Assembly (NCBI GenBank): GCA_000165345.1
Contig: CM000430.1
Span: 384,001-448,000, forward strand
Direction of reading: 5' to 3'
DNA length: 64,000 bases
Part shown: positions 1 through 64,000 of the stretch, piece after piece
How the letters are laid out: each line of letters opens with the position of its first letter
Position numbering within the stretch: position 1 is the stretch's first letter
Notes under the pieces: model-generated
The model's input: the letters and a program-made list of their open reading frames with translations, nothing else
Databases searched by the model: none
What the model was told of the DNA's origin: nothing
Translations under genes and position numbers: made by a program

Positions 1-1076
1 AAACAGATTCATTAGACAATGAACTATTCATTAATAGAAGCAATTTTGAACAGATCAAGAGTTCTGATGATATAAAGTTTATAGATAGTTTAAATTCTGA
101 ATCAATGCTTGCTTTAGATTTCTCTTCATTAGAAGCATTAAAATTAAATAAGTTTATTCAATACCATGAAGTTTCTAATACTCATAGTAATTCGTTCTTT
201 CAAGAAAACATGGATTTGTTGAAGAAAAATGATACTGGAAATCCAAGCTCGATCACGATAATTAAGGGGTTACTTGATACAATTGCAGCATTAATATCAC
301 ATATACCTAACATTGGCTTCCAACCTTGCTTAATAAATTATTTGTCCGTATTTTTGATGTATATGGACCCTCCTAGCGCATTTAAATGTATGTTAAATCT
401 GATAAATTCTTTTGATTTTCTTTTTATTTCAAGCGACATAACTTCAAATTCATTTGAAAGCATTGACAAATGTTCAATTGGATTGCTATCAGAACCTTCA
501 ACTGGAAGTCTCCTTTTAAATTCACATTATCATAATCAATTTTTATATAATGATAATATTTGGATTTTGTTTTCTCATATTTTCCAAAGCTTTGTATATT
601 CAAAATTACCACAGCTGTACCAGCACTTGTTATATACGATTGGTATACATTTCGAAAGTGTAGTTACTCCATGGTTCAGGCACATATTTATGGATACATT
701 ATCACTTCCTGTCGTACTTATCATTTGGGATAACTTTCTTTTACTTGGGTTACCTTTACTTTTTCAAGCTGGTCTTTCTTTATTAAAGCTTTGCGAACCA
801 CAACTTTTGAAGTGTGAAAACATTTTGGATACTTTGAATCTTTTATTAAATAACTGCGACTATAACTCATTCGTGATAAAGGCAGATTCATTTACAAATA
901 CATTGAGAGAAATGCAGAAAGTATGTGACATTACAGAGATCACGTCTATTACTTCACAATACAAGTTGATTGAACAAAAAAGATGGATATTGAGGAATCA
1001 ACAATCGGTTAGGAACTATCTTCTTAGTCAAGGCTATTACTGTACCTCGACTCCCAACACTCCGAAAGGAAGATAG
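1..1076 (+). CDS. TBC-domain Rab-GAP-like protein, C-terminal portion; 5' end lies outside the window
   Basis: Frame 3 is open from the window edge to the stop at 1074-1076. The region around GFQPCLINYLSVFLMYMD, then ...WFRHIFMDTLSLPVVLIIWDNFLLLG...LSLLKLCEPQLLKCE, resembles the second half of a TBC domain (YxQ finger region through the C-terminal helices). No arginine-finger motif is visible in the window. Confidence 0.4.
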   Translation, partial: TDSLDNELFINRSNFEQIKSSDDIKFIDSLNSESMLALDFSSLEALKLNKFIQYHEVSNTHSNSFFQENMDLLKKNDTGNPSSITIIKGLLDTIAALISHIPNIGFQPCLINYLSVFLMYMDPPSAFKCMLNLINSFDFLFISSDITSNSFESIDKCSIGLLSEPSTGSLLLNSHYHNQFLYNDNIWILFSHIFQSFVYSKLPQLYQHLLYTIGIHFESVVTPWFRHIFMDTLSLPVVLIIWDNFLLLGLPLLFQAGLSLLKLCEPQLLKCENILDTLNLLLNNCDYNSFVIKADSFTNTLREMQKVCDITEITSITSQYKLIEQKRWILRNQQSVRNYLLSQGYYCTSTPNTPKGR

Positions 1077-1317
1077 CTCGCAAAATATATCTCTGCTCAA
1101 ACTGCCATCCACTAGAAAATCTATGTTTGCAAAATAAAATAAGAAATCGCATGTTTACAAAATTAAAGGCCTCTCTATCCTTTCTAAAAAAAACTAAGCC
1201 AGATTAGCTTGATTAACCTAACTTATTCGACTAAAAAGTTCTTAGACTCTAAAAATGCTCATATAAAATTTCTATTATGAAACCATATCGAAGGTCATTA
1301 GGACTTGCCATAGGGGC

Positions 1318-2259
1318 TTAATTTTTAACTTTATATACGTAAATATTCGAGTCTGTTGAACCAGCAAATAGCGTTTTACCGTCATTTGACCAGGTTAGTG
1401 AGACGCACCATGGCAAACCATTCTTTATTGGAGCTGGTGGAGCGAATTCTGCAACTGGTAATTTGTGCTCCAATTCCCAGATACGTATGCACTTATCAGT
1501 TGCAGCGCATAACCAATAGTTACAAGGCGAGAAGCAAAGCGCATTTATTGAGTGGTTGGCATCCAATGAATACAGATGTTTACCTTCACTTACATCCCAT
1601 AGCATGACAACGCCATCTTTACCTCCAGAAGCGCATAAGGAACCATCCGGAGCAATAGTGACAGTGTATAATACAGAAGAGTGGCCCACTAGATTGCATG
1701 TTGGCTTGAATTCATGACTCCAAACCTTGACTATCTTATCCCATCCACAAGAAACAAACAAAGGCTGGCTTGTTGAAGGTGAAAAACGCACACATGATAC
1801 CCAGTCGTTGTGCTGACCATCTAGAAGAGTATACATACAAACTCCCATTGCATTCCAAACCTTAATAGTGTGATCGCGCGACCCTGAGATAATCTGTCTG
1901 TTATCTGGCGATAATGCAACAGAAAATACATCAGAAGTGTGACCAACGAAGTTACGGACTGATTTCCCTGCATTAACATCAAATAATCTTAGGGTTTTAT
2001 CGCAGGAGCCAGATACAACATAAGACCCATCGCTTGAAACTGCAACATCATTAACCGCTTGGTTGTGGCCTGTTAGACGAGTTTTGGCCGAACCTATCGA
2101 GTGCTGATCCTTATTAGCATCACTTAAGTTCCATACAAGGACGCTTTTGTCACGACTTGCAGAAACTACAATATCTGAGTTATCAGGAGGAGCTGCTATT
2201 GATGTTACCCAATCAGAATGACCTGATAGACACCCAATGTATTCTAACGAACTTTCCAT
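1318..2259 (-). CDS. RACK1: RACK1 / guanine nucleotide-binding protein beta-subunit-like (7 WD40 repeats)
   Basis: 313-aa intronless ORF with ATG at 2259-2257. Characteristic RACK1 strings are present: GHSDWVTSIA, SASRDKSVLVW, TRLTGHNQAVNDVAVSSDGSYVVSGSCDKTLRLFD, FSPSTSQPLFVSCGWDKIVKVW. Confidence 0.9.
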   Translation of the reverse strand: MESSLEYIGCLSGHSDWVTSIAAPPDNSDIVVSASRDKSVLVWNLSDANKDQHSIGSAKTRLTGHNQAVNDVAVSSDGSYVVSGSCDKTLRLFDVNAGKSVRNFVGHTSDVFSVALSPDNRQIISGSRDHTIKVWNAMGVCMYTLLDGQHNDWVSCVRFSPSTSQPLFVSCGWDKIVKVWSHEFKPTCNLVGHSSVLYTVTIAPDGSLCASGGKDGVVMLWDVSEGKHLYSLDANHSINALCFSPCNYWLCAATDKCIRIWELEHKLPVAEFAPPAPIKNGLPWCVSLTWSNDGKTLFAGSTDSNIYVYKVKN

Positions 2260-2706
2260 TGTAAAAACTTCACAAACTTAAACTTTGTGCTCCAGGCTCT
2301 ATTTACTACGTTAATAGACGATTCAGTCAATTTTCTTCTCAGCTCTTCAATGAGACGTCTTTGCAGTTTTATAAAGACACGACAAGTACAAACTTAAAAA
2401 ATGACTTGTCGAATAATAATATATTATAAAATCACTTTTATTATTGCTGTCTCAAAAGTACCCGCCATGGAGATTAAATAATGTTGCGCTATATTTTGAC
2501 TGAAGTTATCATAAAATTAATTAATAAGAAAATTCAACTCGTTTGAAAATGTAAATATTCTTACAAAAGAGAATTTTCAATATTCTTAGGCGGCAGCTAC
2601 ATGTATTTTATTTTTGCATGTATTTGCAAGTATTACAAAGTTTGAATTAATAGTTTTTTTAGTTGCAGAATTTAGATATATGATTTAGTACTTTCCTGAA
2701 AATACA

Positions 2707-4056
2707 ATGGATTTCAAAAAATACGAATTAATTAAAGAAATAGGGAGCGGAACTTTTGGTAAGTAGTTGTTTTGTGAAATTGTATCAAAGTTATTAGTTT
2801 AGGCCGCGTTTGGATGGCAAAAGATTTTGATAGCAATGAGTTTGTGGCAATAAAAAGAAGGCCGAAATGGCAAAATATCGTAAGGTATGTTTTGGAGTCG
2901 CTTTCTTAATTGATCAATCATTATTTTTATCAGCCGCGAAGTTGAGGCGATGGAGGCAGTTAAAGGAGAAAGGGGGATTGTACAAATTAAAGGATGTTTT
3001 TATAGTTTAACGCCAGGAGGAATAATAATGCAAAACATTGTAATGCCATTAATGACAAAAAGTTTAGGCGTTTTTATTAGAGAGAATAGGGCATTAAGAA
3101 AGCAAAACTCATCACATAGAATATCTCCAGAATTGGTGAAAAATCTTTCATTTCAAATTGTTAATGGCTTAGCTGCATTACATTCATCTGGATATACTCA
3201 CCGTGATTTCAAGCCAGACAATATTTTATTGATGGATACAGATGACAGTGAAAGAAAGTTTCCTACAATTAATATTTGCGATTTAGGTAAGTTGTAATTT
3301 GATTGGTTGCTATTAATTTTCCTTAGGGTCTTCAAAAAAACTGTTGAATAACAGTATTCACATGCCTTATGTGGTAAGCAGATTTTACAGAGTAAGTTTG
3401 CATCTGAAAAATAGTAAATGTAAATTCTTTCAAGGCACCAGAATTATTACTAGGAAGCTGCGATTACAATGAGAAAATTGATATTTGGGGTAGGTGCGGA
3501 TTATTTTTGTGATTAAATATCATTTTCTTTAGCTTTGGGTTGCATTCTTGCTGAACTATTGGCACTTGATCCTATTTTTGTTGGTAAGTATATGAAAATA
3601 GAATTGCATTAAAAATCAATTTCTTAGGCCGATGCCCAGACAAATATAGAGACAATAAAGTTAATTATAACAAACAAGGAGTTGATGAACCATTTCAAAT
3701 CCTGAAGATTATTGAAGTATTGGGGAGTCCCAACTCAAATGATATAGAATTAATTAAAAAAACGGTTCCTAAATCAATAATTAAGGTACTAGATGAATGC
3801 CTTCTTAAATCTGAAGTTTCCTCAATCTCATGGTTGGAAATATTTGAAGGATTTTTCACAGACGGGTATGTTTTAATCAATTATTTCTTTAATTTACATT
3901 TTTTTAGAGAAAGATTACTAGTAGAAATTATTTCGAATTGTATTCAATGGAATCCTACTAAAAGGCCATCAGTAAGTTGAATGATAAATATCTACAAATG
4001 AATTAAAGTTGCTTAAGGCCATTGAAATATTGAAGAGTAAATATTTTGAAAATTAA
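2707..4056 (+). CDS. CMGC-group cyclin-dependent-kinase-like Ser/Thr kinase, 9 exons
   Basis: Exons (my count): 2707-2758, 2803-2884, 2934-3286, 3327-3391, 3435-3489, 3533-3583, 3628-3865, 3908-3971, 4018-4056. All eight introns are GT(A/G)(A/G)GT...AG and 40-49 nt long. The phases join into one frame: MDFKKYELIKEIGSGTFG|RVWMAKD..FVAIKR..|..HRDFKPDNILL..ICDLG|GSS..YVVSRFYR|APELLLG..DIW|ALGCILAEL..|..NPTKRPS|AIEILKSKYFEN. This gives kinase subdomains I, II, VIb, VII, VIII, IX and a CDK-like C-terminus. The ORF-track fragments 2950-3297 and 3720-3980 are internal pieces of this gene. Confidence 0.75.
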
Positions 4057-4178
4057 ATTTATTTTTGGATTACTATTCTCGCATAATTGCATTGTGGGGT
4101 TTTAGTTTTGCGCTTTTTTATTTGCATGCCAAAAAAACTTGATTATTATTAAATTTAGAATAATAGTTTTTTAACAAC

Positions 4179-5063
4179 ATGGATTCAGAGTTAGAAGGTG
4201 TATTAGGAATTTCTGTTGAGAGTCGGAAACTACATTTAAGTAAGTTATGTTTCTTTTGCTTAATATATGCAGATTAAAAATTAGAAAAAATTTATAAGGA
4301 AATTGGCGAAATTTTGTTAAAAGTAAAGGAGCTTACTGAAATTGATAGTGCTGCAGAAATGTTTGATTATTCAAAGAGAATAGAACATTTGATGACAAAT
4401 TTTGAACAAATTAGCAGAATTAATGATGAAAATAAATTGGTGAAGAATATTTTAATTAAAGAAATATCCGGCATTGAAGGCAACATCGAAATGCTTAAAT
4501 TGGAGTTCTATAGGATTTCAAGCCGACTTTCTGATTCACTTAAAGAGAAGGATTACTTAGAGTATGAATTGAACAAACTCAAAAATAAGTACAAATCAAC
4601 CAACGATGAGTTGAACGAAATAAGAAATAAATTATCAGCAAGAAACGAAGAATACGATGAATTTAAAAAACTAAATGAATGCATGAGAAAGGAGGTCGAG
4701 GATTTAGAGCTGGCAATAACCTTGGAGGAGAACGCAATTTCTGAAAAGAGAAAGGAACTAAAAAACCTGGAAATGGTCAGCATCGGAAAGGAAACAGAAA
4801 TAAGAAAACTTGACAAATTGGCCTCCCAGACTATTTCGGAATTAAAAAGGAAAGTCAAGATAAGAGAGATAATTGAAGACAAAGTAAACGCCCCATCACG
4901 TTCCATCCCAGTAAAAGTTCGCCACGTAAATAAAGAAAGCAAAAATTCCAACCATAAAGATTTCAAAGATCAAAACAAAATACTGATAAATGAACGAGGA
5001 AAGTTGTGCAGTTCATTACAAAACATAAAAATAAAAAGAATAATGGCGCAACACATTATATGA
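4179..5063 (+). CDS. Coiled-coil protein of unknown function; the 5' exon is tentative
   Basis: The ORF 4314-5063 is Lys/Glu/Leu-rich with heptad-like periodicity (ELNKLKNKYKSTNDELNEIRNKL...). Upstream, ATG 4179 begins MDSELEGVLGISVESRKLHL, then GTAAGT at 4240 and an acceptor AG at 4283-4284, giving a 45-nt intron that joins in frame to KKIYKEIGEILLKVKELTE. The alternative is a start at the internal Met near 4359. Confidence 0.4.
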
Positions 5064-5070
5064 GGGATCA

Positions 5071-6078
5071 TTAGCCACTTAATATCGGCTTAGCTTCCTT
5101 TTGATGCAAAACTTCTACTGACTTGTTATTTTCCAATCTTACTTTAAAATCCTTTATAGTTTCCTTGATTCCTGTTTTAATATCTACCGTTGGTTTCCAA
5201 TTTAAGATTCTAATTGCTCTGGAAATATCAGGTTGTCTTTTTTTAGGATCATCCATTGGAAACTTTCTGTGCGATATTTTTAAATTAGGGTCAACAAGTT
5301 CACGAATTATTTCGCCTAGTTCTAATATCGAGATTTCATTAGGATTTCCTAAATTAATTGGCATGTTGTCTAAAATCTTCTCCCTATCTAATTTCATTAG
5401 TTTATAGAGCCCATCAACCATATCAGTAATATAACAGAAACTCCTTGTCTGCGTTCCGTCCCCATAAATAGGCAATTCTTGATTGAGCAGTGATGAGAGA
5501 ATAAAGTTTGAGACTACCCTACCATCATTAAACAGCATTTTAGGACCATATGTATTAAAGATTCGAGCTATTCTTACATCAACACCATGATTTCTATAAT
5601 ATTCCATACAGAGAGTTTCCGCGATTCGTTTCCCCTCATCATAACAGCTTCTGGTTCCAACCGTGTTTACGTTTCCGTAATAAGATTCATTTTGGGGATG
5701 AACTAATGGGTCACCATAAATTTCTGATGTAGAAGCAAATACAACTTTTGAGTTTGTTCTTTTGGCTAACCCTAAAATATTCATAGTTCCAATAAAGCAT
5801 GTCTTTAACGTGTAGATCGGATCCTTTTGATAGTGAATGGGAGATGCCGGGCATGCAAGGTGATAGATTTCTTTGACTTCTAGCTTGATACTATCAATAA
5901 TATCGTGTCGAATAATTTCTAGCCTAGGGTTTTCTCTACACTGGCCAATATTAATCACATCCCCACTGAAGAAGTTATCCAGAGCAAGGACATAATAGCC
6001 CTTACTCAACAGATACTCAACTAGATGAGAGCCAATAAACCCAGAGGCTCCAGTTACAAGAACAGTAATATCTGACAT
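5071..6078 (-). CDS. UXS: UDP-glucuronate decarboxylase / UDP-xylose synthase-like NAD-dependent epimerase-dehydratase
   Basis: 335-aa intronless ORF. VLVTGASGFIGSHLV is the Rossmann GxxGxxG motif. LDNFFSG, YHLACPASP, KTCFIGTMNILGLAKR, YDEGKRIAETLCMEY (catalytic YxxxK), VRIARIFNTYGP and NDGRVVSNFI align closely with the UXS1 family. Confidence 0.85.
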   Translation of the reverse strand: MSDITVLVTGASGFIGSHLVEYLLSKGYYVLALDNFFSGDVINIGQCRENPRLEIIRHDIIDSIKLEVKEIYHLACPASPIHYQKDPIYTLKTCFIGTMNILGLAKRTNSKVVFASTSEIYGDPLVHPQNESYYGNVNTVGTRSCYDEGKRIAETLCMEYYRNHGVDVRIARIFNTYGPKMLFNDGRVVSNFILSSLLNQELPIYGDGTQTRSFCYITDMVDGLYKLMKLDREKILDNMPINLGNPNEISILELGEIIRELVDPNLKISHRKFPMDDPKKRQPDISRAIRILNWKPTVDIKTGIKETIKDFKVRLENNKSVEVLHQKEAKPILSG

Positions 6079-6146
6079 TTTTCTTTGTATTTAAATTTGG
6101 AATTTGAAAATAACTCTCCCAGAGCAAAAAAAATGGGAAATCAAAT

Positions 6147-6231
6147 AGCGCGCGCCCTCACCCACATGATACCATAGCGCCATAGGCGGCAAAATGTGTG
6201 TAGAGTGTGTGGGTATCTTTCGCGTTTCCCC
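6147..6231. promoter_or_regulatory. Cluster of GC-rich motifs in the divergent UXS / MORN promoter (AGCGCGCGCCC, AGCGCCATAGGCGGCAAAAT, TTTCGCGTTTCCCC)
   Basis: Three GC islands within 85 bp in an otherwise AT-rich intergenic region. GCGCCAT and GGCGGCAA recur in other promoters in the window. TTTCGCG is E2F-like. Confidence 0.4.
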
Positions 6232-6430
6232 ACATGTCGAAAAATTGTAATATTCAACTTTGTAGAACAATTTCAAGTAATATAAACTTTGAGTGGTGAG
6301 ACTTTTTCATCTGTAACCATAAATCATTTCTACTTCCCAGATTTTAAAGTTCTTATCACCATTCACAAGCTATTGAATATAAATAAGGTAACATTCTGAG
6401 TGAATTATTGATTGACTTGCATAATTTAAT

Positions 6431-8035
6431 ATGGGAGGTTGTAAATCAAAGGCCGATAAGCATATTGAAAATAGGGAGATTCCACAAGCCCCAGAATTGA
6501 GAGTTGAAAAACGGCCTTTAGTTGAACTTCAGGATAAGATTACATACGAGGGTGAATGGTTAGGGGACAATAAACATGGATATGGAATTCAGAAGTGGCC
6601 AGATGGTGCCGTTTTTGAGGGAAACTTTGTCAATGGAACAGCAAACGGATACGGAGTATTCATTCATACTGATGGCGATAAATATGAGGGCGAATGGCAG
6701 AATGATAGAGCTCATGGCCATGGCACATATACGCACTCTGATGGAAGTAAATATGTAGGCGAATGGAAAAATGACAAAAAACATGGTAGGGCTATTGAGA
6801 GCTGGGTTGATGGTAGTAATTTTGAAGGAAGTTATGCATATGGCCTTAAACAAGGTTTTGGGAAATTTTCATGGCATGATGGTTCAAAGTATATTGGTAA
6901 CTTCGACGCAAACCAAATTAATGGCTTTGGAATCTATCATTGGAATGATGGGAGAGTATATACGGGCTATTGGCTAAAAAATCATATGTTTGGTTATGGC
7001 AAATTTGATTGGACCGATCATAGATGCTATGAAGGACAATACATAAATGATAAAAAAGATGGTGATGGCAAGTTTACATGGCCAGACGGTCGAGCATATA
7101 TTGGTCAATGGAAGAATGGAAAACAACATGGAATTGGTATATTTTATAATATTAAAAAGGAAGGTAAGGTTGGAGAATGGAGAGATGGAAGTAGGTTGAG
7201 GTGGATAAAATCTTCTCTAGAGAATGGCGAGTTGGTCGGGGAGGGTTTGAGTTTAAGAGAAGAATATTCTAAGCAAAGGGAAGAGCTTTTGAAAGCAAAT
7301 GATTTGTATGAAAACTATAGAAAACTTCCAAAGAATGATTTGGAGCTCCAGCAAATGAGGATATTACAAAAATTCGATGAGTACCTACTCACTTTGAGTG
7401 ACTCAGAAAAGAGTTTGGAATCAAATAAACAAGCCGCATCAGATACTTTGGTAGATTCTAATAATATTGTTACACAATTGAAGAATAACGATTCTGCCCT
7501 TGAAAACAAACATCAGGAAATGGAGAACGCTGATGGCGGAAATGAGCAGTTGAATACGGAAAGTTTGCAGATAGAAGAAACAAAAAATGAACAAGAAAAT
7601 TGTGGTGGTTCAGAGAATGTTGTTGAATATACTGCTGACTTAAGCCTTGTTGAGGAAAGCAGTGACAAAGAGGAAAAGCCTATTAGCGCCCCTCTCATAC
7701 AAGAAGACGCTCAAATCAATACAGAATTAGTGGATCAAGTTCAGGTAGACAGTAACAAAGATCGTGGGATGACTGGTGGAAATTCTGCTTTAGACTTATT
7801 AGACTGTTCTGAGAATAAAGGAGAGATCTTGGAAAATTCTGGTGCAGATAGTTCTGACTCAAAATTGGATAACTTGGAGGTTAAACCTTGTAATAATGAA
7901 GATATACAAATATCGGAACAAGAGATCAAAGGAGATTTAGTAGAAAATATAGGTTCAGAATTGAAAGCTAATTCACTGACTGAAAAGGAATTGGAAGATA
8001 TAGCTGAAAATAAAGGGTTAGAAGATTCAAAATAG
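6431..8035 (+). CDS. MORN-repeat protein with an N-terminal dual-acylation motif and an acidic C-terminal tail
   Basis: Begins MGGCKSK (Gly2 / Cys4 / Ser6). There are about 10 tandem MORN repeats (YEGEWLGDNKHGYG, FEGNFVNGTANGYG, YEGEWQNDRAHGHG, YVGEWKNDKKHGRA ... YIGQWKNGKQHGIG). A roughly 260-aa Glu/Asp/Ser-rich tail follows. Confidence 0.85.
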   Translation: MGGCKSKADKHIENREIPQAPELRVEKRPLVELQDKITYEGEWLGDNKHGYGIQKWPDGAVFEGNFVNGTANGYGVFIHTDGDKYEGEWQNDRAHGHGTYTHSDGSKYVGEWKNDKKHGRAIESWVDGSNFEGSYAYGLKQGFGKFSWHDGSKYIGNFDANQINGFGIYHWNDGRVYTGYWLKNHMFGYGKFDWTDHRCYEGQYINDKKDGDGKFTWPDGRAYIGQWKNGKQHGIGIFYNIKKEGKVGEWRDGSRLRWIKSSLENGELVGEGLSLREEYSKQREELLKANDLYENYRKLPKNDLELQQMRILQKFDEYLLTLSDSEKSLESNKQAASDTLVDSNNIVTQLKNNDSALENKHQEMENADGGNEQLNTESLQIEETKNEQENCGGSENVVEYTADLSLVEESSDKEEKPISAPLIQEDAQINTELVDQVQVDSNKDRGMTGGNSALDLLDCSENKGEILENSGADSSDSKLDNLEVKPCNNEDIQISEQEIKGDLVENIGSELKANSLTEKELEDIAENKGLEDSK

Positions 8036-8208
8036 GATAAGAACAGGTAAATAGCGAAACAATAGATTTGAATTATATGTATATGAATTTAGTTTCGTTG
8101 TAGGAAGTTTTTTTGTAAATTTGAGATTAAAAGCATTAATACTAGTATTTTTTTTAACAATTTATTTGCGCGGATTTCTTTTTAGTTCAATTTAATAAAA
8201 TTTTATTC

Positions 8209-11200
8209 ATGTCATTTCATATTGAACAGAAGTCACTATCGTTTGAGTTGTGGGAATACTTCTATAATGACGGAGATGAAAGGCTCATTTCTAGTGATTG
8301 TTTTCAACAATCTACCGAAAACAAGTATTCTAGGCTTGTATTTGCACTTGTATCACTTTTGAATGGTAAAGATATGAAACAAAATTACTTAAAGGATTTC
8401 CACCTGGAAAAAAGTACAGCAGAGCTATATGAGATTTGTAAATACGATACTTTTTCAACAAAAAATTCAGATGATAAATGTATTTTCAATTTATTCAGCA
8501 AGCTCAAACAACATGTTGGCGATTTAAATACATGTTTTGTTGGAATAAATGAGTTCGAGTCTTTAATCAATTTTCCAGAAATTAATGAGAAATACATAGT
8601 ATATTTAATATTTTGGGTTGTAGTTAAATTTTTTGAAAGTATAAAGATTGTTGAAAGTGATAGAGAATTTAATCAAATTGTCACTTGTTATTTGAATTTA
8701 GCATACAATATTGATCATTTAATTTGGGATTTAATTGTATCAGATTATATACTTTCATTAAGAAAAAAAGGAATTATTGATGTTAATTCAATTACTATCG
8801 AGTTGAATGACGAAGTAGAATCACTTTTTTTTTTATTAGTGAGCCCATATAGTATTTGTCCGACTTTATGCAGCTTATTCTTATTGTTAAAATCAAAAGT
8901 AATCAGAAGCAGGTTTAAATATATTAATGAAAATTGCTTCTTTGTTTCAGTTATAAATCAAATTGTTAAATTGATCGCAAATACTTTGAAGGAGATTAGC
9001 CCAGATATGGCAGAGCTTTCTTTTACAATAACTGTATGCAGAATGATTTCAAATATATCGTACGATTTTAATAATGAGCTAATTCAGCAACTATATCTAT
9101 TAAGGGATTACCAAAAATGCATGATTCCAGGTTTAAAGAGAATAAATCCAATATTTGTCGACAGGTTCATTTTATATAGTTTCATTTCAATTGAACAATT
9201 TTGGATAAAAATTTCTAAGGATGAAGGATTTTTTTCATCAATAATAAACCACATTCCTCCATTAGAACTTTCAACTTCAATTATATCTCTCATGAATCCA
9301 TATAAAGAATTTTCCAAATACATAGTTATTTTAATTGTTCTTTTCTCATTGAATAATCAATTATCTAATACAGGTAATGTAAGTAAACACGCGATAGAGA
9401 TTATGAAAAAGTTAGTAGAAAATCCCAAAGAGCCTGTTGAAATACTATTAAAATATTTTCTATTCCCAGATTATACAAGAGATTCAAGCGCAAAATCAAA
9501 TTTATATATATTTTTCAGACTTTTATCAAATAATATTTGCAATTCTTCAGTTTCCTTGGGCATAGTGAAAAGCATCTGCAACTTGATTCAAATACACTAT
9601 TTTCCATTATCTGAAACATTTCTTTACAATTATTTGGAATCATTCCCCAAATTAGTTAAATTATGTAATGTAGACAAAGAAACCTCTAGATTTGATGATG
9701 AAATAAAATTAAATCTCTTGAGCTTAATGAATTTTGAAGGATGTATACTAATAGATGAAATGTACTGGCTTAATTCGAGCCTTGTACATGTATTATTAAA
9801 TGAGATTAATATTGAGTTTGAACATATTTTGCCATTTATTCATTCCATTTCTTTAAGTATAATGAATATACAATCTACCATAAACAATCAAATTTTTGCT
9901 AACTATGGTTATCCAATTAATAAAGTTAAAACTTCACAAAATAAAAGCAATTTCAAGGTTAATGAATTACATTGCCAGAAAATCATTAAATCTTCAAATT
10001 TTTTATTTAAAACGAAAAATATTGACATTATAATAATATTAATATTAGACCACATATCCGATTGGATTAAAAAGAATGATAAATGTATTTCTTTTGAATG
10101 GTTATTAAAGCAATCAACCTTATTCATTAATTTGAATATAAATAATGAATATGTGCAAGGATACTTCTCAATATTTTTTATTTATTTGTTTTCAAGAATA
10201 ATTGAAGCAGATAAATTAGATAGAAAGTTAATAACAATAAACTTTCATATTATCCCCTGGAAGGGGATATTAAGGTGGATTGATTCTTGGGAGGGAGTAT
10301 TTCTTCAGAGTGTATTAAACCCTAGAACCTGGAGGGTGATATTCTCTGAAATTACTGCAATAATTATCCCAGAATCTCTTATAATACCATCAATTCCAAA
10401 CAGTTTTTCTGAGATTCAGTCTCAGTATTTTTCTCTGAGTAATGTAAATCCTTTTAAAGAAAAAATAAATTTATGGTTAAAGGATCGTAAGAGTTTGTTA
10501 GAATCTCTAAAAAGTAAAGTAACAACATTAGGAAGCGTTAAGTCTACGTTAAAATGGCTTGAAATGTTTTATTTTGAACCAAATATGGCAGTTTATTTTA
10601 CACTAGAATGCATTTTTATACGCGAATCAGTTTATGTTAAAGAACAGCACTTTCAAGAATTATACTTTGAGATATGTTCAAATGAAGCAAAACTTAGAGA
10701 ATTTATTACAAATCCTGATACATATATCAAAAATATTAGTAACTATCTATCTGAAGAGAGTTCAATTGAAATAATTTGCAATATTTCGCTTATAATGCTT
10801 TATTTTCATGAAGTAATAAAACACAAAAACCCTATTATTAACCATTTTCAGAGTGTGGATTTTGATATTTTTTGTATTATCTGGAACAAATATGTAAATT
10901 ATAGTAGAACCGAAAGTCAATTAACAAGTAGACAGATTTCAATATTTTTTTCCAACATTTTCTGTAGAAATACAAATATTGCTCAGCAAATTGTAGAACA
11001 AGGATTTCAATATAAAAGTCTCAATAATCGTATTGATTTCAATGTTTATCTCGAAAGAACACGCTCATTTATTGATAGAATTTGCTATATTACACCACAA
11101 ATACTCTGTGAGCATACTATTCTACCAAAAATAGCAAATAAGTTGGACAAACTGCTGAATACAAGATCACTTATTGAATTGTGGGGAAAATACAACGTAA

Positions 11201-11631
11201 CCGATAGTAAAGTATTTTGTTTAGATTTTAAAATAGAAAACCAAATAATTCAGTGTGTTTCATTATTATCATGGCTCTCAAACATAATTATCTCCCCATC
11301 AAAGTCAGCCCATTATTCATCAGAAAGTTCTTCGAATGAAAAGTCAGCATTTTTACCTGTTGCAGAGAGATCTGTTGTTAGAGTTCTATGTATAACTCAG
11401 GATATAATAAATTCCAAACTTGATAGCCGAATTTACCACAATTTAATCATCAATTTTAACATCTTATTAAAACACTCTGCGCACTTTATTATTTCAGTAG
11501 CAAACTCATTTCCGCAACTAAATAAGGCATTAAAAGATACACTATCTGCATTAAAGCAATTTATGAGCGGCCACCCATTATCAAATTCTTCAATTCACCA
11601 CACTATTAATAACATTGATGAGATACTTTAA
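8209..11631 (+). CDS. Large hypothetical protein (1140 aa), Ile/Leu/Asn-rich, probably alpha-helical solenoid
   Basis: Single uninterrupted 3.4-kb ORF in 70%-AT DNA with ATG at 8209. No catalytic motif was recognised. Confidence 0.6.
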   Translation: MSFHIEQKSLSFELWEYFYNDGDERLISSDCFQQSTENKYSRLVFALVSLLNGKDMKQNYLKDFHLEKSTAELYEICKYDTFSTKNSDDKCIFNLFSKLKQHVGDLNTCFVGINEFESLINFPEINEKYIVYLIFWVVVKFFESIKIVESDREFNQIVTCYLNLAYNIDHLIWDLIVSDYILSLRKKGIIDVNSITIELNDEVESLFFLLVSPYSICPTLCSLFLLLKSKVIRSRFKYINENCFFVSVINQIVKLIANTLKEISPDMAELSFTITVCRMISNISYDFNNELIQQLYLLRDYQKCMIPGLKRINPIFVDRFILYSFISIEQFWIKISKDEGFFSSIINHIPPLELSTSIISLMNPYKEFSKYIVILIVLFSLNNQLSNTGNVSKHAIEIMKKLVENPKEPVEILLKYFLFPDYTRDSSAKSNLYIFFRLLSNNICNSSVSLGIVKSICNLIQIHYFPLSETFLYNYLESFPKLVKLCNVDKETSRFDDEIKLNLLSLMNFEGCILIDEMYWLNSSLVHVLLNEINIEFEHILPFIHSISLSIMNIQSTINNQIFANYGYPINKVKTSQNKSNFKVNELHCQKIIKSSNFLFKTKNIDIIIILILDHISDWIKKNDKCISFEWLLKQSTLFINLNINNEYVQGYFSIFFIYLFSRIIEADKLDRKLITINFHIIPWKGILRWIDSWEGVFLQSVLNPRTWRVIFSEITAIIIPESLIIPSIPNSFSEIQSQYFSLSNVNPFKEKINLWLKDRKSLLESLKSKVTTLGSVKSTLKWLEMFYFEPNMAVYFTLECIFIRESVYVKEQHFQELYFEICSNEAKLREFITNPDTYIKNISNYLSEESSIEIICNISLIMLYFHEVIKHKNPIINHFQSVDFDIFCIIWNKYVNYSRTESQLTSRQISIFFSNIFCRNTNIAQQIVEQGFQYKSLNNRIDFNVYLERTRSFIDRICYITPQILCEHTILPKIANKLDKLLNTRSLIELWGKYNVTDSKVFCLDFKIENQIIQCVSLLSWLSNIIISPSKSAHYSSESSSNEKSAFLPVAERSVVRVLCITQDIINSKLDSRIYHNLIINFNILLKHSAHFIISVANSFPQLNKALKDTLSALKQFMSGHPLSNSSIHHTINNIDEIL

Positions 11632-11831
11632 CAAAAGCGAATGGCGGTAATTTCAGCGCCTACTTTTTCTTAATGGTAATGTGTTGTTAGTTCTTTTTAT
11701 ACTCGATGATTTTGGGCAATGACCAAGCTTATTCTTCATAATTCAAGATTGTGTGCGTTATTTTTAAGATACCAAAATATTCTTTGAAGGTTTTGCTAGT
11801 CTGTGGGTTTTACAAATACAGGAACTTATAA

Positions 11832-12329
11832 ATGAGGAAAAAAAAGAGTTCTTCACATTTAAATAACGAAAACTCCATAGTAGAAAATATTGAACGGCTT
11901 CCTTCTCTTGGGAAGGTTCCCGAGCATGAAGGAGCAATTTTGATGAGTTCAGAAATTTCGAAAAGTATGAAGCGTTCTTCTTCTCAAATCACAGATGAAT
12001 TGGCTATCTCTTCTTTATTAAGTAATGCGAAGTTTACATTATCTGTTATAAAGATTGGTGGTAATACAAAGACCAAATATGAAAAAAATACTCATGGCTT
12101 TATCGTTGTTCATATTTTATCATGTAAAGCAGATTCCCTAATTTATTCACTGGATAACAAATACGAATTTGTAATGTCGAATGGAAGCTATGTGCATATT
12201 CCTCCTAACCATTTCTTCTCCTTCAAAAATTTATCTAATGAGTCTGCAAAGATATCTTTCGTTGTACTTCCAAAGAGAATTAGGGAAGTTGGTAGTGAAC
12301 CTGCATTTCATCGTCCTATTGTTGACTAA
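11832..12329 (+). CDS. Small protein with a cupin-like C-terminal domain resembling the CENP-C/Mif2 cupin
   Basis: 165-aa ORF. The C-terminal segment THGFIVVHILSCKADSLIYSLDNKYEFVMSNGSYVHIPPNHFFSFKNLSNESAKISFVVLP follows the beta-strand pattern of the CENP-C/Mif2 dimerisation cupin (G.xF.VP..N.Y...N.S...AKLFF). The N-terminus is Ser/Lys-rich and disordered. No CENP-C motif is present. Confidence 0.45.
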   Translation: MRKKKSSSHLNNENSIVENIERLPSLGKVPEHEGAILMSSEISKSMKRSSSQITDELAISSLLSNAKFTLSVIKIGGNTKTKYEKNTHGFIVVHILSCKADSLIYSLDNKYEFVMSNGSYVHIPPNHFFSFKNLSNESAKISFVVLPKRIREVGSEPAFHRPIVD

Positions 12330-13246
12330 ATTAAAAATTATATTTTATTGACTTTTTTTTGTTGCTTAGCGAGATTTCATCTGGTAAAATTCTTATTTCA
12401 ATTTGTCAAGAAAAACTATTTACAAAATTCATCAGTTTCAAAATTAAGAATATGCTTGGTTTTTATTGAGTAAAATATTATCCTCTAAAAGTAACTACTC
12501 GATATATTAATTTGTAGCTAAGTTTTAAATAATTTTAACATTTTTCAGAATAATATCTTCATTGGAAATTAGCCATCTCAGCGTAATAGTTAACTTGTTG
12601 CACGAGTAAATTTGAGTTCTTAATGATAATTATTATTTAAAATTCTCTATTTATTGATTATTGGGAATTATTATAACTGGAGTATATTTAGTTATTTTGA
12701 TTAATATTTTTAGAATTAAATTTAGCAGGTCTCAAACTCTTAATTACTATGAAATTTTGCTTTTCTAGCCTGTTATTTCTAATATCTCCGATCGTCCCTT
12801 TATCAAAAGAACAACTATAGTTTATTAATTGAAAATGCGATTAAAAAAAGATATAAATAGACTATTGTACAAGATTTGTTCAATAATCACAATTTTAAAA
12901 ATAATCGATAGATATTCTTTTAAATATTTTATGTATGAATTTTCCGGCTCCACACGATATTCGATATAAAAATGTTTTATGTCAATCAGTGATAGTTAAT
13001 TTGATTGGGGATTAAAGTTTATAGCGATCACTTCATCTCTTAATTATAATATAAAAATTTTAACAGCCTTGTCAAGTATTAAATTTAAAATGCCCCTCTT
13101 TAATCGTGCCACATTTGAAATAATTCGACCAAGCTGAATAAATATTAAAATTTATATATTAGCATAAAAATCAACAATATAGTCTTAAAATTCTATTTAA
13201 TCGCATTTATATCACTTTATCTTTCAAGTTTATGGTAATTCACTAA

Positions 13247-13953
<707 letters not shown>

Positions 13954-14179
13954 AGCAATTTTAACTACTCAAATTATTTAATCAAAATATTATATTCTAC
14001 TAGTTTTGTTATAAATTTCATTTTCTTTTATTTAACTTTTAGTCGGATTAATCATTTGTTTAAGATAGCGCCAATTAAAGTACGACGTGTAATTATTACT
14101 ATTTGTGCCATTAAAGTCGATGCACTTTGAAATAAACTGATTAGATAATTACTATTGTGTTTCTGAAATATGTAAAGAT

Positions 14180-16159
14180 ATGGACAGAAATGGTTGGAGT
14201 GAATATTTGAAGAAGCAAAGACTTCAGGACTTAAAATCCTTAGCAAAACAACTTGGTATTTACATTAAATCCAATACAAAAAAAAGTGATTGTATCGACA
14301 TCATTCTGAATAATTCCCCTGACACTCCTCTAAGTTCCAATAATCTTGATTTTATACTTAAAGAAAAAATATCAAATGATCAACACAATTTTCCTTCTGA
14401 AACATCAATTTTGTCCAATATTAGTGAGTCAACTAATTTAAATAACATTAAAATAAGTGAGTATTTTCATACTGCTTCGGATACTATTTGCGATTCATCT
14501 TGTTCCATGTGCCAAAAAAACCTTTCCGATAGTATAGTTAACTGCGATGCTTGTTACAGACCATTTCACTCTCGCTGTGTAGGTTTTGATATCAAAAGAG
14601 CTGAATTCAATAATAATCATATGATGGTTTTCATGGAAAGTATATCAAAAAAAGATGGCAAAAAATCCAAGGCTAATTTAATTAATTTTATTTGCCCGTT
14701 TTGTAGATTCTTTGTAATCGACCCATATAACAAAATAATCAAGCCACTTTTTTTTACGACTTTTTATTCTTACACAGCAATTCACAATATACATCCAAAG
14801 TATGGAAACATTAACTTTAATAACTCAAGCCATCTTCCTCACTTTACATCTAAGTATTCTTTCTCTCCAAATCTATTTTTGAATAATGATTTAGAATCTA
14901 ATGACCCGGATGCTTTCAATATTATGGTTTATTGTCTAAGACTTGATAGAATGGATCTTAATCATGAGTTCCCAAGAGTCCTATTTATTAAAGCTAATGG
15001 AAAGGTTATTCAAAACATTGAATCTCCGAGCTACGATCATATTAGAAGAGATTGTCCATTATATTTGAAGGATTATTTAGTTAATAATCAATTGATGACA
15101 AAGCAAAATGTCAATATTACGTTTAGCACATTAAATGCACTACTTAAAGACTCAGAAAATGGTGAGTTGTTGCCTATTCCTACGGCACCGTATATAATTG
15201 GCTTGTTTTTAACCAAAACAATAAGTTGCGATAATATTTTGGATACTATACTTTCTGAAGGCACATTATCCATTGAAATTTCAAAAGCTCACTTCAAAAA
15301 TATTTTAGAAAATAAGATCCAATCATCTATATATAACCAATTATATGATGACTCATCAGATGAGATAATCTGCTTGAATAAAGACCAGTATTTAAATACC
15401 TTATGCCCTTTAACTATGGATACCATTGAACTTCCTGGACGTGGCATATTTTGCCATCATATAAACTGTTTTGATATTAAAGCTTTTATTCAAATTAACT
15501 CTACAATTAAGGCATTTAACACCAGATGGAAATGCCCCTTATGTTACCAAATAATTAGACCAGGCATGCTCAAAATAGACAGCTTTGTCAAGATGATTAT
15601 TAAAAACCCCACTATACCCAGAGAAAACAATAAAATTCTGATAAATTCTGAAATTTTTGATCGAATTAAACAAAATGAAGATATACCCAGAGAAATGCTT
15701 TTAAAAACCTCGAATTCAATTAAATACGAGTTTCCAAAGGCCAACTCGTTAAATTCGCCAATTAACGAGCATCTAACTATAATAAAAGAAAAATCTTCTC
15801 AAAATTCAGATTTATCCTTGTCAAACAATATTAAAGATTGTTTTGATTTTCAAAACGAGGTAATTGACATATCTGATGATGATGATGAAAATGAGATGAT
15901 AGATGATCGTTTTATAGTTAACGATGATGAGCTCAATTCTTTGTTCAGCAACTCTGACTACATAGATATAAATAATGGAAATGCGAATTGTTCTGAACAA
16001 AGCAAAGAAACAGTATTTCAAAATTATAGCGAAGACTCAATTCTTCTAGATAATAAAAAAAAAAGAAAAGTTTCAGAGGGCCAATTTCTTAGTCAAAGTT
16101 CTGGAAGGCTAGAAAACACTTCTAATGGTGACAAGACATCGATTTCACTTAGATTATAG
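14180..16159 (+). CDS. PIAS/Siz-type SUMO E3 ligase (SAP - PHD-like - SP-RING/MIZ - acidic SIM)
   Basis: N-terminal SAP motif (LQDLKSLAKQLGIYIKSNTKKSDCIDIIL). PHD-like Cys cluster (CSMCQKN...CDACYRPFHSRCVGFD). SP-RING (LCPLTMDTIELPGRGIFCHHINCFDIKAFIQIN...WKCPLCYQII). C-terminal VIDISDDDDENEMIDD hydrophobic-acidic SIM-like stretch. Confidence 0.8.
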   Translation: MDRNGWSEYLKKQRLQDLKSLAKQLGIYIKSNTKKSDCIDIILNNSPDTPLSSNNLDFILKEKISNDQHNFPSETSILSNISESTNLNNIKISEYFHTASDTICDSSCSMCQKNLSDSIVNCDACYRPFHSRCVGFDIKRAEFNNNHMMVFMESISKKDGKKSKANLINFICPFCRFFVIDPYNKIIKPLFFTTFYSYTAIHNIHPKYGNINFNNSSHLPHFTSKYSFSPNLFLNNDLESNDPDAFNIMVYCLRLDRMDLNHEFPRVLFIKANGKVIQNIESPSYDHIRRDCPLYLKDYLVNNQLMTKQNVNITFSTLNALLKDSENGELLPIPTAPYIIGLFLTKTISCDNILDTILSEGTLSIEISKAHFKNILENKIQSSIYNQLYDDSSDEIICLNKDQYLNTLCPLTMDTIELPGRGIFCHHINCFDIKAFIQINSTIKAFNTRWKCPLCYQIIRPGMLKIDSFVKMIIKNPTIPRENNKILINSEIFDRIKQNEDIPREMLLKTSNSIKYEFPKANSLNSPINEHLTIIKEKSSQNSDLSLSNNIKDCFDFQNEVIDISDDDDENEMIDDRFIVNDDELNSLFSNSDYIDINNGNANCSEQSKETVFQNYSEDSILLDNKKKRKVSEGQFLSQSSGRLENTSNGDKTSISLRL

Positions 16160-16201
16160 TTTCAAGTTTATAGGCAGTTCTAATATCTATATTAATATAA
16201 A

Positions 16202-18334
16202 CTAATATTTATATAAATAATTCTTGTTAACGTTTTTGTTTTGCTGAGATGTATAAAATGGAGGAGGATGGTGTAACGTATTCACTCCAACTCCAGACGA
16301 AGTACTTTTTCTACCGACCATATCGTTTAACTTAGAATTTGGTTCAATATTAGGTTCATTATAATATGTTATTTTGCTCGTATTGCTCCGATTTTGTTGC
16401 ATTTGTAGATTAATTATGCTAGTTTGATTGGAACCATGGCAATTCAATTTGAATTGGTTTGAAAGTTCTGGATTATTCGAGTATTTTAGATTCGAGGTAT
16501 TTTTACCCAAAAGTGAATTGCTCGACTCTGAGTTCGGAATTAGAGAGTAATCTGGCAGATTGTGCTTGATATTATTGTACATATATGCTCTTGGATAGTA
16601 AACGTGCGAATTTCCACCACAATTTGTACTTACTGAAAATGTGGAGTTGGCATTTTTTATTACTGCGCCTGTTGATATATACTTGGAGTTTTTAGTGCTA
16701 CTATTGGTTGCTTTCGTCGTATTATCATTTGTAGAGCTTAAATTATTTCCTATGAATCCTCCCCCTTTCTTTATTGGGTTGCTATTATTAATTGAGCTAG
16801 AGTAGTACGAAGCTGCAGATCTCATTTGCTGTATGTGTTTCTCATCAACCTTACCATTGGAAAAATTGGAAATGGCTGGGCTATTACCAAAAGAAGTCGT
16901 TTTATTAGTTGCTGAGCCAGAAATAAAGGTATTATATACTTGTGAGAAAAAGTTTCCCAGTATACCTCCTTTTTTCGAGTTATCTGCTGGTGGGTTTTTA
17001 TTAATGGAAGATCTTTTGTTTGATTGTAGTTCACTCTGGAATTTACTATAAATCGGCTCGTTGGACTTATTTGAAGTAATGTTATCGGGATTGCATTCTG
17101 GAGTAGCAAATTCAACAGCTCCAGATACTCTATTAACTCTAGGATTACTCACTGCAGTATTTGGGTTTTGAACATTTTGGTGTTTGTTACTGATCAATTC
17201 TCGTTTGCGTCTTGATATTTCTGAATATACCAAGTTTCTATAGTCATCAATCGAATGCTTAACATTATCGTTTATTGGTATAGTAATTATATGATCACAA
17301 TTTGGTTCTTCATTTGGATTGTGAAAAATTGAAACAAATGGGTGTTTTAATGCATCGTTTGCAGAAATCCTCTTATTTGGATTAAATTGTAGCAATTTAT
17401 CTAATAAGTCCAATGCTTCTTCGTTACAGTCAGCTTTTGGGTTTATTTTTAGTAGTAAATTCTTCCATTTAGTAAATATATCTCTTTTATTTGATTGTCT
17501 TATCTCAACTTTTTCTTTGAGCGACTCTATCATTGTTTTGGCAAAGGGTGATTGGATCGACTCGACATCTTCGTTAGAAGGGAAATCTATCACACCTATG
17601 ATTCTTTCAAGTTGATTCATAGTTGATGAACCTGGAAAAATTGGTTTTCCACACAATATCTCTCCCAAAATACAGCCCAAAGACCACATGTCAATCCCCT
17701 TTGTATACTTAGTTGATCCTAAAAGTATTTCTGGAGCCCTATACCATCTAGTTGCAACATAGTCTGTGAGAATAGGCTGATCATCATCGAAATTTTCAGT
17801 ATTTTCGTTAATACTTAATGGAATATTATTTGTAACACGCCTTATGTTGACAAAGCTTCTAGATAATCCAAAGTCTGCCACTTTTACATGGCATTCAGCA
17901 TTTAGAAGTATATTTGATGGTTTCATATCACGATGTAATAACCCACCACTATGTAAATATTTAATTACCTTAATAAGTTGATAAACTACATATTGTTTAT
18001 GAACAGGCTCCAAAATATTTGCTCTAATGACTGCATGTAGGTCCGTCTCCATATAGTCAAAAACCAAGTAGACATCTCTATCATTGTCTGCTCTTAAGAC
18101 ATTTAGTAAATTTACAATATTCTCGTGACCAGATAGCTCTGTCAATATCATAATCTCTCTAAATGTTCTTTGAGCATCTGTTGAATTTTGAAATGCATCG
18201 AAGATTTTCTTGACTGCAACTACTTCTCCAGTCCTACGATCAATAGATTTCCAAACTATGCCATACGCACCCTTCCCCAACTTTTTTACCAGTTCATATT
18301 TCCTCAATACATGTCTGTCAACTCTATCACACAT
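16202..18334 (-). CDS. MAP kinase, ERK7/MAPK15-like (TDY activation loop) with a long Asn/Ser-rich C-terminal tail
   Basis: KYELVKKLGKGAYGIVWKSIDRRTGEVVAVKKIFDAFQNSTDAQRTFREI..., HRDMKPSNILL, DFGLSRS, TDYVATRWYRAPE and DMWSLGCIL are present. The first 340 or so residues align with MAPK15/ERK7. About 370 residues of low-complexity N/S/T-rich tail follow. Confidence 0.85.
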   Translation of the reverse strand: MCDRVDRHVLRKYELVKKLGKGAYGIVWKSIDRRTGEVVAVKKIFDAFQNSTDAQRTFREIMILTELSGHENIVNLLNVLRADNDRDVYLVFDYMETDLHAVIRANILEPVHKQYVVYQLIKVIKYLHSGGLLHRDMKPSNILLNAECHVKVADFGLSRSFVNIRRVTNNIPLSINENTENFDDDQPILTDYVATRWYRAPEILLGSTKYTKGIDMWSLGCILGEILCGKPIFPGSSTMNQLERIIGVIDFPSNEDVESIQSPFAKTMIESLKEKVEIRQSNKRDIFTKWKNLLLKINPKADCNEEALDLLDKLLQFNPNKRISANDALKHPFVSIFHNPNEEPNCDHIITIPINDNVKHSIDDYRNLVYSEISRRKRELISNKHQNVQNPNTAVSNPRVNRVSGAVEFATPECNPDNITSNKSNEPIYSKFQSELQSNKRSSINKNPPADNSKKGGILGNFFSQVYNTFISGSATNKTTSFGNSPAISNFSNGKVDEKHIQQMRSAASYYSSSINNSNPIKKGGGFIGNNLSSTNDNTTKATNSSTKNSKYISTGAVIKNANSTFSVSTNCGGNSHVYYPRAYMYNNIKHNLPDYSLIPNSESSNSLLGKNTSNLKYSNNPELSNQFKLNCHGSNQTSIINLQMQQNRSNTSKITYYNEPNIEPNSKLNDMVGRKSTSSGVGVNTLHHPPPFYTSQQNKNVNKNYLYKY

Positions 18335-19169
18335 GTTTTTTTATTTTTCAATTATTTCTTAATGTAATTTTTACCAAAGGAATTCAATTGAGTTAAAAAT
18401 ATGGCAATAACATTTAGTTTAATAATCCAAGCCAATAATAATATCACCTATTCACACAAAAAGGATATCAAGTATTCTTGGAAAGTAATTCATAATAATA
18501 GAATTAACCAAATTTGAGATAACCTTTAAAAATAAACCCAATTTGAGCTTATTCTCTGTACGGATTCATGAAATAATAGTTATTCTCACGCCAGTAATTT
18601 ATGAGAAACTTTGGATTATTCCAAATTATTTAAACTTTGAAATTTGATCAATTTAGTTTGGAATTATTTTGCTTTTTCACGAATGCCTTATTCTAGAATA
18701 TAATAAATTTGTCAACGGCTCACAATAGGGATTCACACGCTCCAGCGCCCATGGTTATACGTAATAATATTATACAAAAATGCATAATTTTTATTTTAGA
18801 TCAAAACAAATCAGTTTTTTCTTACTAGTTTGTGTTAAGACTTGTTTTCTTCAGCTCGTTAAGCATATAAAAGCATGCAATAATAAATTGCCAGACTAAC
18901 TACTTTAACAACCTAACTATGCAATGTAAATATTACCTTTATGAATTTATAACCTAGATATTCCTACAGAATACTAATGACCTATATATATCAATCGTTT
19001 TTTTGGGCTGAAGAGCATAATTTTATCTGCCTCTTTCGAGTTTCCCGAATTTTTTTGCTTTCCTCTAGCGGAAGAACAGGAAAATTCGGAATTCCAGTCG
19101 AACAATTTTTTTCAATCTTCAACTTGTTGAGAACATTGCAAAATGACCATTTTGGGCACTCACAGTTTT

Positions 19170-19484
19170 NGNCANTACATTNAATANATCAACNNTACTT
19201 NNAGNNNNNNANNTNNNGNNANTTTNNCGNNGGAGATNGATTGTNNAGNTAGNANTNANCTNGTTNNNTTAATNNAAANNTCAATTNNGGAATCTGANTN
19301 NTNTTNNNANTANNANTANNNNTAANNGNANAANATTTNNANGNNNTTNNTNGAAGTTNANTANNTAAATCNNCAGNNNTTGAAAATGANTTNNNANNAT
19401 CGCTTNNTNNNTTTNGNNNNTNNTNGCTNGATTTGCAAGCNCNTGAAANNTNNNANNNCNANATANNNNTGCNAATNNGGANAN
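19170..19484. other. Block of interspersed ambiguous bases (N), probably low-quality or unresolved consensus
   Basis: About half of the positions are n, mixed base by base with called bases. Isolated n also occur at 19889 and 20087-20088. The block overlaps the 3' end of the 990-aa minus-strand gene. Confidence 0.9.
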
Positions 19485-22253
19485 TTTCTGTGGATCCATA
19501 TCTATTGGGCTTTCAAATTCGATTTTTTCACTGTCTTGCGACAAATAATTTATTTCAAATTCACTTTTTATTAACAAGCCTAACATCTCCATAGCTTCAT
19601 CATCTATTTTACTATAGTTATTCAATTGAGAAAATATAACATTTTTAATCACTTCATAAATATAAGGATTGTATGGCACAATAATTTTCAAAAAATTGTT
19701 GTAAATTTGTTCCAAAACAATAAACAAATTGTAAATTGAACCAAAAACTCTTCTTATTCTTTTGCCCGTTTTCTTATTTACAAACTCTCTCTCTTCTATT
19801 AAATTGCCATCTAGATCAGTCCCATCATAAATAAATTTCGACACCTTGTCAACCAGTTTGACTTTATTGAACAAATTCTCCAATGTTGAATATGACCCNA
19901 ATCTGATTCCTAATTCAAAAATAGTTTTACACTGAACTGAAATGTGGCTATTTTCTCTTCTCTTTATGAATACATCTAAAAGCCATACCCAAAATTCAGT
20001 ATTCAAATAATTAATTAATTCATGCTTTTCGTCATAAAGTAATGTTGTTTTAATTATCGTTAATAACGAAACCATATATGCTGTTTNTTTACTGTTTGTA
20101 TCAATCTCAAATTTTGAGATAATAAACTCGCAAAACTTAGTTAAATACGGCTTGATAGCGTTAATAATTTTGGTTTTCAGGCACCCTATGACATTAATGT
20201 TCACAGAAAAAGCAAGATTTATTACTTCTTCCAATATACCGAGAGATCTCAATTTCAATATGTAAATATTTTCGTTTATTATGTTATTAGAATTGTGAAC
20301 TGATAATTCACAAAAAATCTTTAGCATTGATGAATCAATTATTAGATTGTTCAAAAACTGCTTAGACTTTTCTAAAATTTGATAAATTGAGAAATTTTTA
20401 ATCATATCTCCATCATTTGTCGCTAATATCAAACAATTATTGACTTTAGTTCCATAAATTGTGTCATCTTTATTTTTTCCAATAAAATTTGTTTCTCCAT
20501 TCAGTATTTCATTTGAATTAAATCTTTTTCCAGAATTTTCATATTCAAAATTATTGTTCACGCCTATTTTTTTTTGAGAAGTTTTAAAACTTGAATTGTA
20601 CAATTGATTACCTTCTGTTATAGAATGTTCAATATCAACAAACTTGACTGAATTAGAAATTTCACATTCTGCTCCGCACGATAGATTTAGATTTTTGTTC
20701 AAGTCATTCTGAAAATATAAACTTCTTAGATTGTTTAACTCGCTAGAAAATGTGGGCCATTTTATTCCAATGCTAGTCATATTTAAAGGTAACCCAGTAT
20801 GCTCTGGCTTCAAATATTCTACTAATCTAAAAATAACCTCAATTATTCCGGAAGCTACATTTATAATATCGGGCCTAAACTTGAATTCTGGTTTCTCTAC
20901 AAAATCTTCTTGGTTATAACTCATTACATCCAAAAGGGGAGAAAGTAAATTCTGAATAAAGTCCGACTCAATAACCCATTCATATATTATTGGCGAAATC
21001 CCAACTTCTAAAAGATGTTCTTGAATATACGGCTTGTCTGTACTAAATTCGCTAATAAAGTTCACCCGGTTTGATTCCAAATACTCAAAATCCAGTATTG
21101 AGCTTGAATATTCTCCAAATTTTGATTCTTGTTGGCAATTATTCCCAATAATTCCAAAAAACCTTAAAAAAAAATCCTGTATAGAGGAATAATTAATGAA
21201 CGGTATAATTACCAAAGGCCCATTTAATTGAAGAAATATTGAAGTGAATTCTTTTTGATGTTTTGAAAAGCAAATTTCTAATAGTCTGCCTATATAGAAC
21301 GGAGTTTGGTTGCTGTCACAAACAATGGGATTATCCTTAAGCAAATATGAAATTGGATGCTCCTCTACTAAATTGTCACAGTTAGCAATTAAGCTCATAT
21401 TTTTTAAATAGTTTACTATCTTCATGATTAATTTCGGAATTTGTTCCTCTGAAAATATACTGATTATTTCCTTAGAACTCTCCAGTTTAGAACACCTGTT
21501 TGTATTGTTCGATTCTAGATTAAACTCAGGAAAATTCTGCCTTATTAACCAAGCATAATCAACTTCAGAAACGGCTCTCGAAATAGGCAGCAAAAATGAA
21601 CTTGCTTTTTCATTCAAATTGATATTTATAAATGGTTTTTCAGAGAATAATATGTTGTTTGGACTCACACCTAGTAAATAATAATAAAGTATCGATGAAA
21701 TTACATTGTAATTCTGGAAGTCGCACTCAAGTTCCTTTTCATAAAACAAATTACTCACAGGAAGTAAAATATCTATCATTGAATCTATAATAAGGCTTCC
21801 AAATCCTTCAATTAAGAAATTTGAAATGCAATCTTGAAATAGAGTATAAAAATATAATAGATTTTTGTTGCCCCCCCCAGAAGAATAATGAATTTCTGCT
21901 GCATGGTCTTTCAAGATATTCAATATTGATGAAATTATTTTTTTTTTAGTATCAATTTCGATATCAATTTTACTTAAATTTGGCCCATCAGCTACAATTA
22001 ATCGGTGGCTTTCTAATCCGGCATCATGTAAGTTTCTTGTACAAATAGTATTTGTTTGGCTATCCCTTGATGAATAAAAATTTATGGAACTGCCATTTAT
22101 TTTTGAGATGTTTATCTCGTTATGATATATGGAAGCTTCATCCAAATTATTATCGGAGGCATTTAAATTAAGTTCTTCTAAGCTCTGCCTTGATATTATT
22201 CGCATGTTTTCATTAATTTTACGTTTACCTACCATTTCATTATAAAACTCCAT
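19281..22253 (-). CDS. Large hypothetical protein (at least 990 aa); the 3' end is unresolved because of N bases
   Basis: Long minus-strand ORF with ATG at 22253. Its C-terminal 70 or so codons fall in the N block, so the true stop cannot be read. No recognised domain. Confidence 0.55.
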   Translation of the reverse strand: MEFYNEMVGKRKINENMRIISRQSLEELNLNASDNNLDEASIYHNEINISKINGSSINFYSSRDSQTNTICTRNLHDAGLESHRLIVADGPNLSKIDIEIDTKKKIISSILNILKDHAAEIHYSSGGGNKNLLYFYTLFQDCISNFLIEGFGSLIIDSMIDILLPVSNLFYEKELECDFQNYNVISSILYYYLLGVSPNNILFSEKPFININLNEKASSFLLPISRAVSEVDYAWLIRQNFPEFNLESNNTNRCSKLESSKEIISIFSEEQIPKLIMKIVNYLKNMSLIANCDNLVEEHPISYLLKDNPIVCDSNQTPFYIGRLLEICFSKHQKEFTSIFLQLNGPLVIIPFINYSSIQDFFLRFFGIIGNNCQQESKFGEYSSSILDFEYLESNRVNFISEFSTDKPYIQEHLLEVGISPIIYEWVIESDFIQNLLSPLLDVMSYNQEDFVEKPEFKFRPDIINVASGIIEVIFRLVEYLKPEHTGLPLNMTSIGIKWPTFSSELNNLRSLYFQNDLNKNLNLSCGAECEISNSVKFVDIEHSITEGNQLYNSSFKTSQKKIGVNNNFEYENSGKRFNSNEILNGETNFIGKNKDDTIYGTKVNNCLILATNDGDMIKNFSIYQILEKSKQFLNNLIIDSSMLKIFCELSVHNSNNIINENIYILKLRSLGILEEVINLAFSVNINVIGCLKTKIINAIKPYLTKFCEFIISKFEIDTNSKXTAYMVSLLTIIKTTLLYDEKHELINYLNTEFWVWLLDVFIKRRENSHISVQCKTIFELGIRXGSYSTLENLFNKVKLVDKVSKFIYDGTDLDGNLIEEREFVNKKTGKRIRRVFGSIYNLFIVLEQIYNNFLKIIVPYNPYIYEVIKNVIFSQLNNYSKIDDEAMEMLGLLIKSEFEINYLSQDSEKIEFESPIDMDPQKXSXXAXXXXXXXFXXLANXXXXXXXXXAXXXXHFQXLXIXXXNFXXXXXNXXXLXXXXXXXXXRFXN

Positions 22254-23025
22254 TCTTACTTCCTTTTAAGAATGGAATTATTATAAGGAATAAGTATTTC
22301 TAACCTTTTAAACTGTTTTTTATGCAAGCTGTGGAGTAAATGTTCCCTACTAACTTTTTATTAATAAAATGTTACCCCACACAGGAAATATTAAAAATAA
22401 AGTATGTTCAGCGCACTAAAATCAATGTTATATCGACACTTTCCTGGGTAGACTTAACTTCGTTCGCCACAACAATCTCTTCCATTAATCCGACAAGAAC
22501 ATCATTTTATCCTATTACCAATATTTACTCATGCAAAGAGACGAGACAGTTGATGGCGCCATATAAGGTTCGGAAATGTTTTCTTTTTCTTTTTTGCATT
22601 TGTGATAAACAATTTGATGGATTTGTAAGGTAATGGATATGTTAAATGCTAATGTCGTATAATGACCGCTAATCATCAAGCTGCTCACTAGCTTTTGAAT
22701 TGATACTTTTAAAAATGATTTAAGATCGTAATATAAGTTAATTTTAGATTAACCAAATCATCTACAAAAATATGTTTTCAACTATTTTACTTTATTATTT
22801 TTAATTTTAATTTATACGGTTCAAACAATGAAATAAATTTATTTAATGAAGTTGTCTGATAAGTCTGTGTCTCCACCATTATGTCGAAATTACATGATTA
22901 ATTGTAAAGTAATAAGCATCCTAAAATAAATAACCAGAATAAAATCTGCTAATTTTTGTTGAAATTCACGAGATGCAAACTCATTTCTAGATTAGTATAA
23001 ACACTTATTATATTTCATTTTAAAT

Positions 23026-24138
23026 ATGTTTAAAGGAAACGTAATTGATTTTAATCGTTATTCAACATTAATTGATGAAAGACTTAAAATTAAATCAAAA
23101 GAAAGGATGCGTCCAAATGACTTGTTCTCGGACCCTTATTATCAAAAATCTGACTTTGAAAAAAATTGTATTGATACAATTTCAGAAAATACAAGTAAAA
23201 ATATGTTAAAAAATATATGGAATCTTAGTCAAGAAAAAGCAAATATAAATCCATCTGAAACTTCCTCCAATTGTAATAAATTTTATAATTATGAAAATTA
23301 TTTGGGGATCAAAAGAAGTGGTTGCAAAAATACCACTGTTGAAAAGAAGTCAGAAAGTAAAATGGAAGAATTTATTAAAAATACTTCTGCAAGGAAGCAG
23401 AAACTATTTAGAGAATTTTCAACTGGAATTGTGCTAGGAGATGAGGGAGATTCGAGGGAGAAAATGTTTTCCTACGTTTCTAATATATTGAGCAATCAAA
23501 ACAACAAAGAGAAGGATGATAATGAAAATTTTAAGTTGGCTTACCCTTTTTATTCAAATATTTTCAACATTGAAAATCATACTTGTAAATCTGAGCTAAG
23601 TAAAAGATTCTTGCTTGAACGGCGAATAACGAATAACTCCGATATTGGAGACGAGTGCGCTGCAATGCTACTAACTCCTGGAACACTTAAATACTATAGT
23701 TTTGATAGAGAAACTAAAACTTACAACGCAATTAAAGATTTAAGCAACAATAACATATCTGATGAATACAATTTGGACAATGTTACTCCAAAATTTACTC
23801 CATTACAAAAAAATTTGAGTTCTAAACTACATGGAAGTGACTTCTATAATAATGCGGCAATTAGAAGTTCAGAAACAATGTACATAATTAGATTCCGCCT
23901 GAAAAACATTAGCTCTCAAATTAATGAGAAGATTATTAAAAATGCTGCTGCAAATTGTGGTGCGTTTGCCTATCAAATAATGTTTGAATTTGATCCAATT
24001 AAATGGTGTTCTAAAGGTATTGCAACAGGCATGCTTAGATATTCTGGCGATAGCTTAGATGCTTTTAAAAGAGAATTAATCGAATTATTCAAGATTGAAG
24101 TTGAGATCCTTAATGGAATTCAGGAAAGTTCAGAATAA
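23026..24138 (+). CDS. Hypothetical protein (370 aa)
   Basis: Intact ORF with ATG at 23026. Low-complexity N-terminal two-thirds and a more ordered C-terminal 110 aa (IIRFRLKNISSQ...KWCSKGIATGMLRYSGDSLDAFKRELIELF). Not recognised. Confidence 0.5.
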   Translation: MFKGNVIDFNRYSTLIDERLKIKSKERMRPNDLFSDPYYQKSDFEKNCIDTISENTSKNMLKNIWNLSQEKANINPSETSSNCNKFYNYENYLGIKRSGCKNTTVEKKSESKMEEFIKNTSARKQKLFREFSTGIVLGDEGDSREKMFSYVSNILSNQNNKEKDDNENFKLAYPFYSNIFNIENHTCKSELSKRFLLERRITNNSDIGDECAAMLLTPGTLKYYSFDRETKTYNAIKDLSNNNISDEYNLDNVTPKFTPLQKNLSSKLHGSDFYNNAAIRSSETMYIIRFRLKNISSQINEKIIKNAAANCGAFAYQIMFEFDPIKWCSKGIATGMLRYSGDSLDAFKRELIELFKIEVEILNGIQESSE

Positions 24139-24207
24139 AAACAAACCAAAATGTTAATTCGGCCTAATAATAGAATAATTGAGATAATATGCGAAATTCA
24201 GTAGTTT

Positions 24208-24909
24208 CTACTTCTTAATGTATATTATAATGACAACAAATAATATAAATAAGACTGAAACGACAAAATTTTGTCTCTTTTTCAAGTTGATAATTGAATT
24301 TACAACACTTTGAATATTGCTTATAGATTTCTTTCTCATTGTGCGCGTCTTATCAAAAATTAATTTTAAAGTATGATTTTGACCACTTAATGAATGAGTT
24401 GTATTCATTGCCTGATCTATCATTGAATTTAAATTTAAAACTGAATCTTTAATTATATTCTTTTCCCTATAAAACTGAGATCTTTCGAATGATTCAGTAC
24501 TTTTATCTATGTATAATTTCTGATACTTATTTCCGGACGGAGTGTTTGATTTTGAAAAAAGGTTCACCCTTTTTTTTCTAGAGTCGATATACTTGCAAAT
24601 ATTATTATAGTCGTGCTTCAAATTCTGAAGAAGTGAACTATACCTATCGGTATTCATACCATCATTATTTAGTATATCTACCTCTTTCTCAAATGAATCA
24701 AAAAGGCAGCAAATATCATTTTTTAAGCTCTGAACTTCAATCTCCCATTTATGTTCACTCATAATAATCCCTCCTTCTTTCGTTGTACCTTTTTCTTCTT
24801 CATCTAGAAATGCATCTATTTCTAGGTTCCAATCATGTGATTTTAGTGTATCTAACTCTCCTAGTTTAGTTTCAAGAGCATTCTGAATACCCCTTAAGCA
24901 AATACTCAT
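24208..24909 (-). CDS. GOS1: Qb-SNARE of the Gos1 / GOSR1 (GS28) family, tail-anchored
   Basis: 233 aa. The C-terminal SNARE heptads IDQAMNTTHSLSGQNHTLKLIFDKTRTMRKKSISNIQSVVNSIINLKKRQN are followed by the TM anchor FVVSVLFILFVVIIIY. The segment INLKKRQ plus TM matches the GOSR1 INLRKRRD-TM signature. N-terminal helical domain. Confidence 0.6.
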   Translation of the reverse strand: MSICLRGIQNALETKLGELDTLKSHDWNLEIDAFLDEEEKGTTKEGGIIMSEHKWEIEVQSLKNDICCLFDSFEKEVDILNNDGMNTDRYSSLLQNLKHDYNNICKYIDSRKKRVNLFSKSNTPSGNKYQKLYIDKSTESFERSQFYREKNIIKDSVLNLNSMIDQAMNTTHSLSGQNHTLKLIFDKTRTMRKKSISNIQSVVNSIINLKKRQNFVVSVLFILFVVIIIYIKK

Positions 24910-25174
24910 GTTTAAGTATTATAGTACCAGTTCATCTTATGTGGTAGACGTAAATACGAAATTAAAGATTTTTTTTTTGTGTAATCGTAATTTTTTAAGA
25001 AAAAAAATTCAAGAAAAAAAGTTTAACCGCATAATTAAAACAAAAAATTGCTTTTGAGAACTATTTAGAACGTTTCAACTACTACTACTAAATCCTGCTG
25101 GTAACATTGTTTTAATTAAATTGATCAGATTTATGTGGCAACGGATTATTAATAATAAGAATCGCATTGTACAT

Positions 25175-25944
25175 CTATAGATAAACAGTAGAGCCATTTA
25201 CCCACTCTGAAAATTCTCTTTCATTTATTCCACTCTTTTGGTTTTCGTCTAAAGCATTGTATATAATGCTTAAATCAGTAACTCCAAACTGTTGTCTTCC
25301 GTTAGTATAATCTGCTGCCATTCTACTAAATTCTTCAAATTGCATTCCGTACACTGGATCTGCGATCGCATATCTTCTATATACATCAGCTACAGTTGAT
25401 GTTTTTGTTGTGATAATATTTTTCCTAACTCTTTCAAGCCTTACACTTTTTTGCAAAGATATCAATAATCCAATAATTGCAACCCCAGCAACTGCAATAG
25501 AAGTCAGAAAGGCCAGAAGTGCTAGTACTCCTGCCCCTCTCCTTTGAGGCCAGAGTGTAGTGGATGTAAGGCAACTAAGAAATAAAAGGCAAAGGCTCTT
25601 TCCTGTTAAATGGGTTAAAAACCTTGCTTCTTTCCTAATCAATGCTCTACCTCTTGCCGACCAACGTGGGCTTCCAGGAACATCGAGAATCATCAATAAA
25701 ATTCCAAATAAGAGTTGGAATAGGGAATTGATCATATTTGCCGGCTGAATATTAAACAATGAATTTGTAGCAGCTAATACGCCTGCTGCAGAAGATGCAC
25801 CAGCTCCAATGAAAAATAGAGTCTGGTATCGACAATTCAAATCTTGGAGAGTCTTTTCTACTCTTGCCCCGCCTATAATTATTTGATCGGCCAAAGTTAC
25901 ATCCACTTTGGAAGAGCTCTTAACGCCAACTATAAACCTCTCGC
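25175..25944 (-). CDS. Four-TM membrane protein with a C-terminal EF-hand-like loop, paralog A; the 5' end is unresolved
   Basis: The ORF-track start is GTG, not ATG. The homologous region extends upstream to an acceptor AG at 25946-25945 (...FVGERFIVGVKSSSKVDVTLADQ aligns with paralog B IGVFQEKIEHSGEIVDATLAEF). A candidate micro-exon ATGAAAA sits at 26000-25994 with a weak GTACAT donor. Shared blocks with B are YQTLFFI, PRWSA, LTGKSL.LLFLSCL.STTL, GLLIS and LSIIYNALDENQKSGINEREF. Confidence 0.55.
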
Positions 25945-26462
25945 CTACAAAAAAAGTTTGTAAGTATTAACTTTTTCAACCAAATAGATGTACTTTTCAT
26001 TATAAATACAAAATGGTAATTAACTTTCAGAGTTGCATAAAATCAAAACAGTTAAACTTTTATTAGTAGATGTCACCATAGTATCTATAACATCTCCACA
26101 TGCAAAGTACTCTAACGACTAACTTACCTGAAATCCCACCTTGTGTTTCATACATTTTGTATCAAATCTATTCGCAATATCAAGTTAAATGTCCAAAGAA
26201 GTGGTATGATAACTATTGGTTAGTATAGCATTAAATACTAATTCCCTCGATTTCAATTCTATCACACATTCGCAAAGACTTTGTACTGGAAAAAATACCG
26301 CCTAAATTCATTCATATATTTACTAAAAAATAGGATTAAAATTCAAATAAAAATAATTAGATCTAGTCAAAAAAAAAAGCAAGCTATTGCCACAGAAATG
26401 TTCATAAAATATAATATAAGGATTTAGTAGCAAAACACCCTAATTTATTTCTACCAAACAAG

Positions 26463-27266
26463 CTACACTAGTGTAAATCTAGATGAAAAAAATTCAACAA
26501 ACTCCCTTTCATTAATTGATCCTTTTTGGTTGTCATCCAATGCATTAAAAATAATGCTCAGCTCATCTTGAGAAAATTGATAATTGTTATCTGTTCTGTC
26601 ACTTATTAATCTATTGAACTCATCGCCAAGCATTCCAAATAATGGATCAGAAAGAGCATAACTTCTATATATTTCAATAGTATTGCAAGCTCCAACACTT
26701 GTATAACTCGATATGACACTCTTCTTAATTCTATTCAGTCTTATTCCTTTCTCAAAAGAAATAAGGAGACCCAATACTGCAACGGATGAAGTAAGTAAAC
26801 AAACCAAGAATGTTAGTAAAAATAATCCAGGAGATTTTGACTTTGTTTTCGAAAACATAGAAATTATCATTGGGCCCCTATTATTTGTTCTCAGAGTGGT
26901 TGAGCATAGGCATGACAAAAACAAGAGGGAAAGAGATTTCCCTGTTAACTTTGATAAAATCCTTGCTTGACGTCTAATATCGCTTCTAAACTTTGCGCTC
27001 CATCTTGGTTGCCCAGGAATATCCAACAATAATAAAAGCACTCCTACAATTAACTGAAGGCAAGAATTTACAAAGTTTGTGATCCTTAACCCAAATAATG
27101 AATATATAGCAGAAAAAAATCCTGCTATAGACAGAACAAGAGTCGCAATAAAGAATAATGTTTGATATTTCACATTAAATTCCGCCAAAGTAGCATCCAC
27201 TATCTCCCCACTGTGCTCTATCTTCTCTTGAAATACTCCTATTTCCTTATCTCTATTTCCATACAT
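26463..27266 (-). CDS. Four-TM membrane protein with a C-terminal EF-hand-like loop, paralog B
   Basis: 267 aa with ATG at 27266. About 35% identical to paralog A over the whole length. EF-hand-like loop LDDNQKGSINEREF. Four predicted TM helices. Confidence 0.65.
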   Translation of the reverse strand: MYGNRDKEIGVFQEKIEHSGEIVDATLAEFNVKYQTLFFIATLVLSIAGFFSAIYSLFGLRITNFVNSCLQLIVGVLLLLLDIPGQPRWSAKFRSDIRRQARILSKLTGKSLSLLFLSCLCSTTLRTNNRGPMIISMFSKTKSKSPGLFLLTFLVCLLTSSVAVLGLLISFEKGIRLNRIKKSVISSYTSVGACNTIEIYRSYALSDPLFGMLGDEFNRLISDRTDNNYQFSQDELSIIFNALDDNQKGSINEREFVEFFSSRFTLV

Positions 27267-27284
27267 TTATATTCAAAATAAGTA

Positions 27285-27327
<43 letters not shown>

Positions 27328-27516
27328 AATTTAATACTCAGTTCAAGTATAATATATATCATGGAGCACGCCTTGCATCTCAATAATGTAATTCAGTGGG
27401 CTGAATACGTAAATAGCCATGCCGTATATGCCTACAATGATTGCTTCCGAGTAGGCAAAAGATCTGCCTGTAATAAATTTTATTTTTAGTCGAATTGAAA
27501 CATTTAAGTGAGTTTG

Positions 27517-28134
27517 CTAGCTAGATACAATGGCATGTTCCTTCCAAAACTCTACCGACTCTAAGTATTTTTCTCTTTTCAATGGGACCCCACTACCTCC
27601 CTCTTCTATTAAAGTATTTCTAAGAATTGTTATTGGCTCCATTGGGACTTCAAAGCTTTCATTTTGCGCCTTAATTGATATTATATACCAGTCCGGGTTC
27701 TTTTCCCTATCATCTAGAATATCTTGTAGACAACAGTTCATAATGCTTGATTCTTTCTCACACTGTTCTTTACTATAAAGAATGATATCTAAATACTTGC
27801 TTTTAATTAGTTGTGATGCGGGTGGGGAATCCTTTGGGAACCACCTTGACAATACTGGAATCTCTTCGTCTCTCCTCGAAATATACCCTGTCTTAATATA
27901 TTTTTCGTTTTCATTTGTGATCTTTACAATTGATTGCTTTGCTTCTGTAAAATTTGGAATAAAAATATGTTTGCAGAAATCTGCATACCCATCGACTAAT
28001 GTAGGATTATTCTCGATAATGTAATTATTTACGTTCCTCAAGAATTCATAAGGACTCATTCTTGGGATATAACTTCCTCTGTATCCCTCCACAAACTGTC
28101 TTAGAGCAAAACTATTAACTCCCAATAGTTTCAT
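27517..28134 (-). CDS. Conserved-looking hypothetical protein (205 aa)
   Basis: Intact ORF with ATG at 28134 and normal, not low-complexity composition (MKLLGVNSFALRQFVEGYRGSYIPRMSPYEFL...EEGGSGVPLKREKYLESVEFWKEHA). Family not recognised. Confidence 0.5.
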   Translation of the reverse strand: MKLLGVNSFALRQFVEGYRGSYIPRMSPYEFLRNVNNYIIENNPTLVDGYADFCKHIFIPNFTEAKQSIVKITNENEKYIKTGYISRRDEEIPVLSRWFPKDSPPASQLIKSKYLDIILYSKEQCEKESSIMNCCLQDILDDREKNPDWYIISIKAQNESFEVPMEPITILRNTLIEEGGSGVPLKREKYLESVEFWKEHAIVSS

Positions 28135-28232
28135 AATTCTTTATTTCTGGAAAAAAAAGTTGTTAAAAACCTATATCTTAATATTGCTTTAATTGCGCCG
28201 AAGGAAAAGAGAGTTGAATCTGAATAAATAAA

Positions 28233-28898
28233 ATGGGAAATATTCTTTATTATCTTATCGGCCAACGGAATTATCACTATTATGATGAGATTGCATTAGA
28301 TTGTGGAGTAAATATGTTTTCTATTCAAAAAAATGTCGAACAAACAAAGATCTTAAAATATAAAAGTTTATCAATGAAAATTTCCGAAGCAGAAAGTTTA
28401 TATAACAAACTAATGGACATGAGATATCATACAGAACAAATTATTGATAAGTACAACTCTCTTACAAGATTATTTGAAGGGATCCACTGTAAAATTTGTT
28501 ACCTGGACTTTGCTCAGAGATGGGTTTATCAGCAAGACTGCAATAAATTTTACAAGTACTGTATAGAATTAGAAGCTAGGATCGCTGAGCAAGATGAATC
28601 AATAAAAAGAAAGTACTTGGAATATTGTGATTTTGTCCAATTATACAGTATTAAGTCAGGAAAGATTAAGTATTTAAATAAATATCCAGGTCTAAAAACA
28701 TGCCTCTTATTAAGTAGAAAATGTCCGAAATGCTACGAATCTAAAAAAATATCTCATTCGCAAGCAAAAGTAAGTATCAATAATTAATACATTTCCCAAA
28801 CTAACTCACTATAGAATACAGCATTTATGGCCTTTAAAATTAGAGGCATACTTTCATTTTATGAATACCAATGGGATGAAATCAAATCTTGTAAATAA
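28233..28898 (+). CDS. Hypothetical Cys-rich protein; the second exon is tentative
   Basis: The ORF 28233-28787 begins MGNILYY. GTAAGT sits at 28770, immediately after ...SQAK, and an acceptor AG lies at 28813-28814, giving a 45-nt intron. A 28-codon open exon follows (NTAFMAFKIRGILSFYEYQWDEIKSCK, stop at 28896-28898). Confidence 0.4.
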
Positions 28899-28930
28899 TC
28901 CCTTAAAGATAAAATTTAGATTTATATTAG

Positions 28931-30151
28931 CTATGCATCTATAAAGCTATTATCTTGTTGTAGAAGCTCGTCCTCAGAGTATACTAATAAATGTATAATA
29001 TCTTCAATCCCACTAATTATTTCATCTTTTGATTCATATAAATGCCATACTCTCAAAACTTCATATGCTCCCAACTCTCGAAGGAAAGTCCTCCCATTAA
29101 CCGTTGAAATTAATACTAATATACAGTCAAATACATCTTGAGATATATTTTTATTAACAGGGCCGATTGCATTTTTTTTAATAAACTCGGAAACTTTGTC
29201 TTCTGCAGCAGAATCTGTGAATTCTTCATAATCACCCCCACAATTTTTTTTGGGATTCCCATTGTCAAATTCGTTAAATGAAATATTATCAGAATTCGTT
29301 CCTTCGCGCTTTGAATCAAAAAAAATCGTCTTATTTTGGAGTTCGGATAATATATTACTGCTTTTCCTATACCTTAGATTTAGATGGCTTTCATTAGGGT
29401 AAACCAAACAACATAATGATGGAATTACATTACAATCTTTTTTTGATATAATTGTATGTAAGTTCTTATCTAGGCAAACGTGCGTAATAATACTCATTAC
29501 ACTCTTGGTCATTATCAAATCATCTTTTCTTGATGTTGCTAGCATTAGTTCCGAAACTTTGTTCAATAATTCAATACCTAAATTACTATCAAATAAAAAT
29601 ACTCGCCCTTGACTACAATATGTACAATTATTTAAAATACTAATGATCATCTCTTTCTCCTTCTCATCCCTAGAGTTAGAGAGGCATTCGAGTAAATAGG
29701 TTAAATAAAAACTTTTACTTTGTCTAGACTTATCAAAAAACTTTTCTCTCCCTTTTGAATAACGTGTCAAATTTGAAATAAGCATCAAGTTTAGAGATAA
29801 ATGATAGGGTACAGTAGAATTTGATTTGATCTGCTCTCTTAAGTTATCCATTGAATATTCGATTGCGCTCCAATTTCTACATAACTCTTCTCCTATTTCA
29901 GACTTTTGAGACAAATTTATCAAAATTTTCAAAGCACATTCTGATATGCTGGAAATATCGTTCCCAATAAGTAGAAGAATGCTTCTGAAATAGTTGGGGT
30001 TATTTGATAAAAATTCTGATAGTGATTCCATTTCACTCTGATCAAGGAGTAGCTCCATACTTCCTTTAATTACCTCATCTTTTCCATCACGTAAGAGATG
30101 AAATAATTCTTCATAAACCCCAAATAAATTTATTTTATCATCTTCTTCCAT
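28931..30151 (-). CDS. HGH1: HGH1 / FAM203-like armadillo-type protein (DUF383-DUF384)
   Basis: 406 aa. The C-terminal block GRTFLRELGAYEVLRVWHLYESKDEIISGIEDIIHLLV matches the HGH1 C-terminal domain signature (GR..LR..GAY.ILRE.H.WE.D..V...). The N-terminal portion is helical-repeat-like. Confidence 0.5.
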   Translation of the reverse strand: MEEDDKINLFGVYEELFHLLRDGKDEVIKGSMELLLDQSEMESLSEFLSNNPNYFRSILLLIGNDISSISECALKILINLSQKSEIGEELCRNWSAIEYSMDNLREQIKSNSTVPYHLSLNLMLISNLTRYSKGREKFFDKSRQSKSFYLTYLLECLSNSRDEKEKEMIISILNNCTYCSQGRVFLFDSNLGIELLNKVSELMLATSRKDDLIMTKSVMSIITHVCLDKNLHTIISKKDCNVIPSLCCLVYPNESHLNLRYRKSSNILSELQNKTIFFDSKREGTNSDNISFNEFDNGNPKKNCGGDYEEFTDSAAEDKVSEFIKKNAIGPVNKNISQDVFDCILVLISTVNGRTFLRELGAYEVLRVWHLYESKDEIISGIEDIIHLLVYSEDELLQQDNSFIDA

Positions 30152-30758
30152 TGATTACGATTTATTGGTTTTGAAGAAACTTAGACGCCGCCATGTTAAA
30201 AAAGACCTCGCATGCTTAAAAAATTAGATTGACGATGAAAAATAAATTAGTAATTAATTAAACATCAGAAAGTATTATATCGTTCACTAATTAGTTTGAT
30301 TTGATTATTATATTTTGTATTTAGTCTACTTCATTTTGTCGCCTTTGGAAATAGAAACTAATATATCGAGTTTCAGACTATTTAATTTTCTAATAGGTTA
30401 ACGAATTTAATAAGAATTCGTGCAAAAAGTACATTAAATTTGAAAATGATTATAGGAATGGCTCTCAACTATGATTTATCAAATTATCATTCTATGTGCC
30501 TCAAAAAATATTTCATGTAAGCCCAATTTAAAAAAAAATTTACCCAGCACAACAATTTGAAGAACTCATTCCGTGCGGAATGATCCAGCGATAAATTAAA
30601 ATATTAAATTATATCTTTGCAGAAAAAATTTTAATATAGAAGAAAAGCATTTATTTAATTGGTAATGTACTTAAAAGTTAACTACAGAAACCATACTTTA
30701 TACAGAGGCAATAATTATTGAAATCTACAAAAAAAACGTAAAAGCGAGCAATCAATCA

Positions 30759-31538
30759 TTAGTCTATTTGCATAGAGGAAGTTTCTTGAGATTCATTAAT
30801 TTGTTCTATAGTTGGCGGTTGCTCTTGGTTAATAATTTGAAGATATTTTATTTTTTCTTCTTCTAATAATTCATTATAAATGTCATTTCTTCCTAAAATT
30901 GCCACATCCACATTTTCTTGATTCATTTCTTGTTCAGATGACAAGCTTGATCTTAATGCTCTTAAAGTATGTAAAATCAATTGATCCTTGCTACAATTAG
31001 CAAATTCTTTAAAATGTTTTTCCAAATAAGTTTTGCTAGCTTGAGATCTTGACCCTATTGCAATCGAGTAATATTCAAAGCAATTCCCGGAAGGGCATGT
31101 TTCAAATAAATGCGGGCCGCTTTCATCAAATCCTGCCAAGAGCAATCCTACGCCAAATGGCCTTCTGCCGTATTCTTGTGTATTTACCTGGGATTTCAAT
31201 ACAAGCCTGTTAACCAAAGTGTTCAATGGTATTGGTGAATCATATGTGAATGAGTAGTTTAGACATTCTGATCTAAGGTAGTTACAAATTACTTTAGCGT
31301 CTGCAGTAATCCCTGAAACTGCTACGCCAATATGGTTGTCAATTTTGTATAGTTTCTTTTGGTACCCAGCGAGCCTGCTTGTACTTCTTTTTATGCAAGC
31401 AAGAACAACTATCTCATCGTTTCTTGCTCCAACTACTGCAGTGCCTTGTTTAACTGCTTCCATTGCGTATTCAATCTGGAAAACTCTTCCTTGTGGAGAC
31501 CAAGTAACAACGTCCGTATCATATTGGTTTCTATACAT
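30759..31538 (-). CDS. PSMA1: 20S proteasome alpha subunit, type-1 (alpha6 / PSMA1)
   Basis: MYRNQYDTDVVTWSPQGRVFQIEYAMEAVKQG...YGRRPFGVGLLLAGFDESGPHLFETCPSGN...IGSRSQASKTYLEKH aligns nearly collinearly with PSMA1. Confidence 0.9.
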   Translation of the reverse strand: MYRNQYDTDVVTWSPQGRVFQIEYAMEAVKQGTAVVGARNDEIVVLACIKRSTSRLAGYQKKLYKIDNHIGVAVSGITADAKVICNYLRSECLNYSFTYDSPIPLNTLVNRLVLKSQVNTQEYGRRPFGVGLLLAGFDESGPHLFETCPSGNCFEYYSIAIGSRSQASKTYLEKHFKEFANCSKDQLILHTLRALRSSLSSEQEMNQENVDVAILGRNDIYNELLEEEKIKYLQIINQEQPPTIEQINESQETSSMQID

Positions 31539-31676
31539 TATTGAAATACTTATTAAAAAAACTAAAGTAATAAAAAGGATGTATTCACAACTACTAAATT
31601 GTTGTAAGAGTGAACAGAAAAAGTATCAAATACTCTAGAAACCTATTCTAGTACAATTCTATTTTTAGAAAACTTA

Positions 31677-31701
31677 GGGGGGTGGCGGCAATATTCGCGG
31701 G
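31677..31701. promoter_or_regulatory. GC-rich element GGGGGGTGGCGGCAATATTCGCGGG in the divergent promoter between proteasome alpha-1 and TFIIH p52
   Basis: The only GC-rich island in a 590-bp AT-rich divergent intergenic region. It contains GGCGGCAA, also seen at 6186-6193, and an E2F-like TTCGCGGG. Confidence 0.35.
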
Positions 31702-32129
31702 TTAATAATTAATGAATAAAAAGTCTAATTAAAATAAGTATAGACTGGTGCCTAAACATTAAACTACCTTTTTGAACACCAGGACATTAGTTAATTAGAA
31801 ACTAGAATAAAACACAAAATTAACTAATTTGATTCATTTTGAAATATTGTGTGAATTAATCTTGAGAATGCACCTTCTTAAATTAGTTAATTTTGAAAAT
31901 TTTTATTTACTAAGTTCATGTAAAATTGATACTTCAATCAAATTATTCCTTATTTGGCTTTTAAAACAGATTTTATATATCTTCATAAGACATTCTTTTT
32001 TAAACAATGTGATAAATAGTTGTTTTTTTGATGCCGCCATTTATATGACCCTTAATTATTCATAAAAATTTCATTAATACGGAGATGAATTAGCTTTTGG
32101 CTCCGCAAAAAGTTGCGTTTGTAGTAATA

Positions 32130-34259
32130 ATGTCAATAGAGAGACCTTTTGATTATAAAACTTCATCTCTTTCATCATGGAATTTACAAGAATACATAGC
32201 AACTTTGTCTAGCACGAATACATGCCTATTATTTGAAGATATTTCTTGTGTAACTGAATTATTTTCGTCCCTTTCTGAGATACAACAGAATATTGTATCT
32301 AGACTTATGATTTTGGGAAATGGATATGGAAATTACATAGGAGAACAAGCTATGAATATATGGATACTTACAACAAAAAGAAATGAATTGGAATATGCAA
32401 TTAGGAAATTAAGATCATTAAAAATAATTAAAGTCAATGTACTAGATTCTAACTCCCAAAAAAGTTCATCTGATTCTATTTCTGTGCAATACCAATTAAA
32501 CCCAATATTTCAAAAAACTTTATCTAAATTTTTGTATGAAGGGGATATATCTATTGGATTTGAAATGCCAAAGAGAAAATCCGAGATAAAGATCTCGTAT
32601 GAATCTCTCACGAAGTTTGTAAGAAAACAATGGAGTAATATTTTGAATATTATTGTTCAATTAAGCGGGAGTCAAAATGTTCCAAAAAATAGTGCTAATA
32701 CATTTTATAAATTCAAATTAATTTCCCCGGACACAATAAAAGTTCTGGATAATATCCAATTAATTTCTTGCGATATTGGGAAATACAACAAAAGAAATTC
32801 TTCTAATTCAAAGGGACTTAGAATTCAAATTGATAGTAGTTTATCTCAAGAAAGTAATGAACAGTTATTTGATGGTTTTGATCAAGAGGATAGATTTGGA
32901 TCTCAAAATGACCAAAATGCACTAGACATATACAACGAGATAAAATATGGTATGGCTGGAAGCAATTCTAACAGTGAAGAAGAATATTTGCCAACCAATA
33001 ATTTAAAAATTAAACCAAAGAAGAGAGTTATTAGTGCCAAACATACCCTTGCAAAAAACCAAGTTGATAAAATATTTGAACAGAAGTTGACACCAAAAGC
33101 TTTTTGTTGGTTACTTTGTGATAGCTGTAATCAATTGTTAATGCTTCTTAATGGATTTATAAAATTAGTAGAGCTTGAGTCAAACATTGAAAATGGAGAA
33201 TACAATTTTAGTCAAATAAACAGTGAAAATATACTAAACCCAACAATTACAAATGTAATAAGTCTAATAATGCGTATTTCAAGTTCAAAAGTTGGCCAGC
33301 CAATTTCAATACATAAGAAAACGAATAATAATATTTTGATGCGATTTGTTTTGTTTGCATATGATTTAGGACTGCTCTATTTTGATGAATCTATTATTGA
33401 GAGTAGTCTATATTCTTTGAAAAATAGATTCGAAAATCTTCGTGATTTAAATATTGAATTATTGTACACTACTCCTTTTTCATTGTTGATTGGCTCTGAG
33501 GGTCTGAAACTTCAAAGTTTATACTCTGCATTTAAAATTGATGACAACTTGATTCAAAAAAGTGACCCCGAAAATATCCAAAATTTTCTTCTTCCATCAC
33601 ATTTTTATTTTGACGAAGAATTATGGCATAAATCAACAACTGAAACAAGCAATGTAAAAATAAACGAACCTAACTGTTTGAGTATGAACTCTACTCGTCT
33701 CGAGGCAGGAATTATTGTTCAAAGTAACTTTAGGATTTACTGTTATACAGCATCTCCATTACAAGCCAAGATTCTTAGACATCTATGTCAAGTTAAGGTT
33801 CGTGGCCCAAACATCATTTGTGGAATATTGACTAGGAAAGGCTTGTTATCCGCATATTCAATGGGAGTGTCAGCTGAACAAATACTTAGATTTTTTTCCA
33901 GCAACGCGCATCCAATAATATTAAGGCGATTTATGTTAGAAGGAACGAGTATTATACCTGTGAATGTAGAAACGCAGTTGAAACTATGGGAGAAAGACAA
34001 AAATAGACTCAAAATTTCCCATGCAAGCACCTTTTCAGACTGGGGAGCAAGCCCTAACGATATTCAGCTATTTAGACAAACGATACTCTATGCAAGAAGT
34101 AAAGACATATTACTTTACAATTCCCCCATTGAATTAACAGAAAAAGAACTAAACTTAAATGTTGAATTACAAAAAAAGATTATATTAGTTATAAAACAGG
34201 AATATGAAGATGATATTAAGACTTTTATTCGAACAAAAAGAGAAGTTATTAATAAATAA
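32130..34259 (+). CDS. TFB2: General transcription factor IIH subunit p52 / Tfb2
   Basis: The first ATG is at 32130 (the track M at 32097 is TTG). The N-terminal LQEYIATLS...CLLFEDISCVTELFSSLSEIQQNIVSRLMIL and the C-terminal GIIVQSNFRIYCYTASPLQAKIL...AEQILRFFSSNAHPIIL...QLKLWEKDKNRL match the p52/Tfb2 family. Confidence 0.75.
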   Translation: MSIERPFDYKTSSLSSWNLQEYIATLSSTNTCLLFEDISCVTELFSSLSEIQQNIVSRLMILGNGYGNYIGEQAMNIWILTTKRNELEYAIRKLRSLKIIKVNVLDSNSQKSSSDSISVQYQLNPIFQKTLSKFLYEGDISIGFEMPKRKSEIKISYESLTKFVRKQWSNILNIIVQLSGSQNVPKNSANTFYKFKLISPDTIKVLDNIQLISCDIGKYNKRNSSNSKGLRIQIDSSLSQESNEQLFDGFDQEDRFGSQNDQNALDIYNEIKYGMAGSNSNSEEEYLPTNNLKIKPKKRVISAKHTLAKNQVDKIFEQKLTPKAFCWLLCDSCNQLLMLLNGFIKLVELESNIENGEYNFSQINSENILNPTITNVISLIMRISSSKVGQPISIHKKTNNNILMRFVLFAYDLGLLYFDESIIESSLYSLKNRFENLRDLNIELLYTTPFSLLIGSEGLKLQSLYSAFKIDDNLIQKSDPENIQNFLLPSHFYFDEELWHKSTTETSNVKINEPNCLSMNSTRLEAGIIVQSNFRIYCYTASPLQAKILRHLCQVKVRGPNIICGILTRKGLLSAYSMGVSAEQILRFFSSNAHPIILRRFMLEGTSIIPVNVETQLKLWEKDKNRLKISHASTFSDWGASPNDIQLFRQTILYARSKDILLYNSPIELTEKELNLNVELQKKIILVIKQEYEDDIKTFIRTKREVINK

Positions 34260-34307
34260 TCCTTAAATTTTTGCTTTAAATCTATCGTATAGATGTAAAA
34301 TTTTTTT

Positions 34308-35885
34308 TCAAACGCTGTCTAATATTTCTAATACCTTACCAACTGCAATAGTTTTTCCCTCATCTCTCAATGTAAATCTTCCTAACTGAGGGCACTTAGC
34401 AAATTCTTCAATGCAAAGAGGATTGGTAAGGGACATGTTGCATGTCAACATATATTGAGATTTTACGAATGCAGGCCTACTCTTCTTTTTTTTCGTTGAT
34501 AATTCAACTCCTTCCAATAATTCCTCAATGCAGACCTCTTCACAAGATGTGTTACAGTGAATAATGCATTCATATCCACTTGTTATTAGCGGCCTTTGTT
34601 CTAACAGTTCAACAAGAAGCAATTGTGCCTTAAACTTCTTAACCACTGGGCATAAATCGCTTTGGGAGCATAAAACAAAACCTTTAGAAAGTGAGTCTTC
34701 ATCTATATTTAGTAACTTTATTCTTACATTTTCACCTGGGCCAGACCATGCATATTCATCCATTTCTTCTCCAAGACAAATGCTTTGTATTTTTGCCTTA
34801 GCACGATTAGGCATTACAACCAAATTATCGCCACATCTAATTGTTCCTAGTTCTATTTTACCCATTGCAATAACGCCATTATCTCTATAGCCGTCCAACA
34901 AAGGAATACGGATTATACCATTATCTTCATTACCTGACGAGCGATCAGGAACAGATAAATATTTATCTAGAATATCAAACAATGTAGGCTTTTCCATACT
35001 ATACCAAGATGCTCTATGATCAAAATACTTTGGATTAGATTGGTCCGAAACATGATATTTCAAATTTTGACCGAGCTGTCCTGAAATTGGGACAAAAAAT
35101 ATGTCTTTGGCAGGATTATAGCCACAAGTTTTCAAATATGGAGTTAGTTTTTTCTCAATTTCATTATAACGATTTTGATCCCACATGCATGTAGGATCAT
35201 CCATCTTGTTAATTGCAACAATTAATTGATTAACTCCTAGTGTTTTTGCAAGCATTGCGTGCTCTCTAGTCTGACCACCTCTTTCAAAACCAGTCTCAAA
35301 CTCACCTTTCCTAGCAGAAATTATTAATACGCCAATATCCGCTTGACTAGCTCCAGAGATCATATTTGGGACAAAACTTTTGTGGCCAGGGGCATCTAGA
35401 ATAGTGAATCTTCTGTTTTTCAAGTTGAATGCAGCCCTCCCCACTTCCACAGTCTTCCCCTTACTTCTTTCCTCTTCATTTGTATCCATAATAAACGCCA
35501 AAAACCACGACTCCCTATTCTTCTCCTTCGCCTCCCTTTCATACTTTTCCATAGTTCGCTGGTCTACTAATCCGCAAGTATACAAAATATTACCACAAGT
35601 AGTTGATTTACCTGCATCAACGTGCCCAATAAAAACGATATTCATATGAGGTCTTGGATCAGGCTCTAACAAAGAGGCATTTATAGATTTTCCTGATGTA
35701 TTATTAGTTGGTTGCGCTATACCAGAAGCTTGAAATTCATTGTTTGAAAGCGTAGAATTCTTATTATTTTCCGAATCAACGTCATTTTGTAAATTTAAAC
35801 TGGTTTCTAATTTTTGGGAAATCTCTTCGGCTTTTACATCTCCTCCAGAGCTACTGCCCCTTAAAGTGTCCTCCCAGCTATTCAT
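34308..35885 (-). CDS. ERF3: eRF3 / GSPT-like translation termination GTPase
   Basis: NIVFIGHVDAGKSTTCGNILY, TMEKYEREAKEKNRESW, LDAPGHKSFVPNMISGASQADIGVLIISARKGEFETGFERGGQTREHAMLAKTLGV and NKMD show near-identity to eRF3. A start at Met 35885 (MNSWEDT...) is preferred over the ORF-track upstream Met at 35951. The N-terminus is N/S-rich. Confidence 0.85.
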   Translation of the reverse strand: MNSWEDTLRGSSSGGDVKAEEISQKLETSLNLQNDVDSENNKNSTLSNNEFQASGIAQPTNNTSGKSINASLLEPDPRPHMNIVFIGHVDAGKSTTCGNILYTCGLVDQRTMEKYEREAKEKNRESWFLAFIMDTNEEERSKGKTVEVGRAAFNLKNRRFTILDAPGHKSFVPNMISGASQADIGVLIISARKGEFETGFERGGQTREHAMLAKTLGVNQLIVAINKMDDPTCMWDQNRYNEIEKKLTPYLKTCGYNPAKDIFFVPISGQLGQNLKYHVSDQSNPKYFDHRASWYSMEKPTLFDILDKYLSVPDRSSGNEDNGIIRIPLLDGYRDNGVIAMGKIELGTIRCGDNLVVMPNRAKAKIQSICLGEEMDEYAWSGPGENVRIKLLNIDEDSLSKGFVLCSQSDLCPVVKKFKAQLLLVELLEQRPLITSGYECIIHCNTSCEEVCIEELLEGVELSTKKKKSRPAFVKSQYMLTCNMSLTNPLCIEEFAKCPQLGRFTLRDEGKTIAVGKVLEILDSV

Positions 35886-36080
35886 GTTATATTCTAAGTA
35901 GCAACAATTTATGTCGATATTTGATTTTAAGACGCAAATCAATAGACACAAAATTCCAGCGCCAGATGATTAATTGTAAAGGAAATCATTGACCGAAGAT
36001 AATGCGATTGAAATTTTTTAGCAGTTCTGTTTTCTATTAGTGATATAAAGAATTTCACAATATGTAGAGGGAGAAATATC

Positions 36081-37127
36081 TTAAACTAATAATTTTTCAC
36101 ATTGAATAAGTGTAGAATATTCTGGTGAAATATCATCGTCCGGATGTAATTTGCAGTAATCAATTAGGAAAATCATGCGTTTGTTAACTTCTTCTCGGAT
36201 TTTGTCTTTTGATGAACTGCTAAGTTTAGGATTGAAGGCATTAATCAGTTCGAGTAAGGTCTCCGAGATCGTTTCGCCGTATTGAATATTTTGATATTCC
36301 TTGTTAGATATAGAGTTGTTTTTTGAAAGAGTTAAAATAGTATCTATGATCTTACTGTTATTATTTCCAATGATATATTCACTTTTGACTACTCCTTGTA
36401 TTAATAAGTGTCTTAATAGTGACAGTGCTCTTTCACGAACTCCTACATTTTCAGAATGAAGCCACAAAGCAATAAGTGGTATTCCATTATCGGAAATAAA
36501 TGAGCCTTCTAGGGTTTTATTATGGCGTACCAGTGATGATATCGCAGTAATTCCTTTTGATTTATTTGTTTCAGAATCTTCACCTTGAACGCTTTGTTTT
36601 AATAATGATAAAGCTCCTAATTTTGCAAATGAATTTTGTACAGGTAAGTTGTTTTGCATACTCTTTGAAAGTATTTGATATGTAATAGATCTGACTTCTT
36701 CTGAGCGAGACAAACAGCTCAATAATGGTTGAACTATTCCTAATTTCTCAAAGTTTAAGGCACAGTCAGGAAGTTCTACACAACGATCTATTACTGCAAG
36801 TGAGGCAAGCACTTCTTCATCTAAAAAATTTAAGTTTAGTTATTTCACTCCTATTACCAAACTTACCATTCGAAAGACTTAGTTTATCCTTCGCTTCTAA
36901 AATTAATTTATTTGGATCAACCACATTTTTCATAGCTTCTCTAACTGCTCCCTGAAGAAATTCCAATCTTTCTGGGTCAATGTGCCTAATATTAGAATTA
37001 GAATATGTATCCTCTATAAAAATATGTATTACAATTAATAAATAATAAATAGGGTACTTTTATACAGTAATTCGAACATACCAATGTATCTTGAAGACCA
37101 TTTCAAAAGTTGTGACCAGTCGAACAT
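36081..37127 (-). CDS. FES1: Hsp70 nucleotide-exchange factor Fes1 / HspBP1-like (armadillo repeats), 3 exons
   Basis: Exons on the minus strand: 37127-37082 (MFDWSQLLKWSSRYI, with donor GTATGT), 37013-36867 (EDTYSNSNIRHIDPERLEFLQGAVREAMKNVVDPNKLILEAKDKLSLSN) and 36820-36081. The introns are 68 and 46 nt. The body ALNFEKLGIVQPLLSCLSRSEEVR...KSKGITAISSLVRHN...GIPLIALWLHSENVGVRERALSLLRHLL aligns with HspBP1 ARM repeats. The ORF track shows only the last exon, and its M is a GTG. Confidence 0.7.
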
Positions 37128-37285
37128 TTTTATAAATAAAATGAAAAGCAAATAATACCATGGCGCGTTGAAGTTGCATAAATAATATCGTTCTTTTCCT
37201 CTTTATAAAAATTGACCAATAACTATATTAATTGAAAAAGCTATAAATGTTTAACTATAACTTTTAGTTAATATTCAGACAAAAT

Positions 37286-40200
37286 ATGAGTTTTAAAGTA
37301 GAAAGTAATCTTGTTCGCTCAAGTACCTTAAAAAGTTACAATAAATCTTATATCAAGAAAACTAGAAGAGGGAAGATTAGAAAAGTCTCAAATGAAATTT
37401 ATGTTAGAAACGAGATACTATGCGGACTTAATTTTTGCACTTTGTGTTACGGGAAATATTCGGGTATTTCAAACCAAAAAGCTCGGAATATTATTTTTCC
37501 TAACTTTGATATATTTAATAAATACAGCGACTTCATTTTAGAAGATGAATCTTTAAATCACGTGGTGATTCCGTATTCAATACTCGACTATTTGAATGAG
37601 ACAGATAGAACCGTTATTAATAAATTAAGAAATAAACTTAGAAACCAAAATGAATTACCAATATTTAAAGAAATTGAACTGACGAGTGAAAATAACTTGT
37701 TTGATTATAATGTTAATCAGTATATTCGATTTCCAGACACGCAATTCACTGAAACATGTTTGAATCACTCAATTAGTAGATTTAATTTTGAAGATTGTGC
37801 TGGAAATTCAATTATAAAAGTAGCTATCTGGTTTATTAATCATTTATCAAAATCCAATATAAATATTCGTTTCTATATTTTGACAGAAAATGAAGAATGG
37901 ATCAAAAAATTTACTTCTAATTTATCATTTGACTCAAAATGTTTTATTGTAAATCCATATGAATATATTAATTTTGTCTCAAACGAATATGTAAATTCTG
38001 GTGATAAACTTCCTTTCAAAACATCGTTGGTGAATGATAATAGCCAACCAGAAAATAATTGCATTTTCACAGAATATGCCTCAGAAAGAGAGATTTTACA
38101 AGGAATTGACAGAGGAGTTTTATTTAAAGGCATATTGCGAATGATTTCTAGAAATAGGGGCGAAATAGAAGTAACAAACAAAAATAGAAAAATGACCGTT
38201 AATATAATTGGGCACCTTAATTTAAATAGGTCTATAGATGGTGACTTAGTTGTTGTTAAACTTGATGAAACATTAAATTGTGATGAAAAGAACTTAAAAT
38301 CCAAAATCAAATCTGAATTGGAGCTTGATCAAATAGAGGATTTTGAACATAGTGAAATAGCGGGAATAGGAAGTATTTTATTAGGAGATGACGATTATGA
38401 CGAAAATTCAGCATTAAACATCCAAAATATTAGCATTCAGAGTATAGAGAATGAAGATAATAATTCATTAGCTTTTTCTGAAAATACCAATTTTTCTGGG
38501 AGGGTTATTGGGGTATTAAGTCGCAATTGGGGTGAGTATTGTGGCTCTTTGGTTCCGATTAATTCAAATGACGATCGATTTAATATTTGCAACAACACCT
38601 CCACAAGGCAACATCGGATTTTTGTTCCAATCGACCCGAAAATACCAAAGATTATAATTCATACAAAACTTTCATCCACTATTGAAAATCAGAGACTAGT
38701 TGTAGTAATTGATGAATGGGACTGCTCATCATTTTATCCCACTGGGCATATAGTAGGAGTATTGGGTAAAGCTGGAGATCTTGAAACAGAAACTTCCGTA
38801 ATTTTACGTATAAGAGATATAAATTCATCTGAATTTTCTCCATCTGTTTTGAAATGCCTTCCAAATAATGATAGAAACGATGATTGGAAGCCGAATGAAA
38901 TTGACTTTAGAGATAGAGTTGATCTAAGAAATAAGTTAGTTTTTTCTGTAGATCCCCCAGGATGCAAAGACATTGATGATGCTCTAAGTATTGAATTGAT
39001 CAACCCAAATGATGATAATTCTCAAGAAAAGTGGTATCTTGTTTCTGTTCATATTGCTGATGTAACGCATTTTGTTAAGCCTAACACTCCAATAGATGAT
39101 GAAGCATCCAGAAGATCTAATACATGTTATCTTGTAAACAAAAGGATAGATATGCTCCCAGAAGAACTCACAACAAATATATGTTCTTTAGTTTCAAATA
39201 AAGATAGATTATCCTTCACATGTAATTGGGAAATTAACGAGAACGCAGAAATTAGAAATGTATACTTTAATAAAACAATAATAAATTCCAAGTACTCTTT
39301 CACATATCTTCAAGCACAAAATATCATTGATGACAAGTGCAACAATTCAGAAATAGCAATTTCTCTAAGAAGACTAATGAAAATTTCTCAAGTTTTAAGG
39401 AAAAATAGAATTAGTCGTGGTGCGATTGAACTCTCTTCTTCAGAAGTAAAAGTTGATTTTGAGGAATCCAGAAACTTATATCAAGACTTAAATCACAATG
39501 ATTTGGGCAAAGAACAAATTTCATCAGTAATTTTGAATATAAAAAATGTATACGCATATAATTATTTGAATACGAACTCAATGGTTGAGGAGTTTATGTT
39601 ATTGGCAAATGTTTCTGTTGCAAGGCAAATCATTTCAAAATTTCCAAACTGTTGTTTATTAAGAAGGCATCCTGAACCAAAGTACGATCAATTAGAGAAG
39701 CTTAAATATGTCCTTTCAAAAGTTGGAATCAGTAATTTTACCTATGAAAATTCATTAAGCTTATCTAACAGTTTGAAAAATATTCTAGATTCAGAAATTA
39801 TAAAGAAAAATCCCATTATTGGAAAATTGGTTCGAATTTTGACAACGCGTACAATGAATCAAGCATTATACTTCACAACTTGCAAATCTGTGGAGGGAAC
39901 ATTTCATTATGGCCTTGCAGAGGAAATATATACTCACTTTACTTCTCCTATTAGAAGATATGCTGATATTATTGTTCATCGTCTACTTTCGGCTTCTATT
40001 GGACTAGAGCCACTATGCGAATTAATTTTTGACAAAGACTATGTAAGTTCATGATATTTTAAATTTATTTTTATTCATTATTATTTTAGATGTTTAAGTT
40101 ATCAAATACGCTCAATAAAAATAAAAGAAATGCTCAAATGGCTGGTAGAGATTCAACAAGACTATTTATTTACCTTTTTTGTAAGCAAAACGGTAATCAA

Positions 40201-40490
40201 GAAACTGAAGGCATTATTATTCAAGTAAGAAATGACTCATTACTAATTTTTGTACCTAAATTCGGCTTTGAAGGTAAGTTAATAATCATTTAAAGGTTTC
40301 TAAATAATTGTTGATAGGCATTGCACCAATTGACAAGAGCAAATATATATTTGATGCTAATGTTCCTTACTTGAAAAATCTAGAGAAAGAAACTGATACT
40401 CTTAAATTATTTGATAAAGTAAAGGTTTCTATATATGCATCAGATGAATACTTCCAAAATAAGGTAATGATTAATATTATTTCTGATTAA
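37286..40490 (+). CDS. DIS3: Exosome catalytic subunit Dis3 / Rrp44-like RNase II-family exoribonuclease (CR3-PIN-CSD-RNB-S1), at least 3 exons
   Basis: Exon 1 is about 37286-40042: CGLNFCTLCYGKYSG CR3-like cluster, PIN-like region, then the RNB signature VDPPGCKDIDDALSIE...VHIADVTHFV...YFTSPIRRYADIIVHR. GTAAGT...AG introns sit at about 40043-40089 and 40274-40317. Exon 2 40090-40273 encodes MFKLSNTLNKNKRNAQMAGRDSTRLFIYLFCK, and exon 3 starting at 40318 encodes ...LFDKVKVSIYASDEYFQNK; both match the Rrp44 S1 tail. A possible further 30-nt intron (40464-40493) with a terminal micro-exon 40494-40511 is an alternative to the read-through stop at 40490. There is a 1-nt inconsistency between my count and the ORF-track end near 40031-40054. 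Confidence 0.8.
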
Positions 40491-40606
40491 TAGATATCAA
40501 TCCTTTATTGACAAGTGATTTAAATTGAAAAATTTATTTCCCAATATTATGCAGTGTTAGACCTGAGGTTGAATAATAATGAATATTTACAATAGCACTT
40601 GTTAAC

Positions 40607-41267
40607 TTACGATTTTTGTTCAGCAATACTTTTATCTGCCCTATAGAACGCAAGTTCAGACTCTAATTCTCTAATTGAGTTTTTTATATTCCTTTTCATA
40701 ACCTTTTTGTCAACCGTTGATATCAACTTCTCAAGTTGAATAATTTTTTTCGCTAAAAATAATTAGAATGAAAATTAAATTTTTAATAAACTTACATTCA
40801 ATTTTTTTCCTCTGATGTACTGTTGCAGAAAGAGATGATAATAAGTTAGTCAAAGCATCTGGGCGTATAACAACTAATGGTATCGGATTAATGCTTGGGA
40901 CCGCATCACCATTTCCAGTTGCGGTGTTCCTTATTTCTTCTCGAAGCTTTCCTTGATTGATACTTACAGGAGCAGTGTTAGGGAACTTTAAAGTCATCTT
41001 TATTGTTGTAGTTGGAGCCCCTGGGGTGGAAAAATTATTCAATTCACTAAATATCGGTCTCTTCTTGCTGAAACTCAAAACATCTGCAGCTTCTCCAACC
41101 AAATTGCTTGTGGCTCCATGTAGATTTTCGAGTTCTTTTTCGTGCTGTAATATACTTTGTCTAAGTTCTAGTAAATTGTTGATTTTATTGTCGCATCTAG
41201 CAACGTTTAAACAGTAGAAAAATAAAAATAAATAAGCAATAAATTGAATTCCAATAAAACCTTTCAT
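40607..41267 (-). CDS. Small secreted protein (signal peptide), paralog 1; 2 exons, the second tentative
   Basis: ATG at 41267 followed by the hydrophobic signal FIAYLFLFFYCLNVARC. On the minus strand GTAAGT lies at 40795-40790 and the acceptor AG at 40754-40753, giving a 43-nt intron. The downstream exon 40752-40607 is open for 48 codons (SKKIIQLEKLISTVDKKVMKRNIKNSIRELESELAFYRADKSIAEQKS*). Confidence 0.45.
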
Positions 41268-41383
41268 TATTAAAGTATATAAAGCCTTTTATCAGGGTTA
41301 TTATCAACCTTTGAGTATTTGAATTTTTTATTTTTGCAAAATAATTTAGTCATGCATTTTATTAAATTCACTTTAAATTTAAT

Positions 41384-41395
41384 TGCATGCATGCA
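41384..41395. promoter_or_regulatory. TGCATGCATGCA motif, about 120 bp upstream of secreted-protein gene 1
   Basis: Overlapping copies of TGCATGCA. This octamer is a known ApiAP2-bound promoter motif in Plasmodium, with orthologous binding reported for Cryptosporidium AP2 domains. Confidence 0.4.
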
Positions 41396-41588
41396 TTCCC
41401 CACAAACTATTATCATTGTAAAAATTTAATTATTTTTTTAATATGAAGCCTGTTCCATTTAAAAAAAAAATGATTAATATAAAAATCCAATTTAGATTTT
41501 GAATCAAAGCAACTAATCAAAGTGTAAAATTAGGATAATATAAATTAATAAATAATTATTTGACTAAACCATTTAATAGTTAAATTTA

Positions 41589-42155
41589 TTATTTATAGAG
41601 TTCTGCATCAGCAGCAAAGTATGCAGCATTTTGCAAAGTACTTTTTAATGATACTGCTACTTGGTCAGAGTTCACTTTTGGATTTGTAACAGCTTGTGCG
41701 AGAGCCTGCTCATCTACATAAGCTGCACTTCCCGGAGTATTTGCTTCTTTTTGATAGCTTGCCGAGAGGCTTTCTATATCTAATATTGGCTGAGGTGAGG
41801 TTATAATTATCGGAACTTTTGGGCCAGTATTTCCAAAAAATGGCAACTCCCCTAAGCCTGATAATGGCCCATAACCAATTGAAAGCGCTATTGTATCTCT
41901 TCCGTGCCTCACTACAGTTGGAGCTGAACCACTTGATTGATTGTTTTTGTCTGTTATTGGGTCTCCAAATCTCGTTTTCCCTAATGCAGTATTTGATGAT
42001 AGTTCCTTTACCATTTCTTCAAGTGTTGCTTGCTGTTCGAGAAATGTTGAATATAAAGCTCTGTTTCCCAATAAATTCACTCTAATTGACCCAATGTAAC
42101 CGCATCCCATAAAGAGGAATATTAATCCAAAAAATAATCTATAATATTTATGCAT
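41589..42155 (-). CDS. Small secreted protein (signal peptide), paralog 2
   Basis: 188 aa. The N-terminal hydrophobic segment LFFGLIFLFMGCGYIGS looks like a signal peptide. Weak collinear similarity to paralog 1 (LEQQATLEEMVKELSSN versus LELRQSILQHEKELENL; VPIIITSPQPILDIESLSAS versus VPSINPIPLVVIRPDALTNLLSSLSA). Confidence 0.5.
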   Translation of the reverse strand: MHKYYRLFFGLIFLFMGCGYIGSIRVNLLGNRALYSTFLEQQATLEEMVKELSSNTALGKTRFGDPITDKNNQSSGSAPTVVRHGRDTIALSIGYGPLSGLGELPFFGNTGPKVPIIITSPQPILDIESLSASYQKEANTPGSAAYVDEQALAQAVTNPKVNSDQVAVSLKSTLQNAAYFAADAELYK

Positions 42156-42575
42156 TTTGTCTTAAAAAATGAATAATTCAAATAATATTATACTCAAGAA
42201 TTAAAATCCTATGTTCAATTTAAACAATATTGCTAGAACTTCCTGAAATAGGAAAAATGGCTGCATGCGGAAACAGATTGCATGAATAAAAATACATGTA
42301 AAACGATACTTGTCACAAGTGACATTCATACCGCCATGTGTACGCATGATGACCGCCGAGTGTACATGTGGCTGAATTTACAGGTAGATCATTGTGGGGT
42401 CATTTTTACGCCAGTAAATTCAAATAATTTATAATTTATGTGGAAAAAAATATTGCCAGTTATTACAATAAAGTATTTTTAAAAAATATAATAAAAAGTT
42501 GTATATCGCACAAATTCGTAAGTTTGAAAACATGAAGGAGTAGTTAGGCAATTTATTACATTTTAGAAATTGAAA

Positions 42576-42863
42576 ATGACTCAAAACATCAAAACTAAGA
42601 AAGCTACTAAGGTATCAAAGAAAGAAGCAAAAAAAAATAAACCTAAGAGAGCAATGACTGCGTTTATGTATTTTGCTAGCAGTAGAAGAGCAGAGATTAC
42701 AGCAGCAAATCCAAGTTTGAGGTCGCAAGTTGCTGAAGTTGCTAAGATTCTTGGTGAGGAGTGGAGAGGGATGAGTGAATCAGATAAGGCACCATTCCAG
42801 AAGCAGGCAGATGCAGACAAGAAAAGATACGAACGAGAAAAGGCACAAATGGCAGGACAGTAG
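42576..42863 (+). CDS. HMG-box (HMGB-type) chromatin protein
   Basis: ATG at 42576 (the track M at 42570 is TTG). A basic N-terminal stretch is followed by a single HMG box PKRAMTAFMYFASSRRAEITAANPSLRSQVAEVAKILGEEWRGMSESDKAPFQKQADADKKRYEREKAQ. Confidence 0.8.
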   Translation: MTQNIKTKKATKVSKKEAKKNKPKRAMTAFMYFASSRRAEITAANPSLRSQVAEVAKILGEEWRGMSESDKAPFQKQADADKKRYEREKAQMAGQ

Positions 42864-43030
42864 AAGTATTCGAGTCGTAATCATATCTACTGCAAATTAG
42901 TTTTAACTTATTCCCTACCTCGACTGATTTACGAAACTATACCTGAGTGGAGGGAAATTATGATAAAGGAACCTAGGCCCAATAAAAGTATTATTAGTTC
43001 TCCACTAATCTGTTCATTGTTAAAATCTAA

Positions 43031-46000
43031 TCATTTAGTTTTGTTCCATGGCCCCTCTTCTACTCCAGGACAGATCGACTGTGCCATGTGCAGGTTGTTT
43101 TGTGAAATATATTTTGACGTATGGAGATTGCTTGCAGCCTTGTTTGAGAGCTCACTGGCTATTGGTTCTATTGTTTCGCCTTGACCTGTAGGATTGTTTA
43201 ACATTCCCGAATTAGATTTCATTTGTAGTATAATCGGCCCAATATCTGGAAGCGACGAGAGTAGACTTCCATCACGATAGCGCAGATTAAGTAGGCCGTT
43301 CAGAGTTACAAACGCAGTTTTCAGAAATGACTCATTTACGCCAAATGTGCACGTTTCTCTAACCAACTCCGCGTAATTTTGCACATGCTTAAGCATCTCA
43401 TAGTACTCTGATTGTTGCTCATGAAGTGTTCTGAAATAAAAGTTTGCAGCAGCCCCATCAAATTGTATAGGCCCAGGGTTGCAAAAGCGGTCTTGCATTG
43501 CCCAATGTTCCTGAACGATTTTTAACCAACGATATGCTTTACCTTTCAGATCCACTTCACTAGAAGGAATTGTAGGAATGTTGCTTGGGAGTTCAGGATG
43601 GGTCTCATCGTTGGAAGGAACAATTTTCATTAGGCAATTAAATGGTATTGCTGTCATTCTCCAATCGGAAACATCGCCGCACAACCCTCTAATAGAACAA
43701 AGATGGCCTGTTAGTCCGCTCTCAACAACTATCGAAGCAAAATGCCCAAGCGCATACCCTAGCTTTGCATCAAACTGTGATGGCATAGCAGATCTACCCT
43801 GATATCCAAAAAAGTGTGTAAACGGCTGAAAATTGCCATTATATTTATTATCTTGTTTTCTTTTCTTAAGCTCCTTTTTTATCATTAAAACAAGAAGTGC
43901 CTCGGTCTCTATCGCGGAAAATGCAGAGTCAACATCTAATGAAAGTATTTCTCTTCTAATGAACCTAGGTAATGACTTAAATAATGCGAGACTCCAGGGA
44001 GTCATTTTAGAAGAGTATTTACTTCCATCAAAGCTATCTGTAGGGCTATGTTCCTGATTCGCAGCCGAACTTTTGTTATCAGCCACATCTACGCGAGAGC
44101 TTTTTTCTTGGCTATTTGTGTGATCGGACAATGTGGGGTGATCGCTGTGTCCCAAACTCATCATTTCAGACATAAATAATTTCATCTCGGAATGTTCTTC
44201 AGCGAATCTTCGTAATTCATTTATTTCAGAAATTAAAATCTTCATATCTGGTAAATGTGAAAGTAATGCATCTGGAATGAGTACAGTTCCGAAGTTCTTT
44301 CCAAACTCCGCTCTCTTACATATTACATCTGCCACATCTTCTACGATGTGAACAAGAGTTTTATCAGCTGCTCCATATTCTTCAGCAATTATTACAACAT
44401 TTGGATGTGTCTGTAGTGCGCACTCCAGAACTTCATTTGAAGGTTGCCTTCCCATTAATCTAATAAAATGCCAATATTTAGGCATTGAAGCAGCATCCGT
44501 TAATACATTTCCAATTAAGCTTGCATACAATTTAGTGCTTGAATCAAACCCTACGCATGCCTCTACTAGATCATTTGCTAAGTTGTTAGACGCAGTTGCT
44601 GGGACGCCAACAACCTTAGTATTACAGTTATTTTGTAGAAAATACTCTGCCAAGATTGCGCCCTGGGTCATTCCAAATGCAGAGCCACACAATACAAGGC
44701 CATCCAAATGTAAACTTTCACAAACCTTTCTAGCCTTTTCCAAATTCTCTTTCGAAACTAAACACTCTGTATACGTTCTTCCAATTAATTCCGATCCTCC
44801 TTGATTTGGCAAAAGATCTACATCTTTCTCAGTAAGTGTAATATGCTTCCCTTGCAAAAATCCTTTAACTCCATAAAAGCCCAAACATCTTCCCCTTACC
44901 ATTTTCAGACGGTGGTATAGTCCCCATACCACATTTGCAATTCCAGGTGCTTGTCTAGACATAAGCAATACTCCTATTCTCAACCCTACATTGGGCTCTT
45001 CAGATGAAATGTCAAGTTGCGCTTCTTGGCAATAAAAGTGATTTGAATTACATAAATGAGGATAACAGGTTGTAATCTGTCTTTTTATCAGAGGATCAGA
45101 TAAATTATATTGAGTAGTCGGTTTACATCTTGCTTTAAGGTGGGTAAGTAGCAGTGGCAACGGAGGTCTATATGTTGTGCGATAAAGTTGGAGAGAGGAG
45201 AGGGTTCCCTGAATTCTATTAAATACACCTCTTTTCCCTCCCCCATTATTTGGTTGTACAATATTTATATCAGTATCTGTAACTGAGGCATCCTCTCCGC
45301 ATAATAAATCTTGTAACTCCGGCGTTCTTACAATATAAGGGATAGTTTCAGAGCATGGGCCTTCGAATTGTAAAGGTCCAGGCGCCCTATATAAATCTTG
45401 AAACTTCCAAATATCTCGAACCTGTTTTAATAGTTTGAAAAGTGGCCCATTCAAATCGACTAACTGACGAGTAACTGCAGCATAGCACTGACCGTCTTGT
45501 CTGGATTTTTTAACTTCCATAATTCTAGTAATACTTATACCGCATGCTTGCCAACTAAGAGGATTCCCTTCTAATCCTCTTATAACTGCCAAGTAACCAT
45601 TCATACCTTTATAAACCAACGCTCCTGCGCAATGGCCCAGTGCGTAACAATAGTTAGAATCAAAATTAGATGGCATGGCGCATCTTCCTTCATAACCCAA
45701 ATAATGATGCATCATTGTAAATCCAAAAGGCATCAGTATTGAGCCATTTGACTTATTTGAAATTTCTACCTGATCTGAAATTGTTTCCTTGGTTTGGCCA
45801 TGTTCAAAATCATAATAGAAAGATGTTCCATGCCTCCTATGTAACTCTGCTTCAACAAGTAGTATAAGTAATCTCTCTGTTGCTATTTTTGCAACTTGTA
45901 TTTGGCCAGTAGCCTCTCTATCAAGTAACAATTGCTCTCTAATATTTTCTGGAAGGTACTCCCAAATTTTTGCAGAAGACTCCGAAAGACAACTGCATAT

Positions 46001-47311
46001 CTTTTTATCAAAGTCGTCAGGTGAAGCTTCCTGATCGCATTCAGACCCCTCATACTTTAACTTATCAAGGATTTCATTTAATTCTTGAATTAAAATTTTC
46101 ATTTCTGGGATAAACTCAATTAAGCCTTCAGGTATTAATATTATGCCATACATTTTGCCCATTTTTGAACGCTCTTCCATTAAATCTACAATATTCTTCA
46201 CTATTTCAAATAATGTTATTCCTTCTTGTTCAACTTCTTCTGCAATGAAAACAATATTTGGTCTTGTTTGCAATGCGACTTCCAGAGCCAAATGCGATGC
46301 TGATCTACCCATAACTCTTACGAAGTGATAGACATTTTGTGATGTACAAATGTCTGAGCAAAGATTACCTACGCACTCAGCGTAAGTCCTCGCAGCAGTA
46401 TCAAATCCAAAAGAGACTTCAATAGCAGGGTTTTTTAAATCTCCATCAATAGTTTTTGGGACCCCTACAATACAAAAATTTTTGTTTTTCTTTGCCATGT
46501 AATCCGCGATCAACGCAGCATTTGAATTTGAGCCATCACCTCCAATAACAATTAATCCATGTAATTGAAGCTGCTCGCAAACTTTTTCAACTCTTTCCAA
46601 ATCTTGCTCTCCATTAATTCTCCCTCTACCAGACCAAAGCATATCAAAACCTCCTTGGTTTCTAAATCGATCCATTAATTCATCTGAAATAACCTTATAA
46701 GTTGATTTGAAAAGACCATCTAACCCACCTAAAAATCCGAATAGCTGGCTATCAGGGTGATGATTCTTAATAAAATCATATACACCGCAAATGACATTAT
46801 GTCCGCCAGGTGCAGGACCACCTGATAATACAATTCCAACTCTAAGAGCATGGTCTGAATTCTCCGAGTTCTTTGATTCATCTCGAGTTATTTCAATGCA
46901 TGGTCTCCCAAATGTGTTCGGTAACAATTCTTTGAGTTTATTCTCATCTTTTTGGATCAAGTCAGGAATTTCAATCTCTTTTATTTTTATGCAGTTTGAA
47001 GATAAGGAATATGGCAATGTTGGCACCCATTTTTGTCTTTCTAATTGCACGGGACTAAAGTTTTCAAAGAGATCTGCTGAGTGCAAATGAGGTTTTCCAC
47101 CCATTGACAATTTAAATGAGTCTAACCTAGTTGCAATATTACGTTCTATTGAATCTCTTCTACGAATATGCTTTTGAGACGTTATCGCTTTAGAAATTAA
47201 TGGAATACTACGTTCTTTATCGATATGAGTGTCTTCAAGTATTACAGCCAAACTTCTAAGCCGGCGAATAGCATTTCTTTGGCTTCTGTTCATTTCTCCA
47301 TTCAAAAACAT
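43031..47311 (-). CDS. PFK: Pyrophosphate-dependent phosphofructokinase, fused tandem double-domain form (1426 aa)
   Basis: Single 4281-nt ORF with ATG at 47311. The N-terminal half has the catalytic motifs IVIGGDGSNSNAALIADYMAKK, KTIDGD and VMGRSASHLALE. The C-terminal half repeats the fold (VGVPATASNNL, LMGRQPSNEVLE) but has CGSAFG in place of GGDGS. The fused 1400-aa-class PPi-PFK architecture is typical of apicomplexans. Confidence 0.9.
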   Translation of the reverse strand: MFLNGEMNRSQRNAIRRLRSLAVILEDTHIDKERSIPLISKAITSQKHIRRRDSIERNIATRLDSFKLSMGGKPHLHSADLFENFSPVQLERQKWVPTLPYSLSSNCIKIKEIEIPDLIQKDENKLKELLPNTFGRPCIEITRDESKNSENSDHALRVGIVLSGGPAPGGHNVICGVYDFIKNHHPDSQLFGFLGGLDGLFKSTYKVISDELMDRFRNQGGFDMLWSGRGRINGEQDLERVEKVCEQLQLHGLIVIGGDGSNSNAALIADYMAKKNKNFCIVGVPKTIDGDLKNPAIEVSFGFDTAARTYAECVGNLCSDICTSQNVYHFVRVMGRSASHLALEVALQTRPNIVFIAEEVEQEGITLFEIVKNIVDLMEERSKMGKMYGIILIPEGLIEFIPEMKILIQELNEILDKLKYEGSECDQEASPDDFDKKICSCLSESSAKIWEYLPENIREQLLLDREATGQIQVAKIATERLLILLVEAELHRRHGTSFYYDFEHGQTKETISDQVEISNKSNGSILMPFGFTMMHHYLGYEGRCAMPSNFDSNYCYALGHCAGALVYKGMNGYLAVIRGLEGNPLSWQACGISITRIMEVKKSRQDGQCYAAVTRQLVDLNGPLFKLLKQVRDIWKFQDLYRAPGPLQFEGPCSETIPYIVRTPELQDLLCGEDASVTDTDINIVQPNNGGGKRGVFNRIQGTLSSLQLYRTTYRPPLPLLLTHLKARCKPTTQYNLSDPLIKRQITTCYPHLCNSNHFYCQEAQLDISSEEPNVGLRIGVLLMSRQAPGIANVVWGLYHRLKMVRGRCLGFYGVKGFLQGKHITLTEKDVDLLPNQGGSELIGRTYTECLVSKENLEKARKVCESLHLDGLVLCGSAFGMTQGAILAEYFLQNNCNTKVVGVPATASNNLANDLVEACVGFDSSTKLYASLIGNVLTDAASMPKYWHFIRLMGRQPSNEVLECALQTHPNVVIIAEEYGAADKTLVHIVEDVADVICKRAEFGKNFGTVLIPDALLSHLPDMKILISEINELRRFAEEHSEMKLFMSEMMSLGHSDHPTLSDHTNSQEKSSRVDVADNKSSAANQEHSPTDSFDGSKYSSKMTPWSLALFKSLPRFIRREILSLDVDSAFSAIETEALLVLMIKKELKKRKQDNKYNGNFQPFTHFFGYQGRSAMPSQFDAKLGYALGHFASIVVESGLTGHLCSIRGLCGDVSDWRMTAIPFNCLMKIVPSNDETHPELPSNIPTIPSSEVDLKGKAYRWLKIVQEHWAMQDRFCNPGPIQFDGAAANFYFRTLHEQQSEYYEMLKHVQNYAELVRETCTFGVNESFLKTAFVTLNGLLNLRYRDGSLLSSLPDIGPIILQMKSNSGMLNNPTGQGETIEPIASELSNKAASNLHTSKYISQNNLHMAQSICPGVEEGPWNKTK

Positions 47312-47888
47312 TGAATTAACAAAATATATATAATATATTTTAAAAAATGAGTATTAGAGCTTCTGGCTGTAATACCGATTATGGTAAAATAAACAACCAA
47401 TATTTAATTTTGTTACTTAGATTTGATTTTAATAAAAATAAACACAAAGAAATGATACTAATTACACACAAACCCTATTAATTTATATCGTCACTCATAT
47501 TGAAACATATGCATCAGGATAATCTCCCGCCAATGAATTGAATTCCTATTAAACTTTTTTATGTTTTTAAAGCCTACTCAGAAATTATTTTTCTAAAATA
47601 TATGATTAATCTTTTAATTGACAATATATGCTTGCTATTAATTCAATTATATTTATCTTCAGTTGAAGTAAATTACATTTTTCTATGTTAAAAATTATTT
47701 TTGGTTCCCATTTTTTAATATTATCGTTATATTTGAAAAATGTATACCCCTATGCCAAATTTGATCTTGAATAGCTTATTAAATGTGTAATTTAATGAAC
47801 TATCTTATTCTAAAATTTTTTTTTTTTTAGAGGGCAAATTTGCGCCATCTAGATATTACATTACATGTAAATATTAGGCTTTTAGATC

Positions 47889-50800
47889 ATGTATTTCCAA
47901 CGCCAAGAAGTAATTGGATCGCCACCTATTCTTGCATCAATAAGATCAATTTTTTCTAATGAATCTAAGAAAGACAAATTGGGTCCAACATACCAGCTTT
48001 TTGTTGGAATAGGATATATATTTTATTTAATTATTTTTATGATTGTCATTACTAAAGTAATTCAGCCTAATGAAGAATATTCGTCAATATATAGTATTCA
48101 GAATGTACTAAAATCTGCAAATTGGAACCCTGACTTATCAACACCTAAAAATTCTATGCTATATAATATTCAGACAAATGGAGATATTCAAAATTGGATA
48201 TATTATGTTTTGGGCCCACCACTTTTAAATGGTCATATTGCAGATCAAAACCAAATTATTGGAGCCTCTCTAACAAAATGTGTCGGAGAATATATCAGTA
48301 ATGCAGTAGAAAATCAATATATTCCTTCAGACTATGGTGTTGTCAAGGTTCTCAGCCAAAGTAATTGTAAAAAAACCAAATTAAACTTAGTTTCAAGGAT
48401 TGCTTCTCCATATAAATACATGGAAGCTTTTTTTGATTCTTCTAAGGATTACGTTATTCAAGAAATCGAATCCAATCCTGAATTGCCAGTATTACCAAAG
48501 TTATTTAATAAAACAGATATAATTTCCTATACAGCAGAACTATTATTTTATAATGGAAATATTGACACATACAGCGTTGTATCATTTTCGTTCAATCTTT
48601 CTATCTTCGGTACATTTATCGTTGATGTATTATCTCAAAGCGCTTCGCCTATCAAAAAATATATTGGGTTTCCATGCGATGGAAGTTGTAATATAAATAT
48701 TACTCAGATAACTAAATCTGCGCTTTTTTTTACATATTGTGTTGTTTTTATTCTTCATTTGATATCAGGAATTATACTGCTCATTTCTAGTGCATCAGGG
48801 TCCCCAAGTTATTCATCCAAAGAGTCTGAAAGAAACGGTTTGGGGATTGAATCTTGGTCAAATTACTTTAAAGAAAGGTCGCTTTCTATTGCAATTCGAA
48901 TTTCTCACTTTTCTGTAATTTTATTATGGATTTCATCCGCAGTTTTAGTACAACTACTTCCAAACCAATCCCTAAAAAATATTTTAGAGCAAAGTAACCA
49001 AGCAGCAGAAAAGATCAATTTAAACCAATCATCCGAAATGCCACTATTAAATTCCATTATCTATACAATTAAAATTGCTTCAATTATAAAATTTACTGGA
49101 ACCGTAATTGCATGTATTGCATCACTTTTAATGCTGTTTAGGATCTTTCAGATTTTTTCATCTCTTTTTTCTCAAGTTAACGTTCCGCTAAAGACAATAA
49201 TGTTATTTTTTAGAAAAATTATTGGAATATTTTTTCTTATCAACCTAATTATTTTGACATTGGCACTTGGAATTATTATTTATTTACATATTGACAAGTA
49301 TTCACCAAATATTAAAGGAATTAAAGAGTCTATAAGTACCTCAATTTTTTCTATTATGCTTGCACCAATTTCTATTAGCCTGCAGGAGGAAACTACCGAA
49401 GAGACAATCTATAAAGTTCCAACAGTTATTTTTTTATCAATCGTATTGGGGATTCTAACTTTATACCTCCTATTAATTCCACTATCAACTGCCACCATAA
49501 TGTTTATTTACAATGAAGTTGAAATTCTTCAATCTTTAAAACAAAACACAGATAATATTTACACGATCAAAACGACTCTTAGTGCTTGGATTCAACAAAT
49601 TTTTTTTCTTTCAACATTCTGGCAATCAAAAAAAGTCTGGTCATTTTCGTCTCAATCGAATGACAAGGCCATAAAAATAAATCATGATATACAAAATGAG
49701 ATTGAGGCACAACACCAACAAGAAAGTAACAGTTTTGCAAAAGAAATCATTTTGAACCAAGGGGTAAACAAAACTAATAAAATGGACGAAAAAGGCATAA
49801 ATCAAGTGATACAACAAAAAAAGAAACAGTTTAAAAAATTTTTTGAGTTGCCTCCAAAGCTTGAATATATTCCATACCATCTTTTTTTCTTAATTGTACT
49901 ATTTTCCATAGTTTCTATACTATGGATTATTAATATAGCAAACTACCAGCTTCATACTGAAACAGGCGAAGTTATTTGGAAGATTCTCGATTCGCCTTTT
50001 AGAGCAAGATCATTCTATACATTTGATCCAACTTTGGATTTCTTCCCATACATGTTTAAAGATTGTTCTAAAAAAGATGAAAATCTCAATTTCTTATATG
50101 ACAAAAACCAGTTATCTAAAATTCCAGGAGAACTTCTCTACGGGCTATATCAGTCATACAGGCTCACAAATATTACTTCATTAAGTCACCTAAATTCATG
50201 GATTCAAAAAATTTTTATTCCGTTGATAAAAACAAAAAATACTCAGATTTCAGAAAAAAAGAATTTTTTGATAGATCTTGGCCATCCAACACTCTATTCA
50301 ACAGTTAACCCAATGTTATTATTTAAACAACATTTTAGTCCCGTTAAATGCAATTCTAATCCAATTTCGTCTGGATTATATTTAAGTACAATCTCTAGAT
50401 CAAAAAGCTCATTAAGCATTAAAGACATTTCAAATTTCAATCCATTGTCAGTAAATAATGTCCCAACTTCATTATCTGTTCCAAAGACCCAAATTCAAAA
50501 AATCAGAAATATATTCGCACGTATTCTTAAATTAGTGAATTTTAATCAGGGAATATTCAGTAGAGAGTTAACTACTTCTGCGGAAAAGAGTTCTCATATG
50601 GAGTCAACTCTATCAAGCTCAGGAGTAGATAGAATATTTTTTTTATATGCAGGTAAAGAATCAGAAATTTCCGAACAGTTTAATAAATCTTTACATGGGA
50701 ATGATGAAGGAAACTTATTTTGGGTTATAAGGTCTTATTCTCTTTCTACTGGAAGCGATGTAAATGTCGACTTAATCACTTCATTAGATTCGTTTGCTTC

Positions 50801-53345
50801 AAATGAAGACTTTAACATTCCTTTTGATGGTTTGTTTGATTATAGTATGGATACTCTAGAAATTTACTTCCCGATTATTATTCCAAATCAAAATTCTGTT
50901 TCATTGATAAAGTTAAAATTTGAACTTCTACGTACTGGGAAAATTGAAATTGAATATTCTTTTGATTTTGTGAAACATGAATGGATCAAACAAACTCTTG
51001 ATCAAAATGGGATTTATATTGATTCAAAAAATCAAGAAATTTCAGAAGATGTTGATGGAAATGAAAATGGAAGTGAAAACCAAGTCAAAGACTCGAATTC
51101 AAATTCAGGAATCTGGGTTTTTTCATTTGTTCTGATTGGGATACAGTGTTTTATTTTCCTAATATTCCTTATATTGGTCATTTACAATTTTTATAGAAAA
51201 AGATTATTAAGAAAAAGACTAATGAATCAAATAAATTATAAAATGGATATTTCAGAATCAGAAAGTGAAAGTGAAATACAAAAAAAAAAGAAAATTCGAA
51301 AACTTGGAATCAGAAAAATTGCAAGAAAAATCGGTAGAAAAGAAATAGAAAACGAGCAAACAACAATCAAAAAACAAAAACTAGAAACATTTGGAAATGT
51401 ACACTTAAATGAAAAAAAAAATGTTTTAGAATTTAGGAAAAAAAAGTTAGCACACAAGAAACAGAACAAAGAAATTAAAGAGGAAATCACTGATTCCAAG
51501 CAAATAGTTGAGGAAGAATTATACGATGAAGATATATTAAGTTTGTACAAGCTAAGTAATTTTAACATTTTAATTATTGTAATAATGTTAATTGCATTTT
51601 TCGTATTATTTTTTTCTTCAATCGCATATTATATTTTAATAATATCCACAAAAATTTCGATTAACATTAATTCAATTGATATTGAGGGTGGTTTTAATTC
51701 GATTGCTTCATCACATGGAGATCCATTGCCCTGGGAGATAGAAATATCAAACTTGAATGATATCAATTCGAAACTAAATATGATCGGTTCTAGTTCAGGT
51801 TTTTATAACGACAACGTGTTTTCCTTCAGTAATTTATTTGAAACAATAAATAACATACAAGAAATAAGCGGATACTTTGAGATGTTTGAAATAATCGGAG
51901 TTTTTCTTATTATCACATATTTATCCATTATTTTTATATACTCCAGCTTACTTGTTGATCGTCATCGTCGTGCAAAAATATTAAAGATGAGGCGTTACAT
52001 GGAAAAAACTGGGAAGAAACTAACTGGAAATTCATTCGAATCCCTCTCAGTGTTTACATTCATGGATACAACATCCCAAAGAGGTTTTAGCTGGAATGAT
52101 GCAAATTACGCACTTTTTCCTATTTTTTGTGTTGTTGCTTCAATTATTCTGATTTTTTCTTTGACAGGATATTCGATATTAGGCTATCAGGAGGCAACAT
52201 ATTTTTCATATTACTATTCAGTAATAAGCTCCCTATTAATGATTTTTAATTATAACAGTGTAAAGCAAGTAATGATGACGTCAATTACTCCAGATATATC
52301 AATTAGATTTAAATCAAATATTATTACATTTATTTGGAAGCCATTATATTATTTATTAACGTTTTTTACCTTTAATTTTATTTTAAAGGCATTAATTCCT
52401 GCTTCCATAATTTTTTATATGCGTTCAGTTGCATCTAAGAACTTGCAAATTTCACAGGATACTCTACTTTCAAAGTTAAATAATGTTGCAGTTACAAGAC
52501 CATCAATTCCAGTATTCACAAATGATTGCATCTCATTAAGAATGAAATTTTTTATCAAGGCACTTTATAAAAAATTAGGAAAATTTAAAAAATTTGATAT
52601 GAATTTAATGAAAGGTAACACAATTGAAGAGCAAAATGAAACAGAAGTAAATTTAACGGAAGGGAATCCTGACTGGATCTTTGCAAAATTAATACCGGAG
52701 CTTTTTAATGAAATAATTCATTATAAACTAAATATTGCAGAGCTTGTCAACAAAGACCAGCAGGGAATACAGGAAATAAGAGATTATTTAGGTAATATAT
52801 CACTCCAATTATTGTTAATTCAAGAACATTTAGTGAAGATTGAGTTTTTGAGATGTAAACTTTCAATGATAAGACAAGAATTGATGAAAATTGAAGATGT
52901 TAAAAAAGATATATCAAGAGGAAATAGAGAGTCTCAACACTATATTGATCGACTTTTACAGCGATTAATGAGTATTAATGATGAAATCGAACATTTGGAT
53001 GAAAGTAACAGAGTTTTAGGGCAAGAAAAAGAAACTGTTAAACAAAAAACATCAAGCGTCGCTGCAAACTATACTCTTCAAAAAGAAAAAGAAAAATTCT
53101 CAACTAATTTCTTGTTTGAATACGGTAATTCATATGCCAAAACATTATTTGAAAATTCCAAAATTAACGATATTGTCAGTAGCGATGAATATTCCAACGA
53201 AGATTCAGATGAACGCAAAGATCTTGATGAAACAAATAGAAATAGGGTCTCTGCAAATAATAACACAAAAAAAAGTATAATTAATTACATCGATAAAAGC
53301 GACAAAGACGATAGCAAAGTCAAGAATATTTGGAAAAGAGACTAA
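47889..53345 (+). CDS. Very large multi-pass membrane protein (1818 aa) with C-terminal coiled-coil; possibly polycystin/TRP-like
   Basis: Continuous 5.4-kb ORF. TM1 LFVGIGYIFYLIIFMIVITKVI is followed by a 200-aa Cys- and N-glycosylation-site-rich loop, then a cluster of about 6 TM helices. A second TM cluster lies between about aa 1060 and 1420. The C-terminal coiled-coil (LQLLLIQEHLVKIEFLRCKLSMIRQELMKIEDVKKD...) and a Lys-rich linker (RKRLMNQ...KKKKIRKLGIRKIARKIGRKE) follow. No channel signature could be confirmed by eye. Confidence 0.6.
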   Translation: MYFQRQEVIGSPPILASIRSIFSNESKKDKLGPTYQLFVGIGYIFYLIIFMIVITKVIQPNEEYSSIYSIQNVLKSANWNPDLSTPKNSMLYNIQTNGDIQNWIYYVLGPPLLNGHIADQNQIIGASLTKCVGEYISNAVENQYIPSDYGVVKVLSQSNCKKTKLNLVSRIASPYKYMEAFFDSSKDYVIQEIESNPELPVLPKLFNKTDIISYTAELLFYNGNIDTYSVVSFSFNLSIFGTFIVDVLSQSASPIKKYIGFPCDGSCNINITQITKSALFFTYCVVFILHLISGIILLISSASGSPSYSSKESERNGLGIESWSNYFKERSLSIAIRISHFSVILLWISSAVLVQLLPNQSLKNILEQSNQAAEKINLNQSSEMPLLNSIIYTIKIASIIKFTGTVIACIASLLMLFRIFQIFSSLFSQVNVPLKTIMLFFRKIIGIFFLINLIILTLALGIIIYLHIDKYSPNIKGIKESISTSIFSIMLAPISISLQEETTEETIYKVPTVIFLSIVLGILTLYLLLIPLSTATIMFIYNEVEILQSLKQNTDNIYTIKTTLSAWIQQIFFLSTFWQSKKVWSFSSQSNDKAIKINHDIQNEIEAQHQQESNSFAKEIILNQGVNKTNKMDEKGINQVIQQKKKQFKKFFELPPKLEYIPYHLFFLIVLFSIVSILWIINIANYQLHTETGEVIWKILDSPFRARSFYTFDPTLDFFPYMFKDCSKKDENLNFLYDKNQLSKIPGELLYGLYQSYRLTNITSLSHLNSWIQKIFIPLIKTKNTQISEKKNFLIDLGHPTLYSTVNPMLLFKQHFSPVKCNSNPISSGLYLSTISRSKSSLSIKDISNFNPLSVNNVPTSLSVPKTQIQKIRNIFARILKLVNFNQGIFSRELTTSAEKSSHMESTLSSSGVDRIFFLYAGKESEISEQFNKSLHGNDEGNLFWVIRSYSLSTGSDVNVDLITSLDSFASNEDFNIPFDGLFDYSMDTLEIYFPIIIPNQNSVSLIKLKFELLRTGKIEIEYSFDFVKHEWIKQTLDQNGIYIDSKNQEISEDVDGNENGSENQVKDSNSNSGIWVFSFVLIGIQCFIFLIFLILVIYNFYRKRLLRKRLMNQINYKMDISESESESEIQKKKKIRKLGIRKIARKIGRKEIENEQTTIKKQKLETFGNVHLNEKKNVLEFRKKKLAHKKQNKEIKEEITDSKQIVEEELYDEDILSLYKLSNFNILIIVIMLIAFFVLFFSSIAYYILIISTKISININSIDIEGGFNSIASSHGDPLPWEIEISNLNDINSKLNMIGSSSGFYNDNVFSFSNLFETINNIQEISGYFEMFEIIGVFLIITYLSIIFIYSSLLVDRHRRAKILKMRRYMEKTGKKLTGNSFESLSVFTFMDTTSQRGFSWNDANYALFPIFCVVASIILIFSLTGYSILGYQEATYFSYYYSVISSLLMIFNYNSVKQVMMTSITPDISIRFKSNIITFIWKPLYYLLTFFTFNFILKALIPASIIFYMRSVASKNLQISQDTLLSKLNNVAVTRPSIPVFTNDCISLRMKFFIKALYKKLGKFKKFDMNLMKGNTIEEQNETEVNLTEGNPDWIFAKLIPELFNEIIHYKLNIAELVNKDQQGIQEIRDYLGNISLQLLLIQEHLVKIEFLRCKLSMIRQELMKIEDVKKDISRGNRESQHYIDRLLQRLMSINDEIEHLDESNRVLGQEKETVKQKTSSVAANYTLQKEKEKFSTNFLFEYGNSYAKTLFENSKINDIVSSDEYSNEDSDERKDLDETNRNRVSANNNTKKSIINYIDKSDKDDSKVKNIWKRD

Positions 53346-53379
53346 TAAATACTGGAAATTTGAAAGATATTTAATAAAA

Positions 53380-53787
53380 TTAAGAATATTCATATTTCGT
53401 TAATTTTTCTAGGGATTTGTCGATTATTTCAAAAATAAGTTTTTCTTTCTTTATTAAATTAAATTTTTTTCCGCATTTGACGAGTATTTGGTTTTCTGCG
53501 AGATGAGGAAAAAGAAATATTTGAGACGGATAATTCATAAAATAAAATAATGTATTCTGTGAATATCTTGAACATCGGGAATTGTTCCAGTTCTGAAGTG
53601 GAGTTAAACCAATTAAAATATCATCTCGAATCATTTTAGAAATTTTAATAAACCTGGATTTTTCAACGTCGCAAAGCATGTTCCATTTGCTCTCACACTC
53701 ATTCAAGGAGCGTAAATTTGAACTGTAGCCGAAAATGAGTTTTCCTGAGATATGAGGAACGCATGTGGCATTCCTAAGAGTTTCCAT
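53380..53787 (-). CDS. Hypothetical protein (135 aa)
   Basis: Intact ORF with ATG at 53787 and mixed composition (METLRNATCVPHISGKLIFGYSSNLRSLNECESKWNMLCDVEK...). Not recognised. It may be part of a multi-exon gene. Confidence 0.35.
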   Translation of the reverse strand: METLRNATCVPHISGKLIFGYSSNLRSLNECESKWNMLCDVEKSRFIKISKMIRDDILIGLTPLQNWNNSRCSRYSQNTLFYFMNYPSQIFLFPHLAENQILVKCGKKFNLIKKEKLIFEIIDKSLEKLTKYEYS

Positions 53788-53847
53788 TTTTTATTAATCG
53801 GATTTGTTAGCGCTCGATTAAAATAAAATTTTTATTTTTTGGCACCA

Positions 53848-56766
53848 TCAAATCCACTTTTTTAGCTGATTTCTCTTTGAGAAATAAATGGAAATAGCTG
53901 TGATAGTTAGTATTAAAAATACCGTATTGATTATATTATAATAATTGAAATCATAAGGTAAAAGATCGAATGATGTATTTGGATATATTTCAAATACCTC
54001 TAGGGAATTAAATCCAACTGAAAGTAATTTACTTTTTGATTCATATGTTTCATGTGGGAATGAAAATATTTTTTTGCTGTTGAATTTCGTTGAAAATTTA
54101 ATTCTTTCTGATAGAATGGATTGGTAGAAAGGTAGATTACTGTTATGGATCAAGTTTTTCTTTTTACTTTTGTTAGGTCTTAATGTAGAGAATAATCTCT
54201 CTGGGATGCATTCAAATACGTTGCTTTTCTCACTCCCAAAGAGTATTATTTTGGAAGCTAATGATTCTGATGTTTTACTTAATAATGAGTAATCAATTGG
54301 TAGTTCATAGTTGTACAAGAATGTGGTTTCTTGGACATGAACATGCTTTTCAGAGTATATTTTTGACTCTTTTACATTTTTTTTGCTGGAAACCAGGAAT
54401 ATAAATTTGTCTAGCATATTAATACCCGTAGAAGTTTCATCTTTAATGAATTGAAATAATTCAAGAATTAAAATAACCGGTACTTTGTAATTTGAATGAA
54501 ATGACGTAATCAAAATGATATTTTGAAAAATTTCAAGTGTAAATGGAGGTTCAAACATTTTAGGCAAAAAAGATGAATATATTAAATTTCCATTAATTTG
54601 ATTAAACAAGAGAACTTTCTTTTTACTCGTAATAACGCCTAGCAAATACGGATAGTCAAATCTATTAATAATATTATATTTTTCATCAACAATTACTGGA
54701 AAACTTTTGCAATAGCTGCACTCAGGTGTAGAATAAACTGAAATTGCTTCGTCAAGATCAAATACATATTGCCAATGCACTTCTGAATCATACCCAGAGA
54801 TCATTTTATAACATTTAATTATGTTAGATTCATTTGTAAAATAAAAATAAGATTGATCTTTGATATTTACAGTTTTGTTGTCTAAGCCCAAAAATTTTGT
54901 TTTATTATGTTTGTCTAACAATATTAGCAGTGGGTTAATATTTTGCTTATTTGAGGTAAAGGGAGGGGTAGAAACTATCAATTTTGATGACTCAATATAA
55001 CTTTCAATTGAAATAGTTTTCCCAGAAAGAATTTCTATTCTTAAAATACTGGATTGATCAACAATAACCAATTCAGGCAATATCTTTCTCAAAACAAATA
55101 GCTTTTTTTTATATAGCTTAAGATGATCCTTTTGTCTTAAACTATCATTTCTCCAAATTATCTGGTGGTTATCAATATTATAGGCAAAAACTGAAAAATA
55201 CTTATTTATCGTAAACATAATAGTCCCGAATATCATCATATTTAAATTAGTTTTTGAATAGTTCGAGTAATTGTATAAATGTGCTCCGTTAATAAAACTT
55301 GAATTTTCGTAATTAATAGTATTACCTAAATTATAAGTGTGATTTCCTCGATTAAGATAAAACAAAATATTATTTTTATAATAGTCAGGGTCTGCACTAG
55401 TTGAAATTACGCCTTCATATATGCCATTTATTTTTGGACTAAAGCATTTTAAGGTTGTCCCATCACAATTTAACGAAATTGAGACTAAAAGTGAGTCATC
55501 CCACTGTAATAATAAGCCCATATTAGTAGAATATATTAAGTTTACGATTGGGCCATGCACCATTTTATTGTTTTTATTGAAATATTCAATCTTTAAATTG
55601 TATCTAAAAATTTTGTTGTCTCTAATGGAGGTAAAATAATTGAAGATAGTTGTAATACTTAAAATATTTGTAAGATCATTGTAACTTATTATTACTATAA
55701 ACCTAGAGTCATTTTCTTCGTCTTGAATAATCATTGCATTAGAACTTTGAACATTATCATTAATTGAGGAAAATGATTCAAGTATATAACTTGGATTAGA
55801 TTCAAATATATGGAAAATTTGATATCCTTTATTATATTTTTTCTTTGTTAATGTGATACCCATTTCAGAATTTTTGACCTGTCTTAGAGTTAATTCCTCC
55901 AAAATTGAACTGCAAATATTATTAAATGAAGACATATTAACTTTTGAATAAAAGTAATTTTTATTATTCTCGTCAATATTATAAGTAAATAGTCCGATAC
56001 TTTCGTTAATTGTGAACAATAAATTCATTATTCGACTTTTACCATTTAATGTTATTATCCCAGAGTTATAAAGAATTTTTTTTTCAGGGTCTATTTTTAT
56101 TTCGCGTCTAGGGTACTCATTAAGATTCTTATCGAGTGGGATAAAATCATAAATTTCGATTTCATTTTTCAATTCATTATAAACAATAGTTAATTGTTTG
56201 TTCATTTCATCAGTGTGGAAAAATAGGAAGATTTTGTGGGTACTTAATGAAAATCGTTCAAGTATACGACCATTTGACTCGTCAATAACGAAGTAGTGAT
56301 TGCCTATTGTTAGGAGAAGTTTACCAGGCAAATAGAATAATTTTCTTGTAAACTTTGAAATTGAGACATCCAATTCCAAGTCCCAATTTAGATTAATTTT
56401 TCCAAGGTTGTTAACCTTTATTTTTCTTAATACTGCTCTGCTATTAAATTGTTTTACAAGAATAATAAATGATTCGTTCCCAATTTTGATAAAATCGATA
56501 AGCTGATCTTGAGGAGAGTATTCTTGAATATTTCCTAGAATATCGGAGTTTTTCGTAGATATCACTCTTCCATTTTCAAAAAAAAACAGATTATTTTCCG
56601 AATGGTCAATAACTGAATAAATTGAGTCAATTCCAACTTTACTAATTCTCTTTGTCGAATTTATCCTTTCAAAAAAATTGCAAAATAAAGTAGCTATTAA
56701 AAGAAAGGTAATTCGAAGACAAAACATTTGGTTACGAGTTAAAACTAAAATTTGTGATAAAAACAA
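53848..56766 (-). CDS. EMC1: ER membrane protein complex subunit 1 (EMC1)-like type I membrane protein
   Basis: 972 aa. The N-terminus is hydrophobic (signal peptide). The large lumenal domain is beta-rich. The C-terminus FDLLPYDFNYYNIINTVFLILTITAISIYFSKRNQLKKWI (single TM plus basic tail) matches the EMC1 DUF1620 end ...FDVLKDDYDYV...TM...KRLAQVKLLNRAW. Confidence 0.55.
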   Translation of the reverse strand: MFLSQILVLTRNQMFCLRITFLLIATLFCNFFERINSTKRISKVGIDSIYSVIDHSENNLFFFENGRVISTKNSDILGNIQEYSPQDQLIDFIKIGNESFIILVKQFNSRAVLRKIKVNNLGKINLNWDLELDVSISKFTRKLFYLPGKLLLTIGNHYFVIDESNGRILERFSLSTHKIFLFFHTDEMNKQLTIVYNELKNEIEIYDFIPLDKNLNEYPRREIKIDPEKKILYNSGIITLNGKSRIMNLLFTINESIGLFTYNIDENNKNYFYSKVNMSSFNNICSSILEELTLRQVKNSEMGITLTKKKYNKGYQIFHIFESNPSYILESFSSINDNVQSSNAMIIQDEENDSRFIVIISYNDLTNILSITTIFNYFTSIRDNKIFRYNLKIEYFNKNNKMVHGPIVNLIYSTNMGLLLQWDDSLLVSISLNCDGTTLKCFSPKINGIYEGVISTSADPDYYKNNILFYLNRGNHTYNLGNTINYENSSFINGAHLYNYSNYSKTNLNMMIFGTIMFTINKYFSVFAYNIDNHQIIWRNDSLRQKDHLKLYKKKLFVLRKILPELVIVDQSSILRIEILSGKTISIESYIESSKLIVSTPPFTSNKQNINPLLILLDKHNKTKFLGLDNKTVNIKDQSYFYFTNESNIIKCYKMISGYDSEVHWQYVFDLDEAISVYSTPECSYCKSFPVIVDEKYNIINRFDYPYLLGVITSKKKVLLFNQINGNLIYSSFLPKMFEPPFTLEIFQNIILITSFHSNYKVPVILILELFQFIKDETSTGINMLDKFIFLVSSKKNVKESKIYSEKHVHVQETTFLYNYELPIDYSLLSKTSESLASKIILFGSEKSNVFECIPERLFSTLRPNKSKKKNLIHNSNLPFYQSILSERIKFSTKFNSKKIFSFPHETYESKSKLLSVGFNSLEVFEIYPNTSFDLLPYDFNYYNIINTVFLILTITAISIYFSKRNQLKKWI

Positions 56767-56870
56767 AATATTATTTCCAAAATATGAATATTCTAAAATT
56801 TAGATACATCTATCGTGATAAATTAATTTATACAGTTTTTGGTAACCTTTTGGGGGGCAGCGGGATTAAA

Positions 56871-58559
56871 CTAGTCAAACTGGCAAACCACATCATCCCA
56901 CTTATTCAATTGTTTGCTACAGATAGCTTTTTGTTTTAAAGGTTTTTCATCTATGAAGTTCATATTTTCATTATTATACTCAAATTCCTTACATTTATTA
57001 ATTCTCTCAATATCTTGTGCCTTAAACTTGATCATATTTTCATCGGTAGATTCTTGAATTGCAAATTCAGAGGAACTTTGTGGAGGAGGAATAAAATATG
57101 GTATTTTCCCAACAATCCAATCATTAAGTATAATCTTTGCAGTTGTAATTAAGTCTATTTCTCCTCCACGTAAAACCTTCCCTAATCTTTTACCTACAAG
57201 AGTTAAAAATTCATCGGAATTTTTCCAATTATCTGTACTTTTTAGATTATATTTTTCTTTTATATGCCTTTCTTTAACAATATTTAATAATTGTTTTATA
57301 TAAATGCATGGGTCAGAAAGCTTTTCAGGTCTGACCGCTCCTCTCAGTACCACATTATAACTTGATGCATTTTCTGGTGGAACAATACCAGGGCAATCAA
57401 TTAGATATATTCTGTGAGTCAAGTGAATATACTGCCAGATCTTTGTTTCTCCTGCAATGGGAGCAACACTACAAACTTTACTCCCTCTTAAAGTATTGAT
57501 TATGCTAGATTTTCCTACGTTTGGATAGCCAATAAAGCCAACACTAACATGTTTTTTATCACTTAATAAGGATGCATATTGCCTCAAAACATGAAATAAA
57601 GTTCTTTTTCCAAATGAATTTGTAATACTTGAATGAAATGCAATAGTTGGTCTAATAGATCCATAAAAAGAAATCCACTTAGTAGCCACCCATTTAGGAA
57701 TTAAATCAACCTTATTTAATACAAACAAAATATGCTTGTTTTGATATTCTTTAGATATATATTCCTCTAAATATTTACACCTTGTACCTTCAGGATCCCT
57801 TGAATCCAAAACATGAATAATTATATCAGAACTATCAATAACCTTGTATAGTTCTTGCCAGATTCTCCTTGAAGTTCCTTTTCTTAACACTGAATCGTCA
57901 TTTAATAGGTCGAAACCTTCAAATTCACCTTTTCTTTCTGTTTTTTCAAGGTAAAAATCATTAGTTTCAAAACTATTGGGCTGCTCTTGGCTATAATTGT
58001 TATGAGTTTGTTCTATATTACTAGCTAATTCACTCAAGTTATCAAATTGAAAGATAATTTTAGGTTTTTTTCTTCTTTCATGCCCTTGGCCAAAAGTACG
58101 ATTATAAGGCTCTACATTTAATAAGTTAATTTTCTCACGAGTAAATTTCTCTGGACGAGAATTATTGTTCAAAAGAGAAGTTGGAAGTTTAGATCTTTTT
58201 AAAACGACAGAAAATGGATCTGATGATGCATTGGAGATTTCCTCGCGAAATGTTTCTAATTTATTTTGAGTGATTACTCTTGTATTTCCAAACCATTTTC
58301 TATCTGGCTCGATTCTGACCATAGTTCCTGAAGGCCGATCATTATTTGATAATTTTCCCCTTTCATTGTACATATTTAGCCTATTTATTGTATTTTTAGT
58401 TCTGTAAAAACCATTTTTCTTGTTTTCTCCTAACTTTCTATCTGGATTGGTGGACGCTGAGCTTTTTGAAATTGAAACTGTATTTTTTGATTTTTTAAGA
58501 GAGCGTATGGATTTTACACGCTCAATACCTGAACTTAGCCTTTTAGTTTTTTTTGTCAT
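56871..58559 (-). CDS. NOG2: Nucleolar GTPase Nog2 / GNL2 (circularly permuted GTPase)
   Basis: NRLNMYNERGKL and VRIEPDRKWFGNTRVITQNKLETFRE are present. The permuted order is G4-G1-G3: SRRIWQELYKVIDSSDIIIHVLDSRDPEGTRC...FVLNKVDLIP...TIAFHSS...VGFIGYPNVGKSSIINTL...IDCPGIV. The match to Nog2 is close. Confidence 0.85.
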   Translation of the reverse strand: MTKKTKRLSSGIERVKSIRSLKKSKNTVSISKSSASTNPDRKLGENKKNGFYRTKNTINRLNMYNERGKLSNNDRPSGTMVRIEPDRKWFGNTRVITQNKLETFREEISNASSDPFSVVLKRSKLPTSLLNNNSRPEKFTREKINLLNVEPYNRTFGQGHERRKKPKIIFQFDNLSELASNIEQTHNNYSQEQPNSFETNDFYLEKTERKGEFEGFDLLNDDSVLRKGTSRRIWQELYKVIDSSDIIIHVLDSRDPEGTRCKYLEEYISKEYQNKHILFVLNKVDLIPKWVATKWISFYGSIRPTIAFHSSITNSFGKRTLFHVLRQYASLLSDKKHVSVGFIGYPNVGKSSIINTLRGSKVCSVAPIAGETKIWQYIHLTHRIYLIDCPGIVPPENASSYNVVLRGAVRPEKLSDPCIYIKQLLNIVKERHIKEKYNLKSTDNWKNSDEFLTLVGKRLGKVLRGGEIDLITTAKIILNDWIVGKIPYFIPPPQSSSEFAIQESTDENMIKFKAQDIERINKCKEFEYNNENMNFIDEKPLKQKAICSKQLNKWDDVVCQFD

Positions 58560-58769
58560 TTTATAGTTAACTTAATATTTCTACTATTGAATCGCTGAAT
58601 CTTTTTGTCAAACATGACCGCTGTCGATTAATTATTAAAATATTTGGAAAAGGCGCCTATACATTCAAAAGTGAATTACAATATGAACATTCATGACATT
58701 ATAAAAGGGAGTAATACATATTCTTTCAAAAATAATCTAACTAATTGAGACAAATTTACTGAAATAGTG

Positions 58770-59120
58770 TTATTCATTTGAATCTTCAATAATTACCATT
58801 CCTTCGATCACATCAGTATCAATAATATGTATGATTGTATCCCAATCTAGATCATTATTTCCATTTTTCGAATTACTAGTTGAGTTAATAAATCCTTTTT
58901 TCATGTTTGAATTTTGAGTTTTGTGTTTTACTATTAAACTAAAGCTCTCGTTATCGCTGCATTCATCCAATTCTGATGAGCTAGTTTTCCTGATACTTGA
59001 ATTCTTTTTTACTGAATTTTTTAGTCCTATTGAAATATTTGATTTGATCTTGCTTTTGTTATTTTCAACTTCGGTGTTGATTTCTTTAGAATAATTCGTT
59101 TTTGATTGCTCATTACCCAT
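58770..59120 (-). CDS. Small acidic protein with an N-myristoylation consensus (MGNEQSK...), about 116 aa
   Basis: The ORF-track N-terminus (MYVDIYIYNCVFFFFFFF...) is read through a poly-A tract and is unlikely to be coding. The internal ATG at 59120 gives MGNEQSKTNYSKEIN... (Gly2 / Ser6). The protein is Ser/Asn/Lys-rich with an acidic C-terminal end. Confidence 0.4.
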   Translation of the reverse strand: MGNEQSKTNYSKEINTEVENNKSKIKSNISIGLKNSVKKNSSIRKTSSSELDECSDNESFSLIVKHKTQNSNMKKGFINSTSNSKNGNNDLDWDTIIHIIDTDVIEGMVIIEDSNE

Positions 59121-59180
59121 ATGCCTTGAATAAATTTCGAGAAGAGCTAATAAAATAACAAAGCGTTGCAGAGCGCATGC

Positions 59181-59201
59181 AAAAAAAAAAAAAAAAAAAA
59201 A
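59181..59201. repeat. Poly(A) tract (A21) in the 5' region of the small myristoylated-protein gene
   Basis: 21 consecutive A. GCGCATGC lies immediately 5' on the plus strand (59173-59180). Confidence 0.9.
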
Positions 59202-59307
59202 TACACAATTATAAATATATATATCTACGTACAAGAACGCACTTACATATTTTTATTAAAAATCAATAAATTAATATTTTAATAATTTATTTTTTAAAGT
59301 ATTAATA

Positions 59308-60516
59308 TCATCTGTGTAAATCATCCATTAGAATTTCTTTAAAACTAGGGTTGCTTGTGCCACCTTTTCTTCTTACTTCATTTTCAAAAATAGAGAAATC
59401 TTCTGAAACATTGGGAATCGACATATTTGATGAATCAATTCCCTCACAAATGAAACAACAACTTATTCTGTTTGATTTCATCCTTTTTAACAAAATTGAG
59501 CTATCGTCGCTTTGTATGTCTCGCTTTGATTGATCACAATCAAATCCAGCTTCAGGGTCAATGATAAGGTCTCCAAACTCAAAGTCAAGAAATTTGGATA
59601 TATCAAAGTTACTAGTTGTAAATGGTGGCCTTGTCATAGTAGGTAAAAACCATCTCCACGAAAACTTCGAGCCAAAAACCTGAATAAATAAGGAATATGC
59701 ACTTTTTTTTTTACTATATAAGTATTCTTGTTTTAAATGTTCAATTCCAGTTGTATTATTGATGATACAAACGACTTGATCAACAAACATTGCTATACAG
59801 AAAATTCCAAATATCAAGCCCTCAATAATCACACTAAAACCGAGTATAAACGATATTGGAGTGATGGTGCAGTCATAGTAGGGCGTTTCATTGGCTTTTT
59901 GGTTAAAATTTAATAATTCAGTTGTAGAGCTTAAAAGCTGAAAATCTAAATAAGAGTCATTAATATCGCTTGGATTTGGTAAAGGATATGAGATGCATTT
60001 ATAAAAACGAAGGCAAATAAGTATTAGCGAATAAGCACAAAAAAGGAACACATAAGCCAAAAATAGCAAAAAATGTTTTTGATTATTTATTCCAACACAA
60101 TTATTAATCCAGGGACAGTGGTGGTCCATTTTAAATATGCACCTTTTGCAAACCGAACAATGGTGCGTCCTTGGAGGTTTTAGATTATTACATTTCGCGC
60201 ATGAGCGAATAGAAACAGTTTGAGTCTGAAGTTCAATAGGTAATAAAATCTCGCCTTTATCACCATTGTTTGGCATCACTCCGGGATCAGTTGTGGTACA
60301 TGATAGATGACAAAATGAACAAATTATATATATAGAGTTACAAAGTATTAAATTAAATATAAATAAAATCCGTTCTCCTGAATCAAGAAATTTCTTTATG
60401 AAAAAGAAATTTAATATCAAAGCTGAATATAATAGTAGGAGTTCTGTAAGAATCATGCACAATATCCCGCAAATATCGTAAACAAACCAATTTGGTCTTG
60501 AGAAAATGTTCATCAT
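59308..60516 (-). CDS. DHHC-type protein S-acyltransferase (palmitoyltransferase)
   Basis: 402 aa with at least 4 TM helices. DHHC-CRD: [48 protein letters not shown]. Confidence 0.85.
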
Positions 60517-61056
60517 TCCATTATAATTGTTTCCATATAAATCTAAAAGTTATTTCAGAACCTTTAAGGATCGAAATTAACTAACTTGAACAATTTACTT
60601 GCATTCAAGTATAGCTTGACCGCCTTAAAGAACAACATAAAACATCGTCACGTTCGCCGCCATCATTGTCCAACAACACATCTGAAGAAGAATACAAATA
60701 GAAACAAAGAGAATATTAAAAATTCATTTGAATAACAAAAAGAATTATTAAAATACCTAAGGCGATTAAGTTAATATTCTATTTCAAATAAAGATCCAAG
60801 TACGGAAGTTTGTGCTTGAATGCATCGCAAACTCTAGCAGATCAAAGTTCAGAATGCAAGTTTATAACAACAAATCCGTAAATTATTAATAGTAGAATAT
60901 ATACGAAACTCCCAAGTGGCTCAAAAACTGCCTATGCTTAACCGATAAGATTGAATTCTGAGGGCATTTAAGCGTAAAAACAGTCAAAAGTTACCTTTTT
61001 TTTTATCCTTGGAGTTAAAGTAGGGTATCAGTAGCTTAAAATATGTCAAACACAAG

Positions 61057-61347
61057 TTACTTATGAGCTGCCATATTCAATGGTCTTGCTACAGTTCCCT
61101 CTCTAAATCCATTCTTAAAGCGTCTAGCCATGGTCTTGAGATGCCTCATTCTACCAGTTCCAGTTGTTCTACGTCTCTTCGCCTTTTGACCCCAGTTGTA
61201 TGACCTCATTTTCGCTGATGGATAACCACATGAAGCACATCGTTTCTTTTGAACCATATAGGATCTTTGGCCGCAACGTCGGCATAGGAAATGAGTCTTG
61301 CCATGGTGCTTACCACGACTACCTGTACCTTTTCCTGCCTTACCCAT
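61057..61347 (-). CDS. RPL37: 60S ribosomal protein L37e
   Basis: [71 protein letters not shown]... matches L37e: C4 zinc ribbon CRRCG...CASCG and the conserved [18 protein letters not shown]. Confidence 0.9.
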
Positions 61348-61693
61348 GTTTCTTGAACTACTCTAACTTAGTGTATTACACAGTCTTACTCTTAAGAATG
61401 AGGAAGTTTTGTACAGATGTTACTTTTATTCGATTTAGTAATTCGGCAGAGAAAACTGTCTTATTAATTTAAGGCCCACGTCTATGATGAAGACAAATAA
61501 TGGTAACGTAATATACATTAAATCGCGCTTTTAACTTATTTTTAGTTTACATTCATCTGAATAATAAGACAGGACAAAATGGGCGTGTCAATTGCTATCA
61601 ATTTAATCAATTACTTAGAAAAAAATCGTACACGTCTTCTAAGCGGGGAAAAAGCTGTTAAAAAAATTAAAAAATTATTAGGACTTAGACTAC

Positions 61694-62905
61694 CTAAACT
61701 TGAATAATACGCGTAAGTCTCTGCAATCTATTTAGCAATAAGTCACCTTTTTGAACGAGCTCGTTATATTGATTTATTTTTTTGTCATTTCTACTACAGA
61801 TTATTACTTGCTTAACTTTGTCAATTGTACATGAGAGTTTTGAAGAAGATATGAAAGTTACAATATCTTTTTCTAGAAACTCTTGAGTAATTCCAAAAGA
61901 TTCTGCCATACTCAAAATAGAAACGGATTCGTATGGCTCAAGATACTGTATGTATGCCTTAGACCTGACTATTCTCAAATAATACTTGTGGTGGCGATTA
62001 AAATAATAGTCCTTCTGTAGTATATAAGTGATGTTGACTAACCTTTCGAAGAATTGGCTATACCTTCCGTAGTAGAAACTCTCGATGAATTCAAGTAAAA
62101 ACTTGTTATCTGGTTGTAGCGCAATTTTTAATATATCAGGACTAGTTAGTAGCTTTGACTTAATGGTTCTCCTGTCTATGGAAATTATCGACGAAACTAT
62201 TGTATAAAATATTAGACGATCGAATGAAATTAGTTCAGCTGCTGTGAATGTAGTTAGCGAATCCAGAAATAGTTCTGAAGCGGCAGAGAAATTTCTAGTT
62301 ATAAGATAATATATTGCCTTATAGACTTTAAATCTATTTTTCCTTTCCCAGTCACTAGTAGTTTTGAAAAGGTCCTCTGCTCTCTTAATGTACTTGCTAA
62401 TTAGATTCAGATCATTCCAAAAAAAACCTGTTCTAATTCCAAGAAAAAGCAGTTCTAACTTGAATCCGCCTATTGTTTTCTCAATAGCGACTTCTAATTC
62501 TTGTAAACTCTTTTCTTTTGAACCAATTCTAGAATAAAATACTAATTTTTTATAGTGGCAGTTTCTTACTTCTACATCACCGTAGTTTTCTCTTGCATCT
62601 TTGATTTTTTCATTAATCTCATTTAATTCACTATTATTATCTTCTATTAATACATCCAAAAACTTTTCGTCATTATCTAGAATCTTAATATCTTTACTGA
62701 GAATTTTGAATAGTGGGGCCATACTATTTTTTTTAATATATGAAAGAATTTCATTTTTCATTGATTCCTTCTCACCAAATTTACAATATTTTGAATCCAG
62801 CTGGCAAATTTTTTCTGAAAGCTTTAGATCTGGGACTGATTGTAGCAACTCCTCGGGGTTCATAGATAAGTCCAACACTTCTTTTAACTTGTTTCCAATA
62901 CCCAT
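61694..62905 (-). CDS. RPN7: 26S proteasome regulatory subunit Rpn7 / PSMD6 (PCI domain)
   Basis: NSMAPLFKIL, DWERKNRFKVYKAIYYLITRNFSAASELFLDSLTTFTAAELISFDRLIFYTIVSSIISIDR and GDLLLNRLQRLTRIIQV align closely with PSMD6/Rpn7. Confidence 0.85.
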   Translation of the reverse strand: MGIGNKLKEVLDLSMNPEELLQSVPDLKLSEKICQLDSKYCKFGEKESMKNEILSYIKKNSMAPLFKILSKDIKILDNDEKFLDVLIEDNNSELNEINEKIKDARENYGDVEVRNCHYKKLVFYSRIGSKEKSLQELEVAIEKTIGGFKLELLFLGIRTGFFWNDLNLISKYIKRAEDLFKTTSDWERKNRFKVYKAIYYLITRNFSAASELFLDSLTTFTAAELISFDRLIFYTIVSSIISIDRRTIKSKLLTSPDILKIALQPDNKFLLEFIESFYYGRYSQFFERLVNITYILQKDYYFNRHHKYYLRIVRSKAYIQYLEPYESVSILSMAESFGITQEFLEKDIVTFISSSKLSCTIDKVKQVIICSRNDKKINQYNELVQKGDLLLNRLQRLTRIIQV

Positions 62906-63019
62906 ATCGATTCTTCAAATTAACGACATACAAATTCCAGTGTATGATCTAATACTGAGTTTTTTTCTTTTATAAAACTTATGAGTAATAAACCAATCCT
63001 ACCCCTCAGAATTAATCAT

Positions 63020-63041
63020 TTGGCGGCATGCAGAAGCGGCT
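63020..63041. promoter_or_regulatory. TTTGGCGGCATGCAGAAGCGGC element in the divergent Rpn7 / downstream-gene promoter
   Basis: E2F-like TTTGGCGG fused to GCATGC. It lies between the Rpn7 start (62905, minus) and ATG 63336 (plus). Confidence 0.35.
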
Positions 63042-63335
63042 ATTTTTTTAAATTTTTTTTATTTTACTAATTTCACCTTGAAAATTACAACACATTTACT
63101 TTGATAAATATAGGGCAATTTGATTGTTTGTTCCAAATACAGCAGATGATCGATTATTGCCATTTGTTGAATTTCGTATCTTTTTATTGTTAGCTTGACA
63201 AATAATGATATACTTCGTATTTATTAATCAGATTGGTAAATTATTTGACTTATATATATCTTATTAAGGAATTTAAAAATTTGATTATTCTTAGATCCCC
63301 ATCCCAAATTATTTGATGATACACATCTTTTGAGA

Positions 63336-64000
63336 ATGAACAAAACGATTTCTTCTGACAACCTTAAGGATGCAGTTAGAAAGTGGCATGCAAAGAGAAA
63401 AAAAGACTCAAATAACCAAGCAAATAGTGAAAACACGGGATCAGAACCTGAAGGTATATTTGGTACAAAGAAGCATGATGTTAGACACATTTCTGCATGG
63501 AGCCACAATAATTTTGTTGAATCAAACCAATTATCTCACTTCACAAATGAGCAAAAAAGACCAAGACCGACTGTAATAGAGAACAACATTAAATATATAT
63601 TTGATGGGCCTTTGTCTTTTGATACTATAATGGCATTGAAAAGGAAAAAATCAAATGTGATTTTTAGCAATAATGAAAAAATCCTCAATAACCCCAATAT
63701 TGAACAAAATGATTCTAAAAGCGCAATAAATCAATGCTACACACATCAAACAAATAACTCTCAGGTAATGGACAATTTTAAAGATGAAATTAATATTATA
63801 TACTCAAAGTCTATAAGCGCTGTTCAAAATTTTTTCAAGATCAGTTCAATGTCTGAGGTAATAAATTTACTAGAATACATTTTAAACTTTTTATCATTCA
63901 GCACTCAAGAGTTGATCAGTAGATATAATAAAAAAGCTTATTTTGACAGGCATGAGAAGTCACTAGGCATTTGCATTAATTTTATTTTAAACAAATCTAA
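63336..64000 (+). CDS. Hypothetical protein, 3' end outside the window
   Basis: ATG at 63336 opens a frame with no stop for 221 codons up to the window edge (MNKTISSDNLKDAVRKWHAKRKKDSNNQ...). The ORF track misses it because it has no stop. The ORFs 63224-63508(-) and 63370-63576(+) are shorter and in other frames. Confidence 0.5.
   Translation, partial: MNKTISSDNLKDAVRKWHAKRKKDSNNQANSENTGSEPEGIFGTKKHDVRHISAWSHNNFVESNQLSHFTNEQKRPRPTVIENNIKYIFDGPLSFDTIMALKRKKSNVIFSNNEKILNNPNIEQNDSKSAINQCYTHQTNNSQVMDNFKDEINIIYSKSISAVQNFFKISSMSEVINLLEYILNFLSFSTQELISRYNKKAYFDRHEKSLGICINFILNKS

Follow-up and report, generated by a model that had tools for sequence, protein, structure and literature searches.

Short GC-rich strings recur between the genes of this Cryptosporidium DNA (parvum/hominis clade, GC content 31%), which raises the question of whether they are true promoter elements and whether they form a motif of their own or one already described. 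The boxes are real, strongly conserved promoter elements, and they are the already published Cryptosporidium E2F-like upstream motif, rediscovered here with a minor local deviation at a single flanking position.

Distribution of the GC-boxes

The core GGCG[C/G] occurred 27 times, as 25 boxes, in the 11.1 kb of intergenic DNA of the window (the whole stretch of 64,000 nucleotides) and 16 times in its 52.9 kb of genic DNA, corresponding to 2.44 and 0.30 per kb. These counts follow a refined gene map; an earlier map based on ORFs only gave 29 intergenic GGCGS. Boxes were found in 17 of 27 gene-upstream regions and in all eight divergent promoters, and the box count in the eight convergent gaps was zero (0/8 with a box). 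A sequence-only reading had held the motif to be almost confined to upstream regions, in agreement with the roughly 8-fold higher density outside genes and the absence from convergent gaps. The comparison that it proposed, of upstream with coding frequency and of position relative to start codons, gave unequal frequencies in the window and boxes 35-411 nt 5' of starts (median about 110), on either strand. The full 6-bp G/C core was present in only 13 of 25 boxes, the remainder being GGCG[C/G] followed by A or T.

All nine strings quoted in that reading are present, eight exactly where it placed them, while TTTGGCGGCATGC starts at 63019 and not at 63020. It spoke of at least ten promoters and named nine; the real total is higher, with 25 distinct boxes in the 17 upstream regions. 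The additional boxes start at 2587, 6151, 11641, 11655, 14067, 26297, 28194, 31682, 32033, 35958, 42330, 42352, 47526, 58650 and 60619. The boxes are given below with their counterparts in other Cryptosporidium species; site numbers are those of the earlier list.

2461..2468, minus: GC-box ATGGCGGG, divergent promoter of the RACK1-like and CDK-like genes, 203 nt 5' of the RACK1-like ATG (site 1); a box at the corresponding distance in both C. felis (-214) and C. xiaoi (-211)
2587..2594, plus: GC-box TAGGCGGC, roughly 103 nt 5' of the start of the CDK-like kinase; counterpart not found in xiaoi or felis
6151..6158, minus: GC-box AGGGCGCG (GCGCGCGCC), UXS/MORN divergent promoter, 74 nt 5' of UXS; the felis promoter carries GGCGCGC
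6176..6190, ATGGCGCT minus and TAGGCGGC plus: inverted pair AGCGCC-ATA-GGCGGC, UXS/MORN divergent promoter (site 2); the same pair in felis (GCGCC-TTA-GGCGG), one half in xiaoi
11641..11662, ATGGCGGT plus and TAGGCGCT minus: pair of boxes at a spacing of 13 nt, 176-189 nt 5' of g165; xiaoi -212, felis -181 and -193
14067..14074, minus: GC-box TTGGCGCT, 112 nt 5' of the zf-MIZ/PHD gene; TTTGGCGC in both xiaoi (-101) and felis (-103)
18744..18751, minus: weak box TGGGCGCT, 411 nt 5' of the MAPK-like kinase (site 3); the 18743 site (CCATGGGCGCTG) is the weakest member, with an extra G, and lies outside orthologous-locus coverage
22553..22562: perfect palindrome ATGGCGCCAT, g1081/g370 divergent promoter (site 4), followed by a conserved module CTGTCTCGTCTCTTTGCATGAG; box in 9/9 species, C. 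andersoni included
26297..26304, minus: GC-box TAGGCGGT, 143 nt 5' of the COPI_assoc gene; equivalent place occupied in seven other species
28194..28201, minus: GC-box TCGGCGCA, 98-nt DUF3228/g184 divergent promoter; invariant in the six-species alignment, TTTGGCGC in xiaoi and C. ryanae
30184..30195, minus: GC-box ATGGCGGC, extended ATGGCGGCGTC(TAAG), 37 nt upstream of the HGH1 ATG (site 5); GGCGGCGTCTA kept in eight species, CGCCGTCTA still in andersoni
31682..31689, plus: GC-box GTGGCGGC (GGGGGGTGGCGGCAAT), proteasome-alpha/Tfb2 divergent promoter, 146 nt upstream of the proteasome-alpha gene; in 7/8 other species, andersoni included
32033..32040, minus: GC-box ATGGCGGC(AT), 96 nt 5' of Tfb2; shared with meleagridis, chipmunk genotype I, ubiquitum, SRR31860986 and felis
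35958..35965, minus: GC-box CTGGCGCT, 74 nt 5' of the eEF1A-like GTPase; shared with the four closest species
37158..37167, plus: GC-box (CC)ATGGCGCG, 158-nt g310/Dis3 divergent promoter (site 6); in 7/7 other species covered
42330..42359, minus: pair of boxes, ATGGCGGT and TCGGCGGT, at a spacing of 22 nt, 176-198 nt 5' of g188; outside orthologous-locus coverage
47526..47533, minus: GC-box TTGGCGGG, 216 nt upstream of phosphofructokinase (PFK); ATGGCGGG at -196 in xiaoi
47839..47849, minus: GC-box (G)ATGGCGCA(AA), 47 nt 5' of the gene for the 1818-aa protein (site 7); counterpart not found in xiaoi
58650..58659: palindromic core GGCGCC (AAGGCGCCTA), 93 nt upstream of NGP1/Nog2; GGGCGCT at -96 in xiaoi
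60619..60626, minus: GC-box AAGGCGGT, 104 nt 5' of the DHHC gene
60654..60664, minus: GC-box (G)ATGGCGGC(GA), 141 nt upstream of the DHHC gene (site 8); the xiaoi DHHC promoter has a single box, CTGGCGGG, at -202
63019..63032, plus: GC-box TTTGGCGGC fused to an AP2-type GCATGCA, RPN7/g363 divergent promoter (site 9); TTTTGGCGCC at -156 of RPN7 in xiaoi

Enrichment and conservation of the core

Chance expectations were taken from 1000 dinucleotide-preserving shuffles, none of which reached the intergenic counts of GGCGS (29 observed against 5.8 expected, ORF-only map), GGCGSS (14 against 1.6) or ATGGCGS, that is SCGCCAT (11 against 0.70). The same test displayed no enrichment in coding sequence (14 observed against 19.5 expected, and 3 against 2.3). 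Moreover, the GC-rich words that an unbiased k-mer scan found enriched outside ORFs were CCGCC, GCCGCC, GCGCC and CCGCCA.

Comparison with the syntenic DNA of eight other Cryptosporidium species, with coverage differing by locus, showed that the boxes recur at equal distance from the same genes in up to all eight. In the six-species alignment, 71% of box columns were invariant against 16% of other intergenic columns (p = 2e-16). The number of identical species was 5.71 for boxes against 3.67 and 3.75 for other GC-rich and CpG-containing 5-mers (p = 2e-6). The conserved footprint spans -2 to +5 and peaks on GGCG[S], not on the flank, and in three orthologous-locus alignments the box stands as a conserved island amid diverged DNA. 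Enrichment, promoter location and deep positional conservation are thus demonstrated for the window.

Rather than being protein-binding sites, the strings could simply reflect base composition or a CpG bias, or they could act as a signal of translation context or of a uORF. Several quoted strings contain ATG and resemble the Kozak-like GCCGCCATGG, and the ATG of the HGH1 box, as read from the sequence, would open a 10-codon uORF if transcribed. However, the shuffles did not reproduce the counts, and the other GC-rich or CpG 5-mers of the same spacers were conserved below average. A role in translation context is likewise at odds with boxes lying on either strand at such distances from start codons, and with the ATG within boxes, which other species replace by TTG or GTG although they keep GGCG. 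Shuffles, cross-species conservation, positions and the 5-mer comparison effectively refute a compositional or translational origin, which is left with hardly any probability.

The flank of the core

The sequence-only reading had described a frequent CAT(G/C/A) extension. Its AT dinucleotide is enriched in the window, giving ATGGCG[C/G]; the outer base is random, and the extension is no genome-wide consensus. Among the 29 sites of the ORF-only map, T stood at -1 in 16 and A or T at -2 in 26, and the AT flank occurred in 11 against about 3.7 expected, whereas the position next outward had no base preference, nor had -3 and -4. The extension therefore reduces to one extra base, A at -2, past the published TGGCGCCA.

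This base could mark the AT-flanked boxes ATGGCG[G/C] ([G/C]CGCCAT) as a motif distinct from the TT-flanked E2F site and bound by another factor, for example a YY1-like C2H2 zinc-finger protein, or by a particular one of the four possible E2F-DP pairings. In the intergenic DNA of the window, ATSSCGC was enriched 6-fold (9 observed against 1.4 expected), whereas canonical TTTSSCGC was at chance (1 against 0.75) and TTSSCGC near it (3 against 1.9). ATGGCG outnumbered TTGGCG by 11 to 3 among the boxes of the window, the reverse of the published per-cluster consensus strings, which contain TTGGCG 53 times and ATGGCG 3 times. In addition, A at -2 was kept in 5/5 species of the parvum-to-ubiquitum clade at Dis3/g310, HGH1 and Tfb2, where the neighbouring bases vary. 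YY1 has the consensus AAGATGGCGGC, and three sites read exactly ATGGCGGC, the core of that consensus.

Contrarily, AT and TT swap at the orthologous sites of Dis3/g310, HGH1 and PFK. At HGH1, the parvum-to-ubiquitum clade has AT, and xiaoi and ryanae have TT; at g310/Dis3, five species carry AT, and felis, xiaoi and ryanae carry TT; the PFK site swaps in the reverse direction. Against a separate motif stand also the conservation centred on GGCG[S], the palindrome ATGGCGCCAT at 22553-22562, which suits a symmetric dimer on a CG core, and the small sample (n=14 sites); YY1 requires A at -3 and -4, where the boxes show no preference. The likeness of the string GCCGCCAT / ATGGCGGC at 30187, 32033 and 60656 to metazoan YY1 (AAGATGGCGGC) or vertebrate Kozak (GCCGCCATGG) ends past AT, and the boxes differ further in that AT becomes TT or GT in other species and that they are not at start codons; this resemblance to consensus sequences is not evidence of relationship. 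A separate AT-flanked motif is accordingly considered unlikely. The published FIRE motif.TGGCGC[CGT] has no preference at -2. Since the published strings are overwhelmingly TTGGCG and AT and TT switch among species, the extension is read as a tolerated flank variant and not a new motif: it would be the inner part of an A/T flank in which T is preferred at -1 and A or T accepted at -2, and the predominance of A in the window would be happenstance.

The published E2F-like family and candidate binding factors

It is from the literature that the identity with the published family, the occurrence of the motif in open chromatin and the presence of genes for E2F and DP are drawn. An E2F-like motif in C. 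parvum was first mentioned by Bankier et al. 2003, followed by the GGCG and CGCCAA cores of Mullapudi et al. 2007 (PMC1779779) and by Motif 3 (DTTGSCGCCH) and Motif 4 (TTTGGCGGGAAV) of Oberstaller et al. 2013 (PMC3734150). Of 200 co-expression clusters, 114 had E2F-like Motif 3 and 47 had Motif 4 over-represented upstream, in total 161/200. The family has the cores [C/G]GCGC[G/C] and GGCGGG and the 8-mer TGGCGCCA, and its per-cluster consensus strings include GGCGGCA and TGCCGCC. The same over-represented motifs have been published for Cryptosporidium genomes generally, and a GGCG-core upstream motif for glycolysis genes. The E2F motif is also the leading one in the ATAC-seq peaks of sporozoites, and bidirectional promoters make up more than half of these peaks (Xiao et al. 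2025, 10.1101/2025.01.17.633476).

The sequence-only reading had likened the boxes to the E2F/DP site as the commonest over-represented Cryptosporidium upstream motif, and the published family indeed covers them. They share with it the organism group, the cores GGCGCC, GGCGGG and GGCGGC(A), the upstream-only location on either strand, with one or two copies in each promoter, the frequent occurrence in bidirectional promoters, and a spacing to the start that is not fixed. They differ in having mostly A at -2, where the published consensus has T, and strict DTTGSCGCCH matches only twice in the window.

The canonical eukaryotic E2F/DP site is TTTSSCGC, with the palindromic form TTTGGCGCCAAA and the plant forms TTTCCCGCC and TTTGGCGGG (structural basis in Zheng et al. 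1999, summarised in PMC3734150). Like it, the boxes have a symmetric CG-rich core with a central CG, an A/T-rich flank and a promoter-proximal position; the window contains a palindromic version, ATGGCGCCAT, and the orthologous boxes of felis, xiaoi and ryanae read TTTGGCG[C/G]. Unlike it, most boxes of the window have no T-tract and about half have just a 5-bp G/C core, TTTGGCGGG has 0 matches in the window, and binding of these boxes by the parasite E2F/DP is inferred.

Each box may be described as an 8-bp cis-element [A/T]-T-G-G-C-G-[G/C]-[C/T], with (A/T)TGGCGCCA(A/T) as the palindromic full form. Judging by the distance to the ATG, the boxes would lie within compact promoters, in their nucleosome-free core and some tens to a few hundred nt 5' of start codons, where one box may often serve both members of a divergent gene pair. 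It is proposed that they are under purifying selection because a sequence-specific factor binds them. C. parvum has two E2F and two DP genes, which other apicomplexans lack, and the likeliest binder would be the E2F/DP winged-helix heterodimer, touching the symmetric CG core and favouring the A/T-rich flank; such binding would presumably activate transcription. That the boxes are the known Cryptosporidium E2F-like GC-box, with E2F/DP as the probable binder and activator, is given a probability of roughly 0.78. If so, recombinant E2F-DP would bind ATGGCGGC or TTGGCGCC probes.

The boxes might also be bound by an ApiAP2 protein or another GC-rich-specific non-E2F factor, with the E2F likeness being coincidental. 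ApiAP2 proteins are the chief apicomplexan regulators, some C. parvum AP2 domains gave no motif on protein-binding microarrays, and the canonical T-tract is missing from the boxes of the window. Nevertheless, the tested AP2 domains bind TGCAT, CACACA and G-box motifs and not the GC-box, and the authors of these data explicitly class the E2F-like motif as non-AP2. Moreover, the abundance of the motif tracks the retention of E2F/DP unique to the genus, and the ATAC peaks are dominated by the E2F motif without AP2 motifs, so that a non-E2F binder is very improbable. The ApiAP2 motif AP2_1 (TGCATGCA) resembles the GC-box in being short, palindromic and enriched in the same intergenic regions (7 intergenic against 3 genic positions in the window), and it adjoins the GC-box at 63019-63032. 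It differs in sequence and in being known to be bound by AP2 domains, and it marks some promoters of the window that have no GC-box (41384, 59175).

Enrichment, placement and conservation of the GC-box

The window, with a G+C content of 31% and a compact packing of about 35 genes, is identified from its sequence as DNA of a parvum/hominis-clade Cryptosporidium. The HGH1 protein encoded in it shares 97% identity with a C. hominis cluster representative and has an identical copy in GCA_031892065.1; outside one N-peppered patch, this assembly and the window show no base difference along an overlap longer than 20 kb. Most gene labels of the sequence-only reading, namely WD40/RACK1-like, UXS, MORN, kinase, HGH1, Dis3, PFK and DHHC, were backed by Pfam and orthologue annotation, with Fes1 remaining a tentative label. 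The gene map was then refined by orthologue annotation and gained a kinase with an intron, an Arf gene and RPL37e, the initial exons of g310 and of COPI_assoc, and the complete gene g1081 (g-numbers denote genes of the window):

19008-22253, minus strand, g1081

The GC-box, an intergenic element with the core GGCG[C/G], had been proposed from the sequence as a recurrent promoter feature. Eight of the nine strings quoted for it are exact in wording and position, and the ninth begins at 63019 instead of 63020. In an unbiased scan of k-mers inside and outside ORFs, the GC-rich words CCGCC, GCCGCC, GCGCC and CCGCCA proved enriched in the non-ORF part, together with the separate AP2-type word GCATGCA. 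Expected counts of intergenic words, here and below, were obtained from dinucleotide-preserving shuffles of the intergenic segments. Intergenic GGCG[C/G] was observed 29 times against 5.8 expected, GGCGSS 14 times against 1.6 and ATGGCG[C/G] 11 times against 0.70, each count being reached by 0 of 1000 shuffles, whereas all three lay at or under expectation in coding sequence.

On the refined map, 27 strand-hits (25 boxes) fell in 11.1 kb of intergenic DNA (2.44 per kb) versus 16 in 52.9 kb of genic DNA (0.30 per kb), an approximately 8-fold difference in density. Boxes were found in 17 of the 27 spacers holding a gene's 5' end, comprising 8/8 divergent versus 9/19 tandem spacers (Fisher p = 0.012), and in none of the 8 convergent spacers of the window. 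The distance from a box to the nearest start codon was 35-411 nt, with a median of about 110. The shuffle excess, the intergenic density, the spacer distribution and the start-codon distances thus contradict both outcomes that the sequence-only reading had named as grounds for abandoning upstream placement, namely an equal frequency in coding or random sequence and the lack of a start-codon bias.

Three short same-strand spacers lack a box:

53788-53847, 60 nt, between EMC1 and g135
56728-56870, 143 nt, between NGP1 and EMC1
59121-59307, 187 nt, between DHHC and g116

They could be internal spacers of polycistronic transcripts, which have been reported in C. parvum (Xiao et al. 2025). Within unidirectional spacers, 9 of the 11 non-palindromic boxes read GGCG[C/G] on the strand that is sense for the gene downstream. 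A preferred orientation is hinted at; a 9:2 split (two-sided p = 0.065) is suggestive only, and a sense-strand rule was not established.

For comparison across species, 21-kb loci syntenic to the HGH1 region were taken from C. meleagridis, chipmunk genotype I, C. ubiquitum, SRR31860986, C. felis, C. xiaoi, C. ryanae and C. andersoni. In addition, C. xiaoi supplied loci matching both the left and the right third of the window, and C. felis one matching the left third. The conservation figures cover boxes within these loci, and the spacer of the site at 18743 lies outside all of them. In every species compared, GGCG[C/G] was 4- to more than 10-fold denser outside genes. Individual boxes recurred at a matching upstream distance from their gene in different species, for example at 41-63 nt for HGH1, 39-90 nt for g310, 203, 211 and 214 nt for RACK1, 112, 101 and 103 nt for zf-MIZ, and 93 and 96 nt for NGP1. 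When twelve spacers were aligned across six species, 71% of box columns were invariant versus 16% of other columns (Mann-Whitney p = 2e-16), and in conservation every box ranked among the top 1.4-6.4% of intergenic 5-mers. Counting from the first G of the core, the conserved footprint covers the 8 bp between -2 and +5, and three alignments of box regions (A1-A3) display the box as an island amid diverged DNA. The boxes are under purifying selection relative to the flanking non-coding DNA, a mark of functional cis-regulatory elements in general; their enrichment, location and selection were all demonstrated in this analysis.

Composition is not the explanation of this pattern, since other GC-rich or CpG 5-mers are conserved below the average: boxes were identical in 5.71 species versus 3.67 for other GC-rich and 3.75 for CpG-containing 5-mers (p = 2e-6). 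A composition or CpG artefact is ruled out by the shuffles and this GC-matched control. The wider proposal that the boxes are a compositional, Kozak or uORF artefact is also effectively excluded by the same two controls together with the cross-species positions and the start-codon distances, and the probability left to it is very low.

Relation to the published E2F-like motif

The element has been described repeatedly. Oberstaller et al. 2013 (PMC3734150) reported the E2F-like Motif 3 (DTTGSCGCCH, core [C/G]GCGC[G/C]) in 114/200 co-expression clusters and Motif 4 (TTTGGCGGGAAV, core GGCGGG) in 47/200, named E2F (TGGCGCCA) as the most over-represented upstream motif, and credited Bankier et al. 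2003 with first noticing it; GGCGGCA/TGCCGCC variants are included in the published Motif 3 consensus table. GGCG and CGCCAA cores were found upstream of glycolysis and replication genes (Mullapudi et al. 2007, PMC1779779), and the PFK gene of the window carries such a box at -216. In addition, E2F is the leading motif in sporozoite ATAC-seq peaks, over half of which are bidirectional promoters (Xiao et al. 2025, 10.1101/2025.01.17.633476), the motif occurs upstream of lncRNAs without fixed spacing to the TSS (Li et al. 2021), and the same over-represented motifs recur across Cryptosporidium genomes (Liu et al. 2016).

The window boxes share with this family its core ([C/G]GCGC[G/C] or GGCGGG, including GGCGGCA/TGCCGCC), its over-representation upstream and its confinement to non-coding upstream DNA. 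Intergenic SGCGCS was observed 5 times versus 0.93 expected, GGCGGG 3 times versus 0.38 and GCCGCC 7 times versus 0.50. The full consensus DTTGSCGCCH occurred twice versus 0.12 expected, most boxes being AT- and not TT-flanked, and the published 8-mer TTTGGCGGG was absent from the intergenic DNA of the window. The CG-rich symmetric core with a central CpG that marks the canonical E2F/DP site ([C/G][C/G]CG[C/G][C/G]) is likewise present (SSCGSS, 19 observed versus 3.4 expected), with all six G/C positions in only 13/25 boxes. The likeness to an E2F/DP site proposed from the sequence is supported, as the published family covers the cores and the enrichment and placement agree. Judged by sequence and literature, the boxes correspond to a promoter cis-element that is already known.

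The best account of the box is a promoter cis-element whose most likely binder is the E2F/DP heterodimer, which Cryptosporidium alone among apicomplexans has kept; we infer both this binding and the direction of regulation. The literature describes two or three genes for E2F in C. parvum (cgd1_1570 and cgd6_1430 being E2F genes) and two for DP, all of which lie outside the window. A 2025 review regarded E2F/DP function as still unvalidated, and no experimental paper on E2F/DP binding was found in the later literature. Binding of all boxes by an AP2 or other non-E2F factor is very unlikely, given that the AP2 domains tested in the literature do not bind the E2F-like motif. Considering this result and the published descriptions, the field's own explanation by E2F/DP remains the best one.

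In Cryptosporidium, a diarrhoeal pathogen of importance, the GC-box is regarded as the principal promoter element and is linked to the unusual retention of E2F/DP factors. Since this is already the working view of the field, the finding in the window adds nothing in kind and is confirmed as a correct rediscovery. The modest additions are the demonstration, for one site after another, that boxes keep their place in about nine species, the measurement of the 8-bp footprint, and the dispensability of the textbook T-tract, which follows from the interchange of A and T at -2. Together with the site-level footprinting table, these additions may guide the choice of binding probes, such as ATGGCGGC, TTTGGCGC and ATGGCGCCAT, and of reporter mutations.

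Flanking bases and the T-tract

The CAT extension noticed in the sequence reads as ATGGCG[C/G] on the other strand. Just outside the first G, T occupied -1 in 16/29 sites and A or T occupied -2 in 26/29, with AT at -2/-1 in 11 sites versus about 3.7 expected. The next base outward showed no preference among the 29 sites, so that the AT dinucleotide of the proposed CAT(G/C/A) extension was upheld and the four-base form was rejected. The published TGGCGCCA already includes the T at -1, leaving A at -2 as the only extra.

The T-tract word of the canonical E2F/DP site, TTTSSCGC, was at chance level in intergenic DNA (1 observed versus 0.75 expected), so the window boxes fall outside strict T-tract membership and the canonical 8-mer was rejected as their description, whereas orthologous sites in C. 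xiaoi, C. ryanae and C. felis do carry the T-tract. The related words TTSSCGC, WTSSCGC and ATSSCGC were observed 3, 12 and 9 times versus 1.9, 3.4 and 1.4 expected, respectively.

Across species, the Dis3/g310 and HGH1 sites are AT-flanked throughout the parvum-to-ubiquitum clade and TT-flanked in C. felis, C. xiaoi and C. ryanae, and at the PFK site the switch runs the opposite way. A lineage-specific flank shift (AT in the parvum clade, TT in C. xiaoi, C. ryanae and C. felis; 11:3 versus 4:11, Fisher p = 0.009 in a small and uncorrected test) was not adopted, because the T-to-A change was seen at only two orthologous sites with one site reversed, and because the published genome-wide consensus of C. 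parvum is overwhelmingly TTGGCG (53 occurrences in the per-cluster consensus strings, versus 3 of ATGGCG). The FIRE motif.TGGCGC[CGT] has no preference at -2. It was concluded that there is one element, whose -2 position accepts A or T, and the local excess of A there is a real, minor feature.

Two other accounts of the AT flank are each unlikely. In one, a separate factor, YY1-like or of another kind, would recognise the AT-flanked boxes. In the other, ATGGCG[G/C] boxes would form a distinct functional subclass read by a specific E2F-DP pairing or a non-E2F factor, selection would preserve A at -2 within the intestinal clade (parvum to ubiquitum), and the boxes would be locally concentrated at promoters of housekeeping genes like those in the window; the published TTGGCGCC consensus would then merge two elements.

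Larger modules and other features of the window

Some boxes belong to longer conserved stretches. The upstream modules of HGH1 (GGCGGCGTCTA) and g1081 (TGGCGCC...CTGTCTCGTCTCTTTGCATGA) are both kept as far as C. andersoni. Beside the palindromic box lies a module of about 35 bp, TGGCGCC(N5)CTGTCTCGTCTCTTTGCATGAG (window 22520-22562; 17592-17630 in the fetched locus L001, and orthologues), which combines a GC-box, a GTCTCGTC element and a GCATG element and is conserved in nine species including C. andersoni. The HGH1 box runs on as GGCGGCGTCTAAG (window 30176-30194; L001 9958-9975), where CGTCTA is invariant in 9/9 species, even though C. andersoni departs from the others in the box's first half (CCGCCGTCTA). 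This continuation resembles the published minor motifs WTAGACR and RMGACG.

Paired boxes often lie 12-13 bp apart, about one helical turn, and an inverted pair with a 3-nt spacer also occurs; the pairs of either kind are (L014 and L007 are fetched loci with their own coordinates):

window 11641-11662, paired boxes
L014 4404/4416, 9857/9865 and 20090/20102, paired boxes
L007 8663/8675, paired boxes

The inverted pair (window 6176-6190) is shared, as a conserved feature, by the parvum clade and C. felis.

The AP2-type word GCATGCA is concentrated in spacers (7 intergenic versus 3 genic positions), is present in two upstream regions without a GC-box (g178 and g116), and adjoins a GC-box at 63019-63032. 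Its positions in the window include:

41384-41395, GCATGCA
59175-59181, GCATGCA
63026-63032, GCATGCA
18873, GCATGCA
42262, GCATGCA

The 3' part of g1081 contains 126 isolated N's over about 315 bp (19170-19484, also 19899 and 20087) with an indel relative to GCA_031892065.1, the remainder of the 21-kb overlap being identical; this patch resembles polymorphic sequence that is masked or ambiguous. After other Cryptosporidium, the best matches of UXS (UDP-glucuronate decarboxylase; 5071-6078, minus strand) are bacterial, from cyanobacteria and Desulfobaccales at 56-59% identity, which suggests that the gene may have been horizontally acquired.

What the first reader, a model, noticed from the sequence alone, without database searches (positions are those of the whole stretch)
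2707..4056. CDK-like kinase gene split by eight 40-49-nt introns in a window of mostly intronless genes
About 30 of the roughly 40 genes here are single long ORFs, including 1426-, 1818- and 1140-aa proteins with no interruption. This 1.35-kb kinase gene instead carries eight canonical GTAAGT/GTATGT...AG introns that are all 40-49 nt long. The exon phases join perfectly into a complete kinase (GSGTFG-VAIK-HRDFKPDN-DLG-YVVSRFYRAPE-DIW-NPTKRPSAIEIL). The ORF track shows it only as two unrelated fragments. Such an intron-dense gene in a compact genome suggests a different evolutionary history, such as retained ancestral introns in a cell-cycle gene, or regulation by intron retention.
Basis: seen in the sequence. 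Interest (0 to 1): 0.55.

Follow-up and report, generated by a model that had tools for sequence, protein, structure and literature searches.

The report
Known nine-exon GSK3-like kinase gene
This is the already annotated Cryptosporidium parvum gene cgd2_1880, a GSK3-like (not CDK-like) protein kinase that really is split by eight tiny introns conserved across the genus, so it is an unusual but ordinary, known gene.

Summary
The window is C. parvum chromosome 2. Removing eight GT..AG introns (44, 49, 40, 43, 43, 44, 42 and 46 nt) from 2707-4056(+) gives a 332-aa protein. That protein is 100% identical to the public entry "Cgd2_1880 protein" and covers the whole Pfam kinase domain. All eight intron positions and phases recur in the syntenic orthologues of C. 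meleagridis, C. canis, C. ubiquitum and the gastric species C. serpentis. Between species, exon lengths differ only by multiples of three, while intron lengths drift freely. About 29-30 of ~37 annotated genes in the window have no intron, and published statistics give 2-10 exons (mean 2.6) for intron-bearing genes, so nine exons is near the genome maximum.

Three corrections apply.
- The kinase is closest to GSK-3, with the priming-pocket residues and activation-loop tyrosine conserved. It is not CDK-like: it has no PSTAIRE helix and no T-loop threonine.
- Intron 7 has no in-frame stop, and intron 4 only shifts the frame.
- Lengths of 40-49 nt are typical for introns in this window.

A 228-aa public entry is exactly the read-through of intron 6, but nothing shows this is regulated. 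Intron origin is unresolved: one position is shared with a Paramecium homologue, and the nearest gregarine homologue has no introns. Low novelty.

The parts
2707..4056 (+). Coding region of C. parvum gene cgd2_1880: 9 exons, 8 introns, 332 aa plus stop
   Evidence: The product is identical to P0001, 'Cgd2_1880 protein'. Pfam Pkinase 1-263/263.
2707..2758 (+). Exon 1 (52 nt): start codon to the first base of the third Gly codon of GSGTFG
   Evidence: Exon length is identical in 5 species.
2759..2802 (+). Intron 1: 44 nt, phase 1, GTAAGT..TAG
   Evidence: Same position and phase in 4 other Cryptosporidium species and in Paramecium octaurelia P0136.
2803..2884 (+). Exon 2 (82 nt), containing the VAIK lysine
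2885..2933 (+). Intron 2: 49 nt, phase 2, GTATGT..CAG
   Evidence: Conserved in position and phase in 5 species.
2934..3286 (+). Exon 3 (353 nt): alpha-C Glu, HRDFKPDN catalytic loop, start of DLG
   Evidence: Its length in other species differs only by multiples of 3 (350, 368).
3287..3326 (+). Intron 3: 40 nt, phase 1 (in the Gly codon of DLG), GTAAGT..TAG
3327..3391 (+). Exon 4 (65 nt): activation loop with Tyr177 and SRFYR
3392..3434 (+). Intron 4: 43 nt, phase 0, GTAAGT..AAG. No in-frame stop inside; retention shifts the frame.
3435..3489 (+). Exon 5 (55 nt): APE through DIW
3490..3532 (+). Intron 5: 43 nt, phase 1, GTAGGT..TAG
3533..3583 (+). Exon 6 (51 nt)
3584..3627 (+). Intron 6: 44 nt, phase 1, GTAAGT..TAG. 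Its read-through gives ...FVGKYMKIELH*, which is the 228-aa public entry P0123.
3628..3865 (+). Exon 7 (238 nt): CMGC-insert region
3866..3907 (+). Intron 7: 42 nt, phase 2, GTATGT..TAG. Open in frame in C. parvum. It is 41, 43, 44 and 58 nt in the other species, so it must be spliced there.
3908..3971 (+). Exon 8 (64 nt)
3972..4017 (+). Intron 8: 46 nt, phase 0, GTAAGT..AAG, 36 nt of coding sequence before the stop codon
4018..4056 (+). Exon 9 (39 nt, including the stop TAA at 4054-4056)

Best explanation
The feature is the annotated protein-coding gene cgd2_1880 on Cryptosporidium parvum chromosome 2.

How it works. Its pre-mRNA carries eight short U2-type (GT..AG) spliceosomal introns. These are removed constitutively to give a 332-aa Ser/Thr kinase that appears catalytically competent. 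The kinase belongs to the CMGC group and to the GSK3 family in the broad sense. It is a divergent second GSK3-like paralogue alongside the canonical CpGSK3, cgd4_240. Its nearest relatives are small kinases of ciliates and a gregarine.

Age of the introns. All eight were present in the last common ancestor of intestinal and gastric Cryptosporidium. In the intestinal lineage they have shrunk to near-minimal length: 40-49 nt, against 53-128 nt in C. serpentis. The gene therefore escaped the intron loss that streamlined most of the genome. It is a tail-of-the-distribution gene, not a different kind of element.

Unspliced transcripts. Seven of the eight introns would truncate the protein if retained. 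The intron-6-retaining product on record is most simply an incompletely processed transcript.

Shown versus inferred. Shown here: the gene model, genus-wide conservation of intron positions and phases, the kinase classification by sequence, and purifying selection (from the literature). Inferred: constitutive splicing, kinase activity, and escape from loss as opposed to gain in the stem lineage.
For: - **Identity of the window.** A 1140-aa ORF from the window is found 100% on C. parvum chromosome 2 records CP029781.1 and CP044421.1. The kinase region is base-identical to L001-L004.
- **Match to the annotation.** The spliced product equals P0001 (WRK30977.1 / UniRef F0X412, 'Cgd2_1880 protein'), 332 aa, 100% identity and coverage. 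The IOWA-ATCC model QOY43045.1 (325 aa, 'partial') uses the same eight introns. Baptista 2022 states that its introns are 100% RNA-seq supported.
- **Domain.** Complete Pkinase domain in one stretch, E 2.8e-45.
- **Comparative signature.** The eight positions and phases are identical in C. meleagridis, C. canis, C. ubiquitum and C. serpentis. Exon lengths are identical or differ by multiples of 3, while intron lengths vary freely. Intron interiors diverge faster than exons: 0.87 vs 0.94, 0.66 vs 0.84, 0.58 vs 0.77 and 0.41 vs 0.68.
- **Purifying selection.** C. parvum vs C. hominis dN/dS is 0.073 (supplement of PMC4637869).
- **GSK3-like classification.** PDB phmmer gives GSK-3beta 8.5e-36 / 127 bits, C. 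parvum GSK3 (3EB0) 104 bits and CDK8 100 bits. R46, R135, K166 and Y177 align with GSK-3beta 'NRE', 'HRD', 'GSAK' and 'SYICSRYYRAPE'. The NJ clade with GSK3B and Ygk3 has 70% bootstrap.
- **Catalytic residues.** K35, E47, D136, N141, D161 and APE are invariant in the family alignment.
- **Context.** Isaza 2015 reports 10.8% of genes with introns and 2-10 exons, mean 2.6. The window has about 37 genes, of which 7-8 have introns. Other single introns in the window are about 43-49 nt.
Against: - I examined no transcript data directly. Splicing support rests on database proteins and on statements in papers.
- That F0X412 and F0X6G6 derive from sequenced cDNA clones is my recollection and was not verified here.
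- 'Escaped intron loss' assumes the introns are older than the genus. The nearest non-Cryptosporidium homologues with genomic DNA (Porospora, L011, L021) have no introns. Only one of eight positions is shared with Paramecium, so gain in the Cryptosporidium stem is not excluded.
- Relationships within the GSK3 clade are unresolved (32% bootstrap).
- The C-terminal third does not align to GSK-3beta by phmmer.
- Kinase activity is untested. The DFG motif is DLG, and the HRD loop has Phe where most kinases have Leu, Ile or Val.
Confidence: 0.85

Rival explanations
1. Regulated intron retention. The eight introns are kept because splicing of one or more of them is delayed or switched in particular life-cycle stages. 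Retention would give premature stop codons and so gate production of the kinase.
For: - A public 228-aa 'Cgd2_1880 protein' (P0123, UniRef F0X6G6) is exactly the intron-6 read-through product.
- Seven of the eight introns would truncate the protein if retained.
- Reviews state that intron retention is the most frequent alternative-splicing mode in protozoa and is abundant in Toxoplasma and Plasmodium.
- Three of the eight donors are non-consensus (GTATGT x2, GTAGGT), and these are shared by the four intestinal species.
Against: - There is a single record, and the intron involved has a consensus GTAAGT donor and a TAG acceptor.
- Intron interiors evolve faster than exons and share no motif beyond the splice signals.
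- No Rfam element was found.
- Baptista 2022 names only three putative alternatively spliced genes in the whole genome. I could not map their identifiers to this locus.
- In Toxoplasma and Plasmodium, retained introns mostly yield untranslatable transcripts, and this kind of splicing is typically thought to be stochastic although it can be regulatory.
- 5 of 8 GTAAGT donors against 84% genome-wide is not a significant deficit (hand binomial P ~0.12, using the frequency from PMC2483917).
Confidence: 0.1
2. Lineage-specific intron gain. Most of the eight introns were inserted into an intronless ancestral gene in the stem lineage of Cryptosporidium, and were not retained from an intron-rich alveolate ancestor.
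For: - The closest homologues outside the genus with genomic DNA are single uninterrupted ORFs: Porospora cf. gigantea (942 nt), L011 and L021.
- Seven of the eight positions are not shared with the Paramecium homologue.
- None is shared with a rotifer GSK3-like gene.
- The introns are spread along the whole gene, without the 5' bias expected for survivors of 3'-biased loss through reverse transcription. The expectation itself is from general knowledge.
Against: - Intron 1 coincides exactly, in codon and phase, with intron 1 of Paramecium octaurelia P0136. My hand estimate of the chance of at least one match is ~3-4%, though a proto-splice-site bias would raise it.
- The eight introns show no similarity to each other, so there is no sign of copy-and-paste intron elements.
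- Cryptosporidium evolution is described as dominated by intron loss and shortening (PMC8744675).
- Porospora and kinetoplastid-like outgroups may themselves have lost introns.
- Intron-bearing homologues in metagenomes would be called as fragments and missed, which biases the sample towards intronless genes.
Confidence: 0.25
3. One reading: a CDK or CDK-related cell-cycle kinase.
For: CDK8 and CDK-E proteins appear among the hits at 28-30% identity with full-length coverage. The protein is a CMGC kinase, the group that also contains the CDKs.
Against: - GSK-3 scores higher: 127 bits against 100 for CDK8.
- The alpha-C region reads SREVEAMEAV, not a PSTAIRE-type motif.
- The residue at the CDK T-loop threonine position is Met175, whereas the GSK3/DYRK-type tyrosine (Y177) is present (plus sequence reading).
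- The tree separates it from the CDK8 and CDK2-like sequences.
Confidence: 0.04
4. Not a functional gene: a decayed pseudogene whose ORF fragments only look spliceable.
For: The unspliced sequence has only short ORF fragments. Several automatic annotations call only a 115-aa piece.
Against: - The spliced product is a complete kinase domain.
- The identical exon structure, with an intact reading frame and stop codon, is found in five species.
- dN/dS is 0.073.
- All catalytic residues are invariant.
Confidence: 0.01

Closest known systems
The existing annotation of C. parvum cgd2_1880 (WRK30977.1; UniRef F0X412; IOWA-ATCC QOY43045.1)
   Same: The 332-aa product is identical and the same eight introns are used.
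   Different: Nothing in the gene model differs. The public name is only 'protein kinase domain containing protein'. The IOWA-ATCC entry is flagged partial and stops at window position 4034. The orthologue models in C. hominis, C. ubiquitum and C. ryanae are fused to the downstream gene, and those of C. meleagridis, C. canis and C. serpentis miss 2-3 of the introns.
Glycogen synthase kinase 3 (human GSK-3beta; C. parvum GSK3 cgd4_240, PDB 3EB0)
   Same: It is the best solved-structure match. Equivalents of the priming-phosphate pocket residues (Arg96, Arg180, Lys205) and of the activation-loop Tyr216 are conserved, as are the FYS and SR(F/Y)YRAPEL motifs. Residue numbering is from established GSK-3beta literature. 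The two share a clade with 70% bootstrap.
   Different: Identity is only ~33-38%. The motif is DLG, not DFG. There is an extra 17-residue insert after subdomain IX. The C-terminal third does not align to GSK-3beta. There is no N-terminal Ser9-type tail, because the protein starts 5 residues before the Gly loop. The published kinome lists cgd4_240 as the only GSK of C. parvum and does not list cgd2_1880.
Small GSK3-like kinases of ciliates and a gregarine (Paramecium octaurelia P0136, P. sonneborni P0143, Porospora cf. gigantea P0013, and unnamed metagenomic proteins P0006-P0014)
   Same: They are 31-39% identical over ~97-99% of the length and of the same size (300-323 aa). They share S-R-E in alpha-C, FY(S/T), QN, and PY(I/V)VSRFYRAPELLL. 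Paramecium intron 1 lies at the same codon and phase as C. parvum intron 1.
   Different: They lack the Cryptosporidium insert RCPDKYRDNKVNYNKQG. Most have DFG. Porospora and several others have no introns. The three other Paramecium introns lie elsewhere. Orthology is not resolved.
Typical intron-containing genes of C. parvum (Isaza 2015; Irimia & Roy 2008)
   Same: Short, AT-rich GT..AG introns with the strong GTAAGT donor and no clear branch-point consensus. Their lengths are similar to the other introns in this window.
   Different: This gene has nine exons against a mean of 2.6 (range 2-10). The introns are spread over the whole gene, down to 36 nt of coding sequence before the stop codon. 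They are somewhat shorter than the published median of 61 nt and mean of 82-99 nt.

Membership tests
U2-type spliceosomal (GT..AG) introns | GT at the 5' end and AG at the 3' end, with the extended donor typical of the organism (GTAAGT in Cryptosporidium) | tested here: met
   All eight are GT..AG: 5x GTAAGT, 2x GTATGT, 1x GTAGGT. The 84% GTAAGT frequency for Cryptosporidium is from PMC2483917.
U2-type spliceosomal (GT..AG) introns | Removal restores one continuous reading frame that encodes a complete, homologous protein | tested here: met
   332-aa ORF. Pkinase 1-263/263. 100% identical to the annotated protein.
U2-type spliceosomal (GT..AG) introns | Comparative signature: position and phase conserved; exon lengths change by multiples of three while intron lengths do not; introns diverge faster than exons | tested here: met
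   Five Cryptosporidium species.
U2-type spliceosomal (GT..AG) introns | Spliced junctions observed in transcripts | not testable with these tools
   Only indirect evidence is available. Public protein entries equal the spliced product and an intron-6 read-through. Baptista 2022 states that all annotated introns are RNA-seq supported.
Eukaryotic protein kinase, CMGC group | Complete kinase domain with the catalytic Lys, alpha-C Glu, HRD Asp, Asn, DxG Asp and APE, plus the CMGC arginine before APE and a CMGC insert | tested here: met
   Pfam PF00069, E 2.8e-45. K35, E47, D136, N141, D161, R184 and APE are invariant in the family alignment. An insert lies between subdomains X and XI.
GSK3 family | Priming-phosphate pocket (GSK-3beta Arg96, Arg180, Lys205) and activation-loop Tyr216 | tested here: met
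   R46, R135, K166 and Y177 align to these positions in the phmmer alignment with 3F88. Residue roles are from established GSK-3beta structural literature.
GSK3 family | Closest to GSK3 among kinase families by sequence and by phylogeny | tested here: inconclusive
   The best PDB hits are GSK-3. The NJ clade that includes GSK3B and Ygk3 has 70% bootstrap, but internal branching is unresolved at 32%. Only the N-terminal two thirds align.
GSK3 family | Preference for primed (pre-phosphorylated) substrates; tyrosine autophosphorylation | not testable with these tools
   This requires a biochemical assay.
   The alpha-C region reads VSREVEAMEAVKG. The PSTAIRE criterion is as used in PMC3227725.
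   The residue 12 positions before the APE glutamate is Met175. A GSK3/DYRK-type Tyr177 is present (sequence reading).
Copy-and-paste intron elements ('introners') | Introns of one gene or genome share extended sequence similarity | tested here: not met
   Alignment of the eight introns shows only the splice signals conserved.
Introns retained because they host small RNAs | A recognisable snoRNA or other RNA family inside an intron | tested here: not met
   No Rfam match at E <= 1 in 2300-4400. Introns of 40-49 nt are shorter than typical snoRNAs (general knowledge).

The most novel reading that the evidence does not exclude
cgd2_1880 is an overlooked second GSK3-family kinase, absent from the published C. 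parvum kinome. It belongs to an alveolate-restricted subfamily found in ciliates, gregarines and Cryptosporidium. I saw no orthologue in Plasmodium or Toxoplasma among the listed hits. On this reading, its exceptional, genus-wide intron load is maintained because stage-specific intron retention or detention gates its expression.
Probability: 0.07. Interest if true: 0.5.

Novelty: already known. Interest (0 to 1): 0.18.

Why it matters
Its importance is mainly practical.

- **Annotation and kinome coverage.** The introns have repeatedly broken or distorted automatic gene models. Prokaryote-style callers return a 115-aa fragment. Some species' models miss introns, and others fuse the gene to its downstream neighbour. 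The gene is also missing from the published C. parvum kinome that is used for drug-target selection. Recognising it adds a second GSK3-like kinase to that list.
- **Evolution.** It is a clean example of a gene that kept a full set of introns through genome streamlining, with lengths compressed to about 40-49 nt. It could serve as a test locus for studying intron loss, minimal intron size or splicing efficiency in Cryptosporidium.

None of this changes current understanding.

Tried and rejected
1. **tRNA and Rfam scans.** Neither found anything in or near the gene.
2. **Literature.** A full-text search for 'cgd2_1880' found no paper. The only mentions are a dN/dS table in the supplement of PMC4637869 and its absence from the kinome paper.
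3. **Ancestry via outgroups.** Porospora and two Logan contigs have no introns. Paramecium gave one shared position out of four. The rotifer GSK3-like gene gave none out of two, with one near miss two codons from intron 5.
4. **Metagenome scan.** A scan with the subfamily profile returned mostly distant, bacterial-type kinases. Spliced alignment on the five most promising loci gave either no intron or weak, probably spurious introns, none at C. parvum positions. I do not use these results as evidence.
5. **Similarity among the introns.** None was found, so copy-and-paste intron elements are rejected.
6. **The 325-aa IOWA-ATCC model.** I first suspected an alternative 3' splice form. It is simply the same model truncated and flagged partial.
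7. **Bootstrapping.** A first Biopython bootstrap run timed out. I redid it with my own distance code.
8. **Structure prediction.** I judged it unnecessary for the question and did not run it.
Full report
**What is in the sequence.**
The region 2400-4400 is AT-rich (about 32% G+C). In the mechanical ORF list it contains only short fragments on the + strand: 47 aa, 115 aa, 42 aa and 86 aa.

I started from the ATG at 2707 and enumerated GT..AG introns at the eight strong donors. Their lengths are 44, 49, 40, 43, 43, 44, 42 and 46 nt. This yields a 999-nt CDS that ends at TAA 4054-4056.

The 332-aa product matches the Pfam protein kinase domain end to end (positions 1-263 of 263, E 2.8e-45).

GTAAGT occurs 31 times on both strands of the window. 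Five of these lie on the + strand of this 1.35-kb gene, where about 0.33 would be expected. My hand Poisson estimate is P ~2e-5.

**Where the window comes from, and whether the gene is known.**
A 1140-aa ORF of the window occurs identically on C. parvum chromosome 2 records CP029781.1 and CP044421.1. The kinase region is base-for-base identical in four fetched copies.

The spliced product is 100% identical over its full length to P0001. This is [quoted passage not shown] / UniRef "Cgd2_1880 protein".

Its 90% cluster holds three other entries:
- A 325-aa IOWA-ATCC entry flagged partial. It is the same model and merely ends at window position 4034.
- A 604-aa C. hominis entry that fuses the kinase to the next gene.
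- A 228-aa UniRef entry that ends ...PIFVGKYMKIELH.

My simulation of single-intron retention shows that the 228-aa sequence is exactly the read-through of intron 6.

The eight-intron model is therefore already public. Baptista et al. 2022 state that all introns of the IOWA-ATCC annotation are supported by RNA-seq. I believe the two UniRef F0X... entries are translations of clones from the full-length cDNA project. That project completely sequenced 1066 C. parvum cDNAs (PMC3013703). The link to these particular entries is my recollection and was not verified here.

**Independent comparative test.**
I fetched the syntenic loci of four other species. All have the same flanking genes: RabGAP, a WD40 gene, the kinase, a small gene, then an epimerase. 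I then ran my own spliced protein-to-genome alignment.

In C. meleagridis, C. canis, C. ubiquitum and the gastric-clade C. serpentis there is a GT..AG intron at each of the eight positions with the same phase. The positions are after residue 17 (phase 1), 44 (2), 162 (1), 184 (0), 202 (1), 219 (1), 298 (2) and 320 (0).

The resulting proteins are 331-337 aa and end at a stop codon.

Exon lengths are identical (52, 82, 353, 65, 55, 51, 238, 64, 39) or differ by multiples of three. Intron lengths drift freely:
- 40-49 nt in the four intestinal species.
- 53-128 nt in C. serpentis.

Intron interiors are less conserved than exons in every comparison: 0.87 vs 0.94, 0.66 vs 0.84, 0.58 vs 0.77 and 0.41 vs 0.68.

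This is the classic signature of real introns. It also dates all eight to before the split of the intestinal and gastric clades.

The alignment was guided by the C. parvum protein. That biases it towards the same positions, but it cannot create GT/AG pairs, matching phases or open frames.

The deposited models of those species contain only 5-8 introns, some of them wrong or fused. This shows how the gene structure defeats automatic annotation.

Isaza et al. give dN/dS = 0.073 against C. hominis, which indicates purifying selection.

Not every intron carries an in-frame stop.
- Intron 7 is 42 nt and open in frame, so retaining it would insert 14 residues.
- Intron 4 has no stop inside, and retaining it only shifts the frame.

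For intron 7, the evidence for splicing is the annotated product and the lengths in the other species (41, 43, 44 and 58 nt).

A length of 40-49 nt is not peculiar to this gene. From the annotation tables, the other single introns in the window are about 43-49 nt. For example, the downstream gene has a 45-nt intron at 4240-4284. Published figures for C. parvum are a median of 61 nt and a mean of 82-99 nt.

**Is the gene an outlier?**
In the window I count about 37 annotated genes. Of these, 29-30 have no intron. The other intron-bearing genes have roughly one to three introns each.

Genome-wide, Isaza et al. report introns in 10.8% of genes, with 2-10 exons per intron-bearing gene and a mean of 2.6. 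Nine exons is therefore at the extreme of the distribution, though not unique.

Gastric species are more intron-rich: C. proliferans has 1,951 introns in 1,135 genes. This fits continuing intron loss and shortening in the intestinal lineage, which this gene escaped.

**What kind of kinase.**
- Against solved structures, the best matches are GSK-3beta (8.5e-36, 127 bits). Other GSK3s follow, including the C. parvum enzyme 3EB0, and CDK8 comes only at 100 bits.
- In the alignment with GSK-3beta, R46, R135, K166 and Y177 occupy the positions of Arg96, Arg180, Lys205 and Tyr216. These are the priming-phosphate pocket and the activation-loop tyrosine (residue roles from established GSK-3beta literature).
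- There is no PSTAIRE-type helix. Met175 sits at the position of the CDK T-loop threonine.
- A neighbour-joining tree on 198 columns puts the Cryptosporidium clade in a group with human GSK3B, yeast Ygk3, a rotifer GSK3-like protein, Porospora and ciliate-type sequences (70% bootstrap). That group is separate from DYRK, CDK8/CDK-E and a CDK2-like protein. The order inside the group is unresolved.

The catalytic residues are all present and invariant in the family, so an active enzyme is the reasonable inference.

The closest relatives outside the genus are 31-39% identical proteins of 300-323 aa. They come from Paramecium, from the gregarine Porospora cf. gigantea and from unnamed metagenomic sources. 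No Plasmodium or Toxoplasma protein appeared among the listed hits.

The published C. parvum kinome lists cgd4_240 as the only GSK. It does not mention cgd2_1880 in the text or in the held supplements. The likely reason is that the early gene model was a fragment; this is my inference.

**Origin of the introns.**
I tested the "retained ancestral introns" idea as far as the tools allowed.
- The Porospora gene and two metagenomic homologues are uninterrupted ORFs.
- The Paramecium octaurelia homologue has four tiny introns. Its first intron splits the third glycine codon of the GxGxxG loop after the first base, exactly as C. parvum intron 1 does. The other three do not coincide with any C. parvum intron.
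- A rotifer GSK3-like gene has two introns. Neither is shared, though one lies two codons from intron 5.

With 8 and 4 introns in roughly 900 codon-phase slots, at least one exact coincidence has about a 3-4% chance (my calculation). A proto-splice-site preference would raise this. The match is therefore suggestive, not proof.

The eight introns do not resemble one another, and no RNA family is embedded in them.

My conclusion on origin:
- All eight introns are at least as old as the genus.
- One may go back to the alveolate ancestor.
- For the rest, retention versus gain in the stem lineage is open.

**Intron retention.**
The 228-aa entry shows that a transcript with intron 6 unspliced was captured at least once. 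That intron has consensus signals, and the introns carry no conserved internal sequence.

Reviews note that little is known about splicing isoforms in Cryptosporidium. They also note that retained introns in related parasites mostly give untranslatable transcripts.

I therefore treat regulated retention as a minority possibility (about 0.1). It can be tested with existing RNA-seq data.

**Verdict.**
The object is an ordinary, already annotated gene that sits at the intron-rich extreme of an intron-poor genome. It encodes a GSK3-like kinase, not a CDK-like one.

The new points here are small:
- Genus-wide conservation of all eight introns.
- One intron position shared with Paramecium.
- Recognition that this kinase is missing from the published kinome and is mis-modelled in several species.

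Noticed in passing
window 19262-19486 (plus single sites 19899 and 20087): This stretch is peppered with ambiguous 'n' bases and differs by a 2-nt indel from CP029781.1. It lies inside the 3' part of the minus-strand gene 19008-22253 (1081 aa in that record). In the window it breaks the ORF at 19281. It looks like an assembly or consensus artefact, not biology.
   Followed up: partly
window 4179-5063 (+): The downstream gene (279 aa, no Pfam hit) starts only 122 nt after the kinase stop. It has one 45-nt intron at 4240-4284 (GTAAGT..TAG). Public models in C. hominis (604 aa), C. ubiquitum (556 aa) and C. ryanae (585 aa) fuse it to the kinase.
   Followed up: partly
literature (PMC3227725) versus window 2707-4056: cgd2_1880 is absent from the text and the held supplementary tables of 'The Cryptosporidium parvum kinome' (73 kinases). 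That paper lists cgd4_240 as the only GSK.
   Followed up: partly
L019 1501-2516 (Paramecium octaurelia CAJJDP010000086.1): The GSK3-like homologue P0136 has four introns of 21-30 nt. The first is at the same codon and phase as C. parvum intron 1. A second kinase gene (294 aa) lies immediately upstream on the opposite strand.
   Followed up: partly
L005 3001-4616 (C. serpentis JBHPOL010000031.1): All eight donors are GTAAGT and the introns are 53-128 nt. In the four intestinal species, introns 2, 5 and 7 carry non-consensus donors (GTATGT in three species and GTGCGT in C. canis for intron 2; GTAGGT; GTATGT) and all eight introns are 40-49 nt. The deposited 317-aa model misses the last two introns and uses a different acceptor for intron 5.
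   Followed up: partly
window 16202-18334 (-): A second protein kinase gene in the window (710 aa, Pkinase) is a single uninterrupted ORF. It is a direct local contrast to cgd2_1880.
   Followed up: no
window ~25175-26155 (-), 36081-37127 (-), 37286-40490 (+), ~40547-41267 (-), ~42443-42863 (+), 13247-13953 (+): These are the other intron-bearing genes of the window, judged by annotation span versus product length: COPI_assoc (~183 nt of intron), a 310-aa gene (~114 nt), Rrp44 (~91 nt), a 205/209-aa gene (43 or 91 nt, the annotations disagree), an HMG-box gene (0 or 49 nt, the annotations disagree) and a Ras/Arf GTPase (47 nt). GTAAGT sites fall in each.
   Followed up: no

What the first reader, a model, noticed from the sequence alone, without database searches (positions are those of the whole stretch)
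11832..12329. Stand-alone 165-aa protein with a CENP-C/Mif2-like cupin C-terminus
The C-terminal 100 or so residues (THGFIVVHILSCKADSLIYSLDNKYEFVMSNGSYVHIPPNHFFSFKNLSNESAKISFVVLP) follow the strand pattern of the CENP-C/Mif2 dimerisation cupin. That includes the G-x-hFhVP-x-N-x-Y-x-hxNhS-x-x-AKLhF signature end. Upstream there is only a short Ser/Lys-rich disordered region and no CENP-C motif. It could be an extremely reduced kinetochore CENP-C, a paralogous cupin adaptor, or the 3' exon of a larger gene. Apicomplexan kinetochores are poorly defined, so this is worth testing.
Basis: inference. Interest (0 to 1): 0.5.

Follow-up and report, generated by a model that had tools for sequence, protein, structure and literature searches.

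The report
Short cupin-only CENP-C paralogue, Cryptosporidium
This small Cryptosporidium parvum gene encodes a stand-alone copy of the dimerisation (cupin) module of the kinetochore protein CENP-C; it was already listed as a CENP-C-group protein in 2017, alongside a full-length CENP-C encoded elsewhere in the genome, so it is real but not new.

Summary
The ORF 11832..12329 (+) is real and encodes a 165-aa protein identical to C. parvum Iowa II EAK88794.1.

It is a CENP-C-type cupin:
- Profile-profile comparison with 25 independent CENP-C cupins gives 98% probability (E 2.5e-13).
- The family's own profile hits only Mif2, Cnp3 and CENP-C chains in the whole PDB.
- The cupin metal ligands are absent.

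It lacks the CENP-C motif: no family member contains a tryptophan.

It is not the parasite's sole CENP-C. The published CENP-C orthologue set of van Hooff et al. 2017 holds this exact sequence and also an 874-aa C. parvum CENP-C with a motif and a cupin.

The gene stands alone. A stop codon lies directly upstream, the upstream DNA is not conserved, and order with neighbouring genes is kept in C. andersoni.

It fits the cupin-only CENP-C paralogue class (AKiT9/AKiT10) shown at Plasmodium kinetochores in 2022. Direct AKiT9 orthology could not be tested.

One small new point: residues 13-37 are the most conserved segment, not a disordered linker.

Verdict: correct observation, already known, low interest.

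The parts
11829..11831 (+). In-frame TAA stop codon directly upstream of the start codon
   Evidence: In C. andersoni the in-frame stop lies four codons upstream of the ATG.
11832..12329 (+). Complete single-exon CDS (165 aa plus TAA), identical to C. parvum Iowa II EAK88794.1 and to CPAI003201 in the van Hooff CenpC set
11832..11867 (+). Residues 1-12: variable basic Lys/Ser-rich N-terminal tail (MRKKKSSSHLNN). A role as a nuclear localisation signal is only an inference.
   Evidence: 25% invariant columns, 50% Ser plus Lys. pLDDT below 50.
11868..11942 (+). Residues 13-37: family-specific conserved motif ENSIVENIERLPSLGKVPEHEGAIL, the most conserved segment. P24, V29, P30, A35 and L37 are also invariant in the gregarine homologues.
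   Evidence: It lies outside the region alignable to CENP-C. A helix at 16-22 is modelled at modest confidence.
11943..12029 (+). Residues 38-66: pre-cupin region (helix 39-47, beta-strands 51-54 and 57-64) that aligns to the stretch preceding the barrel in CENP-C proteins
   Evidence: hhalign (alignment starts at residue 36 or 38). AF2 (mean pLDDT 50-77 per 10-residue block across residues 31-70).
12030..12275 (+). Residues 67-148: cupin beta-barrel of CENP-C type. The motif-2 scaffold G118..P124..N133 has Phe129 where metal-binding cupins have His.
12276..12326 (+). Residues 149-165: variable C-terminal tail with a small conserved E-P-A-F patch (residues 156-159) within Cryptosporidium
   Evidence: 24% invariant columns. 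pLDDT below 50.

Best explanation
The gene encodes a stand-alone 'pre-cupin plus cupin' module derived from CENP-C. It is a cupin-only paralogue that coexists with a full-length CENP-C in Cryptosporidium. This is the same kind of protein as the apicomplexan kinetochore proteins AKiT9 and AKiT10. Shown here: the fold, the specific CENP-C-family affinity, the absence of a metal site, the absence of the CENP-A-binding CENP-C motif, the independent gene model, and the presence of a canonical CENP-C paralogue in the same species. Inferred, not shown: it works as a non-enzymatic inner-kinetochore (CCAN) subunit. Its cupin would dimerise, either with itself or with another CENP-C-family cupin. That would place it at the centromere-proximal layer without direct CENP-A nucleosome binding. 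The highly conserved residues 13-37 would then serve as a docking site for a partner protein.
Confidence: 0.7

Rival explanations
1. It is a CENP-C-derived cupin that has left the kinetochore. It would be a small dimeric adaptor used elsewhere in the nucleus or cytoplasm, with residues 13-37 recruiting a partner unrelated to the kinetochore.
For: No localisation data exist for Cryptosporidium. The most conserved segment (residues 13-37) has no counterpart in CENP-C. The family is detectable by sequence only in Cryptosporidium and gregarines. Flanking genes (Rab6-like, PIAS-like SUMO ligase) give no kinetochore context.
Against: The cupin-only CENP-C paralogues that have been tested, Plasmodium AKiT9 and AKiT10, are at kinetochores (PMC9418836). 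The CENP-C-type pre-cupin plus cupin module is retained under strong constraint (84-85% mean pairwise identity across the genus).
Confidence: 0.2
2. It is the parasite's only, extremely reduced, CENP-C.
For: It is in the published CENP-C orthologue set, and apicomplexan kinetochores are streamlined.
Against: The same set contains an 874-aa C. parvum CENP-C (CPAI001009) with a CENP-C motif and a cupin. The short protein has no tryptophan and so cannot carry the CENP-A-binding motif. It is not a recent copy of the long one: the short-family profile scores the long CENP-C at 23.5 bits, below a stramenopile CENP-C at 31.8 bits.
Confidence: 0.03
3. The ORF is the 3-prime exon of a larger spliced gene, for example a continuation of the 1140-aa ORF upstream.
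For: The upstream ORF is on the same strand, 200 bases away. Cryptosporidium does have some introns: the Rab gene next door has one. Cupin-only entries elsewhere can be split gene models, as in Mortierella MVER012462/012463.
Against: A TAA lies directly upstream in frame, and there are stops in all three frames of the 200-base spacer. The spacer is 50% identical to C. andersoni against 49% for a shuffled control, while the CDS is 71% identical. All 12 orthologues start with Met followed by Lys/Arg residues (M[RK]KK or MKKK) and are 162-166 aa. It is called as a separate gene in the same gene order in C. andersoni. A transcriptome-derived gregarine homologue is 178 aa with the same layout.
Confidence: 0.03
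4. It is an ordinary metal-dependent cupin enzyme unrelated to kinetochores.
For: Cupin_2 (PF07883) is the best single Pfam hit (E 0.0034; all 12 members hit, best E 0.00015). NCBIfam gives weak ureidoglycine aminohydrolase hits. Generic cupins are close structural neighbours.
Against: All of those hits are below threshold and partial: Cupin_2 covers only residues 104-144. Both classical metal motifs are absent in every member, and the motif-2 His is Phe or Tyr. The family profile hits only CENP-C-family chains in the whole PDB. hhalign to CENP-C gives 98%.
Confidence: 0.03

Closest known systems
AKiT9 (PBANKA_1307000; the C-terminal part of TGME49_209880 in Toxoplasma), an apicomplexan kinetochore protein and CENP-C paralogue (Brusini et al. 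2022, PMC9418836)
   Same: Both have a cupin homologous to the CENP-C cupin and lack the CENP-C motif. Both coexist with a canonical CENP-C in the same genome. The paper reports that coccidian orthologues are short. The Cryptosporidium family is old, being shared with gregarines and not close to the Cryptosporidium CENP-C.
   Different: Orthology was not tested, because no AKiT9 sequence was reachable with these tools and sequence searches did not connect to it. Kinetochore localisation is shown for Plasmodium only. Whether the residue 13-37 motif exists in AKiT9 is unknown.
AKiT10 (PBANKA_0406000), a second cupin-bearing CENP-C paralogue in Plasmodium
   Same: It has a CENP-C-like cupin, lacks the CENP-C motif, and sits in the CCAN layer next to AKiT9.
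   Different: [quoted passage not shown] That makes a Cryptosporidium or gregarine orthologue less expected.
Canonical CENP-C / Mif2 / Cnp3 (Pfam PF11699; PDB 7x85, 2vpv, 6o2d, 6o2k), including C. parvum CPAI001009
   Same: It shares the pre-cupin plus cupin module, the G..P..(Y/F)...N..S...A.L.F signature, the lack of metal ligands, and the best structural and profile matches.
   Different: It has no CENP-C motif, no long N-terminal region that could carry Mis12-complex or CCAN-binding sites, and is 165 aa against 874 aa for the C. parvum CENP-C.
Classical metal-binding cupins (Pfam Cupin_2 PF07883, e.g. TM1459, phosphomannose isomerase 7zvy)
   Same: It shares the double-stranded beta-helix fold and the G(X)5P...N scaffold of motif 2.
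   Different: It has no HxH...E in motif 1 and no His in motif 2. The family profile does not detect any of them in the PDB.

Membership tests
CENP-C / Mif2 family (cupin module, Pfam PF11699) | C-terminal double-stranded beta-helix (cupin) fold | tested here: met
CENP-C / Mif2 family (cupin module, Pfam PF11699) | Sequence-profile affinity to CENP-C cupins specifically, rather than to cupins in general | tested here: met
CENP-C / Mif2 family (cupin module, Pfam PF11699) | Pfam PF11699 curated gathering score (29 bits) | tested here: not met
   15.6 bits, E 0.019, although the match covers profile positions 11-84 of 85. 10 of 12 orthologues hit below threshold, best E 0.0056. Gregarine P0014 scores 21.3 bits.
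CENP-C / Mif2 family (cupin module, Pfam PF11699) | Non-enzymatic cupin: canonical metal ligands replaced (Tyr at the motif-2 His position) | tested here: met
   No motif 1 or motif 2 in any of 16 members. Phe (Cryptosporidium) or Tyr (gregarines) occupies the His position.
CENP-C / Mif2 family (full-length protein) | CENP-C motif (R-x-S-x-R-x4-P-x2-[YF]-W or the apicomplexan variant) that binds CENP-A nucleosomes | tested here: not met
   Regex tests fail and no member contains any Trp. Every control contains Trp; three of five (human, S. pombe, Bigelowiella) also match the motif patterns, while the two apicomplexan controls carry variant motifs that the patterns miss.
CENP-C / Mif2 family (full-length protein) | N-terminal Mis12-complex-binding region | not tested
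   Only 66 residues precede the barrel. No Mis12-binding profile was available here.
CENP-C / Mif2 family (full-length protein) | Cupin-mediated dimerisation and centromere localisation | not testable with these tools
   This needs multimer modelling or biochemistry, and tagging in the parasite.
AKiT9-type cupin-only CENP-C paralogue (Brusini et al. 2022) | CENP-C-like cupin with no CENP-C motif, coexisting with a canonical CENP-C in the same genome | tested here: met
   The canonical CPAI001009 is in the same species.
AKiT9-type cupin-only CENP-C paralogue (Brusini et al. 2022) | Orthology: clusters with PBANKA_1307000 and the TGME49_209880 C-terminus in a cupin tree | not testable with these tools
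   No AKiT9 sequences could be obtained. The paper's supplements are not held, the afdb50 library was unavailable, and searches stop at gregarines.
AKiT9-type cupin-only CENP-C paralogue (Brusini et al. 2022) | Old duplication, not a recent lineage-specific copy of CENP-C | tested here: inconclusive
   The family is shared with gregarine homologues of the same architecture and is not especially close to the C. parvum CENP-C (23.5 bits against 31.8 for a stramenopile). The depth beyond the Cryptosporidium-gregarine ancestor is unresolved.
Classical metal-dependent cupins (Pfam Cupin_2 PF07883) | Motif 1 G(X)5HXH(X)3-4E(X)6G and motif 2 G(X)5PXG(X)2H(X)3N, which supply the metal ligands | tested here: not met
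   Both motifs are absent in all members. The Cupin_2 score of 17.5 bits is below the 27.2 cut-off and covers only residues 104-144.

The most novel reading that the evidence does not exclude
The Cryptosporidium and gregarine short cupin protein might not be AKiT9. It could be a separate, lineage-specific offshoot of CENP-C. Its 25-residue N-terminal motif (residues 13-37, more conserved than the barrel) would then be a previously undescribed docking motif that wires a distinct inner-kinetochore architecture in these early-branching apicomplexans.
Probability: 0.2. Interest if true: 0.4.

Novelty: already known. Interest (0 to 1): 0.15.

Why it matters
Cryptosporidium kinetochores have not been studied experimentally, and CENP-C paralogues are part of how apicomplexans rebuilt the inner kinetochore. 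The value here is modest and practical:

- **Assignment confirmed:** the published CENP-C-group assignment of this protein holds up with independent tests.
- **Role clarified:** it is the short cupin-only paralogue, not the CENP-A-binding CENP-C.
- **Possible handle:** residues 13-37 are a conserved motif that could be mutated or used as bait when someone tags this protein in C. parvum.

It does not open a new question.

Tried and rejected
- **Weak first-pass searches:** Single-sequence Pfam, NCBIfam and PDB searches gave only sub-threshold, ambiguous hits. A profile of the 12 Cryptosporidium orthologues alone found nothing useful in the PDB, being too shallow. Adding the two gregarine homologues fixed this.
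- **Spurious hits discarded:** The exhaustive representative search returned three bacterial repeat proteins (P0012, P0013, P0016), which I discarded as spurious repeat/composition-driven matches, and two real distant homologues.
- **No link to AKiT9:** Two more word-indexed profile searches, including a trimmed profile at the maximum allowed E-value of 10, found no relatives beyond Cryptosporidium and gregarines. So no link to Plasmodium or Toxoplasma AKiT9 could be made.
- **Resources unavailable:** The afdb50 fold library was not available, and the supplements of Brusini et al. 2022 are not held.
- **Eyeballed motif match rejected:** I noticed a resemblance between VPEHEGAILM (residues 29-38) and human CENP-C DPETREIILM just upstream of its cupin. 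I tested it by rebuilding the CENP-C alignment with N-terminal extensions. hhalign starts at residue 38 and does not support the match.
- **Structure alone is not decisive:** Generic cupins follow CENP-C closely.
- **Caveat on the CENP-C alignments:** The sequences in A3 and A5 were transcribed by hand from the text of the van Hooff supplement, so an occasional typing error is possible.

Full report
**Observation.** The window is Cryptosporidium DNA: about 30% G+C, with long ORFs. The ORF at 11832..12329 (+) starts with ATG, ends with TAA and encodes 165 aa. The product is identical to C. parvum Iowa II EAK88794.1. Near-identical proteins exist in C. hominis, C. tyzzeri and C. meleagridis. Orthologues of 162-166 aa occur in eleven further clusters across the genus, down to 67% identity in C. 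bovis.

**Is it a CENP-C-type cupin?** Single-sequence searches were weak and ambiguous:
- Cupin_2: E 0.0034, residues 104-144 only.
- CENP-C_C: E 0.019, residues 67-144 against profile positions 11-84 of 85.
- Chicken CENP-C chain 7x85: E 0.36.

An exhaustive search of 1.8 billion representatives added two real distant homologues of the same layout. One is P0014, 178 aa, from a transcriptome of the gregarine Polyplicarium. The other is P0015, 262 aa.

I then built an independent CENP-C cupin alignment. It holds 25 sequences from animals, fungi, stramenopiles, alveolates and a rhizarian, taken from the FASTA file deposited by van Hooff et al. 2017, with the 165-aa protein left out. The results:
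- Profile-profile comparison of the short family with this alignment gives probability 98.0%, E 2.5e-13, over residues 36-149.
- With N-terminally extended CENP-C sequences it gives 98.1%, E 1.1e-13, over residues 38-147.
- Calibration: the CENP-C profile gives 66-124 bits to solved CENP-C/Mif2/Cnp3 chains, 25.7 bits to fly CENP-C, and at most 38.9 bits to generic cupins, on partial matches.
- The same profile gives 36.2 bits to the window protein over nearly the whole profile, and 44.4 bits to its gregarine homologue.
- The reverse test is cleaner. The short-family profile searched against all 177,635 distinct PDB sequences returns only four hits at E<=10. They are Mif2 (twice), Cnp3 and chicken CENP-C, with no generic cupin.

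**Motif tests.**
- Neither classical cupin metal motif is present in any of 16 family members.
- The motif-2 scaffold G..P..N is kept, but the His position is Phe (Cryptosporidium) or Tyr (gregarines). Canonical CENP-C cupins also have Tyr there.
- No family member contains a single tryptophan. The CENP-C motif, which has a Trp in every control including the apicomplexan variants, therefore cannot be present.

It is not met.

**Not the only CENP-C.** The van Hooff CenpC.fa file contains this exact sequence as Cryptosporidium_parvum_CPAI003201_CenpC. It also contains a second C. parvum entry, CPAI001009, of 874 aa. That entry has a CENP-C motif (RRYPKRLRTAPLKWYLGERLEY) and its own C-terminal cupin.

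So the 165-aa protein is a cupin-only paralogue. It is not a recent copy of the long one. The short-family profile scores the C. parvum CENP-C at 23.5 bits, below a stramenopile CENP-C at 31.8 bits. The short architecture is also shared with gregarines. The canonical CENP-C is not in this window, where the only cupin is this ORF.

**Gene model.**
- A TAA lies immediately upstream in frame, and all three frames of the 200-base spacer to the preceding ORF contain stops.
- Against C. andersoni the CDS is 71% identical. The upstream 200 bases are 50% identical, the same as a shuffled control at 49%.
- In C. andersoni the gene is called as a separate 162-aa ORF in the same order: a large protein with no Pfam match, then the cupin, then a Rab, then a zf-MIZ protein.
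- The gregarine homologue comes from a transcript and has the same size and layout.

A hidden 5-prime exon is therefore unlikely.

**Anatomy.**
- Residues 1-12: a variable basic tail.
- Residues 13-37 (ENSIVENIERLPSLGKVPEHEGAIL): the most conserved segment, with 72% invariant columns and 91% mean pairwise identity across 12 species. P24, V29, P30, A35 and L37 are also invariant in the gregarines.
- Residues 38-66: the pre-cupin region, which aligns with CENP-C.
- Residues 67-148: the barrel, with 57% invariant columns.
- Residues 149-165: a variable tail with a small EPAF patch.

I tested whether residues 29-38 correspond to the DPETREIILM segment of human CENP-C. The profile alignment does not support it.

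**Comparison with what is known.** Brusini et al. 2022 (PMC9418836) showed that Plasmodium has three CENP-C-family proteins and Toxoplasma two.
- AKiT9 and AKiT10 carry CENP-C-like cupins but lack the CENP-C motif.
- They localise to kinetochores, sit in the CCAN layer and co-purify with each other and with histones H3/H4.
- AKiT9 arose before the myzozoan ancestor, and coccidian AKiT9 proteins are short.

The Cryptosporidium protein fits this class in every feature I could test. Orthology to AKiT9 itself could not be tested. No AKiT9 sequence was reachable, the supplements are not held, afdb50 was unavailable, and sequence searches stop at gregarines.

**Mechanism.** Shown: the protein is a non-enzymatic CENP-C-type pre-cupin plus cupin module without a CENP-A-binding motif, encoded by its own gene next to no functionally related neighbours. 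Inferred from what is known of CENP-C cupins and of AKiT9/AKiT10: it dimerises through the barrel, with itself or with another CENP-C-family cupin. It acts as an inner-kinetochore subunit, and residues 13-37 act as a partner-docking motif. I put about 0.9 on the family assignment and about 0.7 on the whole statement including kinetochore function.

**Verdict.** However, the protein has been in a published CENP-C orthologue set since 2017, carries a 'Mif2/CENP-C cupin domain-containing protein' name in UniRef, and belongs to a class described experimentally in 2022. It is already known, and interest is low.

Noticed in passing
window 13247..13953 (+): A Rab6-like small GTPase gene (Ras family, E 8.5e-43) is interrupted by one 47-base GT-AG intron at 13383..13429. 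Exon 1 ends in ...YQATI and the first base of a Gly codon, and exon 2 continues GIDFLSKT... This shows the region does contain spliced genes.
   Followed up: partly
window 14180..16159 (+): A 659-aa protein with a PHD finger and a MIZ/SP-RING zinc finger (PIAS-like SUMO E3 ligase). It is conserved in the same position in C. andersoni.
   Followed up: partly
window 8209..11631 (+): A 1140-aa ORF with no Pfam match at E<=0.01. It is conserved as a 1184-aa gene directly upstream of the cupin gene in C. andersoni (L001 1016..4570). It is a large uncharacterised protein, at least genus-wide.
   Followed up: partly
window 6001..8000 and 42001..46000: Two stretches stand out from the roughly 30% G+C background. 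6001-8000 has G+C 0.37 with strong GC skew (+0.26) and AT skew (+0.15). 42001-46000 has G+C 0.37-0.385. I did not look at what they encode.
   Followed up: no
window 11868..11942 (residues 13-37 of the 165-aa protein): This segment is more conserved than the cupin barrel itself (72% against 57% invariant columns in 12 species). Five of its residues are also invariant in the gregarine homologues. It has no detectable counterpart in canonical CENP-C and no assigned function.
   Followed up: partly
external data: van Hooff et al. 2017 CenpC.fa (not in the window): Mortierella verticillata has consecutive entries MVER012462 (CENP-C motif, no cupin) and MVER012463 (170 aa, cupin only). This looks like one gene split by annotation. 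It is a reminder that cupin-only entries in orthologue sets can be artefacts, which is why the gene model was checked here.
   Followed up: no

What the first reader, a model, noticed from the sequence alone, without database searches (positions are those of the whole stretch)
40607..42155. Adjacent pair of diverged small secreted proteins downstream of a TGCATGCATGCA element
Two neighbouring minus-strand genes encode proteins of about 180-200 aa. Each begins with a hydrophobic signal-peptide-like segment and shows weak collinear similarity in helical and Pro/Thr-rich segments. The upstream region of gene 1 carries overlapping copies of the ApiAP2-type TGCATGCA motif (41384-41395). Gene 1 probably also has a 43-nt intron and a charged coiled C-terminal exon. 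Small tandem secreted families in apicomplexans are often stage-specific invasion or surface factors.
Basis: partly seen in the sequence, partly recalled or inferred. Interest (0 to 1): 0.5.

Follow-up and report, generated by a model that had tools for sequence, protein, structure and literature searches.

The report
Two known Cryptosporidium crystalloid-body protein genes
The two small neighbouring genes are the already catalogued Cryptosporidium parvum genes cgd2_2100 and cgd2_2110, made only in female gametes and assigned by published proteomics to the sporozoite's enigmatic crystalloid body, so the finding is real but not new, and they are not invasion or surface factors.

Summary
The window is C. 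parvum chromosome 2. The two minus-strand genes are cgd2_2100 (gene 1) and cgd2_2110 (gene 2), which match database entries exactly.

**Confirmed**
- Both ORFs are present, and both have signal-peptide-like N-termini.
- The 43-nt intron and the helical C-terminal exon of gene 1 hold up.
- TGCATGCATGCA sits at 41384-41395.

**Corrections**
- A 16-nt micro-exon adds SNTA, so the CDS ends at 40547 and the protein is 209 aa, as in the CpBGF annotation.
- Only gene 1 lies downstream of the 12-mer.
- Similarity between the two proteins is marginal (P about 0.004-0.04), so paralogy is plausible but unproven.

**Published data**
- Both transcripts are off in asexual stages and sporozoites and strongly on in females.
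- Both proteins are in the 13-member hyperLOPIT crystalloid-body class.
- cgd2_2110 falls when AP2-F is depleted.

**Added here**
- A G-box plus TGCAT(G) composite is the best-conserved block upstream of gene 1 in eight species. Gene 2 has its own conserved G-box and CATG[CT]A.
- Neither family has detectable homologues outside Cryptosporidium, and neither has a recognisable domain.

Verdict: already known genes. The stage-specific secretory reading is right; the invasion/surface reading is not supported.

The parts
40547..41267 (-). Gene 1 = cgd2_2100 / cpbgf_2002100. Three exons: 41267..40796, 40752..40611, 40562..40547. 209 aa.
   Evidence: The spliced translation equals P0022, the CpBGF/ATCC 209-aa model. 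The 205-aa version equals C. parvum KAL5370003.1/WKS76506.1. Orthologues were found in 12 Cryptosporidium entries.
41193..41267 (-). Signal peptide of gene 1 (aa 1-25; candidate cleavage ARC|DNK)
   Evidence: There is a basic n-region and an h-region with mean Kyte-Doolittle hydropathy (KD) 2.4 over 12 aa. The conserved -3/-1 site falls at the same alignment position in 7 orthologues. Other annotators name it 'signal peptide containing protein'.
40753..40795 (-). Intron 1 of gene 1 (43 nt, GTAAGT..TTTTTAG, phase 1)
   Evidence: The donor position is the same in 8 species. Lengths are 43, 43, 45, 44, 46, 53, 50 and 55 nt, and the sequence diverges. Splicing restores the conserved C-terminal exon.
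40563..40610 (-). Intron 2 of gene 1 (48 nt).
   Evidence: The donor TC|GTAAGT and a (T)TTAG/ACAG acceptor are conserved in 8 species. Seven measured intron lengths are 44-52 nt; the C. muris intron is longer and was not measured.
40547..40562 (-). Micro-exon 3 of gene 1, encoding the C-terminal tail (S)SNTA + stop
   Evidence: The tail is SNTA in 7 species and SNTV in C. muris. Nucleotide differences fall at synonymous third positions (TCT/TCC/TCA, AAC/AAT, GCA/GCT).
41384..41403 (-). Composite cis-element upstream of gene 1: G-box GTGGGG (41403..41398), then TGCATGCATGCA (41395..41384), at -136..-117 from the ATG
   Evidence: TGGGGAATGCAT is the best-conserved 12-nt window of the whole 448-column intergenic alignment of 8 species (mean identity 0.84 against 0.53). 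A G-box plus TGCATG within 0-7 nt is present in all 8, with GTGGGA in C. felis. The exact 12-mer occurred in 0 of 100 shuffles.
41351..41356 (-). Additional TGCATG half-site at -89 from the gene 1 ATG
   Evidence: It is present in parvum, meleagridis and felis at -87..-89. Conservation is weaker.
41589..42155 (-). Gene 2 = cgd2_2110, single exon, 188 aa
   Evidence: The sequence is identical to EAK88782.1/QOY43022.1. Orthologues were found in 6 clusters, down to C. muris at 54% identity. It lies immediately upstream of gene 1 in all 7 other species fetched.
42087..42155 (-). Signal peptide of gene 2 (aa 1-23; candidate cleavage I-x-S|IRVN)
   Evidence: The h-region has mean KD 2.6-3.1. The -3/-1 site is conserved at residue 23/24 in all 7 orthologues. 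Met1 is conserved in all species, so the 173-aa and 252-aa database models are disfavoured.
42262..42268 (-). GCATGCA box at -113 from the gene 2 ATG
   Evidence: [ACG]CATG[CT]A at about -111/-113 aligns in one column block in all 8 species. The window mean identity is 0.80 against 0.56 for the region.
42363..42417 (-). Highly conserved block in the shared HMG-box/gene 2 intergenic region. It includes an inverted G-box (CCCCAC = GTGGGG at 42394-42399 on +) and CCACATGTA.
   Evidence: The 12-nt windows have mean identity 0.92-0.97 across 8 species. There is one inverted G-box at -225..-271 in every species. Which of the two divergent genes it serves is not known.

Best explanation
These are the C. 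parvum chromosome-2 genes cgd2_2100 (209 aa, three exons) and cgd2_2110 (188 aa, one exon). Both are small, cysteine-free, domain-less proteins restricted to the genus Cryptosporidium, and both carry N-terminal signal peptides.

Shown by published data: they are transcribed only in female gametes (macrogamonts). The proteins are present in sporozoites, whose own mRNA for them is at background. Spatial proteomics assigns both to the crystalloid body, the posterior multivesicular organelle of sporozoites.

Inferred mechanism:
- The female or zygote translates them into the ER.
- They are packaged, together with the large LCCL/CCp adhesive-domain proteins, into the vesicles that form the crystalloid body and are inherited by the sporozoites.
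- There they act as soluble luminal or matrix components. Their amphipathic heptad-patterned helices (the N-terminal helix in both, and the C-terminal helical hairpin of cgd2_2100) provide oligomerisation surfaces.
- Transcription is driven by female-stage ApiAP2 factors acting on a conserved G-box + TGCAT(GCA) module about 110-140 bp upstream of each ATG.
- cgd2_2110 is experimentally AP2-F dependent. The best-documented TGCATGCA and G-box binders are cgd2_3490 and cgd8_810, both female-expressed.
- The two genes may be ancient tandem duplicates that predate the C. muris/C. parvum split (my estimate about 0.55).
For: Identity: the window proteins exactly equal C. parvum database entries on contigs of about 990 kb. 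The order PFK - HMG-box - gene 2 - gene 1 - Dis3/RNB is conserved in 7 other species.

Localisation: the R script in Data Set S3 of Tandel et al. 2023 lists the hyperLOPIT crystalloid-body class as 13 genes, including cgd2_2100 and cgd2_2110.

Expression (Tandel et al. 2019 supplements), in log2 CPM:
- cgd2_2100: 0.96 asexual, 6.57 female in vitro, 7.51 female in vivo.
- cgd2_2110: 0.96, 12.09, 11.14.
- Bulk samples, both genes: sporozoites about 1-2, 24 h below 0, 48 h about 9.0-9.4.

Regulation:
- cgd2_2110 changes by log2FC -1.33 on AP2-F depletion (review PMC12246861).
- TGCATGCA is the AP2_1 motif. cgd2_3490 binds TGCAT(GCA) and cgd8_810 binds the G-box G[T/C]GGGG in protein-binding microarrays. 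Both are listed as female-specific.
- Both motifs are footprinted in 8 species.

Protein features:
- Signal-peptide architecture is conserved.
- AF2 predicts helices 26-67, 136-170 and 173-204 in gene 1, with pLDDT 72-88 in the C-terminal part.
- Hydrophobic residues occupy a/d heptad positions at 0.6-0.78, against 0.26-0.30 elsewhere.
- Both mature proteins lack Cys.

Genus restriction: plus the exhaustive profile search of 1.84 billion representatives, which found one cluster.
Against: - The crystalloid-body assignment for these two proteins is a machine-learning classification of fractionation profiles. I found no microscopy for them, and the primary paper (Guerin et al. 2023) could not be read.
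- cgd2_2100, the gene directly downstream of the perfect TGCATGCATGCA, is not in the list of genes significantly changed by AP2-F depletion.
- The primary PBM paper does not list AP2-F (cgd4_1110) among the four TGCAT binders, although a later review does.
- The conserved block upstream of gene 2 is shared with the divergent HMG-box gene.
- The structural-matrix role is inference only. AF2 models are poor (pLDDT 61 and 40) and give no fold match.
- Paralogy rests on P values of only 0.004-0.04.
Confidence: 0.8

Rival explanations
1. One reading: the pair are secreted invasion or surface factors, released from apical organelles or displayed on zoites to act on the host cell.
For: Both have signal peptides, are small and have no transmembrane segment. 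Many small secreted Cryptosporidium proteins are effectors (general knowledge). The proteins are physically present in the invasive sporozoite, since the hyperLOPIT material was sporozoites.
Against: They are classified to the crystalloid body, not to micronemes, rhoptry, dense or small granules. Transcripts are absent at 24 h, when merozoites are being made, and crystalloid bodies are absent from merozoites. Sequence conservation is very high and synteny is strictly single-copy, unlike polymorphic effector families.
Confidence: 0.06
2. The proteins are secretory-pathway proteins of the female or zygote with another destination (oocyst wall, residual body, ER or wall-forming bodies). In this reading they only co-fractionate with crystalloid-body markers.
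For: They are female-specific with a signal peptide, like oocyst-wall proteins. I saw no microscopy for these two. hyperLOPIT classes built from few markers can misassign.
Against: The same dataset has a separate oocyst-wall class that does not contain them. cgd2_2110 responds to AP2-F depletion together with crystalloid genes, while oocyst-wall genes were unchanged. There is no ER-retention-type C-terminus. Oocyst wall proteins are typically Cys-rich (general knowledge), and these have no Cys.
Confidence: 0.1
3. The two genes are not paralogues. They are unrelated orphan genes that happen to be neighbours and share regulation, so 'diverged pair' is a compositional or secondary-structure artefact.
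For: hhalign probability is 1.35%. Global hhalign finds nothing. Neither family's database-scale profile search retrieves the other. OrthoMCL places them in different groups, OG5_195022 and OG5_195023. Gene 1 has two introns and gene 2 has none. Column shuffling ignores local composition, and the reversed-profile control still scores 29.9.
Against: All one-to-one tests lean the same way (P 0.004-0.07). The alignment is collinear over the whole mature length. The most conserved blocks of each family pair up in the same order and with similar spacing: [IV]P[LI][IV][IV]..P, SLSA[TS], then A[FY][FY].AD, at spacings of 16/47 against 15/49 residues. The genes share strand, size, organelle class, expression and promoter layout.
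Confidence: 0.45

Closest known systems
Cryptosporidium parvum crystalloid-body proteome (hyperLOPIT class of Guerin et al. 2023, as listed in Tandel et al. 2023): cgd1_1510, cgd2_790, cgd6_313, cgd6_820, cgd7_1730, cgd7_300, cgd7_4810, cgd7_5140, cgd8_4290/4300/4310
   Same: Both genes are literally members of this list. They share signal peptides and female-gamete-only transcription. cgd2_2110 also shares AP2-F dependence.
   Different: Unlike the CCp members (cgd7_1730, cgd7_300, cgd2_790), they have no recognisable domain, no cysteines and no homologue outside the genus. A relationship to the other small tandem cluster, cgd8_4290-4310, could not be tested because those sequences were not retrievable with the tools.
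Plasmodium LCCL-lectin adhesive-like proteins (LAPs/CCps) of the ookinete crystalloid
   Same: They share the organelle type, maternal or zygotic expression with inheritance by the next stage, signal peptides, and a link to sporogony and transmission (discussion of PMC10233709).
   Different: LAPs are large, multi-domain, Cys-rich proteins conserved across Apicomplexa. These two are about 165-185-aa mature proteins, helical with a low-complexity stretch, and confined to Cryptosporidium.
ApiAP2 TGCATGCA (AP2_1) and G-box regulons of C. parvum (Oberstaller 2013/2014); the orthologous AP2-Sp / PF14_0633 TGCATGCA system in Plasmodium
   Same: An exact TGCATGCA (two overlapping copies) and a G[T/C]GGGG box lie in the proximal upstream region. 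The binding factors cgd2_3490 and cgd8_810 are expressed in the same stage.
   Different: No binding or reporter data exist for these promoters. The tight, genus-conserved juxtaposition of the G-box and TGCAT, 2-7 nt apart, is to my knowledge not a described composite.
Tandem or subtelomeric secreted gene families of Cryptosporidium (SKSR, MEDLE, CpLSP, GGC; from my own knowledge)
   Same: Small signal-peptide proteins, genus-specific, encoded by adjacent genes.
   Different: Those families are multi-copy, polymorphic, often subtelomeric, and expressed in invasive or asexual stages. Here there is one copy of each gene per species, strict synteny, 54-56% identity even to C. muris, and female-only expression.

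Membership tests
C. parvum crystalloid-body proteome (hyperLOPIT class) | Assigned to the crystalloid-body class by spatial proteomics of sporozoites | tested here: met
   Both cgd2_2100-RA and cgd2_2110-RA are in the 13-gene 'crystalloid_body_LOPIT_submission' list in Data Set S3 of PMC10233709. The primary paper was not readable.
C. parvum crystalloid-body proteome (hyperLOPIT class) | Female-gamete-restricted transcription, with protein inherited by sporozoites | tested here: met
   PMC6877471 supplementary files 4 and 5: log2FC female vs asexual is 5.6 (cgd2_2100) and 11.1 (cgd2_2110). Sporozoite and 24-h mRNA is at background and 48 h is about 9 log2 CPM.
C. parvum crystalloid-body proteome (hyperLOPIT class) | N-terminal signal peptide (entry into the secretory pathway) | tested here: met
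   Heuristic n/h/c analysis finds a conserved -3/-1 site in all orthologues and no other TM segment. SignalP was not available.
C. parvum crystalloid-body proteome (hyperLOPIT class) | Microscopic localisation inside the crystalloid body | not testable with these tools
   This needs epitope tagging with IFA or immuno-EM. No published image for these two genes was found.
AP2-F regulon (Tandel et al. 2023) | Significant mRNA decrease on conditional AP2-F depletion: gene 2 (cgd2_2110) | tested here: met
   log2FC -1.33 in Data Set S1. The gene is listed among the six AP2-F-dependent crystalloid genes in the review PMC12246861.
AP2-F regulon (Tandel et al. 2023) | Significant mRNA decrease on conditional AP2-F depletion: gene 1 (cgd2_2100) | tested here: not met
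   cgd2_2100 has 0 occurrences in the differential-expression file. It either did not reach |log2FC|>=1 at FDR<=0.01 or was filtered out.
AP2_1 / G-box cis-regulated genes | TGCATGCA and/or G[T/C]GGGG in the proximal upstream region, conserved in orthologous promoters | tested here: met
   Gene 1 has GTGGGG-AA-TGCATGCATGCA at -136..-117, and this composite is present in 8 of 8 species. Gene 2 has GCATGCA at -113 and an inverted G-box at -244, both in 8 of 8 species. Factor occupancy was not tested.
Tandem paralogue pair | Statistically significant sequence or fold similarity between the two products | tested here: inconclusive
   hhalign Prob 1.35%, P 0.038. SW z 1.6-3.7. hmmsearch P 0.006-0.07. 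Profile-profile shuffle test 8 of 2000. AF2 models are too poor to compare folds.
LCCL/CCp (LAP) crystalloid proteins | LCCL, SRCR, LH2 or other adhesive domains; Cys-rich | tested here: not met
   No Pfam family at E<=10 apart from a chance DUF724 hit at E 2.7. There are zero Cys in both mature proteins.
Ribosome recycling factor (UniRef automatic name of gene 1 orthologues) | RRF domain detectable by profile or structure | tested here: not met
   There is no Pfam RRF hit. The profile search of PDB sequences gives only a chance uL23 hit at E 0.31. Foldseek against PDB gives nothing with E<=0.001. The protein has a signal peptide.
Bacterial-type lipoprotein (UniRef automatic name of gene 2) | Conserved lipobox with an invariant Cys at the +1 position | tested here: not met
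   FMGC occurs only in C. parvum and its closest relatives. Orthologues have LIGF, LIGL, LLGF, LLFL, ILGI and VASI at that position.
Multi-copy secreted effector families (SKSR/MEDLE-like) | Several paralogues per genome, variable copy number, polymorphism | tested here: not met
   Searches return one protein cluster per species for each gene and no additional paralogues. Synteny is strictly conserved.

The most novel reading that the evidence does not exclude
cgd2_2100 and cgd2_2110 are ancient tandem duplicates that together form a Cryptosporidium-specific, cysteine-free helical matrix (homo- or hetero-oligomeric) of the crystalloid body. Their genus-conserved G-box + TGCAT(GCA) composite is the cis-regulatory signature of a late-female, crystalloid regulon read combinatorially by the female ApiAP2s (cgd8_810 with cgd2_3490 and/or AP2-F). 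In addition, the splice-dependent, genus-conserved C-terminal tail SNT[AV] of cgd2_2100 (behind an intron whose donor carries a stop codon) could be a functional signal, for sorting or interaction, rather than an accident.
Probability: 0.2. Interest if true: 0.5.

Novelty: already known. Interest (0 to 1): 0.25.

Why it matters
The crystalloid body is required for transmission in Plasmodium. In Cryptosporidium it is implicated in oocyst shedding, yet its function is unknown. These two genes make up two of the 13 candidate components, and they are the kind with no counterpart in other apicomplexans, so they are reasonable targets for tagging and knock-out work on what is specific to the Cryptosporidium organelle.

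This check adds little that is new but some that is practical:
- The correct three-exon model of cgd2_2100. Public annotations disagree (178, 205 and 209 aa).
- A caution that C-terminal tagging would disrupt a conserved tail.
- Two precisely mapped, phylogenetically footprinted promoter modules that could be used for female-specific reporters, or to test which ApiAP2 drives crystalloid genes.

As a scan result it is an ordinary, already catalogued locus.

Tried and rejected
- **Distant homologues.** Two single-sequence searches, one profile search and one exhaustive HMMER profile search of 1.84 billion representatives found only Cryptosporidium orthologues.
- **Domains and structures.** Pfam returned nothing. 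PDB sequence profiles returned nothing meaningful.
- **AF2 models.** Gene 2 came out at pLDDT 40, which is unusable. Gene 1 came out at pLDDT 61 and pTM 0.21. Foldseek against PDB with the gene 1 model gave no match at E<=0.001. I ran no further search on such models.
- **Failed scripts.** An hhalign column-shuffle test timed out. The first version of my own profile-profile script crashed. The corrected version is.
- **Literature access.** The primary hyperLOPIT paper (Guerin et al. 2023) is not in the library by DOI or PMID, so I relied on the gene list embedded in Tandel et al. 2023. No papers mention the cpbgf/CPATCC identifiers. No supplements are held for the F-RBP preprint.
- **Rejected features.**
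  - The 48-aa ORF 41270..41416 covering the TGCATGCATGCA element is not a gene. Its ATG is absent in C. ubiquitum and the region aligns as non-coding sequence.
  - The 252-aa N-terminally extended C. hominis model of gene 2 does not apply. In this window the extension is closed by stop codons and the region is conserved as promoter blocks.
  - The 173-aa model starting at Met16 would remove the signal peptide, and Met1 is conserved in all species.
  - The automatic names 'ribosome recycling factor' and 'lipoprotein' are unsupported (see the membership test).
- **RNA families.** An Rfam scan of the whole window found no RNA families.
- **Blocked test.** Motif enrichment across all 13 crystalloid genes could not be tested, because the tools cannot fetch other C. 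parvum loci.
Full report
**Identity of the locus**

The window is about 30% G+C and densely packed with long ORFs. The spliced 205-aa product of gene 1 and the 188-aa product of gene 2 are exact matches to Cryptosporidium parvum database proteins. These are KAL5370003.1/WKS76506.1 ('signal peptide containing protein') and EAK88782.1/QOY43022.1, on contigs of about 990 kb. Other members of the same 90% clusters carry the identifiers cpbgf_2002100 / CPATCC_0028710 for gene 1. The genes are cgd2_2100 and cgd2_2110. The flanking genes are a Dis3/RNB exoribonuclease (+ strand, ending at 40490), an HMG-box protein (42570..42863, +) and the 1426-aa PPi-phosphofructokinase, cgd2_2130 (43031..47311, -).

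**Checking the observation**

- Both ORFs exist at the stated coordinates.
- The 43-nt intron (40753..40795) is real.
  - In all eight species compared (parvum, meleagridis, ubiquitum, canis, felis, ryanae, xiaoi, muris) a GTAAG donor sits at the same codon position.
  - Intron length varies (43-55 nt) and is not a multiple of three.
  - The intron sequence diverges, and splicing restores a highly conserved exon, KKI.QLEKL...KRNIKNSIRELESELAFY.ADK.IAEQKS.
  - A 48-nt intron (40563..40610) leads to a 16-nt micro-exon (40547..40562) that adds SNTA before a TAA.
  - The donor, the acceptor and the micro-exon are present in all eight species: SNTA in seven and SNTV in C. muris.
  - Differences between species fall on synonymous third positions, while the intron diverges freely.
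  - The three-exon translation equals the 209-aa CpBGF/ATCC model.
  - Public annotations disagree at 178, 205 and 209 aa. Cross-species conservation favours 209.
- Both proteins have a basic n-region, a strongly hydrophobic h-region and a -3/-1 cleavage candidate at a conserved alignment position. The candidates are ARC|DNK at about 25/26 and I-x-S|IRVN at 23/24. There is no further hydrophobic segment. This is my own heuristic, not SignalP.
- TGCATGCATGCA is at 41384-41395. The 8-mer alone is not remarkable for a 64-kb window (2 overlapping hits against 0.71 expected). The exact 12-mer never occurred in 100 shuffles.

**Are the two proteins related?**

The evidence is consistently positive but weak.
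- BLASTP gives 21% identity over about 190 residues.
- Smith-Waterman (SW) alignment on signal-peptide-free sequences gives z = 1.6-3.7 in four species pairs.
- hhalign gives probability 1.35%, P = 0.038, aligning IPLVVIRPDAL...SLSAT...ELAFYRADK with VPIIITSPQPIL...SLSAS...AAYFAADAE.
- hmmsearch with Z=1 gives P = 0.006-0.07 in both directions.
- A profile-profile SW scores 38.4 against 24.0 +/- 3.7 for column-shuffled profiles. Eight of 2000 shuffles reach it, and the reversed control scores 29.9.
- Neither family retrieves the other at database scale, and OrthoMCL splits them.
- The genes share strand, adjacency, size, compartment, expression and promoter layout. Taking that into account, I put ancient tandem duplication at about 0.55.
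- AF2 models from the shallow 7-sequence alignments are too poor to settle it. Gene 1 has pLDDT 61, with helices at 26-67, 105-116, 136-170 and 173-204. Gene 2 has pLDDT 40.

**What the genes are, from published data**

- A review states that cgd2_2110 is one of six crystalloid-body protein genes dependent on the female transcription factor AP2-F.
- In the source paper (Tandel et al. 2023), cgd2_2110 falls by log2FC -1.33 on AP2-F depletion.
- The analysis script in that paper's supplement lists the 13 genes of the hyperLOPIT crystalloid-body class (Guerin et al. 2023). Both cgd2_2100 and cgd2_2110 are on it. cgd2_2100 is not among the significantly changed genes.
- Tandel et al. 2019 supplements show both genes at the detection floor in sorted asexual parasites (0.96 log2 CPM).
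  - In sorted females the values are high: cgd2_2100 at 6.6 and 7.5, cgd2_2110 at 12.1 and 11.1.
  - In bulk samples they are at background in sporozoites and at 24 h, and at about 9.0-9.4 at 48 h.
- The proteomics was done on sporozoites, so the proteins must be made maternally (or in the zygote) and inherited. This is how crystalloid components are described.
- This replaces the 'invasion or surface factor' idea. Crystalloid bodies sit at the posterior end of sporozoites and are absent from merozoites.

**Regulatory elements**

Synteny (PFK - HMG - gene 2 - gene 1 - Dis3) is conserved in all seven other species fetched, which allowed footprinting.

*Upstream of gene 1*
- The best-conserved 12-nt window in the 448-column alignment is TGGGGAATGCAT at -135 (mean identity 0.84 against 0.53 overall).
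- Every species has a G-box (GTGGGG; GTGGGA in C. felis) 0-7 nt upstream of TGCATG.
- The full TGCATGCATGCA is retained in five species.

*Upstream of gene 2*
- [ACG]CATG[CT]A at about -112 aligns in all eight species.
- A very strongly conserved block at -262..-208 contains an inverted G-box.
- This region is shared with the divergent HMG-box gene.

*Candidate binding factors*
- In protein-binding microarrays, cgd2_3490 binds TGCAT(GCA) and cgd8_810 binds G[T/C]GGGG.
- Both of these factors, and AP2-F, are listed as female-specific.
- One caveat applies. The review lists AP2-F as 'AP2_1-like', but the primary paper names the four TGCAT binders as cgd8_3230, cgd1_3520, cgd5_4250 and cgd2_3490. 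It also says the specificity of cgd4_1110_D3 is not conserved with its Plasmodium counterpart.
- Direct AP2-F binding to this element is therefore not established.
- The gene with the perfect motif (cgd2_2100) is the one not significantly affected by AP2-F loss.

**Protein properties and mechanism**

- Neither family has a Pfam domain, a PDB relative or any homologue outside Cryptosporidium.
- Both mature proteins lack cysteine. This contrasts with the Cys-rich LCCL/CCp modules that dominate crystalloid proteomes.
- Each has an amphipathic, heptad-patterned helix directly after the signal peptide, then a conserved non-helical middle segment (P-T-T-T-I-K-M-T-L-K-F-P-N in gene 1; G-P-K-V-P-I-I-I-T-S-P-Q-P-I in gene 2), then C-terminal helices. 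In gene 1 these form a long charged hairpin.
- The likeliest role is a soluble luminal or matrix component that oligomerises, or binds the CCp complex, inside crystalloid vesicles. This step is inference.

**Comparison and verdict**

- The genes are members of the published C. parvum crystalloid-body candidate set.
- They work in the same organelle type as Plasmodium LAPs but are not members of that family.
- They are not like the multi-copy polymorphic secreted families.
- The automatic names 'ribosome recycling factor domain' and 'lipoprotein' are spurious.
- The locus is already known. The increments here are:
  - the cross-species support for the 209-aa three-exon model, with a stop codon inside a splice donor;
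  - the footprinted G-box + TGCAT composite;
  - a quantified but inconclusive case for paralogy.
- Interest is low to moderate (0.25).

Noticed in passing
window 40547-40610 (- strand); L001-L007 about 4640-4730: The donor of gene 1's second intron (TC|GTAAGT) contains an in-frame TAA. Intron retention would therefore give a 205-aa protein and splicing a 209-aa protein ending in SNTA. The 4-aa tail is conserved across the genus (SNTV in C. muris), with synonymous-site variation. Its function is unknown, and public annotations disagree (178, 205 and 209 aa).
   Followed up: yes
window 4094-4129 (+), upstream of the ATG at 4180: A second G-box + GCATGC composite (GTGGGG at 4094-4099, TTGCATGCC at 4121-4129) lies 50-85 bp upstream of a spliced coiled-coil protein gene. 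Its exon 1 starts at 4180 and the ORF 4314..5063 continues it. This may be another gene under the same kind of control.
   Followed up: partly
whole window: The G-box G[T/C]GGGG is over-represented: 17 sites against 7.25 expected, and 0 of 100 shuffles reach 17. GCATGCA is also over-represented: 11 against 4.95, and 2 of 100 shuffles reach 11. This agrees with their published status as over-represented C. parvum upstream motifs.
   Followed up: partly
window 40488-40549: The convergent stop codons of the Dis3/RNB exoribonuclease gene (+; stop at 40488-40490) and of cgd2_2100 (-; stop at 40549-40547) are only 56 bp apart. Their 3' UTRs must therefore overlap or be extremely short.
   Followed up: no
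window 42363-42417 (between the HMG-box gene and cgd2_2110): A block of about 55 bp is 92-97% conserved across eight species, including C. muris. It reads TTACTGGCGTAAAAATGACCCCAC..GATCTACCTGTA..CAGCCACATGTA and is followed by GGCGG repeats. This is far more conserved than the TGCAT boxes. Which of the two divergent genes it controls is unknown.
   Followed up: partly
literature (PMC12246861 Table 4 against PMC4117751): The 2025 review lists AP2-F (cgd4_1110) as binding an AP2_1-like (TGCATGCA) motif. The primary PBM paper names four other proteins as the TGCAT binders and reports non-conserved specificity for cgd4_1110_D3.
   Followed up: partly
database names of P0001/P0002 and P0026/P0028: UniRef automatic names ('Ribosome recycling factor domain-containing protein' for cgd2_2100 orthologues, 'Lipoprotein' for cgd2_2110) are not supported by any profile, structure or conservation test. 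The lipobox-like FMGC is not conserved in orthologues.
   Followed up: yes
window 37286-40490 (+): The Dis3/RNB gene continues beyond the long ORF 37286..40054 through two short introns into the ORFs 40090..40293 and 40308..40490. The donors are GTAAGT at about 40049 and about 40289. Orthologous annotated products of 1037-1097 aa in other species are consistent with this.
   Followed up: no
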